DNA of 32,158 nt from a bacterium (lineage in GTDB: Bacteria > CLD3 > SB21), in assembly GCA_013360215.1 (NCBI GenBank), contig JABWCP010000007.1, positions 124,001-156,158 on the forward strand. The letters run 5' to 3'. Positions within the stretch are counted from its first letter, which is position 1. The number at the start of each line of letters is the position of its first letter. Below the pieces are notes generated by a model. The model was given only the letters and a program-made list of their open reading frames with translations. It was not told the DNA's origin and searched no databases. The translations under genes were made by a program, and so were the position numbers. Positions 1 through 32,158 of the stretch are shown piece after piece.

Positions 1-410
1 GCATCCATTACGGCAAGCCACGGCGGATTTTTGTATGAAAAAGCTTCCTGCCGCCCGAGTATGATGCAGTTAACCACAATCAAGGCGATGAACGCGCCAA
101 GTTCTTTATGAATTTTAGGGAAAAAAGCTTCGAGCGATTGATCAACTGCCGTCACAAATGTGGCGATGATCACAATAAAAGTCGTGATGCGTACTTGTTT
201 AGGTATCCAATGACGCAACATGGACACCAAAAGGCATGAGCCTACAAGAACAAATGTAGTGGCCAGTCCCATAGCCAGTCCGTTGATCGCCGAATTGGTA
301 ACGGCGAGGGTAGGGCACATGCCCAGTACGGCAACAAATGTCGGATTTTCTTTCCACAGGCCTTTGATCAATTCGTGTGTTGCGCGTCCGCTTTTTTCAA
401 TCGCGTTCAT
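1..410 (-). CDS. rnfE: Rnf electron transport complex subunit E (5' part; 3' end beyond window)
   Basis: Not in the ORF track. Manual translation from ATG at 410 gives MNAIEKSGRATHELIKGLWKENPTFVAVLGMCPTLAVTNSAINGLAMGLATTFVL...LGAFIALIVVNCIILGRQEAF. LGMCPTLAV and LIVVNCIILGRxE are RnfE/NqrD signature motifs. ATGA overlap with the rnfG stop. Confidence 0.95.
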   Translation of the reverse strand, partial: MNAIEKSGRATHELIKGLWKENPTFVAVLGMCPTLAVTNSAINGLAMGLATTFVLVGSCLLVSMLRHWIPKQVRITTFIVIIATFVTAVDQSLEAFFPKIHKELGAFIALIVVNCIILGRQEAFSYKNPPWLAVMD

Positions 411-1096
411 GGTTGTTTCGGATTATAAGTAAGATTGTTCTGCTGCATGTAATCATCAATGGCGGTTTGCCATCGTGTCATGGCCTTTTGTAAAGCACGA
501 ATAACAGCTTTCGACGATATGGTCGCGCCGGTGATCGTTTCGACCTGATTGGGTTTGGTTTTTTTTCCGGTCTTTGCGGCCTCGATCTCCGGTTCGACCG
601 ACAGCGCTTTAAAATTGGCGACGAAGTTTTTGTCTTTGATGATTTTATCGCCGAGCCCGGGCGTTTCTTTATTTTCGAGCACTTCAAATCCGACGATGAT
701 TTTTCCGTCGGCCTGATACCCGTAAATGATTTTGATCACATCCGCAAAACCGGGTTCCGATGCAGGGATCGCAAAACCGACGACCGATTTTTTTTCATCG
801 TACCCGAGAAATATACGATCGCCCTTTTTGGCTTCTTCGCCCTGCGCTTTTTCAAGACGGTCGTTTTTTAAAACCAATACTTCATAACTGCGGCAACCCG
901 GTACGACGCGATAGATGGCTTCCTGCAGCGCTTCTTCCTTATTCTGCTCGATGATCGGCAGCGTCGAAAAATAAGCGACCACTAAAATCAGTCCTGAAAA
1001 AAATCCGGCCACGGCCAGCGTCAGGATCAAAATCAATGAGCTGGGTTCGGCTTCTTGCGGCGCTACGGGTGTTGCGGGTATATGTTGATGTTCCAT
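407..1096 (-). CDS. rnfG: Rnf complex subunit G, FMN-binding
   Basis: Single N-terminal TM helix, ETPGLG motif, ITGATISS covalent-FMN motif; lies between rnfD and rnfE. Confidence 0.95.
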   Translation of the reverse strand: MEHQHIPATPVAPQEAEPSSLILILTLAVAGFFSGLILVVAYFSTLPIIEQNKEEALQEAIYRVVPGCRSYEVLVLKNDRLEKAQGEEAKKGDRIFLGYDEKKSVVGFAIPASEPGFADVIKIIYGYQADGKIIVGFEVLENKETPGLGDKIIKDKNFVANFKALSVEPEIEAAKTGKKTKPNQVETITGATISSKAVIRALQKAMTRWQTAIDDYMQQNNLTYNPKQP

Positions 1097-1099
1097 AAT

Positions 1100-2059
1100 T
1101 TATTTCGTTCCGTAAACGCGATGGCGCGTAACGCGGTTGATCAACGGCGTTACGGCATTCATCAGCAATATGGCATACATCACGCCCTCCGGTAAACCGC
1201 CGAAGATGCGGATGAGAACTACTAAAATTCCGATTCCGCTTCCGAAAATCCACATGCCGCGCACTGTCATAGGCGACGTCACAGGGTCGGTGGCCATAAA
1301 GACGGCGCCCAGCATCAAACCGCCGGAGAAAAGCATGTGCATCGGTGAAGGATATAAAACCGGGTTGACGATATATAATATACCCGACAGTACGACGGTA
1401 GCAGTCATGATAGAAACCGGGATGTGCCAATTGAAAATTTTTCGATAGGCCAGATATACGCCGGCTAAAAGTATAATCACGCCGCAGGTTTCGCCAAGCG
1501 ACCCGGAGGTATGGCCCAGCATAAGCTGTGATAATTCGGTGGCTTCGTGCTGAAACTTCATACTCGAAAGGGGTGTGGCGCTGGAGATTGCATCTAACGG
1601 TTCGCCGTGAAAAAAAGGCCATGCCAGATTAGTACCCCGCGCGGAAAAATATCGTCCGTCCGGCACCGACCACGTCGTGATCGCCGTGGGAAATGCGGCT
1701 TGCAGAAAAGCACGGCCTACCAATGCAGGATTAAAAATATTTTGTCCGAGCCCGCCCCATATATACTTACCGATCATGATCGCGATCAGTCCGCCGAGAA
1801 ATGCCATCCACATCGGAAAGCCCGGCGGTAAGGTCAATGCCAGCAAAAGTCCGGTCAATAAAGCACTGCCGTCGAAGAGCGATTGGTGACGCGGATTCGA
1901 TCCGGACAAAAGCCATTCGGCAAACATGCATCCGCTCACGGCGGCAACCGACAGTAAAATCACACTCAGTCCGAAAAAATAATACGCGGCTGCCGCGACC
2001 GGCACCAAAGCGTAAATCACTTGACGCATGATCCAAGGCGTCGTCGCTTCGTCATGCAA
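1100..2059 (-). CDS. rnfD: Rnf complex subunit D (true start probably upstream, near 2101)
   Basis: Polytopic membrane protein with GGLGQNIFNPALVGRAFL, SSATPL (FMN-Thr), GSLGET, FMATDPVTSP and EGVMYAILLMN motifs. The conserved N-terminal SPFLH lies in frame upstream of the TTG at 2059. Confidence 0.95.
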   Translation of the reverse strand: MHDEATTPWIMRQVIYALVPVAAAAYYFFGLSVILLSVAAVSGCMFAEWLLSGSNPRHQSLFDGSALLTGLLLALTLPPGFPMWMAFLGGLIAIMIGKYIWGGLGQNIFNPALVGRAFLQAAFPTAITTWSVPDGRYFSARGTNLAWPFFHGEPLDAISSATPLSSMKFQHEATELSQLMLGHTSGSLGETCGVIILLAGVYLAYRKIFNWHIPVSIMTATVVLSGILYIVNPVLYPSPMHMLFSGGLMLGAVFMATDPVTSPMTVRGMWIFGSGIGILVVLIRIFGGLPEGVMYAILLMNAVTPLINRVTRHRVYGTK

Positions 2060-2079
2060 AAACGGCGACGTGGATAGTG

Positions 2080-3438
2080 TTAATTTGGATTGGGTTTCGA
2101 TGACGCTTTCGCCTTTCTTTCACGTATAGCATTTTTGGCAACCCGAAAACTCTGTACTAAAGGAATTCCCGAAGGACAGACAAACGAACACGACGCGCAT
2201 TCAAAACAATCCATCACGTGCTGTTCTTCCAGTTCATCATACAAATCTTTACGTGAGAGCAGCCCCATGAGGGAAGGATTGAGAAACATCGGGCACACAT
2301 CTATGCAGCGCCCGCACTTGATACATTGGTATGTGGAAAGTTCCTGCACTTCGTTATCTGTCAGGACAAGTACGCCCGAAATGCCTTTGGTTACGGGTAC
2401 ATCCAACGTTTTTTGCGCGATGCCCATCATCGGCCCGCCGAGCAAAATTCGAACGGCATCTTGCGTAACGCCGCCGCACCAATCGATCAGATGGCGAATC
2501 GGTGTACCGATCGGCACCATAAGGTTAGCCGGTTTGCGAATAGCCGGACCGGTCACGGTCACTACGCGCTCAATCAGCGGTACGGCATTTTCAAAATATT
2601 GCGCCAGTGCTACCAACGTACCGACATTGGACACAAGTGCGCCGACATCCAGCGGTAATTTGCCCGACGGCACTTCCGTTCCCAGTACCGCTTTGATCAA
2701 CATTTTTTCTGCGCCCTGAGGATATTTGACCCGGAGCGCTACCACTTCATAATCGCAATTTTGTTTTTTGATTTCTTCTTGCAACGCTGCGATCGCATCC
2801 GGTTTGTTATCTTCCACGCCGATTACGACCCGCTGTGCGGGAACAAAATGTCTGAGTATCGTGAGACCATGGACCAAGTCGGCCGCAAACTCTACCATGA
2901 TGCGATGATCGGATGTAAGAAAAGGTTCGCATTCGCAGCCATTGGCAATGATCGTCGTACAGGTTTTTCCTTCGGGGATGGAAAACTTCACATGCGCGGG
3001 AAATCCGGCGCCGCCAAGGCCTACCAAACCGGCGCTCTGTACAGCGGCGATAAATTCTTTGTGCCCCATATTTTTCCAATCCAGCGGTGGTCGCTGCGGT
3101 ACGGTCTGTGCGCTGTACGGATCGGCTTTGATACGAATAGAGTACACCAGCAATCCGTTGGGATGCTCGCCGAGTTCGATACCCGTGACGGTACCCGTGA
3201 CGGGCGCGTGCTGCGCTACGGATACGAAAGCATCCGGCCTCGCGATCACATCGCCGCGCGTGACGTGTTGGCCTTTTTGTACAAGCGGCACCGACGGTGC
3301 GCCCGCATGCTGCGCAACCGGAACGGCGTATTCTTCAACGAAGGGCATGCGTTCGATCGCAAGATCGGCGGTCTGATCTTTATAAGCTTCGGGATGAATC
3401 CCGTGGCGAAACGTCAATCGTGACGACATGTTTTCCAT
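2080..3438 (-). CDS. rnfC: Rnf complex subunit C (NADH/FMN, 2x[4Fe-4S])
   Basis: FRHGIHP, GLVGLGGAGFP, NGCECEPFLTSD, KYPQGAEK, GGPMMG, CIKCGRCIDVCP and CFECASCSFVCP motifs; short form without a long C-terminal extension. Confidence 0.96.
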   Translation of the reverse strand: MENMSSRLTFRHGIHPEAYKDQTADLAIERMPFVEEYAVPVAQHAGAPSVPLVQKGQHVTRGDVIARPDAFVSVAQHAPVTGTVTGIELGEHPNGLLVYSIRIKADPYSAQTVPQRPPLDWKNMGHKEFIAAVQSAGLVGLGGAGFPAHVKFSIPEGKTCTTIIANGCECEPFLTSDHRIMVEFAADLVHGLTILRHFVPAQRVVIGVEDNKPDAIAALQEEIKKQNCDYEVVALRVKYPQGAEKMLIKAVLGTEVPSGKLPLDVGALVSNVGTLVALAQYFENAVPLIERVVTVTGPAIRKPANLMVPIGTPIRHLIDWCGGVTQDAVRILLGGPMMGIAQKTLDVPVTKGISGVLVLTDNEVQELSTYQCIKCGRCIDVCPMFLNPSLMGLLSRKDLYDELEEQHVMDCFECASCSFVCPSGIPLVQSFRVAKNAIRERKAKASSKPNPN

Positions 3439-6400
3439 TATTGTTTTCCGCTCGCTTGATATCCGGAAAGCGCTAATAACTTATCCCGCAACTTGATGCG
3501 AGTGGATTCCAGATGATTTGATTCCTGTTGTTTCAGTTTGGTCTCATATTCACTACGCAGTGTATCGATGGCCGAATTATGTTTTTCGGACCATTCGGCA
3601 TCCCAATGCGCACGTAATTTGACCGGGTGGGACGAAAGAAGGCCGGCCATTTCGCGAAGTTGTAACCACGCATCATAGACGACCGCACACGTTTCAGCCA
3701 AGATGCCCGATAGTAAATAGAACACGCCTTCGCGTTCATAATACGCGGTATGTTTAGCACGCTCTTCAGCGGAAGCCAACCATGTACGAATATCCAAACT
3801 TCCGGAAGAGGGTTTGCTTACCGGTGAAAAATGCGATTTCCACATCGGCTGAAGCCAGGCCCAGTCGGCAAAGGTCACGTTCTTTTCGGTTACAAAATCC
3901 AATTGATAATCGGGATTGTGATCAAGGTGTAATAATTCAGCCGCTAATTTTTTCTTCGCGTCGGGGATGTAGCGCAACAAAGGAAATACACGGGATTCTA
4001 CGGACATGGCGTACATGTCTTGCAGTTTGAATTTTTCTATCATCATCGGTGTATGCACGCACATCATGGCCGGCGTTTGACTGCGCAGACAAGCTGTAAT
4101 ACTGCGGTACATGTCGGCCGGATAGCCGGGGGATACATGAGCCCACGCTGTTTGACGTTGCGCAAAAAGCATGGCGTTCAATCCCATACGATCGTACATA
4201 TTTTGTTTGCCACCGGTGGCGGGCTCAGTGACGATCCATTTGATCGGCAAGCCGCTATTCATAAGCGCGATGATGTCACCCGCCGGCATGGCATCCAATA
4301 CGGTCGCATCCGTCACTAAAAGCAAAGGCGGTGTAAGATTCTTTTCTTCTTCCGTAAGATCATTCCAAGTGATGGCCGCAATTTGTATATCGTGTTGGGA
4401 CGGCAAATACGCATTTTGTAATTCGAGATCGGCACGCCGTAAAAGTTTGATATTATCAATGATGTGGCGCATTTGCCCGAGGCCGATACCGCGGACGAAG
4501 TCCGGAGCGATGGCTTCTGAAAAAACCATGACCGGCACGAGGAACGGATTATCCGGAAATTGCCGTGCCCATGCCAGAGTATCATTGCCGCTGATTACCG
4601 CCGAATACCGCGCACGTCCGATACCCGTAGGTCCTTTTGTCAAAAGCCAATACAGTTGTTTCAAGTCACGCAGAAGATACACGGCGCGTTCGATCCACAC
4701 CGTATCGACGACGCCAAATCGTTGCGAGGAACCAAGTTTTCCGATCAGGGCATCAAGCGACATGCGTTCCGTGCCGTGTTCGGAAACGGCGGCCAGTAGA
4801 TGTTCGGTACTTTGTGTCGGTAAAGCGTCGCGCAAAATATTTTGCAATTTATCCGTAAGATTTTGGATGCGCTTTTCTATCGCGGACGTGTGCGTAAGCA
4901 TACGTGCCTGTGCCGTCGCTTCGACAGCGGCCGTGATCAGGTGCAACGCGATTTTTTCCGCCGGTTGGTCCGTGCGTCGGTTGCCGAGTTGCGTCATATA
5001 ATAATGACGGCTCAGAAATAAGGCGGCCAGCGGATTGTAACTTTCGTTATCTAAATATTGTTTGACCGTGGCTCCGGGCGTATCCGGCAGCGCTTCCCAA
5101 ATCCGGTACGAAGCTTGTAACTGCGCTTCCGACGCCGGATTCACGGGCTGCATGCTAAGGGCTTGTTCTGAACACGATGCAGCACAAATGCCGCATCCAT
5201 TGCAAGCATGCGGATCTACGGCCAATGAAAAAATCAAGCCGCTGCCTTTAGCATACTGTTCCGGTGTTTTGAAAAATGTTTTGGTAATCACAGCCGGAAG
5301 CGGGGCAAGATATTGAGCGACGTCGTTCGCTTGCGCGATCAAATTTTCTTTTTTGGATGAATCCATTTTCATCTGCACGGCCAGTTTTTCGGCGGCCACA
5401 GGAAGCAGGTCGCATAACGATGGGTTGTTCTCTGATACCATCGGATGCAACAGTTTGGCGAGATTTTTGATTACCGGCGGAGTCATTTCTGTCAGCGATT
5501 TTCCGGCCCGTATCGTTTGTTCGACTGCCGACTGTACGAGCGTCTCTGTCGAAAGAGCTACCATCGGCAGAGCGGATTCAGGGCAATATACGGCACATTG
5601 GCCGCAACCGGTGCATGACTCCGATTTTAACACCGGATACATCGCCCGTTGTGCTGTGGCATTGTGAAACGCCGACGTCGCCGAGGGTATGACCGGTAAG
5701 GCATGAAACGGATCGGCCGTCATGGCTTTAGTTTGACCGGACTCTGTAAAAAATCCGACACGATCATAAAATGAAGCCACACGTGAATACGGTGCGCCAC
5801 GATCTTCGTAACGGCGTACGATACCGGGAATGTCAGGCGAAGTCGCAATCATTGTTTTGGCTGATTCGTCGAGTCCTATCGAACGCGCATTCAAATCCGG
5901 AAATTCGCGATGCAGGTTTTGAAAATGAATTTGTTGTTTCGGATACGAGGACTTGGTTCCGGTAAAATCAAGTTGTATAAAAAACTGACGGCGTCCGCCC
6001 GTGCGCATGTGTTCATAAATATTCGCGACTGTTTTTTCCGGCATGTCATAAACGTCCGTGCCAAATTGACCGGAAAACAAAACAGGTTTTTCACGTTCAT
6101 TGATTGACGGATATTCCGGGTACGGCGGCGATTTTTTTTGCCCGGCATTTTCGCCGGCTTTTTGTAATGCCGATATCGTTTCGCGATATAACGGTCCCTC
6201 CTGAACAAATCCTCCGGACAGAGGTTCAAGTACGGCCACATTTTTTTTACCACTGATGGCCTCGCAAACTGCGGTACCGGGAAAAGGCTGCCACACGCGG
6301 ATATTCGCTACACCGGCTTTTATTTTGGCTATTTTGAGTTGTTCTGCGCCGGACCGAAGTGCGGCAATGACAGCGCCTCCGGAGAGGATGAGCTGTTCGG

Positions 6401-7220
6401 CTTTTTCTGAACCTAAAGTTTCGACGCTTTTATATGGACGACCAAACTGTGTTTGAAATTGGTCCCACGCGGCATCGATGATCGGTGCGGCCGCTTCGGA
6501 GAAATACACGCCGCCGGCCGCCGCTTCAAACGCATGCATCAGACCGGATTTATCGGCGCCCAACATAACCGGATAGTCGCTATGAAACCAGTTGGTGATA
6601 CGCCGCCGCATTTTTCCGAAAATTATTTTTTGTCCGGATGTCGGTGTTTCGATCATATCATCGGGATCGCCAAGATAAGTGCGTAAGGCTTCTTCATTTG
6701 GAAAAGTAACATGGCCCGCCGATGAGTTTGTCATATCGGCTAAAACCATTACCGGAATCATCGTCAGTTCGGCTATACGATGCGCCGCTATGATCATATC
6801 GGCCAATTCCTGATGGTTTGCCGCTATCAATTGTATCCATCCGGCTTCACGGGCCAAACGACGTACTCGTGTATCGCAAAACGATCCTTCTCCGTTTTCA
6901 TTTTGTTCACGTTCAAATGCCACGAGTACTACGGGCAAATGACGACGAACGCAGGCGTGCATCATTTCTGTATCTTGAAGGAGCGCCTGAAGTGTAACTG
7001 TTGCAGAGGCGCGAATACCCGAAGAAGCCAATCCCATCGCCTGCCCAAGATTGCGGGCCGATACGTGCAGTAGCGGTCTTCCGAAAATATTTTGCCCGCT
7101 TTCGTCGTGACCGGAAGCCGTCTCCGTCAAAGCCGATGCGATGATATCAAAACACGCCGCCGCCGTCGTGGTGTTGGTCAAACCGGCGTAAAGAGTATAA
7201 TTGTTCTTATTGTGCATCAT
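3438..7220 (-). CDS. Pyruvate:ferredoxin oxidoreductase (NifJ/PFOR)-derived protein with two [4Fe-4S] motifs, catalytic motifs degenerate
   Basis: PFOR-like segments (AMGLASSGIRAS, GWIQLIAANHQELADMIIAAHRIAE, NIRVWQPFP, AEKIALHL, SVESRVFPLLRYIP) plus CTGCGQCAVYCP and CNGCGICAASC. No YPITP, no CxGC, no GDG..N TPP motif. Start overlaps the rnfB stop (ATGA) and stop overlaps the rnfC start (TAATG). Confidence 0.8.
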   Translation of the reverse strand: MMHNKNNYTLYAGLTNTTTAAACFDIIASALTETASGHDESGQNIFGRPLLHVSARNLGQAMGLASSGIRASATVTLQALLQDTEMMHACVRRHLPVVLVAFEREQNENGEGSFCDTRVRRLAREAGWIQLIAANHQELADMIIAAHRIAELTMIPVMVLADMTNSSAGHVTFPNEEALRTYLGDPDDMIETPTSGQKIIFGKMRRRITNWFHSDYPVMLGADKSGLMHAFEAAAGGVYFSEAAAPIIDAAWDQFQTQFGRPYKSVETLGSEKAEQLILSGGAVIAALRSGAEQLKIAKIKAGVANIRVWQPFPGTAVCEAISGKKNVAVLEPLSGGFVQEGPLYRETISALQKAGENAGQKKSPPYPEYPSINEREKPVLFSGQFGTDVYDMPEKTVANIYEHMRTGGRRQFFIQLDFTGTKSSYPKQQIHFQNLHREFPDLNARSIGLDESAKTMIATSPDIPGIVRRYEDRGAPYSRVASFYDRVGFFTESGQTKAMTADPFHALPVIPSATSAFHNATAQRAMYPVLKSESCTGCGQCAVYCPESALPMVALSTETLVQSAVEQTIRAGKSLTEMTPPVIKNLAKLLHPMVSENNPSLCDLLPVAAEKLAVQMKMDSSKKENLIAQANDVAQYLAPLPAVITKTFFKTPEQYAKGSGLIFSLAVDPHACNGCGICAASCSEQALSMQPVNPASEAQLQASYRIWEALPDTPGATVKQYLDNESYNPLAALFLSRHYYMTQLGNRRTDQPAEKIALHLITAAVEATAQARMLTHTSAIEKRIQNLTDKLQNILRDALPTQSTEHLLAAVSEHGTERMSLDALIGKLGSSQRFGVVDTVWIERAVYLLRDLKQLYWLLTKGPTGIGRARYSAVISGNDTLAWARQFPDNPFLVPVMVFSEAIAPDFVRGIGLGQMRHIIDNIKLLRRADLELQNAYLPSQHDIQIAAITWNDLTEEEKNLTPPLLLVTDATVLDAMPAGDIIALMNSGLPIKWIVTEPATGGKQNMYDRMGLNAMLFAQRQTAWAHVSPGYPADMYRSITACLRSQTPAMMCVHTPMMIEKFKLQDMYAMSVESRVFPLLRYIPDAKKKLAAELLHLDHNPDYQLDFVTEKNVTFADWAWLQPMWKSHFSPVSKPSSGSLDIRTWLASAEERAKHTAYYEREGVFYLLSGILAETCAVVYDAWLQLREMAGLLSSHPVKLRAHWDAEWSEKHNSAIDTLRSEYETKLKQQESNHLESTRIKLRDKLLALSGYQASGKQ

Positions 7221-8089
7221 AGTTCCTCAGGTAAAACTTCCACACGCCCTATCGGTAGCGGCGTTGCAGGCGCTTTTTCAAATTGACGGCCTTCCACCCA
7301 CACGATGGCTCGTGTCGGGCAACGGCGCGTCGCGTCGGGGCGCGCTAATACATTTTGACTATAATCAATCACGGGCAAATTATTCTTCATCTGGATCAAA
7401 CCCGGCGCTGCATCGGCCACACACCGGGAGCACGCATTGCAAGCTACCGAACACCGTTCCAATGCGGCATCGCCCTCAAGCAGTGAACGGCACTGTACGA
7501 TCAGTTTCTGACTGACGGGCATGATGGTAAAAAGTTTTTTGGGGCATACATCCACACAATCGTTGCACGCCGTGCACTGGATGGGATCGACGACCGGTAG
7601 ACCGTCGCTATTCATCGTGATCGCGTCAAAATCGCAGACCGATTCGCAATCTCCGAGACCTAAACATCCCCATACACAATCTTTCGTTCCGCCGGTAACC
7701 ATCGCTACACTGCGGCAGGTGCGTTTTCCATAATAGTCGGCCTGGTTGTGGCTTTCTTGTTTTCCACCGGCACATAAAAGACGTGCTACGCGTTTTTCTT
7801 CAAAGCCGGCGGCCACACCGAGGAATTCCGCGATTGATGCTACCGCCGAAGGTGAACTGACGGTACACTTGCCCGGTTTATTGATGCCGCCGACGACACT
7901 TTCTGCAAATGCACGGCAACCCGGGCGACCGCATGCGCCGCAGTTGGAACCCGGTAACATAGATTCGACCTGATCAATGCGCGGATCTTCTTCGACACGC
8001 AGCTTTTTATACGCGAACGCCAGTACCGATGCGAAAAGCAGCCCGAGCCCGACCATGATCGTTACAGCTATGATGATTTCGGAAAACAC
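7217..8089 (-). CDS. rnfB: Rnf complex subunit B (polyferredoxin)
   Basis: GTG start, N-terminal membrane anchor, LPGSNCGACGRPGC FeS domain, CVWGCLGLGDCESVCDFDAI, CTACNDCVDVCP and further Cys motifs. Confidence 0.94.
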   Translation of the reverse strand: MFSEIIIAVTIMVGLGLLFASVLAFAYKKLRVEEDPRIDQVESMLPGSNCGACGRPGCRAFAESVVGGINKPGKCTVSSPSAVASIAEFLGVAAGFEEKRVARLLCAGGKQESHNQADYYGKRTCRSVAMVTGGTKDCVWGCLGLGDCESVCDFDAITMNSDGLPVVDPIQCTACNDCVDVCPKKLFTIMPVSQKLIVQCRSLLEGDAALERCSVACNACSRCVADAAPGLIQMKNNLPVIDYSQNVLARPDATRRCPTRAIVWVEGRQFEKAPATPLPIGRVEVLPEEL

Positions 8090-8118
8090 GATAAATTCTT
8101 CTTACGTAACAAAAGTTG

Positions 8119-10650
8119 TTAGTTAAAAACGGCAGCCCGCTGGATCAACGCATCCAATCCGTCTTCCGAAAGATTGAGCGGTAATCCGGGGTGAATACAT
8201 TTAGCCGGACATTTCTCAGCCGCTTGCACGATATGCAAATAACTTCCGGCACGGGCGTCGCCGATATACGCTTGTTTAGCGCTGTTATACTTAAAAATAT
8301 TCGGATTCAGGTTGATGCATTCATTACAACTTGTACAACGTATCGTTTCAAGCCAAGCTTCGTTGGATATGACCGGTTCTTCCTCCACCGGTGCAGAAAC
8401 CGTCGGTGTATCGGACACCGTAGCCGATGTTTCAGCTTTGGACACACTTAAAGAGGGTACGGATGAAGGCGTGTTGTGCACAGGCAAAGTATCCAGATCC
8501 AACAGCACCGCTGATAATTTTTCCATCGCACTGCGCGCGGTTTCTTCACGCACTTTTTCAATTTCACTTTGATGAAGCGCATGCAGCGCGTCCAGTGCCC
8601 GTTCTTTTTCAGCCGTCATTTCAGTTCGGGTTTTTGCAATCGCCCGCGCAACGTGATAACTGTTGATGCCGCCGAATTCCTGAATAAAATGCCATGCATC
8701 CAGACGATCCTGCGCCATCAATACGAGCGCATGATCAACCGCCGTTTTGTGTAAAATCCCGTCTTTATCGGCGGTCCACACATAAGGGATTTTGGTATAT
8801 GCTTCCGATGGAGGCAGCGCGAGATAATCCGCGAGTAAAACAAGATCCGGTGTCCAGTGCGAAGGCGGCACATCCATGAAGTGATGCGTCATCGTGTCAT
8901 CCAACACAAGATGATCGGCAAACGTGAAAGGCAATCGCAGCAAGGTTTCGGTTTTATCATATTGCGTGGCGGTCAATTCATACACCGGCCAGTCGCTGTC
9001 AGCTTGGGGATTGGCTTCCACACTAAATCGGCTGCCCCATTGAACGCCGCGTTGCGGATCGTAGGAATATTCGGGGAAAGCGCGGCTTTCTAATGCGGAA
9101 CCCGATGCCAGCAGTGCGTGTTCCGATACCGGTGCCAACATATAAAACAACGATGGTGCCGATTGAGACAATCCGGTGCGGATACCGTGAAACACTTGCT
9201 CGGGATGAACCATCGCGGCCTGATACACATACGCCTGGCGATGTGCGACCGCCATCGCGGCCAGATCATGAGCAAATGAGATAACACCTGTCGGCGCCGC
9301 TTGGTCACTGTGGTATCGTGATTGCATGACAAAAAATTTGATCGGACGCCGCGAAGCTAAGGCTGTCGAAAAATCATGAAGATGGTCACGCAGGATTTCT
9401 TCATCCGAAGCTAAAACGACGACCGGCGCACACAAAGCCACCTCCTCATCGCTCAATGCACGCCAGTCAAATTTTTCAAAATACACATCGTGTACGTCGG
9501 CCTCATAACGATCTTGCGATTCAAGTTGCGCGATGCGTTTGGCACGAACCCACGAGGTCATCGTTTGCATGTACGCATCAAACTGCGCTTCGGCCAATCG
9601 CAGCGCCTCTGCACTGGGTGCTATGGATATCCGTGCGGAGGTCATGGTGTCGGTCCATGTCATACCGTAACGCGCTTCGATGTCCGGCGTGACGATAAGT
9701 AATGCCGATTCTTTGAAAACAGTATCAGGCTGGCTGAGTATCGCCAAAGCTTCAGTTATCCGCTTGCGGCGTGCCGGTGCCATCGGCAAGGTCGGTGATG
9801 CCGGCAAAACGCGTGATACCGCGGTAAAATCAACAAACGCACTGCCGTAACCATGATTGCGGGATGCGGCCGATGAATTTTTTGCTTCAGGATTTCTGTG
9901 GTCTTCGATGAGAATCATTTCTTGCAACCGCTGACGCAAAACAGCGGCGTCTTTGAGAAGCCGGGTACGTGCATCCGCGACACGATGACGGAGCGCCGAT
10001 GAAAGCAATGTAAGCGCCATAGCTTTCGAAAAATCATACAAGTGCCCGTCCTTGGGCAAATGATCTTTCAGATGCTTTGCGTCCGATAAAAAAGATTTTT
10101 CTGTTTCGCCTTTGAGATGCAATTGTTCGGTAAGTCGCGTGACCGCTGTTTCCCAGATCGCAGTACATGCTGCGGTGCCGCCGTTTTCACTCAGATATTG
10201 GCGAATCATTTGTTCTAACCGCAGCCGGTTGTCTTTGAGTATTTTGGCATCGTCCGCACCCGGTGCAAAGGATACTATCGCGTCCTCCAAAAGTTGATTT
10301 AGCGTGCGAACGGATTTCGCGTCATCCGATGAAACGGCAATCCAAACGGGATAATCAAACCGAATGCGATCGGTATCGCGGAATGGTAAGAGCAATGCCG
10401 GCAACCGGTTTTTGGCGATCGCGCCGGAGGCGTCACCGCGATAAAACGCACGGAGATTTTTCCAGAACAGTGACGTCTGCGAAGGGTCTGCCGCTTTGGA
10501 TTCCGGGATAAATGGTTTCGCCGCTTTTTCGGATTTTTGTTCCGCACGGGTATGGTCTTGCGTACCGTGCGTCGACGTGTTTCGCAACACGTGATCGAGA
10601 TGGGCAAACATAGGATCAGGGCTCGTCATGGGAGCTTCCTCATTTTTCAT
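8119..10650 (-). CDS. Large ferredoxin-domain protein with a degenerate PFOR C-terminal-like region
   Basis: C-terminal CTSCNECINLNP...AAEKCPAKCIHPG single-cluster ferredoxin. The central region parallels the C-terminal part of the 1260-aa ORF (FDWRALSDEEVALCAPVVVL...ALASRRPIKFFV; ALESRAFPEYSYDP; FTFADHL). An alternative start, ATG at 10629, has a GAGGAAG SD-like sequence upstream. Confidence 0.8.
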   Translation of the reverse strand: MKNEEAPMTSPDPMFAHLDHVLRNTSTHGTQDHTRAEQKSEKAAKPFIPESKAADPSQTSLFWKNLRAFYRGDASGAIAKNRLPALLLPFRDTDRIRFDYPVWIAVSSDDAKSVRTLNQLLEDAIVSFAPGADDAKILKDNRLRLEQMIRQYLSENGGTAACTAIWETAVTRLTEQLHLKGETEKSFLSDAKHLKDHLPKDGHLYDFSKAMALTLLSSALRHRVADARTRLLKDAAVLRQRLQEMILIEDHRNPEAKNSSAASRNHGYGSAFVDFTAVSRVLPASPTLPMAPARRKRITEALAILSQPDTVFKESALLIVTPDIEARYGMTWTDTMTSARISIAPSAEALRLAEAQFDAYMQTMTSWVRAKRIAQLESQDRYEADVHDVYFEKFDWRALSDEEVALCAPVVVLASDEEILRDHLHDFSTALASRRPIKFFVMQSRYHSDQAAPTGVISFAHDLAAMAVAHRQAYVYQAAMVHPEQVFHGIRTGLSQSAPSLFYMLAPVSEHALLASGSALESRAFPEYSYDPQRGVQWGSRFSVEANPQADSDWPVYELTATQYDKTETLLRLPFTFADHLVLDDTMTHHFMDVPPSHWTPDLVLLADYLALPPSEAYTKIPYVWTADKDGILHKTAVDHALVLMAQDRLDAWHFIQEFGGINSYHVARAIAKTRTEMTAEKERALDALHALHQSEIEKVREETARSAMEKLSAVLLDLDTLPVHNTPSSVPSLSVSKAETSATVSDTPTVSAPVEEEPVISNEAWLETIRCTSCNECINLNPNIFKYNSAKQAYIGDARAGSYLHIVQAAEKCPAKCIHPGLPLNLSEDGLDALIQRAAVFN

Positions 10651-10660
10651 AAAATTTCAA

Positions 10661-10679
10661 ACCGCAAATTTGTCTAATT
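10661..10679. repeat. 19-bp direct repeat, left copy (duplicated korB 3' end)
   Basis: ACCGCAAATTTGTCTAATT, identical to 14303-14321. On the minus strand it falls within ...IISRKLDKFAV*, compared with the korB end ...AIHKELDKFAV*. Confidence 0.9.
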
Positions 10680-10718
10680 TTCTGCTAATGATTTTTTCTT
10701 GTTGTTTAACACTTGAAT

Positions 10719-13415
10719 TTATTTTATGAGGGTCATTTTTTTTGACTGAACGAAATTACCAGCTTGTATTCTATAAATATAAATTCCGCTAGCAACCTGC
10801 ATACCTACATCATCTTTACCATCCCAAAAGGAATCATAATATCCTGCTTCAAGAAAGTGACCAAACACCGTACGCACCTCTTGCCCTTGCATATTATAAA
10901 TTTTAAGAGTCACGTTAGACGCCCCGGGTATTCCAAATGAAATAGTTGTCGAAGGGTTGAAAGGATTAGGATAATTTTGGTCTAATTCAAACTTTGAAGG
11001 AGTGAAGTTTACTTTTGTTTTTGATTTTGCTAAGCAAGGTAACGCGTTGGAGTTATTTGCAATAGCCAAAGGTTCATCGCATCCACCGCCGCCGCCTGAA
11101 CATACAGAAACTGGTGTGCTTGTTGAAATGGTTTGTGAGCCGCTGGACATGGTTAATGTCAAAGTAAAATCATAACTAACCTGTAAAGAAATAGATGCAC
11201 TTGTACCAAGAATAGCACCATTGCGAGTCCATTGATACGAATTCGTTCCAGTACCGCCGGAAACAACAGCCGAGAAACTCCCTATCTGACCTTTGTTTAC
11301 ACAGGAAGGGCCTTCGATATAAGTAGACAAAGGAAGGTAATACTCACCTGAGTATTCAACTTGTGGTCTTGAATTCCCCGCTGTATTAAACGCAACTACT
11401 ACATAACTTTGCTTACCAACTAGATAAGTACTGTCAGTCCAAGACGTCACATTTGTACCAACCGACCCGATTAAGCTGTAGCCATTTAGAGTACCATCCC
11501 ATACTGAATTTGTGGCTTTTCTATAAATACGAAACCCTTGTTCTTGATTCTCTATTATATCAAACCAATATATACCATAAGTATATTCGCTCGGGCAAGT
11601 ATTATCATTCCAACTCAAAGTACGCGAATTAGGAGAGCCTGATACTGATAGTGAAGTTGGGGTTGACGGGAGTGCAGAACCGGATTTCAGGATCAATGAA
11701 TTATATAATGCATTTATGGATGGGTGATACTTTGATTCCGTTGAATTAATTAGTGCATTCCTATATGCCTCAATGTGAGTGTCCCCAATTAATTGGCCTA
11801 AGACATTGTAACGACTGATAAATTTACTAATTAAAAACGCAGCAGACAATGATATATCATCATTATCCCCTGTGTAATTGGGTGCTCTTAGTCCATTACC
11901 ATCCCAAAGACTATAAAAAAAGCAAGCAACAGCGCCCTCGACTTTTTTATTGTTTCTATCTGGAAATAGTATTCCTTGAGAATAATCCATAAATTGATAA
12001 GTCGGTGACGGTCCTGCTTCTACATCGTAACTGCCCCGTTCAGGAAGTGATGGCTGTTCGACTGAATACCAGTACATGTGGGTGGCAGCAGCATAAAACT
12101 CAGCCCAGCCTTCATTCCAGGCTAATGTATTGTTTGTCTCTTTTGAGAACCAGTGTGAACTGGAATAATTGGCATCAGCTATAAAGCCGACACGGTCATA
12201 TTCTATAAAATGCCCATATTCATGATAAGCGGTTTCCGTCCTTGGCGATACATCAAAAACAATGCGCGGTGCATTGATGTTTTGACCGCCGCAATTTCCT
12301 GGTTGACAGAAAAACGCGCCATCAACATTCCTAAAGTAATAACGAACCTGATGTGGCGTATAATTTAACTGAGCTATGCTAAATTGGCGAGCTCTGTATA
12401 AATGACGAAGAGCGCTACCTTGTTTATCATTAGTTTCGAGATCACGAGCAGCAATGACCGACGTAGTCGCACCGGAGATGTCAATCTTGACAGAATTTGA
12501 AATAAGTGGTACCATTTTAGCGCCGTTTCCAAGATCGGCATCATAACCTGCTGCGTTCGCGTTGTTTGCGTAAACACGTATTCTTTGAGAATAGTAGTTG
12601 GCCGGCTGTGAACTTGCAAACGTAAAGCTGAAATAGTAGTAGCCATTGTTATCACTGATATCGTAGTCAACGTGCAGCGTGTTTCCTCCATAATATGGCG
12701 TATAACCGGTTGTTAGATTATCATCATAGTCCCAATCCAGATAGACTCCGACCGCTGGAATTCCTTTCATGCCATAAGGGTAATAAGGATGGTTGTATTT
12801 TATTTGCCCGGAAATCTGAACGGTGATATAATATGTTGATTCGGTCATCTCTTGGTTTTGAATTTTTTGACCAATACCTCCGTTTTTAAATGTGGTATCC
12901 ATTGGAATATACGAAGCAGTAGCTTTCTGTTCATTCTCAGACCTATTAACTTCTATAGGCCATTGGGTATACTTGATACTTGGCTTAGTATCATAATTTG
13001 TAACTTCGCCATTTAAGATTTCAATGTAGATTTCAAAACTCTGATATTCAGAGAGTCTATTTTTTTCAGATTCATCATTAGCCGGTTTGAAATGTAATTT
13101 GATTTGAAGGGTGAAATAGCCGTCCTCTGCAAAACTGAATTCCCATTTCTTAATAAATTGTTCAAATTTGTTTTTTCGACCTTCACTTGATTTCATGATG
13201 CCGCTTTTCAAAATAAAAGATTCAGGTATACTAAAATCGACGCCTACGTCACCGCTTGCTTCCATATTGAGCGACAGGTCAATCGAAGCTTGTTTTTTGT
13301 TATGAGAAAGTTTCAAATCGTTAAGTTTAAATGGGCTTTTAGTGTCTTCAGATGCGTAGGTTAGTTTGAATCCAAATAATGCAATAAGAAAAATTAATTT
13401 CATAATTCGGGACAT
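10719..13415 (-). CDS. Secreted putative zinc metallopeptidase (HEXXH) with FN3/Ig-like domains and C-terminal FlgD-Ig/T9SS-type sorting domain
   Basis: Signal peptide; AYHEYGHF followed by WNEGWAEFY (gluzincin-type third ligand); FN3-like PSTPTSLSV..LSWNDN..GFRIYRK..YVVVAFNTAGNS; C-terminal LDQNYPNPFNPSTTI..WDGKDD.G..VASGIYIYR..KKMTLIK; AAGGAG SD. Confidence 0.8.
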   Translation of the reverse strand: MSRIMKLIFLIALFGFKLTYASEDTKSPFKLNDLKLSHNKKQASIDLSLNMEASGDVGVDFSIPESFILKSGIMKSSEGRKNKFEQFIKKWEFSFAEDGYFTLQIKLHFKPANDESEKNRLSEYQSFEIYIEILNGEVTNYDTKPSIKYTQWPIEVNRSENEQKATASYIPMDTTFKNGGIGQKIQNQEMTESTYYITVQISGQIKYNHPYYPYGMKGIPAVGVYLDWDYDDNLTTGYTPYYGGNTLHVDYDISDNNGYYYFSFTFASSQPANYYSQRIRVYANNANAAGYDADLGNGAKMVPLISNSVKIDISGATTSVIAARDLETNDKQGSALRHLYRARQFSIAQLNYTPHQVRYYFRNVDGAFFCQPGNCGGQNINAPRIVFDVSPRTETAYHEYGHFIEYDRVGFIADANYSSSHWFSKETNNTLAWNEGWAEFYAAATHMYWYSVEQPSLPERGSYDVEAGPSPTYQFMDYSQGILFPDRNNKKVEGAVACFFYSLWDGNGLRAPNYTGDNDDISLSAAFLISKFISRYNVLGQLIGDTHIEAYRNALINSTESKYHPSINALYNSLILKSGSALPSTPTSLSVSGSPNSRTLSWNDNTCPSEYTYGIYWFDIIENQEQGFRIYRKATNSVWDGTLNGYSLIGSVGTNVTSWTDSTYLVGKQSYVVVAFNTAGNSRPQVEYSGEYYLPLSTYIEGPSCVNKGQIGSFSAVVSGGTGTNSYQWTRNGAILGTSASISLQVSYDFTLTLTMSSGSQTISTSTPVSVCSGGGGGCDEPLAIANNSNALPCLAKSKTKVNFTPSKFELDQNYPNPFNPSTTISFGIPGASNVTLKIYNMQGQEVRTVFGHFLEAGYYDSFWDGKDDVGMQVASGIYIYRIQAGNFVQSKKMTLIK

Positions 13416-13432
13416 AATGAATCTCCTTAATC

Positions 13433-13945
13433 CTATTTATATGGTTTAACAAGACAATCACTAGGCACTCCGTCATCGACAGGTCCAAACTTTGAACGGG
13501 TTTCCACCGAATTGACGAGATAGTATTGCAGACTGTCTATAACATACAGCGAATCCATTCGGAATAGAAAACATGCCAAGATTCGTAAATTGGTAGCATC
13601 GCCTAGGTCTATGATTTTCCACATCTGTTCATATACAGAATCCTTTTCAAAGACAACTTCTCCGTACGTAATATGACTTACAGAGTCGGAACCCAAAGTA
13701 TCTAAGAACGGGGAAGTAATAATAATACTTCCTGCTGAAAGCATAATTATTCCTTTTCCATCAAAAGCGGGCTTGATGCGCGTTTTAACTGTAATTGTGT
13801 CGCCAACTTTAATGCTATCGACATTGCAGTTTATTTGTAGGCTCCCGGTTTCAAACACACTAGGACCTGAATAGGGTTCCGGTTCATCTTTATGATTACA
13901 TGAAATAATCGCATAAGAAAATAAGAAAAGAATTAGCGTTTTCAT
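13433..13945 (-). CDS. Putative lipoprotein, unknown function
   Basis: MKTLILFLFSYAIISC lipoprotein-type signal, purine-rich SD, 17 bp from the next gene on the same strand. Confidence 0.75.
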   Translation of the reverse strand: MKTLILFLFSYAIISCNHKDEPEPYSGPSVFETGSLQINCNVDSIKVGDTITVKTRIKPAFDGKGIIMLSAGSIIITSPFLDTLGSDSVSHITYGEVVFEKDSVYEQMWKIIDLGDATNLRILACFLFRMDSLYVIDSLQYYLVNSVETRSKFGPVDDGVPSDCLVKPYK

Positions 13946-13957
13946 TTTCCCCCTTTT

Positions 13958-14218
13958 CTATTGGTTGATTGATTCGGTTTTTTTTGTATTACTCCATTTC
14001 ATATCTCGTTGTAGCGCTTTGGCCGAGGTTTGATTTTGCTCATTGGGAGGTACGTGATACCAATCTAAGTTCTCTACTCTTGCTGATTCAGCAGTGCTAT
14101 CTGGAAAGCCCCCACAATCCAAACAATCTTCTTCTGTACATGAGAAGTTTGGTGAAAATACGAACAAAAATGAAAGCAAAACAAAAAAACATAGCATAAA
14201 ACCTTTATACGTCATCAT
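13958..14218 (-). CDS. Small putative lipoprotein/exported Cys-containing protein
   Basis: Hydrophobic N-terminus then FSCTEEDCLDCGG; tightly packed (12 bp) and co-oriented with the 170-aa lipoprotein gene. Confidence 0.5.
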   Translation of the reverse strand: MMTYKGFMLCFFVLLSFLFVFSPNFSCTEEDCLDCGGFPDSTAESARVENLDWYHVPPNEQNQTSAKALQRDMKWSNTKKTESINQ

Positions 14219-14298
14219 AAAATTTACTCCAAATTTTCTTACGCTATTTATATCGAATCAAATATATTCTAACTGAAGAATTTGAAATAACATTTCAT

Positions 14299-15252
14299 TT
14301 ACACCGCAAATTTGTCTAATTCCTTGTGGATCGCGCGCATTTTGTCCTCCGGTGAAATGCCGAGATTGTGCGCACCGTAATCATCATACCGTTCGGCGTT
14401 CTTATTCTGATACAAAAGGCCGATCACTTCGCGGTCATGATTGCCCGCCAAAGTTCTGGCCTGATTGATATCCGACGGATCATGCTCGACCACGTTTTTA
14501 TATATTTTTGTGATCGCGGGGTCAACTTGAATTCCGTTTTTATGCGTCAAAAGTGTGATCGCATCGGGACTGCTCATGGTTGTCTGAAAAAGATCTTTTT
14601 GGAAAACCGGGCAACGTTGTAAAACGCGGATAAACGACAAACCGGGATGATTGTAACCGGCTTCGATCGTAGCGTACAGATGCGCCGGATTCCAATCTAC
14701 CGTCTGTGCGACGAAGGAAACATTGGAGACGCCGAGCGTGGTTTGTATCGGATTGATCGGAGGTAATTGCGATCCGCGCGGTGAGGTATTGGAAACTGTA
14801 CCTTTATTGGAAGTCGGTGAAGCTTGTCCTTTGGTCAATCCATAAATTTCGTTGTCCAGAAGCAGCACGGTGATATTCATATTATAGCGAATGGCGTGAA
14901 TCCAATGCGCCGTACCGATGGAGCAACAATCGCCGTCGCCGGTGGCGACAAACACATGCAGATCCGGACGGCGAAATTTGATACCATTGGCTACGGGAAG
15001 TGCACGGCCGTGCAAACCGTGAAATCCGTAGGTTTTCATATAATGCGGCAGACGGCTCGAACAGCCGATGCCGGACACAAATACTGTTTTTTCGGGCGGT
15101 AATTGTTTTTCGCTGCACAGTCTTTGTACAGCGGTCAAAATGCCGTGATCGCCGCATCCCGGACACCAGCGTGCCGTTGCGCTTTCATAGTCGGCTAACG
15201 TGTAATAATCCTCAGGTATATCGAGGACGCAATCGGATTTTAATCCAAACAC
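14299..15252 (-). CDS. korB: 2-oxoacid:ferredoxin oxidoreductase beta subunit (TPP-binding); substrate not determinable
   Basis: WCPGCGD, SGIGCSSR, HGLHGRALP, GDGD...LDNEIYGLTKGQASPT and QRCP motifs; GTG start with AAGGAG SD. Confidence 0.93.
   Translation of the reverse strand: MFGLKSDCVLDIPEDYYTLADYESATARWCPGCGDHGILTAVQRLCSEKQLPPEKTVFVSGIGCSSRLPHYMKTYGFHGLHGRALPVANGIKFRRPDLHVFVATGDGDCCSIGTAHWIHAIRYNMNITVLLLDNEIYGLTKGQASPTSNKGTVSNTSPRGSQLPPINPIQTTLGVSNVSFVAQTVDWNPAHLYATIEAGYNHPGLSFIRVLQRCPVFQKDLFQTTMSSPDAITLLTHKNGIQVDPAITKIYKNVVEHDPSDINQARTLAGNHDREVIGLLYQNKNAERYDDYGAHNLGISPEDKMRAIHKELDKFAV
14303..14321. repeat. 19-bp direct repeat, right copy (within the korB 3' end)
   Basis: ACCGCAAATTTGTCTAATT, identical to 10661-10679. 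Confidence 0.9.
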
Positions 15253-15295
15253 GGGAGTGCTCCTTTATATGATTTTATTATTATAGTTGACATGG

Positions 15296-17203
15296 TCAGG
15301 CCATAACCGGTTCGTCGTTTTCGACCAGGGATAATTCCTTTTTGATCATATCCAAGATCATGCCCGGACGTATCGGTTGGCCGTGCACATTGGAGAAACA
15401 ATCCACATCGGTCAATGTGTGAGCGCGCAAGTACCAGGCCAGTTGCGACATCCGGCGGTTTTCCGGCGTGATCAGCGGATCATTCAGATTATCCGAATAG
15501 TTGATTTCCACCGTCATGACTTTTTTGAACCGTTTGAAAATATCTTTGAGACCCGGTTCTATCGGCGAGAGGAAACGCAGATGCAGAGACGATACGCGAC
15601 CGCCCAATGCACGGGCACGATGGACGGCTTCTTCGATCGCACCGAGGGTCGAACCCCAGCCGACGATCAGCAGATCACCTTCGGGATCGCCGTTGACGAC
15701 CGGCGGTTTGAGTGATTGGAGAAATGCGGCCAGCTTACGGCTGCGCATATCGCAACCGACCTGATTGGTTGCCGCTTCGTACGCGACTTTGCTGCGCTGG
15801 TCATGAGCCAATCCGGTGAGAGTGTACATCCCGTTTTTCTGGCCGGGTATCGGGCGGCGGCTGAGGCCAGTTTCTTCATCCCAATCAAACGCCGGAACGC
15901 CTTCGCGCCACGGGCTTTGATCAATCGGCGGAGCAAACCATTCCTGATTGATTTGCGGACGCGGGTACGGCTGTACGCCGGTTGCGAGATTGGCATCGCT
16001 GAGCAAAATGACCGGCATGCGGAAAGCCTCCGCAAGACGCCGGGCGAGAATGACGAAGTGAAAACATTCTTCGATCGTTGCAGCGGCTAAAACTATTTTT
16101 GGGGCATCGCCGGGTTGGCCGTATAGCGCATAGAGTAAATCACCTTGTTCGACTTTGGTCGGTAAACCGGTCGAAGGTCCGCCGCGCTGGACATTGACGA
16201 TCACGAGGGGAACTTCCGCCATGACCGCAAGGCCGATGAATTCGGTTTTGAGCGCCATGCCGGGTCCGGAGGTGATCGTGATGGCCGTTTTACCGGCATA
16301 CGATGCGCCGATGGCAAAACCGATTGCGGCGATTTCATCTTCCGCTTGATGGATCAGCCCGCCCGCTGCTTCAAAACATTCAGCCAAATGATGCGATGCC
16401 GATGTCGCCGGGGTGATGGGATACATGGAACACAATTCGATGCCTGCGGCCAATGTGCCGAGACTGATCGCTTCATTACCATTCATCACGACAAATTGTT
16501 CATCGGTCGCCATCGCCGGTATGTCATATTGAAATTTGAGATTTTGTTCGGCCCAGGCGTATCCCGCACGGAACAGTTTGAGGTTGACGTCCACGACGTC
16601 TTGCTTTTTTTTGCGGAAAGTATGACGAATCTGATTTTCGGCTTTGGCCGTATCGCGCTGATAGATGCAGCACAACATGCCGAAAACCCACATGTTTTTG
16701 CCCTTGCGCGGATCAGCGATATGCTTCATGGATTCTTGTTCGATCGGTATCTCGATCACGTCATATCCGCGCGATTTCAGATCGTTGAGACCTTCGGTAT
16801 ATTCGTCCTGTATTTTTTTGACATCATGTTTGGCCCACTTGTTATCCAGAAGGATTTTTGTACCCGGGCGAAACGCTTTTTGATCAATGCGCCCATAAAG
16901 CACCTGTTCATTCAACGCAACGACCAGGTCGGCTTCGTCGCCCATATTGGTTATTTTTTTGGAGCCAATGCGGATACGAATACCCGACGCACCGGCTTTG
17001 GAACGTGCCGGCGGTTGGATTTCGGCGGGAATGATCTCGACGGTCCAAACCCCATTGCCCATTTTGGCGGACAGCATACCGAGCGATTGACCGGCCTTTT
17101 GTGCGCCTTCACCGGAATCGCTGACAATTTCTACAATATGTTCGTGAATTAAGGTTTTTTGGACTGAGGCATGATTTCCCCCGGAAGAAGTGGATTCTTT
17201 CAT
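15296..17203 (-). CDS. korA: 2-oxoacid:ferredoxin oxidoreductase alpha subunit (gamma-alpha fusion)
   Basis: SDSGEGAQ, IPAEI, GNEA, MYPITPATS, QAEDEIAA, TSGPGMALKTE, QRGGPSTGLPTKVEQGDL and GWGST motifs. Confidence 0.94.
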   Translation of the reverse strand: MKESTSSGGNHASVQKTLIHEHIVEIVSDSGEGAQKAGQSLGMLSAKMGNGVWTVEIIPAEIQPPARSKAGASGIRIRIGSKKITNMGDEADLVVALNEQVLYGRIDQKAFRPGTKILLDNKWAKHDVKKIQDEYTEGLNDLKSRGYDVIEIPIEQESMKHIADPRKGKNMWVFGMLCCIYQRDTAKAENQIRHTFRKKKQDVVDVNLKLFRAGYAWAEQNLKFQYDIPAMATDEQFVVMNGNEAISLGTLAAGIELCSMYPITPATSASHHLAECFEAAGGLIHQAEDEIAAIGFAIGASYAGKTAITITSGPGMALKTEFIGLAVMAEVPLVIVNVQRGGPSTGLPTKVEQGDLLYALYGQPGDAPKIVLAAATIEECFHFVILARRLAEAFRMPVILLSDANLATGVQPYPRPQINQEWFAPPIDQSPWREGVPAFDWDEETGLSRRPIPGQKNGMYTLTGLAHDQRSKVAYEAATNQVGCDMRSRKLAAFLQSLKPPVVNGDPEGDLLIVGWGSTLGAIEEAVHRARALGGRVSSLHLRFLSPIEPGLKDIFKRFKKVMTVEINYSDNLNDPLITPENRRMSQLAWYLRAHTLTDVDCFSNVHGQPIRPGMILDMIKKELSLVENDEPVMA

Positions 17204-17725
17204 GATTTCCTCGTTGATATCGGTTAATAAAGGACTTAAAAAGACTATATCATTACTTTTGTCAGGATAAATGTCGTTTCGGAATTCTCATGAAACAATG
17301 ACATTAGTCTTGAATCAGCATGACCTTTATAAGGCGAAGTATCAATAGAAAGAAGGGATGAACCGCGTATAATGGAAAAAAATACCCATAACCAATGATG
17401 CGAATATTGGAGTTCCAAAAACATAGTTTAGATTTCTCTTTGCGGCTTTGCGAGAGGTTATTACTGATAATTATTTCGGTAGGTACAAGACACTTCGGTA
17501 CGTCGCTTTGCTCCTACTTGATATCTGATAGCGTGCGCCGAGTTGAGACGCTTATAGTAACAGAATACATATTCTCGCCAAGACGCCAAGTACCCAGAGT
17601 ACAATCGAAATATGGTTATTGCGGCGTTGTACAAAAACATGTACACATCAAGACGTCAGATGCGCTAAGAATACGCCCACGCCAAAAACACTTTATCCAT
17701 TCTTTGGCGGGTCTTGCTTTTGTCT

Positions 17726-17747
17726 CGTTTATTTAATTAAATAAACG
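17726..17747. promoter_or_regulatory. Perfect 22-bp palindrome, candidate operator
   Basis: CGTTTATTTAATTAAATAAACG is its own reverse complement; it lies about 70 bp upstream of the antiporter ATG in the divergent korA/antiporter spacer. Confidence 0.55.
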
Positions 17748-17818
17748 CACCTGCCTGTACGATTACTTTATATAGTTGAAAAAATACGTCCGTAAAATAA
17801 TAAAAGGAGTCCCATCCA

Positions 17819-18904
17819 ATGAGCGTCGGAAAATTTAAAATCGAACCGTTGATGCTATTGTTGGTTTTTGTGCCGATCAGTATTGTATTGGAAGTGATGC
17901 ATGCCGATCCGGTTTGGATTTTTGTGTCAGCGTGCGGAGCGATTATTCCTTTGGCGGGTCTTATGGGAAAAGCCACGGAGCATCTTTCGCATAGTCTCGG
18001 CGCCGGGTTGGGTGGCCTGCTCAATGCGACGTTTGGCAATGCGGCGGAATTGATCATCGCGCTTTTTGCACTCAAAGCTGGTTTGCACGATGTAGTCAAA
18101 GCGTCGCTGACGGGATCCATTATTGGAAATATTTTGCTTGTGCTCGGTTTGAGTATTACAGTGGGCGGGCTTAAATTTGACAAACAAACGTTTAATCGTA
18201 CCGCTTCCAGTAACGGCGCTACGCTTTTGGCCCTGAGTGCAATTGCGCTGGTAGTACCGGCCATTTTTCATATGCTCGTCAAAGGTCATCCCGATGCACA
18301 TGAACAGGAATTGAGTCTGGAAATCGCCATCGTACTTTTTGTGATTTATATTTTGAGTTTGATTTTTTCACTGCGCACGCACAAACATTTGTACGCCGGC
18401 GACAGCGCCGAGGTGCCGCATGAACATGACGGTCCTATTTGGTCAAAAAACAAAGCGATCGGCGTTCTGCTGGCTGCAACGGCATTCGTAGCCCTGATGA
18501 GTGAATTCCTTGTGGGCGCCGTCGAACATACGGCTAAAACCTTCGGCATGACGGATGTTTTTGTCGGTGTGATTTTAGTGGCGATCATCGGTAATGCGGC
18601 AGAACACAGTACGGCTATTTTAGTGTCGGCTAAAAATCAAATGGATCTTGCGATGAATATTGCTATCGGATCAAGTATTCAGATTGCGTTATTCGTTGCC
18701 CCGGTACTGGTGTTTGCGAGCTATTTTTTTGGTCAACCGATGGATTTGATTTTTACGACATTCGAAGTTCTGGCGGTAGCGTTATCGGTTGCCGTACTGG
18801 CTTTGGTGACAATAGACGGTGAGTCCAACTGGATGGAAGGCGTTCAACTTTTGGCGGTGTATGTGATATTAGGTATCGCGTTTTATTATTTGCCCGCGCA
18901 TTAA
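17819..18904 (+). CDS. cax: Calcium/proton antiporter (CaCA family, CAX/ChaA type)
   Basis: Alpha-1 [13 protein letters not shown] and [12 protein letters not shown], alpha-2 GNAAEH and [29 protein letters not shown]. Confidence 0.95.
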
Positions 18905-18925
18905 AAAAACCTAGGATAATTTTGG

Positions 18926-18979
18926 AGGACGTCGAGCGTTGTGTTTAACACGATACGCCGAGACGTCCTTATTTTTTTT
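18926..18979 (+). terminator. Probable intrinsic terminator after cax
   Basis: AGGACGTC...GACGTCCT stem with inner GTGTT/AACAC pairing, followed by a T-run; between convergent genes. Confidence 0.6.
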
Positions 18980-19071
18980 ACGCATCGCGATAAAACAGTT
19001 ATCGGTCATTTCGGCGGGATTACGCAACGACTTAGAAATGACAGACTCTTAGAAAATTTATCAGCGGTGGA

Positions 19072-19746
19072 TTATCCCACTTTCGCGTGTACGGTCAATA
19101 AATCATTTCCGAGTATGGCGTGAAGTTGATCGCCTGTCACGACCGGACCGACGCCTTTCGGCGTTCCCGTATAGATCAGATCGCCGCGCTCCAGTGTAAA
19201 AAATTGTGAAACGTAACTTACGATAGCGGCGATATCAAATATCATATCCGATGTATTGCCGTTTTGACGGATCGTACCGTTGACAAGAAGTTTGATATCT
19301 TGCTGCATGATATTTCCGGTCTGTTCTTTAGGCATAACCTGAGAAATGCACGCCGAGGTGTCAAAGCCTTTAGCGATCGTCCAGGGCCGTCCTTTTCTCT
19401 TGGCTTCGCTTTGCAGATCGCGCAATGTCATGTCTAGTCCGACAGCGTAACCGAGTACGTGATGCATTGCATCGGCCGGTGATATTTGTTTTCCGGTTTT
19501 TCCGATCACGATGATGAGTTCGACCTCATGATGCATATCGTTGGAAACGGACGGACGTAGGATCGTACCGCCGTCGTATATCAGCGCGGAAGGCGGTTTC
19601 ATAAAAATCACCGGTTCGGTAGGAAAATCGGGTTCTTTGCCCGCCGGCGTCAATTCGATGATGTGTTCGCGGTAGTTTTGGCCGACGCATAAAATTTTTG
19701 AAACGGGTATTTTTTCTCCCGATGTGTGCATAGTGACATGTGCCAT
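19072..19746 (-). CDS. Fumarylacetoacetate hydrolase family protein (FAHD1/YcgM-like)
   Basis: KILCVGQNYREH, PVIFMKP, HHEVEL, DMTLRDLQ, WTIAKGFDT and GDLIYTGTPKGVG motifs. Confidence 0.93.
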   Translation of the reverse strand: MAHVTMHTSGEKIPVSKILCVGQNYREHIIELTPAGKEPDFPTEPVIFMKPPSALIYDGGTILRPSVSNDMHHEVELIIVIGKTGKQISPADAMHHVLGYAVGLDMTLRDLQSEAKRKGRPWTIAKGFDTSACISQVMPKEQTGNIMQQDIKLLVNGTIRQNGNTSDMIFDIAAIVSYVSQFFTLERGDLIYTGTPKGVGPVVTGDQLHAILGNDLLTVHAKVG

Positions 19747-19838
19747 GATATTTTCCTTGGGCTTGAATTGTGTGCAATAACTTAGTAAGTTTTTACGCGA
19801 TCAGGAAGAGATAATTTCTAATCGCACCGTCTGTCTAA

Positions 19839-21746
<1,908 letters not shown>

Positions 21747-21965
21747 CACGGCTAGCGGCCTGAATAAAAAACGGCGGCTTCTAAAATGCGTATGAAACGA
21801 TACGTTGGGCGTGAAGTAATCACGGTATAAATTTTGTAGTTTAAACCGAGTTCCTAGGCATGCTGTTGAGATTTAAGAGTATAACAACATGTGTTACAAA
21901 ATCTCTAACAGTCGTTAATATATACCGGCATTATTCCAAAAGTCGGCACGATCATTTTAATACCC

Positions 21966-23054
21966 ATGAATAAACCCGATCGCAAATTCTGGATCATAGT
22001 AGCCGCGGCTTGGTTGCTTTTGGGTTTGCTCTACAGCATACAATCCTACCATTATCGCGTCACCATCGGTCGTCCCGGTGATTTGCTACCGTTACTTATC
22101 AACGATATAGGCTTTTTTTTCCTATGGGCGTTGTTTAGCGTTCCCGTCATTCGATGGATTTTGCACTGGCCGATTCTTCGGAGCAACTGGCAACGTCGGT
22201 TACCCGTTTTTTTAATGGCCGGTTTAGTCATCGCCTTTTCTCAAAAGGGATTGTATGATGCTTTTTTGCTGGTTGCATACAGTGAAACGACACAGGGTTT
22301 TCCTTGGGAACGTTGGTACCGCTCGGTGATCGGTTCTTTTGAACTCGGTTTTTTCATTTACGTATCCATGATCTTTGTTGTGCATACGTGGATTTATCAT
22401 GTCAACCTACAGCGTGAGCAACTGGATGCCGCCGCTTTGCGCGAACGATTATCACAGATCCGTTTGCAGGTTTTACAAAGTCAACTGCAGCCGCATTTTC
22501 TTTTTAATACGCTAAATACGATTTCCGGACTTATTGACGTTCGTCCTGCGGATGCAAAACTGACGCTTGGCCGACTGGGAGAATTGCTTCGCATGTCGCT
22601 GGAATCGGATCAGTTAACCGAAGTAACACTTCAACGTGAATTAGATTTTTCGCAAGTGTATATGGCTATCCAGACAACCCGTTTCGGCGATCGTCTGACT
22701 TATAAATGTACCGTAGATTCCGCGATGCACGGGGTGTTGGTTCCGACGATGATGTTACAGCCTTTGCTGGAAAATGCCGTGACGCACGGTGTGTCGAAAG
22801 TTCCCGGCGCCCATACGATTGAGTTGAAATCATGGCGTGATGGGGATACGTTGTGTTTGGACATAAATAATAGCTTTGAAGCTACGGCCAATCCGGAACA
22901 AACACCGGGACTGGGCATCGGTCTTACCAATATCCGTGAACGTCTCCGGCAATTGTACGGTGAGAAGGCTAAGTGTGAACTGGCGGTGCATGCACACGGT
23001 GCGCACGTTACGATCAGGATGCCGTGGCGCACCTCCGACGGGAACCAAGGATAA
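21966..23054 (+). CDS. LytS/YehU-type membrane sensor histidine kinase
   Basis: About 4 TM helices, then QLQPHFLFNTLN H-box, LQPLLENAVTHG N-box and GIGLTNIRERL G-box. Confidence 0.93.
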   Translation: MNKPDRKFWIIVAAAWLLLGLLYSIQSYHYRVTIGRPGDLLPLLINDIGFFFLWALFSVPVIRWILHWPILRSNWQRRLPVFLMAGLVIAFSQKGLYDAFLLVAYSETTQGFPWERWYRSVIGSFELGFFIYVSMIFVVHTWIYHVNLQREQLDAAALRERLSQIRLQVLQSQLQPHFLFNTLNTISGLIDVRPADAKLTLGRLGELLRMSLESDQLTEVTLQRELDFSQVYMAIQTTRFGDRLTYKCTVDSAMHGVLVPTMMLQPLLENAVTHGVSKVPGAHTIELKSWRDGDTLCLDINNSFEATANPEQTPGLGIGLTNIRERLRQLYGEKAKCELAVHAHGAHVTIRMPWRTSDGNQG

Positions 23055-23059
23055 TATCT

Positions 23060-23794
23060 ATGCGCGTACTCATCGTAGATGACGAGATGCCCGGGCGTCA
23101 AGCCATCAAAGATCTCCTGCGTAACGAATCGGACATGCACATTATCGGTGAAGCAGGCGACGGCCACGAAGCGGTGCGTCAGATAACCGAGCAAAATCCG
23201 GATCTCGTTTTTTTGGACATTCAAATGCCCGGTTTGGACGGATTTGGTATTGTTCGCCAGATCGGTATCGAACGCATGCCGATGACGGTATTTGTAACGG
23301 CCTACAGCATGCATGCACTCAATGCCTTTGATGTGCATGCTATGGACTATGTGCTCAAGCCTATCCATCCGGAGCGGTTTGCGGCGTGTTTGAAACGCAT
23401 TCGCCAGCTGAAAATACCGAATGTACCGGCCATGGTCGGTGCGATGACGATGGTTCAACAAAAGTATCCTTCACAAATACTCATTCGCTCCACCGGAAAA
23501 ATGGACGTGATAAAAACTGACGATATTCGCTGGGTGGAAGCGCAGGGTGACTATGTGCAAATCCATACCCGATCGCAAAAACAACTGATGCGAAGCACGA
23601 TGAGTGGGTTTGAAACGCTTCTTGACCCTTCCGTTTTTCAACGTATCCACCGATCCGTCATTGTTCGGGTCAGCCTGATCAAAGAGCTCCAACCGATGTT
23701 TAACGGTGATTATAAAATCAAATTAGACGACGGTACGTCACTTTCGCTAAGCCGTACTTACCACGAAAAAGTATTACACTGCCTCAACGGTTGA
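23060..23794 (+). CDS. LytTR-family response regulator
   Basis: MRVLIVDDE, LVFLDIQMPGLDG, FVTAY, DYVLKP receiver; LytTR domain with FQRIHRSVIV and LSRTY. Start placed at ATG 23060, 5 bp after the kinase stop. Confidence 0.95.
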   Translation: MRVLIVDDEMPGRQAIKDLLRNESDMHIIGEAGDGHEAVRQITEQNPDLVFLDIQMPGLDGFGIVRQIGIERMPMTVFVTAYSMHALNAFDVHAMDYVLKPIHPERFAACLKRIRQLKIPNVPAMVGAMTMVQQKYPSQILIRSTGKMDVIKTDDIRWVEAQGDYVQIHTRSQKQLMRSTMSGFETLLDPSVFQRIHRSVIVRVSLIKELQPMFNGDYKIKLDDGTSLSLSRTYHEKVLHCLNG

Positions 23795-23819
23795 TCTCCG
23801 AACCAACCTGACCTTTCAA

Positions 23820-23901
23820 TTTCTCATCGCAGGATCCTCACGGTTCAACCTGTTTTTCTAACGTATTATCGCGTTTGGATAGGACGGCGCGGTTTCATCG
23901 C
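23820..23901 (+). promoter_or_regulatory. Candidate LytTR binding repeats
   Basis: Imperfect direct repeats TTTCTCATCGC (23820), CGGTTCAACCT (23841) and CGTATTATCGC (23862) at exact 21-bp phasing, plus GGTTTCATCGC (23891), directly downstream of the LytTR gene. Confidence 0.55.
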
Positions 23902-23938
23902 GTAGGTTGGCCATGAATAGATATAATAGGAGACGCGT

Positions 23939-26695
23939 ATGAAACGATGGTTGTTACTATGGATTTCAACGGTATTTGTATCGGTCACGGCTCAGCAATT
24001 TACCAAAATTACTACCGGGCCGGCCGTTAGCGACGGCGGCGCTTCGCGCAGTGTAAACTGGTTTGATTATAACAATGACGGGTACTTGGATTTATTTGTC
24101 AGTAACAGTGGCGGCGCTAAGGGAACATCGGACTTTTTGTATCGCAATCTCGGTGCTTCAGGAAACTACGGCTTCAGTAAAATTATCCGTGGTCCTGTGG
24201 TTACAGACTTCGGGCAATCCGACGGGGCGAGCTTCGGCGACTATGACAACGACGGTGATGAAGATGTTTTTGTGGTCAACTGGTACAATGAAAATAATAT
24301 GTTTTATGAAAATGGAGGTGCCCCGTATTTCCGCTATTCAGCTGTTACGACCGGTGCTCCGGTGACCGATGGCGGCTTATCGGAGACATGTGTATGGGGC
24401 GACTATAATAATGACGGGTATCTGGATTTGTACGTAACCAATAGCGGCAATGCCGGTCTCGCGCAGGCTAATTTTCTGTACAAGAATAACGGCAATAAAA
24501 CATTTACAAAAATTACGACAGGCTCACCGGTTACCGATGTCACATTTACTCGGGGCGCTAACTGGATTGATTATGACCGGGACGGAGATCAGGATTTATT
24601 TGTAGTTAATGAGAATGGGCAGGATAACGCACTGTATAAAAATACGTTGATCGAAAACGGCACAGAAAGCTTTTTGAAAGTGATTGGGGTACCTATTGTG
24701 TCGGATGGAGGAAGTTCCATGAGTGCCAGTTGGGGAGATTTAAACAATGATGGAAACCTTGACGTATTAGTTGTCAACGGCATCGGAGAACATGAGTTTT
24801 TGTATCTTCAGAATAACGATCATACCTTTACCAAAGTCACAACCGGTGATCTCGTAAACAGCGGCGGCTCGTCCATGGGCAGCGCACTGGGTGACTTTGA
24901 TAATGATGGTGATCTCGATGTGTATATTACGAATTCTTACGCCGGGACACCATCCGTCGATTTTTTATTCAAGAACATGCTGATCGAAAACGGTTCTCTT
25001 TCTTTTCAAAAAATTACGACAGGCAGTATCGTAACGGATCAGGGTGACGGCTACGGTTGCGCATGGGGCGATTATGATAGAGACGGTGATTTGGATTTGT
25101 TTGTTGCCAAAACAGCGGGCGAAGATCAGAATAACGCGTTGTACCGCAATGATAATACGACCGGTTATCACAGCGTACAATTTCGATGTGTTGGCACGAT
25201 GTCCAATCGCAGTGCAATAGGAACTATCATCCGCGTAAAAGCGGTTATCGGTGGTCAAGGCCGGTGGCAAACACGCGTCGTCGAAGGTCAGAGCGGTTAT
25301 TGCGGGCAGTCACAGATAGCCCATTTTGGATTGCATAATGCGACGACAATTGATTCGGTAGAAATTACCTGGCCGCGCGGGGATGTGGATATTTATACCG
25401 GCTTGTCTTCGGATAGTATTTACGTGTTGACGGAAAATACCGGTTATGGGACGTTAGGCTTTTCTTATAATACGGAACCGATTCAATCGCAAACGCTTCG
25501 TGATACTACGGTGTTAGAAGACTTTGGGCGTATATCTTTTATTTCACTCACGGATTATTTTTACGATCCCGATTATACCGATCTCAAGTTTTCGGTATCC
25601 GCGATTACATCGGGGATTACGGTGAGCCTAACCGGCGACAGCCTGATATGTAATAGCGTAAAAGATTTTTTCGGTTCGGTCAAAATCGCCGTACGTGCTA
25701 CCGACGATGTCGTAACTCTCTATGACACGCTGACCATAACAATCGAGGATGTCGCCGAACCCATACTCCGACCGGCTGTGACAGTGTCCGTATTTCAGAA
25801 TCCGGTACTGTCATCGTATGCGGATATTATCGTGGTGAGCACACTAGATCTGGATACCGCACCATCGCTTCAAATACAGATACCCGGCGGATCCGGCGAC
25901 GTATCGCTTTCATTGCAGGCTATTTCGGAGTCGGCGCGTATTTTCAAAACATCGTATAAACTGCAGACCAACGGTACGTACACGTTATCGGCGGGCATTC
26001 GTACCTATCAGTTGTTTGATACTACGATTAGCCGAAGCTTTACAGCATCGCTTGCAAAAGTCGGCCAAACTCAGATTGCATTTTCACCGGACGAACGTTC
26101 ACATCTGACTGTACCCGCGGGGCAATCCTATGGTTTGGATTGGATTTTGGCTACGATCGAAGAAGCTGCCGACGAAATAGTATATAACTATCAGGCAAAA
26201 TCATTGCCGCCGCATACCCGATTTGAATATGTTGCTGATATGAGCCAAATGCCGGCGGGAATGCGTCCGGTGATTTCACGTTGGGACGGTGTTCAATGGG
26301 TAGTTCGGCCTTCGATCTATAATGAACGCACACATATCGTTTCAACAGAAATTTCCGAGGCAGGTCAATTCAAAATTTTATTTGTAAACTACGATACCCC
26401 ATCGGCTATCATACCGGAAGATTTGCAGCTTGAACAAAATTATCCGAATCCATTTAACCCTTCTACGCATATCCGATTTGCTGTTCCGGAGGCGTCGAAC
26501 GTCCGGCTTACTGTATTTAATTTGCTGGGTCAAAAAGTGAGAACGCTCATCGAAGACTACCGTTCATCCGGTTCGTACGGGGTTGTCTGGGACGGGCGTA
26601 ATGATGCCGGATTGGGCGTTGCCTCCGGAATCTATGTATATCGTCTGGAAGCAGCCGGCCGAATCGTTTCTCGAAAAATGATGTTGATCAAATAA
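23939..26695 (+). CDS. Secreted FG-GAP/VCBS repeat + ASPIC/UnbV (CRTAC1-like) protein with cadherin-like and FlgD-Ig/T9SS-type C-terminal domains
   Basis: Signal peptide; seven D[YFL]xxDGxxD[LV] repeats; NRSAIGT..SGYCGQ..AHFGL..IDSVEITWPRG ASPIC-like region; LEQNYPNPFNPSTHI..VASGIYVYRL..RKMMLIK; AGGAG SD. Confidence 0.9.
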   Translation: MKRWLLLWISTVFVSVTAQQFTKITTGPAVSDGGASRSVNWFDYNNDGYLDLFVSNSGGAKGTSDFLYRNLGASGNYGFSKIIRGPVVTDFGQSDGASFGDYDNDGDEDVFVVNWYNENNMFYENGGAPYFRYSAVTTGAPVTDGGLSETCVWGDYNNDGYLDLYVTNSGNAGLAQANFLYKNNGNKTFTKITTGSPVTDVTFTRGANWIDYDRDGDQDLFVVNENGQDNALYKNTLIENGTESFLKVIGVPIVSDGGSSMSASWGDLNNDGNLDVLVVNGIGEHEFLYLQNNDHTFTKVTTGDLVNSGGSSMGSALGDFDNDGDLDVYITNSYAGTPSVDFLFKNMLIENGSLSFQKITTGSIVTDQGDGYGCAWGDYDRDGDLDLFVAKTAGEDQNNALYRNDNTTGYHSVQFRCVGTMSNRSAIGTIIRVKAVIGGQGRWQTRVVEGQSGYCGQSQIAHFGLHNATTIDSVEITWPRGDVDIYTGLSSDSIYVLTENTGYGTLGFSYNTEPIQSQTLRDTTVLEDFGRISFISLTDYFYDPDYTDLKFSVSAITSGITVSLTGDSLICNSVKDFFGSVKIAVRATDDVVTLYDTLTITIEDVAEPILRPAVTVSVFQNPVLSSYADIIVVSTLDLDTAPSLQIQIPGGSGDVSLSLQAISESARIFKTSYKLQTNGTYTLSAGIRTYQLFDTTISRSFTASLAKVGQTQIAFSPDERSHLTVPAGQSYGLDWILATIEEAADEIVYNYQAKSLPPHTRFEYVADMSQMPAGMRPVISRWDGVQWVVRPSIYNERTHIVSTEISEAGQFKILFVNYDTPSAIIPEDLQLEQNYPNPFNPSTHIRFAVPEASNVRLTVFNLLGQKVRTLIEDYRSSGSYGVVWDGRNDAGLGVASGIYVYRLEAAGRIVSRKMMLIK

Positions 26696-26715
26696 CCCAA
26701 ATTACCGGAGACGTT

Positions 26716-27321
26716 ATGAAAAAATATATTTTATGCTTTCTTACGCTATGGGTGCTGTCCTGCGGCGGAGATTCCGGCAGTTCTGTTTCGTATAGTGAAA
26801 CGGTTGAACGCGGTGCAACGGCCTTAAACGAAGGTTCTTATGCGGAAGCGATCAAGCATTTTTCAGAAGCTGTCGCGATGCATGCCGATCGGCCTGAAGC
26901 CTTTGCGGGTTTGGGGTGGGCATACCTGTTTTCGGATAGCGTGGAGGCCTCCGAAGCGGCATTCTCTGATGGCAGCATGCTTGCCAATCCCGGAGCGGAT
27001 TTGCAGGCCGGATATGCGTTTTTATTGGGCGTTCAAAAAAATCACGAAACTTCCAACGCGCGTATCGTTAGCGTATTGGCCGCCGAGCCACAGTGGTCTT
27101 TGAGCTACGGCTTGAATATTGATTACAAGGATTTGTACCTGCTTAAAGCGGAAAATCATTTTCTCCTTGGTGAGTATAGCCAAAGTGTATTGGCTGTCAA
27201 ACAGATCCAATCGTCGTTTATCGCCAATACCAATACAGCGGAAGGCATTGCCCAACTGGCTGCCAAAATAGAGTCCCTCAAGCTAACTACGGAAGCGACA
27301 CCGCGGAGCATACTTTGGTGA
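26716..27321 (+). CDS. TPR-containing putative lipoprotein
   Basis: VLSCGG lipobox-like signal; TPR pattern G..ALNEGSYAEAIKHFSEAV....EAFAGLGWAY; GGAG SD. Confidence 0.85.
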   Translation: MKKYILCFLTLWVLSCGGDSGSSVSYSETVERGATALNEGSYAEAIKHFSEAVAMHADRPEAFAGLGWAYLFSDSVEASEAAFSDGSMLANPGADLQAGYAFLLGVQKNHETSNARIVSVLAAEPQWSLSYGLNIDYKDLYLLKAENHFLLGEYSQSVLAVKQIQSSFIANTNTAEGIAQLAAKIESLKLTTEATPRSILW

Positions 27322-27361
27322 CAAGGGTATCCATCGTAATATAGTTTTCCGACCTTTCAAG

Positions 27362-27393
27362 AACGCCCGCCTCAATTGAAGCGGGCGTTTTTT
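27362..27393 (+). terminator. Intrinsic terminator
   Basis: AACGCCCGC-loop-GCGGGCGTT followed by a T-run. Confidence 0.85.
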
Positions 27394-27510
27394 ATGTCCT
27401 AAAACACCTTGTTCATCAAACAAATTGCCGTTTTCGTCAAGTGGGGTCCCCCAATTACTTGTTTTGACCTTATGTTAGTGGCGTGTTTACAAACTTATGG
27501 GAGAACAAGT

Positions 27511-27612
27511 ATGCCAAACACAATATCTGCATTATTGCACAACCGCTTCATTCGGTCGACTTCTGCATTGTATCGTCTTTCTTTATCAGCGGGCAAAAGT
27601 TTTATCACATAA
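27511..27612 (+). CDS. Candidate 33-aa small/leader peptide
   Basis: GGGAG 7 nt before ATG 27511; encodes MPNTISALLHNRFIRSTSALYRLSLSAGKSFIT*; bracketed by a 12-bp inverted repeat. No homology recognised. Confidence 0.3.
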   Translation: MPNTISALLHNRFIRSTSALYRLSLSAGKSFIT

Positions 27613-27679
27613 CCGCGCAAGTACCTCCCATAAGTTGGCCGGCGAAGACGTTCACCGGTCGGCTTGCGCGGAGTTTTTT
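27613..27679 (+). promoter_or_regulatory. Structured leader / terminator-like stem upstream of the beta-propeller gene
   Basis: CCGCGCAAG (27613) pairs with CTTGCGCGG (27663), with inner stem GGCCGGCGAA/TTCACCGGTC, followed by AGTTTTTT. Confidence 0.5.
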
Positions 27680-27737
27680 GCGTTTATTCACGTAGGTTCG
27701 GTTCTCATTATCATATATAACAAGAAAGGAAAAACAC

Positions 27738-28961
27738 ATGAAACGAATTCTGTTCACGTTTGGCGCGCTGATCGTCCTCGGTGGATCGGCATTTGCAGGA
27801 ATCCATAGCGTTCCTGCATCCGCAGAGGATATTCAAGCTACGTATCCCAATCTGGTTATGCCGGAGGATATGATTAGCGGTGAAGTTAATTGTATGCTTG
27901 TAGCGGGCGATGTATTGTACGTCGGCGGACGATTTGAAAAGATGGATCGCCGCGTAGTCAATAACGTCGTCAAATGGGATGGCACCAAATGGTCCGGTCT
28001 TAATAAAGGCGTGGACGGTGTAGTATATTCGATGGCCATGATCGGTACCGATTTGTATGTAGCCGGTGATTTTAGTTATGTCGATGTCAATATCGAAGCC
28101 GGAAAAATTGCCCGATGGGATGGTACTAAATGGAATGCGCTGTCACCTCAGACCGTAGATCGCCAGATTTATGCCTTGGCCGTGTTGGGCAATGATCTCA
28201 TCATCGGTGGAAATTTCCAAAAAGTCGGCGGTACGATCGAAACCAAAGGTGTTGCCAAATGGAACGGCAAAGCTTGGAGCGATGTGGGTATGGCCAAATT
28301 TGACAGAACGGTTTTGACTCTGACAGTGATGAATAATGAAATCTATGCCGGCGGTTTTTTTACGCTTGTAGGTGACGAGCCGGCTACTTCCGTGGCTAAA
28401 TGGGATGGTAAAGCATGGACGGAAGTCGGCAATAAAGGTATCAACGGCACGGTGACATTCATGACCAATGACGGGAAAAATGTGTATGCCGGTGGAAAAT
28501 TTATCAATGCCGGCGACGGTACGGTGCTTAACCGCGTAGCTATGTTTGACGGGCAAAAATGGCAACCTCTCGGCGAAGGTGTGGATGGTGATGTAAAATC
28601 AATTCATATCTCCGGAACGGATGTGTATGTGTCGGGCACTTATGGAGAAGCCAAAGGCGGTACCGCCGCTGCTCCGGCAAAAGAAGAAACCGCTAAAGGC
28701 AAAGATAAGAAAAAAGGCAGCAAAGAAGATAAAGGTAAAGCCAAAGCCAAAGGCCCGGTACAAACTCAGGGCATCGCTAAATGGGACGGCAATGGTTGGA
28801 CCGGATATCCCGTGATCGGCAAATATGCTGTTGGTACATTTGCTTCCGCTATGTTTAAAGGAACATTGTATGTCGGCGGAAACTTTATGGCCAATGAAGG
28901 CGCCGTCAGCACGGGTACCGCCAAACTTGAAAATGGCGCTTGGGGGCCGGTTTCTAAATAG
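27738..28961 (+). CDS. Secreted beta-propeller repeat protein (W[DN]GxxW repeats)
   Basis: Signal peptide and seven repeats of the pattern LYVGGxF...[VI]A[KR]WDGxxW; Lys-rich insertion in repeat 6. Confidence 0.85.
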   Translation: MKRILFTFGALIVLGGSAFAGIHSVPASAEDIQATYPNLVMPEDMISGEVNCMLVAGDVLYVGGRFEKMDRRVVNNVVKWDGTKWSGLNKGVDGVVYSMAMIGTDLYVAGDFSYVDVNIEAGKIARWDGTKWNALSPQTVDRQIYALAVLGNDLIIGGNFQKVGGTIETKGVAKWNGKAWSDVGMAKFDRTVLTLTVMNNEIYAGGFFTLVGDEPATSVAKWDGKAWTEVGNKGINGTVTFMTNDGKNVYAGGKFINAGDGTVLNRVAMFDGQKWQPLGEGVDGDVKSIHISGTDVYVSGTYGEAKGGTAAAPAKEETAKGKDKKKGSKEDKGKAKAKGPVQTQGIAKWDGNGWTGYPVIGKYAVGTFASAMFKGTLYVGGNFMANEGAVSTGTAKLENGAWGPVSK

Positions 28962-28994
28962 TTGAGACTGATTGAGTACATCGTATGAATAACT

Positions 28995-29024
28995 TGAAGG
29001 AGCTATGTTGCTATAGCTCCTTCA
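28995..29024 (+). terminator. Stem-loop / probable terminator
   Basis: Perfect 12-bp stem TGAAGGAGCTAT/ATAGCTCCTTCA followed by TATTT. Confidence 0.65.
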
Positions 29025-29059
29025 TATTTAATAAAACATGAGGACGGAGATTTAAATAC

Positions 29060-29854
29060 ATGAAATGGATATATTTTTTTCTGATTTCTACTATGGCGCT
29101 TATGATAGGGTGCGACACTAAAAAGTCTAACGATCTGACGATACCGGATGTGACCAATGTTTTGATCATGTCGCCTGTGGTTGATTTTACAGAAGTGGCC
29201 AATACCTTTCCGACTTACACGAAAGGCATTCAATACACGACGTGGAATTGTAATGATTCCGTGCCTTCACCGGCTTATATGAAAACATTTGACGCCGTGC
29301 TGTTATTCAGTAATTATGGCAGCAGCCGCTCCGTTGCTGTCGGCGATAGTTTGTATGCATATGTGATGGATGGCGGTGCCTTAACCTTGGGTGTGTTTTA
29401 TAATTACCATCGTAGCGATACGACGATTACGCAGTACTGGGGCGAGCTGGAGACCATCGATCCTTTTATCGGTAATGGAAACTATTATGGTTACGATACG
29501 TTGTCTTTGGAGGGCAATCACGATTTATTAAATGGTCTTGATACACTAGTGACGTATTATCATGCAAATAATCTTCGTATTCGCAGCGGTGCGAAAGTGG
29601 TAGCTTCCTATGGCTCGGGCAATCCGGCTATTGCGTTTAATAAACCTAACGGGAGAATCGTTGCAGTGAATGCCTTTCCGGCTGAATTTAAATACAATGC
29701 TGTAACGCGGACGGAATTTTACCGTATATGGGAAAATGCGTTATTATATGCCGCATGGGGAACTACGGATGATCGTCCAAATGATCATATGCCGATAGAG
29801 ACTACAAAAACGAACTTGATGGAACGTCAAACCGAAAGTAGTGCAGTACGATAA
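29060..29854 (+). CDS. Putative lipoprotein, paralog of the next gene
   Basis: LMIGC lipobox-like signal, GGAG SD; shares YVMDGG, WGxLETIDP, GLDT, NKPNGRIVAV and FYRxWENALLYAAWG with 30035-30910. Confidence 0.85.
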   Translation: MKWIYFFLISTMALMIGCDTKKSNDLTIPDVTNVLIMSPVVDFTEVANTFPTYTKGIQYTTWNCNDSVPSPAYMKTFDAVLLFSNYGSSRSVAVGDSLYAYVMDGGALTLGVFYNYHRSDTTITQYWGELETIDPFIGNGNYYGYDTLSLEGNHDLLNGLDTLVTYYHANNLRIRSGAKVVASYGSGNPAIAFNKPNGRIVAVNAFPAEFKYNAVTRTEFYRIWENALLYAAWGTTDDRPNDHMPIETTKTNLMERQTESSAVR

Positions 29855-30034
29855 AGCGTATCCGATCAATCTAGTCAAGACGAACTTATGTTGAGGTCAT
29901 AACGTGTGTCTACGTGTTTTTACGTATCCTGCGTTTTGAGAGAATACGCTCTTGCTTTCATGCCGTTTAAAGTACATTTTGATATTGGTTCGCATTATAT
30001 CAACTGTATTACATGTATTACAAAAGGAGTGGCC

Positions 30035-30910
30035 ATGATAAATTTATTTGCTCACACGGGGCGAGCGACGTTCGTATCATGTTTGATCGCTTTTTTTAGT
30101 ATCTATGTTTTTACCGGTTGCGATCCGAAGGCATCCGACTCTGATATCGGTGATCAGACGATGGTACTGGTTATGTCCAACGACGGTACTGAAAATGATT
30201 CCATTGCTGCGGTGTATCCTCGTTATATGAGCGGCATAACATTCACTACATGGACCATACCGGACTCTGTGCCGACGCTTTCACAATTAAAAGAATACGA
30301 TGTTGTACTTTTATATGAAGATGGTACGTTCGGAACATATTCCGATTCGATCGGCGGTGTGTTGCACGATTATGTGATGGATGGTGGCAATCTGGTAATA
30401 GGTACTTTTTATTGGCAGGAAAGTTCCGATGGAGGGTATGAAGAAGTCGGATGGGGTAAACTCGAAACGATTGACCCTATCATAGCCAATGATGGCAATG
30501 CTTATTATTATGACTCGACGGGTACCTGGATTAATCATCCTCTTACGCGCGGATTGGATACGATATATTGCCATTACGGTGGCGGTTATGATTCTGTTCG
30601 ACATACAGCCAATGATTCGGCACATACTAATGCAACGGCTGTGGCTTGGTGGAAAAATGGCGATGTGCTGATGGCTTATAATAAACCCAATGGTCGTATA
30701 GTAGCTGTGACTTTATGGCCTTTTGAAGCCATTGATCGTGCCGGCAAATATGACGGATTTTACCGCGCATGGGAAAATGCATTGCTCTATGCGGCGTGGG
30801 GCGATACTCGCAACGAAAAATCAGTGAAGGTATTTTCTAAGGCCTCCAACACACAAAATCAAACACCGCGAATGAAACGAAGTGCATATAGTAAAGGTGG
30901 TAGTCATTAA
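30035..30910 (+). CDS. Putative lipoprotein, paralog of the previous gene
   Basis: Start placed at ATG 30035 (AAGGAG SD); VFTGC lipobox-like signal; motifs shared with 29060-29854. Confidence 0.85.
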   Translation: MINLFAHTGRATFVSCLIAFFSIYVFTGCDPKASDSDIGDQTMVLVMSNDGTENDSIAAVYPRYMSGITFTTWTIPDSVPTLSQLKEYDVVLLYEDGTFGTYSDSIGGVLHDYVMDGGNLVIGTFYWQESSDGGYEEVGWGKLETIDPIIANDGNAYYYDSTGTWINHPLTRGLDTIYCHYGGGYDSVRHTANDSAHTNATAVAWWKNGDVLMAYNKPNGRIVAVTLWPFEAIDRAGKYDGFYRAWENALLYAAWGDTRNEKSVKVFSKASNTQNQTPRMKRSAYSKGGSH

Positions 30911-30926
30911 AATTTTACCCTCGTAT

Positions 30927-30965
30927 AATAAAAAAACCGCAGATCATCACTGCGGTTTTTTTATT
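30927..30965. terminator. Bidirectional intrinsic terminator
   Basis: AATAAAAAAACCGCAG-loop-CTGCGGTTTTTTTATT. Confidence 0.88.
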
Positions 30966-31013
30966 TTATATACATTGTCTCGTCCTTCAATACGTCCACA
31001 GGAGGAGTAACAG

Positions 31014-31442
31014 ATGCAAGAAGGACAAGGGTCTAGGTTGTATGTGAAGCGGACGCAACGGGATTACAGTTTAGGGACGCAACGGGATTACAGTTTAGCG
31101 TTCAAATTACAGGTTGTTGATGCCATAGAAAAAGGCGATCTTACACGAAAGGAGGCTTTGGCGAGGTACGGAATTCAAGCCAAATCAACACTGTATGTAT
31201 GGCTTTGTAAACACGGACGATTAGATTGGAGTTCAACTATGCAGAAGAAAGCACCCCCCGGTAAACGGATTCGGGAATTGGAGAAAGCCTTGGAACGCGC
31301 CCGTGAGGATAAGGAGATTTTGCAGCGTGCCATAGATATAGCTGAAGCGCAGCTAGGCATCGACATACGAAAAAAGTACTTAGCCCAACTGTCCGAAGCT
31401 ATAGCGAGCAAGCGAGCCGGCGATACGGCGTTGGGCGAATAG
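31014..31442 (+). CDS. IS3-family transposase OrfA
   Basis: DYSLAFKLQVVDAIEKG..YGIQAKSTLYVWL HTH and coiled-coil; ends IRKK over A_AAA_AAG at 31370-31376; AGGAGG SD. Confidence 0.88.
   Translation: MQEGQGSRLYVKRTQRDYSLGTQRDYSLAFKLQVVDAIEKGDLTRKEALARYGIQAKSTLYVWLCKHGRLDWSSTMQKKAPPGKRIRELEKALERAREDKEILQRAIDIAEAQLGIDIRKKYLAQLSEAIASKRAGDTALGE
31051..31098 (+). repeat. 24-bp perfect tandem duplication in orfA
   Basis: GGACGCAACGGGATTACAGTTTAG twice, giving TQRDYSLG-TQRDYSLA in frame. Confidence 0.95.
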
Positions 31443-31450
31443 CCGGTCTT

Positions 31451-32116
31451 TTGGGTTACAGCCGTTCGGCATACTATAAACAAGCCAAGCGGCGGTATGT
31501 ACAAACTACGGATTCACGTCATTGGATGCGAAAATATCCTAATTTAATCAGCGAACTCCCGCTACCAACCCGTAGTGAGCAGATATGGGTGAGTGATATT
31601 ACTTATGTGGCTAGTGACGAAGGGTTTGGATACTTGAGTCTGATAACGGACGCTTATTCTAAGAGGATTATGGGCTATGCGTTCCGCTCTGATTTAACCA
31701 AAGAAGGCCCGCTCTGGGCATTGCGCATGGCGTTAAAAGGGCGTCGGTACACGGATCAAGCGCTTATTCATCACTCCGATAGAGGGTATCAGTACTGCAG
31801 CAAGGATTATGTTACGCTATTGAAAATCAACAGAATAAATATCAGTATGACGGAGAGGGGCAGTCCATATGAGAATGCCATCGCTGAACGAATCAATGGC
31901 ATCCTCAAACAGGAGTTCTTGTTACAAGAATCCTTTGTCGATAGAAACACGGCAAAACAAGTGATTGATCAAAGCGTTATGATCTACAATTCCAAACGCC
32001 CTCATTTATCGTTGGATATGCAAACGCCCGATCAAGCGCATAAGGCCAATCAGCATCGCAGAATTTTATGGACAAAAAATCGGTGTAGGCATGCCTACAC
32101 CGATTTAACGGAATAA
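31451..32116 (+). pseudogene. IS3-family transposase OrfB (DDE integrase core) with probable internal in-frame deletion
   Basis: WVSDITYV, HHSDRGYQY and ENAIAERINGILKQE DDE motifs are intact. SRSAYY runs almost directly into TTDSRHW..YPNL, lacking the usual intervening HTH-like segment. The frame is open back to the slippery site. Confidence 0.7.
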
Positions 32117-32158
32117 ATCACTAACTAAAAAACTGTGTACTTTTTCTAGGACGACACA

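Follow-up and report, generated by a model that had tools for sequence, protein, structure and literature searches.

Two non-catalytic descendants of a long PFOR in a conserved operon suggest a wired path from a 2-oxoacid:ferredoxin oxidoreductase to Rnf

Why should an operon for the membrane pump Rnf also encode a 2-oxoacid:ferredoxin oxidoreductase (KorAB) and two very large PFOR-like proteins on either side of rnfB? The question is raised by the window, i.e. the whole stretch of 32,158 nucleotides analysed here, the minus strand of which carries, according to its ORF list, a single run of genes in the order korA-korB-[3.6-kb islet]-p843-rnfB-p1260-rnfC-D-G-E (Table 1), where p843 and p1260 denote the 843- and 1260-codon genes and their products. 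The first operon gene is korA, its upstream neighbour lying on the opposite strand. An earlier sequence-only reading had proposed this order and co-orientation, and every gene was found in its place; the junctions that it described also read exactly as claimed, with ATGA overlaps between the rnfB stop and the p1260 start and between rnfG and rnfE, and with one base shared by the p1260 stop and the rnfC start (TAATG).

Table 1. Positions of the operon genes, islet reading frames and selected protein domains in the window
Feature	Position	Strand	Supporting matches and remarks
korA	15296..17203	-	Pfam POR, POR_N, PFOR_II; TIGR03710 522 bits (cut-off 483)
korB	14299..15252	-	Pfam TPP_enzyme_C, PFO_beta_C; TIGR02177 245 bits, slightly below cut-off 262
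islet 170-aa ORF	13433..13945	-	
islet 898-aa ORF, T9SS sorting tail	10719..13415	-	Por_Secre_tail match
p843 (843-aa ORF)	8119..10650	-	sole Pfam match Fer4_13, C-terminal
p843 flexible tether, residues 721-759	8374..8490	-	pLDDT <50
p843 single-[4Fe-4S] ferredoxin domain, residues 760-843	8122..8373	-	Pfam Fer4_13
rnfB	7217..8089	-	PF04060 and Fer4 families; TIGR01944 79 bits (cut-off 69)
p1260 (1260-aa ORF)	3438..7220	-	POR_N, PFOR_II, Fer4; TIGR02176 99 bits (cut-off 911)
p1260 ferredoxin domain V	5151..5633	-	two CxxCxxCxxxC: Cys536-546, Cys673-683
rnfC, NADH/FMN module and two [4Fe-4S]	2080..3438	-	TIGR01945 520 bits (cut-off 246)
rnfD	1100..2059	-	TIGR01946 324 bits (cut-off 207)
rnfG	407..1096	-	TIGR01947 108 bits (cut-off 102)
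rnfE, 5' part	3..410	-	PF02508; gene crosses the window edge

Beyond the window the contig completes rnfE (full length, TIGR01948 232 bits against a cut-off of 213) and continues with rnfA (242 bits against 229), followed by a gene for an ApbE-like flavin transferase; the Rnf of this operon is thus complete, rnfA included, and its RnfC is the only one in the genome above cut-off. All six subunits of the canonical RnfABCDGE of acetogens, clostridia and Azotobacter are present, passing or matching their NCBIfam models, and the resemblance extends to the FMN/NADH module of RnfC, to the adjoining apbE and to RnfB, in which a single hydrophobic segment (residues 1-20) forms an N-terminal membrane helix ahead of the FeS domain and ferredoxin-type domains. 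What sets the window apart from the canonical systems is the pair of large genes flanking rnfB and the KorAB genes at the operon head. To our knowledge, no PFOR-like subunit occurs in the Rnf complexes described so far, and free ferredoxin or flavodoxin serves as their electron donor.

KorAB is an intact two-subunit 2-oxoacid:ferredoxin oxidoreductase that belongs to a dedicated subfamily. KorA, the alpha subunit, has the domain order III-I-II, and KorB retains its ThDP motif (GDGD at residue 105) and all four cysteines of its cluster (Cys30, Cys33, Cys64 and Cys214), as in the two-subunit OFOR/OGOR enzymes of Sulfolobus tokodaii (5B46-48) and Magnetococcus marinus (6N2N), of which the KorAB of Thauera is presumably another example. 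These enzymes and the window's KorAB alike have one cluster in the beta subunit and lack a delta/ferredoxin subunit, which implies that KorAB needs an external ferredoxin. In the KorB tree, the 37 operon-linked copies and just two ordinary KorB copies make up one clade (100/100 support), and, unlike other OFORs, KorAB of this clade always precedes a p843-type protein or sits in a long-PFOR/Rnf operon. The KorB score below its NCBIfam cut-off (245 vs 262) was counted against the explanation favoured below. Since the same genome also encodes OGDH E1, a canonical PFOR, a second KorAB and another OFOR, KorAB-p843-Rnf is not its sole 2-oxoacid route and may run in either direction.

What, then, are the two large proteins? 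p1260 is collinear with an intact PFOR of 1723 aa (27-31% identity) and comprises domains I and II, ferredoxin domain V, a degenerate domain VI and a C-terminal extension; domain III is deleted, and Pfam detects none in its relatives. Of the 18 p1260 copies from operons of the window's type (type A; see below), none retains the GDG..NTGGQ motif or the proximal-cluster CxxC..C, both of which all 11 intact long PFORs possess, whereas the eight cysteines of domain V are invariant in 27/27 orthologues. Judged by these ligands, p1260 probably keeps the two [4Fe-4S] clusters of its ferredoxin domain and no others. The homodimeric PFORs of D. africanus (1B0P) and M. thermoacetica (6CIN; family TIGR02176) match p1260 over domains I, II, V and VI; they differ from p1260 and p843 in having the ThDP-binding motif, the proximal cluster and domain III, and in having neither the long helical C-terminal extension of both proteins nor the tethered ferredoxin of p843.

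p843, database copies of which begin at Met8 (836 aa), consists of a PFOR domain-VI fold (approximately residues 90-662), a long helix (665-718), the tether and the ferredoxin domain. In hhalign, its residues 351-843 match residues 1166-1723 of the long PFORs (E 9e-94) and residues 45-198 match 745-918 (probability 89.5). The body of its AlphaFold2 model (pLDDT 82, pTM 0.71) superposes on domain VI of homodimeric PFORs (Z 20-23; by VIA-align, Z 22.9 to 6CIN residues 787-1170) and, with Z 16-20, on OFOR beta subunits, the fold of which it shares. A GDG motif was not found in p843, and among its homologues only four cysteines are invariant (Cys772, 775, 778 and 814, in 47/47). They lie in the C-terminal domain, which resembles D. 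africanus ferredoxin I in profile (1DAX, E 1.4e-5) and in fold (1FXR, TM 0.83, rmsd 1.9 A). The tether is of low complexity and rich in A, E, P, T and V; parsing succeeded for 23 of 47 homologues, in which 48-71 residues, tether included, separate the end of the helix from the first cluster cysteine. p843 is accordingly modelled as a cofactor-less look-alike of a beta subunit that bears a ferredoxin-I-like [4Fe-4S] domain on a flexible tether of ~40 residues, and we know of no OFOR with such a combination.

Alignments, hhalign and fold matches thus bear out the PFOR origin previously claimed for both proteins, which are non-catalytic descendants of a long PFOR of ~1700 aa. Their earlier description as very large Fe-S proteins holds in that clusters are kept, yet conserved cysteines allow only one in p843 and two in p1260. 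With all ThDP and proximal-cluster ligands gone, neither can be a second oxidoreductase.

How widespread is this arrangement? The locus survey covered the 80 top-ranking loci with a gene for a p843 relative, and three layouts stand out. The order korAB-p843-rnfB-p1260-rnfCDGEA (type A) occurs in 33 of them, in several phyla, so that the conserved linkage to korAB and rnf, proposed in the sequence-only reading as a check on its idea, was indeed found. It is seen in the window's own family, in Saprospiraceae/Lewinellaceae and in single MAGs labelled Planctomycetota, Competibacteraceae, Myxococcales and Rhodothermales, and korB lies upstream of p843 in 30 of the 33 (two lack room, one shows none). 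A second layout, korAB-341aa-rnfB-PFOR-rnfC.., accounts for 28 of the best 80 loci: in these operons, from other phyla, Gemmatimonadota among them, the slot between rnfB and rnfC still holds an intact PFOR of ~1700 aa, complete with domain III, the ThDP motif and three clusters; in common with the window they have the C-terminal extension, the ferredoxin tail and the korAB genes upstream. In the window, by contrast, the PFOR is split into two dead paralogues, which leaves KorAB as the sole catalytic oxidoreductase.

The third layout (type C, 16 of the best 80 loci) has no Rnf and reads nfnA-like-nfnB-like-korA-korB-p843-like, with korB upstream of the p843-like gene in 16/16. Here the NfnAB-like pair next to korAB would tie 2-oxoacid oxidation to NAD(P)+ reduction, a type of module beside an OFOR to which we take the three-subunit 2-oxoglutarate:NADP+ oxidoreductase of Azoarcus to belong; the window instead has the membrane pump as its NAD+-reducing module and contains the second relic, p1260. 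That p843-type proteins adjoin korB even where an NfnAB-like module replaces Rnf agrees with a role as adaptor linking KorAB to a module that reduces NAD(P)+. Because these loci have neither Rnf nor p1260, p843 seems to be primarily a partner of KorAB, linked to Rnf perhaps by function alone.

The operon is therefore real and widely conserved. Within the window's family, its proteins were found in 10 of 14 other genomes, and the remaining four have no RnfC above cut-off, which indicates that it is present or absent as a unit. The trees of p843, p1260 and KorB show the same subclades, so these proteins appear to be co-inherited. The carriers identified here come from activated sludge and similar habitats. 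In print, one passing remark on the arrangement was found, about its intact-PFOR form: in PMC4287430, a single sentence, with no experiment, notes an intact PFOR between rnfB2 and rnfC2 in rnf2 of the Solemya velum gill symbiont (rnfB2-PFOR-rnfC2DGEA), which, like the window, has a PFOR-family gene between rnfB and rnfC. The arrangement is thus not altogether absent from the literature.

Substitution patterns show that p843 and p1260 are both under purifying selection. Their dN/dS values (0.14 and 0.17) compare with 0-0.02 for KorAB and 0.03-0.06 for RnfB/C, and stay below 0.3 in every domain of both relics. Both evolve at 5-10 times the rate of the catalytic subunits, which counts against the reading favoured below. 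In p843, the ferredoxin domain (0.05-0.10) and the pseudo-beta body have the lowest values and the tether the highest (0.21-0.29).

What could these observations, from the gene content and the motifs lost or kept to the folds, the conserved synteny, the shared inheritance and the purifying selection, amount to? The reading that we favour, with a probability of roughly 60%, is that p843 and p1260 have no catalytic role of their own and couple KorAB to Rnf as dedicated relay or scaffold subunits; the conserved operon suggests that electrons follow a hard-wired route from a 2-oxoacid to NAD+. The body of p843 would sit on KorAB, and its tethered ferredoxin would take electrons from the KorB cluster and pass them to RnfB, either directly or via the clusters of p1260. 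Rnf would then couple NAD+ reduction at RnfC to the export of Na+ or H+ or, alternatively, run in reverse and drive reductive carboxylation. The net outcome would be an ion-translocating 2-oxoacid:NAD+ oxidoreductase, acting on 2-oxoglutarate or another 2-oxoacid, that has no need for free ferredoxin.

Must such coupling involve a supercomplex? It is possible, albeit rather unlikely, that p843 and p1260 are soluble 'giant ferredoxins' diffusing between KorAB and RnfB, with their co-encoding serving matched expression. Membrane helices were found in neither protein (RnfB has one), the NfnAB-like module that p843-like proteins serve in the type-C loci is soluble, and intact long PFORs, which share the tail of p843, could be free enzymes with a ferredoxin built in. 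In addition, the only fusions of RnfB to larger proteins that were found are RnfB-GltD-like, with no PFOR-like partner, in a search rated as weak evidence. However, a tether is of little use on an unanchored body, and the large conserved bodies under purifying selection (~750 cofactor-less residues in p843, ~1000 residues outside domain V in p1260) are hard to explain when a ferredoxin of 60 aa would do; the slot between rnfB and rnfC, with its overlapping codons, is also kept across phyla.

Could the relics carry no electrons at all? They might act as assembly, stabilising or oxygen-protection factors, as shields of the KorB or RnfB clusters in bacteria living under aerated conditions, or as regulators of KorAB, the pseudo-beta fold of p843 being able to cap KorAB. 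Oxygen tolerance has been associated with the C-terminal arm of D. africanus PFOR, and the sludge-type habitats of the carriers and the OGDH in the genome lean the same way. We nevertheless consider this improbable, as the cluster cysteines are invariant in both proteins, the low dN/dS of the p843 ferredoxin domain points to a redox function and the partner is in every case a ferredoxin oxidoreductase linked to NAD(P), whether Rnf or NfnAB-like.

It is even harder to credit that domains I-II of p1260 retain ThDP-independent catalysis or bind ligands (e.g. CoA/2-oxoacid sensing), with p1260 feeding or gating Rnf on its own. They have been retained, with dN/dS of 0.17-0.18 and several invariant residues, but the GDG/N motif, proximal cluster and domain III are gone, and the domain-I position that in 1B0P is, we assume, the glutamate activating ThDP is not conserved in the phmmer alignment. 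That both proteins are functionless, decaying remains of a duplicated PFOR would suit the fastest-evolving genes of the operon (38-45% identity within the family vs 75-86% for Kor and Rnf proteins), but is strongly disfavoured by reading frames intact across at least six phylum-level labels, by dN/dS of 0.14-0.17 with invariant cluster ligands, and by the 1616 cluster representatives (50% identity) that match the p843 profile at E<=1e-30, a count that takes in intact long PFORs having p843's tail.

Finally, what is the islet that parts korB from p843? It spans ~10679-14302 and lies between the two copies of a perfect 18-bp direct repeat, ATTAGACAAATTTGCGGT, at 10661-10678 and 14303-14320, the latter being the 3' end of korB; two repeat matches were reached by 0 of 100 shuffles. 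The direct repeats, together with an islet-free allele, identify it as a recent, secondary insertion, and it is absent from the korB/p843 junction in those loci of relatives that were examined. By placing 3.6 kb between korAB and the rest of the operon, it may now cause korAB and p843-rnf to be transcribed apart. The islet is single-copy and has a GC content of 38.3%, against 50.9% in the remaining operon; the islet-free allele is a contig of run X19 (an RNA library) that joins 10660 to 14303, skipping 3642 bases.

The minus-strand operon at the left of the window is rated here as a variant of Rnf and of the 2-oxoacid:ferredoxin oxidoreductases (OFORs) with pseudoenzyme adaptors, widespread and uncharacterised. 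The order claimed in the sequence-only reading, in which korA and korB precede two large PFOR-derived Fe-S proteins flanking rnfB (p843 and p1260, of 843 and 1260 residues) and the remaining rnf genes follow, is borne out by a six-frame ORF list combined with Pfam and NCBIfam scans (see table), and the overlapping start and stop codons at rnfB/p1260 (ATGA), p1260/rnfC (TAATG) and rnfG/rnfE (ATGA) read in the sequence exactly as it had described them. All six Rnf subunit genes lie in one cluster, each over its NCBIfam cut-off. RnfB has a single hydrophobic helix as N-terminal membrane anchor in addition to its Fe-S domains, and RnfC carries the FMN/NADH domain (Complex1_51K, RnfC_N, SLBB) together with two CxxCxxCxxxC motifs. 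The gene upstream of korA is divergent, which makes korA the first gene. A sigma-70 promoter scan did no better than shuffled sequence (31 sites vs 26.6), and terminator-like sites (37 vs 22.3 in shuffles) are scattered over both strands and within genes, so that no operon boundary can be drawn from them.

Genes of the operon and of the islet inserted in it; scores are those of the NCBIfam model unless another is named.
Feature	Position in window	Strand	Assignment
korA	15296-17203	minus	ORF list, Pfam/NCBIfam; TIGR03710 522 vs cut-off 483
korB	14299-15252	minus	Pfam TPP_enzyme_C and PFO_beta_C
18-bp direct repeat, first copy	14303-14320		last codons of korB
Islet genes	between korB and p843	minus	170-aa ORF and 898-aa protein with T9SS sorting tail
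18-bp direct repeat, second copy	10661-10678		
p843	8119-10650	minus	843-aa ORF
rnfB	7217-8089	minus	PF04060 and Fer4 families; 79 vs cut-off 69
p1260	3438-7220	minus	1260-aa ORF
rnfC	2080-3438	minus	520 vs cut-off 246
rnfD	1100-2059	minus	324 vs cut-off 207
rnfG	407-1096	minus	108 vs cut-off 102
rnfE (start of gene)	3-410	minus	full-length gene 232 vs cut-off 213
rnfA	just beyond window, same contig		242 vs cut-off 229
ApbE-like flavin transferase	past rnfA, same contig, beyond window		

KorAB has the make-up of a two-subunit OFOR without a delta subunit. The domains of KorA are ordered III-I-II, and KorB is intact, with the ThDP/Mg motif GDGD at residue 105 and Cys30, Cys33, Cys64 and Cys214 for one [4Fe-4S] cluster, its TIGR02177 score (245 vs cut-off 262) being slightly under the threshold; the pair has no ferredoxin domain of its own. 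As to specificity for 2-oxoglutarate, KorAB matches subfamily-level models only, the equivalog models scoring far under their cut-offs. The same genome also encodes the E1 component of 2-oxoglutarate dehydrogenase (OGDH; 1070 bits), a canonical PFOR of 1206 residues, a second KorAB and one further OFOR, so that the KorAB-Rnf system would be a specialised route and not the sole one. The further OFOR gene set lies 13 kb past rnfA on the same contig (G000:C40:108759-111241, G000 being the window's genome), and the second pair (G000:C37:8825-11393) has a KorA scoring 662 bits on TIGR03710, above that of the operon.

p1260 aligns along P0006, a metagenomic PFOR of 1723 residues, its residues 63-443 corresponding to PFOR domains I-II (31% identity) and residues 432-1234 to the ferredoxin domain, domain VI and the C-terminal extension (27% identity). 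Domain III (~210 residues) is absent, there is no Pfam POR match, and the TIGR02176 score is 99 bits vs a cut-off of 911; longer orthologues (1440-1530 aa) carry ~190 extra residues at the domain-III position, which Pfam does not recognise. The genome's canonical PFOR was aligned with 18 proteins of p1260 type and 11 intact long PFORs (30 sequences). The ThDP/Mg motif, GDG...NTGGQ, and the proximal-cluster ligands, CxxC...C, are both gone in 18/18 p1260-type proteins and both kept in 11/11 long PFORs and the canonical PFOR; p1260 itself has TDA in place of GDG and the NTGGQ stretch deleted. The two CxxCxxCxxxC motifs of the ferredoxin domain are present in 30/30 sequences, and all eight domain-V cysteines are invariant in 27/27 p1260 orthologues. 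Judged as a homodimeric PFOR (TIGR02176), p1260 thus falls short in its ThDP motif, its three clusters and its domain set alike. With the cofactor motifs gone and those of domain V kept, p1260 is by its sequence a pseudoenzyme retaining a 2x[4Fe-4S] module, its fold being assigned from sequence comparison. Neither p1260 nor p843 has a membrane helix.

In p843, Pfam finds a C-terminal Fer4_13 alone (PF13370, 35 bits vs 24.5), and the protein atlas gives unnamed or 'ferredoxin family' clusters only and contains no structure of p843. The notion that p843 is unrelated to PFOR outside this ferredoxin tail is ruled out by profile and fold matches: in profile-profile comparison (hhalign), residues 351-843 correspond to residues 1166-1723 of the long PFORs (probability 100, E 9e-94), and residues 45-198 match the segment before and inside the long-PFOR ferredoxin domain, its cysteines lost (probability 89.5, E 2e-6). 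An AlphaFold2 model built with 47 homologues (mean pLDDT 82.2, pTM 0.71) is disordered at 1-42, at 449-458, where the ThDP loop is deleted, and at 721-759. Foldseek places PFORs at the top for this model (E about 2e-7), and VIA-align superposes its residues 109-661 on residues 787-1170 of the M. thermoacetica PFOR 6CIN (Z 22.9, rmsd 5.1 Å, 293 residues), with Z 20.6 for the D. africanus PFOR and 16-20.5 for the beta subunits 5EXE_F, 9BT4_C, 8YS5_C, 5B46_B and 6N2N_B, which represent oxalate oxidoreductase, M. acetivorans PFOR, H. pylori Oor, Sulfolobus OFOR and Magnetococcus OGOR. The body therefore has the PP-domain fold of an OFOR beta subunit or PFOR domain VI, lacking GDG and hence the ThDP motif, as well as the beta-type cluster cysteines. 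The C-terminal 84 residues correspond to D. africanus ferredoxin I, by profile (1DAX, E 1.4e-5) and by fold (1FXR, TM 0.83, rmsd 1.9 Å), and carry the CxxCxxC...CP ligands of a single-cluster ferredoxin; Cys772, Cys775, Cys778 and Cys814 are the sole cysteines invariant in 47/47 homologues. Between a long helix (665-718) and the first cluster cysteine lie 48-71 residues rich in A/E/P/T/V, as measured in the 23/47 homologues that the search pattern could parse. By its fold, its motif losses and its conserved ferredoxin cysteines, p843 is a cofactor-less beta-subunit look-alike bearing one [4Fe-4S] ferredoxin on a flexible leash.

Are these relics still under selection? In a comparison of three genomes from a single genus, p843 and p1260 have dN/dS values of 0.14 and 0.17, KorA/B of 0.00-0.02 and RnfB/C of 0.03-0.06. 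Every domain of p843 and p1260 stays under 0.3, with the lowest values in p843 found in the ferredoxin domain (0.05-0.10) and the pseudo-beta body (0.07-0.10) and the highest in the tether (0.21-0.29). By these rates p843 and p1260 are working proteins, constrained far less than the catalytic subunits.

In the window's own family, orthologues occur in 10/14 other genomes at about 40% identity, and the order korA-korB-p843-rnfB-p1260-rnfC-D-G-E-A is the same wherever contigs allow; none of the 4 genomes without p843/p1260 orthologues has an RnfC over the family cut-off, and a genome from a neighbouring family has an ordinary RnfC and no p843. More broadly, p843 relatives are encoded at 245 places (one genome per species), and the p843 profile finds 1616 representatives (50% identity) at E<=1e-30, both counts taking in intact long PFORs with the same tail; a word-index search, with 4 and 3 relatives for the two proteins, badly under-reports the family. 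The best 80 of the 245 fall into three types and 3 truncated loci. Type A (33/80) has the arrangement of the window and is found in its family, in Saprospiraceae/Lewinellaceae/Phaeodactylibacter and in single MAGs labelled Planctomycetota, Competibacteraceae, Myxococcales, Rhodothermales and KSB1. Type B (28/80; Gemmatimonadota, Acidobacteriota, Planctomycetota and others) reads korA-korB, a 341-aa protein, rnfB, an intact PFOR of ~1700 aa that shares the extension and the ferredoxin tail, and rnfCDGEA. Type C (16/80) joins nfnA-like and nfnB-like genes to korA, korB and a p843-like gene, with no Rnf, and occurs in Alpha-, Beta- and Gammaproteobacteria (including Photobacterium lipolyticum DSM 16190), Verrucomicrobiae, Chloroflexia and Pyrinomonadaceae. 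korB lies upstream of p843 in 30/33 type-A loci (2 are short of room and 1 has none within 1.4 kb) and of the p843-like gene in 16/16 of type C; it is found in 17/28 type-B loci, the remainder, except L076, being short of upstream sequence. The nfn-like pair is present in 15/16 type-C loci, the exception (L086) being short of room upstream. p843-type proteins are constant companions of the operon KorAB clade. Joining the two in every case is a ferredoxin oxidoreductase linked to NAD(P), either Rnf or NfnAB-like.

Several observations on these loci deserve mention. A cultured type-A host was sought through the Phaeodactylibacter-type p843, and every one of the 27 loci found belongs to a MAG. 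The type-C loci are L053-L056, L058, L062, L063, L067, L071, L072, L083, L085, L086, L088, L096 and L102; their five-gene module, e.g. L056:4341-12184, encodes an NfnA-like protein (301 aa, DHODB_Fe-S_bind), an NfnB/GltD-like protein (504 aa), KorA, KorB and a p843-like 'ferredoxin' of about 730 aa. From Verrucomicrobiae, Chloroflexia and Acidobacteriota to three classes of Proteobacteria, with P. lipolyticum DSM 16190 as a cultured member, the Nfn-like pair keeps 66-77% identity, and the module is perhaps a soluble 2-oxoacid:NAD(P)+ system that has travelled by gene transfer. In every locus with the intact long PFOR, the 341-aa protein of type B (e.g. L068:4374-5399) is encoded between korB and rnfB; it has zero Pfam matches and is weakly like residues 257-430 of p843 (hhalign probability 75). 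L076, on a complete Gemmatimonadota MAG chromosome, has before rnfC only a 569-aa ORF (9851-11560) corresponding to the C-terminal half of p843; rnfB, the long-PFOR N-terminus and korAB were not found in the 10 kb upstream, N bases left aside. A search for RnfB fused to longer proteins returned RnfB-GltD-like fusions only: P0192-P0200 (676-705 aa), from Desulfobacula toluolica and other Desulfobacterales, fuse RnfB to a GltD/NfnB-like flavoprotein, a second means by which RnfB is linked with an NAD(P)H module.

In a tree of the shared domain-VI/extension region (49 rows), the p1260 proteins form one clade (99/96) and those of p843 from types A and C a second (100/99), with the intact long PFORs in a loose group around the canonical PFOR; the type-C clade (100/97) adjoins the type-A p843 from the Rhodothermales MAG. 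The same subclades recur in the p843, p1260 and KorB trees, and 37/37 operon-linked KorB proteins form one clade (100/100), separated by a long branch from two ordinary copies, namely the genome's own second copy (C37) and one from another genome, G002. The simplest history begins with the duplication, in an Rnf operon, of a long PFOR that had a tethered ferredoxin, one copy losing its tail and cofactors to become p1260 and the other losing domains I-III and its cofactors, with the tail kept, to become p843, while catalysis passed to KorAB; later, the korAB-p843 pair would have joined a soluble NfnAB-like module. Among the best 150 of 3234 p843-profile matches (in 1.84 billion representatives), eight are 1236-1565 aa long. 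These eight (P0046, P0074, P0083, P0134, P0142, P0152, P0183 and P0190) have an extra N-terminal part, with weak PFOR_II in 2/8, the other 6 showing the C-terminal Fer4_13 only, and are possibly dead PFORs of full length that stand midway from the long PFOR to p843.

What might such relics do beside a working OFOR? Their conserved redox sites are limited to the tethered single cluster of p843 and the two-cluster domain of p1260. Most probably they are relay or scaffold subunits: the body of p843 would bind to KorAB in the manner of a pseudo-beta subunit, and its ferredoxin would swing from the KorB cluster to the next acceptor and back. p1260, encoded between rnfB and rnfC with overlapping codons, would sit at the RnfB/RnfC side and lengthen the cluster chain, and electrons could flow either in the oxidative, ion-exporting direction or in reverse. 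The sequence-only reading proposed that KorAB may be docked on Rnf through the two proteins flanking rnfB. Conserved linkage, with 33/80 classified loci in window order, and the PFOR ancestry of both proteins speak in its favour; the docking itself stays tentative. That KorAB, p843, p1260 and RnfABCDGE form one stable membrane machine, an ion-pumping 2-oxoglutarate:NAD+ oxidoreductase in which the place of the soluble ferredoxin pool is taken by pseudo-PFOR scaffolds and a ferredoxin swinging on its tether, is given a probability of about 0.3.

Rnf is a central coupling site in anaerobic bioenergetics, free ferredoxin being regarded as its electron partner, and ordinary OGDH wastes roughly 200 mV at its step of the TCA cycle. 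Should the membrane machine exist, facultative or aerobic heterotrophs of activated sludge and members of many phyla would save the energy that OGDH wastes or, alternatively, would drive reductive carboxylation with NADH and an ion gradient, the NfnAB-linked form being the soluble counterpart. An Rnf with a dedicated 2-oxoacid oxidoreductase and a pseudoenzyme-borne relay would then represent a new, direct coupling of the TCA cycle to ion translocation and a clear case of enzymes recycled as electron-transfer scaffolds.

Literature searches of the main text of articles found no description of the operon. The nearest record is one sentence on the Solemya velum symbiont, in which PFOR genes separate rnfB2 from rnfC2 (PMC4287430). 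A study of Endoriftia has a 'PFOR-like' gene and a dimeric korAB responding together (PMC11636981), and passages in this paper and in PMC4914600, PMC9973337 and 10.64898/2026.01.22.701106 concern KorAB or Rnf in other contexts. Databases name the family 'ferredoxin', '4Fe-4S binding protein', 'hypothetical protein' or '2-oxoacid:acceptor oxidoreductase family protein'.

The window stretch is found in activated-sludge metagenomes of several studies, and of its sampled words 0.56 and 0.49 occur in two RNA libraries made from a single sample. In region 1-17800, islet included, contigs of RNA libraries that are identical to the window reach 28/30 bins (run X15) and 21/30 (run X16). Since these contigs are assemblies, possibly with DNA among them, and their sample is possibly the very source of the window, the cover counts only as a hint and demonstrates neither transcription nor co-transcription; uncovered bins (e.g. 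13663-14256) are uninformative. The contig at 3087-3450 reaches just 12 bases into p1260 and leaves the junction unbridged.

The islet between korB and p843 is outside the system and polymorphic. Single-copy in the genome, it has a GC content of 38.3% vs 50.9% in the remaining operon and is bounded by a perfect 18-bp direct repeat, for which two matches arose in 0/100 shuffles. Among relatives, p843 comes straight after korB in the loci examined; within the window's own family the tblastn matches are 12-86 bases apart. In run X19, a sludge RNA library from a different study with contigs 95-99% like the window, one contig connects 10660 with 14303 and misses exactly the 3642 bases between repeats. 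The repeats, the low GC, the islet-free relatives and the X19 contig together mark the islet as a recent, strain-level insertion into an older korB-p843 junction. C-terminal domains 30-57% identical to the T9SS tail of the islet protein are encoded at ~35 places in the same genome, which indicates a large T9SS secretome. Elsewhere in the window (31451-32116 and 21966-23794), an rve-type integrase or transposase ORF occupies the right end, and the right half encodes a LytTR-type two-component pair, ThiC, a Na/Ca exchanger and a 918-aa FG-GAP/ASPIC protein with a T9SS-like tail.

Follow-up and report, generated by a model that had tools for sequence, protein, structure and literature searches.

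PFL and its operon neighbours

The window, i.e. the whole stretch of 32,158 nucleotides that was analysed, contains an operon of ten genes with the order korA-korB-P20-rnfB-PFL-rnfCDGE, in which PFL, the gene for a protein resembling PFOR, lies between rnfB and rnfC. The features are, in the order of transcription:

15296..17203 (-), korA: alpha subunit of a two-subunit 2-oxoacid:ferredoxin oxidoreductase with domains III, I and II (Pfam POR, POR_N, PFOR_II)
14299..15252 (-), korB: beta subunit with the TPP-binding domain VI and one [4Fe-4S] site (Pfam TPP_enzyme_C, PFO_beta_C)
8119..10650 (-), P20: 843-aa protein, dead, paralogous to the C-terminal half (from domain IV onwards) of the giant Rnf-embedded PFOR
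8122..8367 (-), C-terminal ferredoxin domain of P20: single-cluster Fer4_13 (Pfam PF13370, E 2e-8)
7217..8089 (-), rnfB: membrane-anchored polyferredoxin subunit of Rnf (Pfam FeS and Fer4, NCBIfam rnfB)
3438..7220 (-), PFL: 1260-aa PFOR-like pseudoenzyme, as judged from Pfam, NCBIfam and alignments
6141..7181 (-), PFL domains I and II: residues ~14-360, fold retained in the model, but without YPITP and without the Glu that activates TPP
5121..5663 (-), PFL domain V: residues ~520-700, CxxCxxCxxxC at 536-546 and 673-683 flanking a helical insert
3639..5123 (-), PFL domain VI-like part: residues 700-1194, predicted to fold like a TPP domain, with GDG...N and all four Cys of the proximal cluster missing
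3468..3629 (-), C-terminal long helix of PFL: residues ~1198-1251, conserved ending KLRDKLLxLSG (model and consensus)
2080..3438 (-), rnfC: TIGR01945, 520 bits; 9eri_C, E 2e-109
1100..2059 (-), rnfD: TIGR01946, 324 bits
407..1096 (-), rnfG: TIGR01947, 108 bits
3..410 (-), rnfE: NCBIfam rnfE/RsxE, extends past the window's end

In the gene maps of related loci, rnfA comes after rnfE. The product of rnfB matches 9eri_B (E 5e-62) and also 7zc6_B, and has a hydrophobic N-terminal segment. The catalytic motifs of both Kor subunits are intact: KorA has YPITP at residue 261 and scores 522 bits with TIGR03710, which is above the cut-off, and KorB contains CPGC (30-33), GIGCSS (64), GDG (105) and C214, with 6n2n_B as best solved relative (E 1e-49).

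P20, which the sequence-only reading of this locus did not mention, is a second dead paralogue and carries a tethered ferredoxin. It aligns with the intact relative P0004 at 31% identity (BLASTP, E 3e-78), and its profile matches that of the intact proteins with a probability of 100 and an E value of 9e-121 (hhalign, P20 53-857 to 732-1660). Its domain V part contains no Cys at all and its GDG motif is replaced. The ferredoxin domain follows a Ser/Thr/Pro-rich linker of ~45 residues, and its cysteines C772, C775, C778 and C814 are invariant in 25/25 sequences. Membrane segments were found neither in P20 nor in PFL, as opposed to one in RnfB.

RNA families and tRNAs were not detected in the window (Rfam at gathering threshold; ARAGORN), and promoter and terminator scans of the window remained near shuffle expectation. 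Contigs from RNA libraries of three studies span parts of PFL, P20, rnfB, rnfC and korAB. Since RNA libraries may hold DNA and these contigs are without transcript ends, we do not count them as proof of expression.

Catalytic motifs, ferredoxin motifs and fold of PFL

The PFL frame starts with ATG and is translated into 1260 aa with zero internal stops. As noted in the sequence-only reading, it is uninterrupted and overlaps both neighbours, the TGA of rnfB and the ATG of PFL forming ATGA, and the TAA of PFL and the ATG of rnfC forming TAATG. The same reading had proposed that the catalytic motifs of PFOR are lost and had quoted the strings that replace them; all of these are present in the translation and, in the alignment with intact relatives, sit exactly at the catalytic-motif positions. 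At the proximal cluster, GGDGACxGCGEK of the intact relatives corresponds to LGNRRTDQPAEK in PFL, the fourth proximal Cys (CxPEHG) corresponds to MMIEKF, and all four proximal-cluster positions are non-Cys. At the GCSS site, NSTGC(T/S)SVW is replaced by ISGNDTLAW. GGDGA(M/L)YDIG...DTQVYSNTGGQ is represented by VTDATVLDAM...VTEPATGG, with the SNTGGQ stretch deleted; PFL has no Mg-TPP motif and no PF02775 match. YPITP is absent as well, and both its site and that of the TPP-activating Glu (EGEH in intact relatives) are gapped, substituted stretches. These two motifs are lost in all 28 dead PFLs and kept in 6/6 intact relatives.

The domain assignments agree with the alignments. Pfam matches in PFL are limited to POR_N (61-180), PFOR_II (274-355) and two Fer4 motifs, and no POR, EKR or TPP_enzyme_C match was obtained. 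The CoA-binding domain III (POR, PF01558), which had been suspected to be missing, was also not found with a clade-specific HMM built from intact relatives, which yields 350-414 bits on six intact and 37-219 bits on three half-degenerate proteins. The PFOR equivalog model TIGR02176 gives PFL 98.6 bits versus a cut-off of 911.35, placing it outside the catalytic PFORs. No Pfam or NCBIfam family was detected beyond the PFOR parts and Fer4, and PFL is not recognizable as a homologue of an Rnf subunit, as comparison with RnfA, B, C, D, E and G yielded only generic Fer4 similarity to the RnfB and RnfC models. From its sequence, PFL is predicted to bind neither TPP nor the proximal cluster, and the CoA domain is missing.

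Both ferredoxin motifs are kept, as had been claimed. The eight Cys of domain V for the medial and distal clusters, C536/539/542/546 and C673/676/679/683, are invariant in 35/35 aligned homologues; one homologue, P0016, has lost the ferredoxin Cys in the alignment. The insert of more than 100 aa between the two motifs is real and comprises 126 residues in PFL. Its interpretation as a mark of repurposing was rejected, because intact relatives carry the same insert throughout the clade, so that it is ancestral to the clade and not specific for the pseudoenzyme. A further helical insert of ~100 residues is present in the domain VI-like part.

PFL was modelled with AlphaFold as an N-terminal and a C-terminal part. 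The N-terminal model (pLDDT 86.9) has 2c3y_B as best match (Foldseek, E 1.4e-23), and its comparison with 2c3y_B/6cio gives E values of 1e-23 with TMq 0.58-0.60. The C-terminal model (pLDDT 84.1), in which residues 499-552 form the long helix, aligns with 7plm_A with Z 22.8 and rmsd 3.3 over 315 residues (VIA-align, chain 773-1169), and a profile search of the PDB matched the domain VI-like part to 6cin (963-1109) with E 6e-15. According to these models, domains I, II and VI have kept their overall fold. With every tested motif lost and the fold retained, alignments and models support the earlier assignment of PFL as a pseudoenzyme for TPP chemistry.

Recurrence, selection and descent

The PFL operon is conserved and co-distributed with Rnf. 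Its carriers, judged from public records, include relatives of Saprospiraceae, Lewinellaceae and Haliscomenobacter. Operons with a dead PFL were found in 35 loci, with P20 in 31/31 and korAB in 28/28 of the assessable ones, the latter always as an intact two-subunit enzyme with its motifs preserved. Of the 35, rnfB adjoins PFL in 30/32 and rnfC in 27/31 assessable degenerate loci, and in the family to which the window belongs a true rnfC occurs in 11/15 genomes, which are exactly the 11 with PFL. The position between rnfB and rnfC points to the Rnf pump as the main partner of PFL, a link that the sequence-only reading did not make.

Selection rather than decay, which had been inferred from the open frame, is borne out by dN/dS values of 0.11-0.17 for PFL and 0.12-0.19 for P20 (NG86, six orthologue pairs from loci other than the window, whose own PFL has 97%-identical relatives). 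The PFL frame is intact in most of the 35 loci, the defects found being an in-frame TAA in L060 and a split over three frames in L051, where rnfE is also broken. In many families, PFL-like frames that share 25-40% identity are still open, and the clade comprises 1663 representatives at E<=1e-30. Conservation is spread over the whole length of PFL and includes clade-specific residues, e.g. FG..RRR..W..D.P at 201-217. Compared with the neighbouring Rnf and Kor genes, PFL and P20 evolve 3 to 10 times faster.

Three forms of the protein are extant: intact ones, half-dead ones that lost the TPP site and kept three clusters, and fully dead ones. Intact or half-degenerate relatives occupy the same slot between rnfB and rnfC in 7/8 assessable loci, and intact giant PFORs are encoded in this slot in other phyla, which points to the evolutionary origin of PFL. 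By its slot, the inserts in domains V and VI and its position in the tree, PFL belongs to the clade of Rnf-embedded giant PFORs. In a tree calculated with the LG+G4 'quick' model, which is less safe with long branches than a mixture model, the dead PFLs (SH-aLRT 99) and the P20s (SH-aLRT 100) each cluster in a group of their own; the AU test on whether the two are sister groups gave a p-AU of 0.56, which allows either arrangement. A ferredoxin is tethered to PFL in 3/6 intact and 3/3 intermediate but 0/28 dead proteins, and next to the dead PFLs it is P20 that bears the ferredoxin. Judged from these sequence comparisons, and jointly with the adaptor function discussed below, PFL is probably descended, with loss of catalysis, from a giant PFOR whose gene already lay between rnfB and rnfC. 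The side-by-side existence of intact, half-dead and dead forms makes this clade an example of pseudoenzyme evolution. The overall interpretation given in the sequence-only reading is thus supported in part, with respect to the pseudoenzyme, the purifying selection and the intact KorAB in the operon, whereas its electron relay is kept as a proposal.

Possible function of PFL and comparison with known systems

Based on gene order and conserved Cys, we consider it probable that PFL, itself without catalysis, serves as an Fe-S adaptor connecting KorAB with Rnf. PFL, P20, KorAB and Rnf would then act together, with KorAB as an intact OFOR that holds a single cluster and lacks a built-in ferredoxin domain. 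PFL and P20 would provide an Fe-S-bearing adaptor, and electrons would pass between KorAB and RnfB via built-in or tethered clusters and not via the free ferredoxin pool, on which Rnf is normally thought to draw. The net reaction would be 2-oxoacid + CoA + NAD+ <-> acyl-CoA + CO2 + NADH, coupled to ion translocation and possible in either direction. Cluster occupancy, physical association, electron path, direction and the substrate of KorAB are what we infer in this scheme. The loss of the proximal cluster leaves the clusters in domain V of PFL without an internal donor, which speaks against the scheme, as do the rapid evolution of PFL and P20, the broken frames in L060 and L051 and the missing ferredoxin Cys in P0016. 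The same genome also encodes 2-oxoglutarate dehydrogenase E1 (sucA) and a canonical intact PFOR, which we count against an adaptor function as regards physiological need.

More tentatively, and with considerable doubt, KorAB, P20, PFL and RnfBCDGEA might constitute one membrane-bound machine, a ferredoxin-free, ion-translocating 2-oxoglutarate:NAD+ oxidoreductase that in reverse would operate as NADH- and ion-gradient-driven, CO2-fixing 2-oxoglutarate synthase in oxygen-exposed bacteria. The two dead PFOR paralogues would serve as a docking frame that replaces the ancestral homodimer, and the leashed ferredoxin would be the only mobile carrier. The 2-oxoglutarate/succinyl-CoA couple lies ~200 mV below NAD+/NADH, and 2-oxoglutarate dehydrogenase loses the energy of this gap, which could be conserved in KorAB-Rnf if the proposal is true. 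A conserved Rnf variant that includes a dedicated 2-oxoacid oxidoreductase as well as two large pseudoenzymes as subunits would represent an unrecognised coupling of central carbon metabolism to an ion gradient.

Alternatively, PFL together with P20 could be a dedicated soluble carrier resembling a polyferredoxin, which shuttles transiently between KorAB and RnfB and is not part of a stable complex. Neither protein has a membrane segment, the Fe-S Cys are conserved in both, both evolve faster than the core subunits, and the operon linkage would fit equally well. A scaffold of 1260 residues that is conserved throughout would, however, be a costly way of carrying two clusters, the start/stop overlaps with rnfB and rnfC suggest matched synthesis, and the ferredoxin domain on the linker of P20 is already a mobile element, so that we regard a soluble carrier as unlikely. 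A role of PFL in structure, assembly or regulation, with clusters that sense the redox state or oxygen or merely stabilise the fold, off the main electron path, is quite unlikely. Loss of the proximal cluster and the active site has cut the ancestral internal path, and the carriers of the operon appear to be aerobic or facultative (sucA is present and the source was activated sludge), but the invariance of all eight domain V Cys over deep divergence and the consistent handing over of the ferredoxin domain to P20 point to electron transfer as the retained function.

If PFL had remained an enzyme, but with a chemistry or cofactor different from that of TPP-dependent 2-oxoacid oxidation, one could likewise expect the fold to be retained in full, with the cleft formed by domains I and VI, along with clade-specific conserved residues such as those at 201-217. 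This is very improbable, as the lost motifs were not replaced by a conserved polar cluster and the aligned positions vary freely among orthologues, while the RRR motif is shared with intact relatives and hence is not a new active site; the lack of any family match outside the PFOR parts and Fer4 (Pfam, NCBIfam) argues in the same direction. A decaying pseudogene that is still open by chance might show the relaxed rate relative to its neighbours and the broken frames of two loci, yet it is hardly credible given the low dN/dS, the frames open across so many diverged families and the confident predicted fold.

Public records name these proteins '4Fe-4S binding protein' or 'pyruvate-ferredoxin/flavodoxin oxidoreductase', and a metabolic model in which the dead form counts as a PFOR would be in error. 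Our literature search found no paper on a dead PFOR variant in rnf operons, while the layout with an intact protein appeared once in print: according to the available part of that report, the Solemya velum symbiont has an operon, rnf2, that encodes a giant PFOR between rnfB and rnfC (PMC4287430). A gene that is itself called 'PFOR-like' is described in the accessible part of another report as falling in expression together with korAB (PMC11636981).

With the single-chain homodimeric PFORs of Desulfovibrio africanus (1B0P/2C3Y/7PLM) and Moorella thermoacetica (6CIN), PFL has in common how domains I, II, V and VI are folded and ordered, as well as the two CxxCxxCxxxC motifs in domain V. Unlike these enzymes, it lacks YPITP, the activating Glu, GDG...N, the proximal-cluster Cys, domain III and the EKR domain, and instead has additional helices inserted into domains V and VI, a long C-terminal helix and a location in an rnf operon. 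The giant PFORs in the Rnf slot, i.e. the one of the Solemya velum symbiont and those that we found in loci L022, L062, L059 and L064, belong to the same clade and share slot and clade-specific inserts with PFL, but their catalytic motifs and domain III are all preserved and a C-terminal Fer4_13 is often present, all of which PFL has lost. The operon in the window differs from their rnf operons in that it also contains P20 and korAB.

The Rnf subunits B, C, D, G and E encoded in the window are ordinary representatives of the RnfABCDGE family as represented by Acetobacterium woodii (9ERI), Clostridium tetanomorphum (7ZC6) and Azotobacter vinelandii (8AHX), and none of the solved or reviewed Rnf complexes that we compared has a PFOR-like subunit. 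A precedent for accessory Rnf subunits is RnfH of A. vinelandii, which is described in the available part of the source as an extra cytoplasmic subunit without cofactor (PMC12174285); compared with RnfH, PFL and P20 are very large and bear Fe-S motifs. Two-subunit enzymes of the type of the 2-oxoglutarate:ferredoxin oxidoreductase from Magnetococcus marinus (6N2N) have one cluster and no domain V, as stated in the accessible part of PMC13768988. KorAB of the operon is of this type and closest to the single-cluster OGOR, which corresponds to the putative partner of PFL and not to PFL itself, and in this operon korAB is always followed by P20-rnfB-PFL.

Loss of the catalytic motifs from a PFOR fold

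PFL, the PFOR-like protein named '4Fe-4S binding protein' in public records, is encoded by a minus-strand ORF (3438..7220) that starts with ATG and is open throughout its 1260 codons. Pfam recognised PFOR domain I (POR_N, 61-180), domain II (PFOR_II, 274-355) and two 4Fe-4S motifs, and sequence alignment with PDB entries was limited to domains I-II (1b0p 23-353) plus the pair of ferredoxin motifs. The NCBIfam PFOR equivalog scored 98.6 bits, with a cut-off of 911, and Pfam gave no match for POR (domain III), EKR or TPP_enzyme_C. An HMM for domain III, derived from the intact relatives, reached 350-414 bits on six intact proteins, 37-219 bits on three half-degenerate proteins and weak scores on three distant PFLs lacking the catalytic motifs (hereafter dead PFLs), and did not match the PFL of the window, in agreement with the sequence-only reading, which had seen no domain III. 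The closest homologue cluster was near-identical (P0002, 97%), followed by proteins of 1374-1681 aa with 25-30% identity, some of which contain PF01558, PF02775 and a C-terminal Fer4_13 domain.

BLASTP and a 24-sequence alignment with intact relatives placed the strings that the earlier reading had assigned to catalytic motif sites exactly on these motifs. LGNRRTDQPAEK occupies the position of GGDGACxGCGEK, ISGNDTLAW that of NSTGC(T/S)SVW, and VTDATVLDAM...VTEP, with a deletion, that of GGDGAxYDIG...DTQVYSNTGGQ. The fourth proximal cysteine (CxPEHG in intact relatives) is replaced, and gaps or substitutions are found at YPITP and the EGEH glutamate, so that compared with GDG-retaining homologues PFL has lost the Mg-TPP motif, the proximal cysteines, YPITP and the glutamate. 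Both ferredoxin motifs are kept as initially described, with the eight domain V cysteines invariant in 35/35 aligned sequences. The insert of more than 100 aa reported between them is real (126 residues), but intact relatives have the same spacing, which is therefore a trait of the clade. PFL is confirmed as a PFOR-like pseudoenzyme. At a distance of about 12 kb from the TPP-less PFL is thiC (19842..21746), the gene for thiamine pyrimidine synthase; nowhere in the window did a TPP riboswitch, or any other Rfam family, attain the gathering score.

AlphaFold2 models of PFL were built in two parts from 35-sequence alignments. The best Foldseek matches of residues 1-720 (pLDDT 86.9, pTM 0.74) were the PFORs of D. 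africanus and M. thermoacetica (2c3y_B, E 1.4e-23, TMq 0.58-0.60). For residues 700-1260 (pLDDT 84.1, pTM 0.77), all 24 of the Foldseek matches listed at E<=0.001 were OFOR-family chains, and VIA-align superimposed model residues 1-495 on 7plm_A 773-1169 (Z 22.8, rmsd 3.3, 315 residues) and the same model on 6cin_B 770-1170 (Z 20.9). The unaligned parts were long helices between the two lost cluster motifs (model residues 54-100 and 106-162) and a terminal helix of 54 residues. By sequence, a profile of the C-terminal half matched PFOR domain VI (6cin 963-1109, E 6e-15). These matches to solved PFORs argue that PFL has the predicted shape of a PFOR whose active site has been removed, together with the first cluster of its wire.

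The operon and a second paralogue

The ORF of PFL overlaps both neighbours, as the earlier reading had stated, and a further ORF upstream of rnfB encodes P20:

2080..3438: rnfC, overlapping PFL at a TAATG junction
7217..8089: rnfB, overlapping PFL at an ATGA junction
8119..10650, minus strand: P20, 843 aa, with a C-terminal Fer4_13 domain as sole Pfam match

After rnfC follow rnfD, rnfG and rnfE, and korB and korA lie farther upstream than P20, beyond a low-GC insert. Both kor genes have intact motifs, and the single-cluster OGOR 6n2n is their closest solved structure. RnfB has one membrane segment, PFL and P20 have none.

P20 shares 31% identity with the C-terminal half of the intact relative P0004 (E 3e-78), and its profile matches the intact clade from domain IV through the end (probability 100, E 9e-121). 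Cysteines are absent at the former domain V cluster positions and GDG is replaced; the ferredoxin cysteines 772, 775, 778 and 814, which follow a Ser/Thr/Pro-rich linker, are invariant in 25/25 sequences. On this evidence, P20 is a second PFOR paralogue. A homologue in a distant genome (L052:2990-7399) has the size of a full-length PFOR (1470 aa), again with C-terminal Fer4_13 as sole Pfam match, which fits the expectation if P20 started as a full-length copy.

The low-GC insert (39-42%, 10661..14298) separates korB from P20 and contains two ORFs:

10719..13415: protein of 898 aa carrying a T9SS sorting tail
13433..13945: 170-aa ORF without family

At other loci P20 directly follows korB, and one RNA-library contig (run X20) connects 10660 to 14303, as if the insert were absent from a related strain. 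Elsewhere in the window are a LytTR-type pair of histidine kinase and response regulator (21966..23794), a 918-aa FG-GAP/ASPIC repeat protein (23939..26695) with a FlgD_ig-type tail like that of the protein in the insert, and, close to the window's end, an integrase-core (rve) ORF (31451..32116).

Distribution, selection and less degenerate relatives

PFL orthologues with about 40% identity are present in 10/14 other genomes of the window's family, and true rnfC (over cut-off) occurs in 11/15 genomes of this family, the very same 11 that encode PFL. Of 401 genomes sampled, 25 were carriers, including 14 from outside the family; 24 of the 25 belong to the 183 genomes with rnfC. Scanning species-representative genomes yielded 29 loci, in records labelled Bacteroidota, Saprospiraceae, Lewinellaceae, Haliscomenobacter or Phaeodactylibacter, and the clade numbers 1663 representatives (E<=1e-30) in a set of 1.84 billion. 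Close relatives of the window's genome likewise carry a Bacteroidota label in public records, its phylum-level group has only 20 genomes, and the window DNA is present in activated-sludge metagenomes of several studies.

Gene maps of 35 dead-PFL loci, window included, showed P20 upstream of rnfB (31/31) and korB and korA upstream of P20 (28/28). Upstream, rnfB adjoins PFL at 30/32 assessable loci; in L051 the frame is broken, though tblastn finds the gene adjacent, and L061 has a 3.9-kb insert between the two genes, with a restriction-modification system (14012-17103: EcoRV-type endonuclease, D12 adenine methyltransferase and an ATP-grasp gene). Downstream, rnfC adjoins PFL at 27/31 loci (exceptions L029, L051, L060 and L061).

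Nei-Gojobori dN/dS in six pairs of orthologous operons, none including the window's own copy, was 0.11-0.17 for PFL and 0.12-0.19 for P20, with dS saturated (above 1) in two pairs and the same picture in pairs with dS of 0.1-0.6. Values for rnfB, rnfC, rnfD, korA and korB were 0.01-0.09, save korB in L034/L035 (0.158), where L035 is a frameshift-ridden assembly. PFL is conserved along its full length, most strongly at the Fe-S motifs and at FG..RRR..W..D.P (201-217). The view that PFL is under selection rather than decaying is thus borne out; against it stand two broken orthologue frames, a single in-frame TAA in L060 and a PFL in three frames in L051, in whose assembly rnfE is also split.

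The clade comprises three states. Six loci are fully intact and lack P20; Fer4_13 forms the protein's own C-terminus in three, two are without it and one ends at a contig edge. Three loci have lost the TPP site and kept all three clusters, with Fer4_13 in 3/3. Among 28 full-length fully dead proteins none has Fer4_13, and P20 accompanies every one. The half-degenerate forms (L054, L056, L058) retain the four proximal-cluster cysteines and the C-terminal ferredoxin domain, lack YPITP, the glutamate and, within the TPP site, SNTGGQ, and in a quick LG+G4 tree have at least two origins within intact groups. The same tree unites the 32 dead PFLs (SH-aLRT 99) and, separately, the 26 P20s (SH-aLRT 100); the two may be sister groups (p-AU 0.56). 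At 7/8 assessable loci with an intact or intermediate form, its gene sits between rnfB and rnfC; L057 has korAB-PFOR and no rnf within 5.6 kb downstream. Its intact protein (1724 aa, with Fer4_13) directly follows korAB, and its genome (G343) is not among the rnfC-bearing ones.

Possible role beside KorAB and known systems

KorAB-type enzymes have one cluster and lack domain V, according to the available part of a PFOR review (PMC13768988), and therefore need an external acceptor. Candidate acceptors in the operon would be the two domain V clusters of PFL and the tethered ferredoxin of P20, and RnfB could be the acceptor module that the operon supplies. With these components, PFL and P20 may be read as remains of an Rnf-docked PFOR dimer, possibly retained as frame and wire once catalysis moved to KorAB, a role that we infer beyond gene order and conserved cysteines. 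The same genome encodes sucA and a canonical, motif-complete PFOR, thus the operon is an additional route and not the sole one. It might operate oxidatively with ion export, or reductively, driven by the gradient. The original proposal, a relay or scaffold with catalysis delegated to KorAB, is partly supported and needs widening to a pseudo-PFOR that, together with KorAB, is part of an Rnf operon.

We found no publication on the dead PFL variant in the literature searched, and the available parts of a 2025 Rnf/Nqr review (PMC12174285) and the 2026 PFOR review (PMC13768988) mention neither a PFOR-like Rnf component nor a dead PFOR. In the accessible part of a 2014 genome paper on the Solemya velum symbiont, PFOR genes are described as lying between rnfB2 and rnfC2, with pyruvate proposed as donor (PMC4287430). 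As far as that text goes, the PFL of the window occupies the same slot between rnfB and rnfC, but is catalytically dead.
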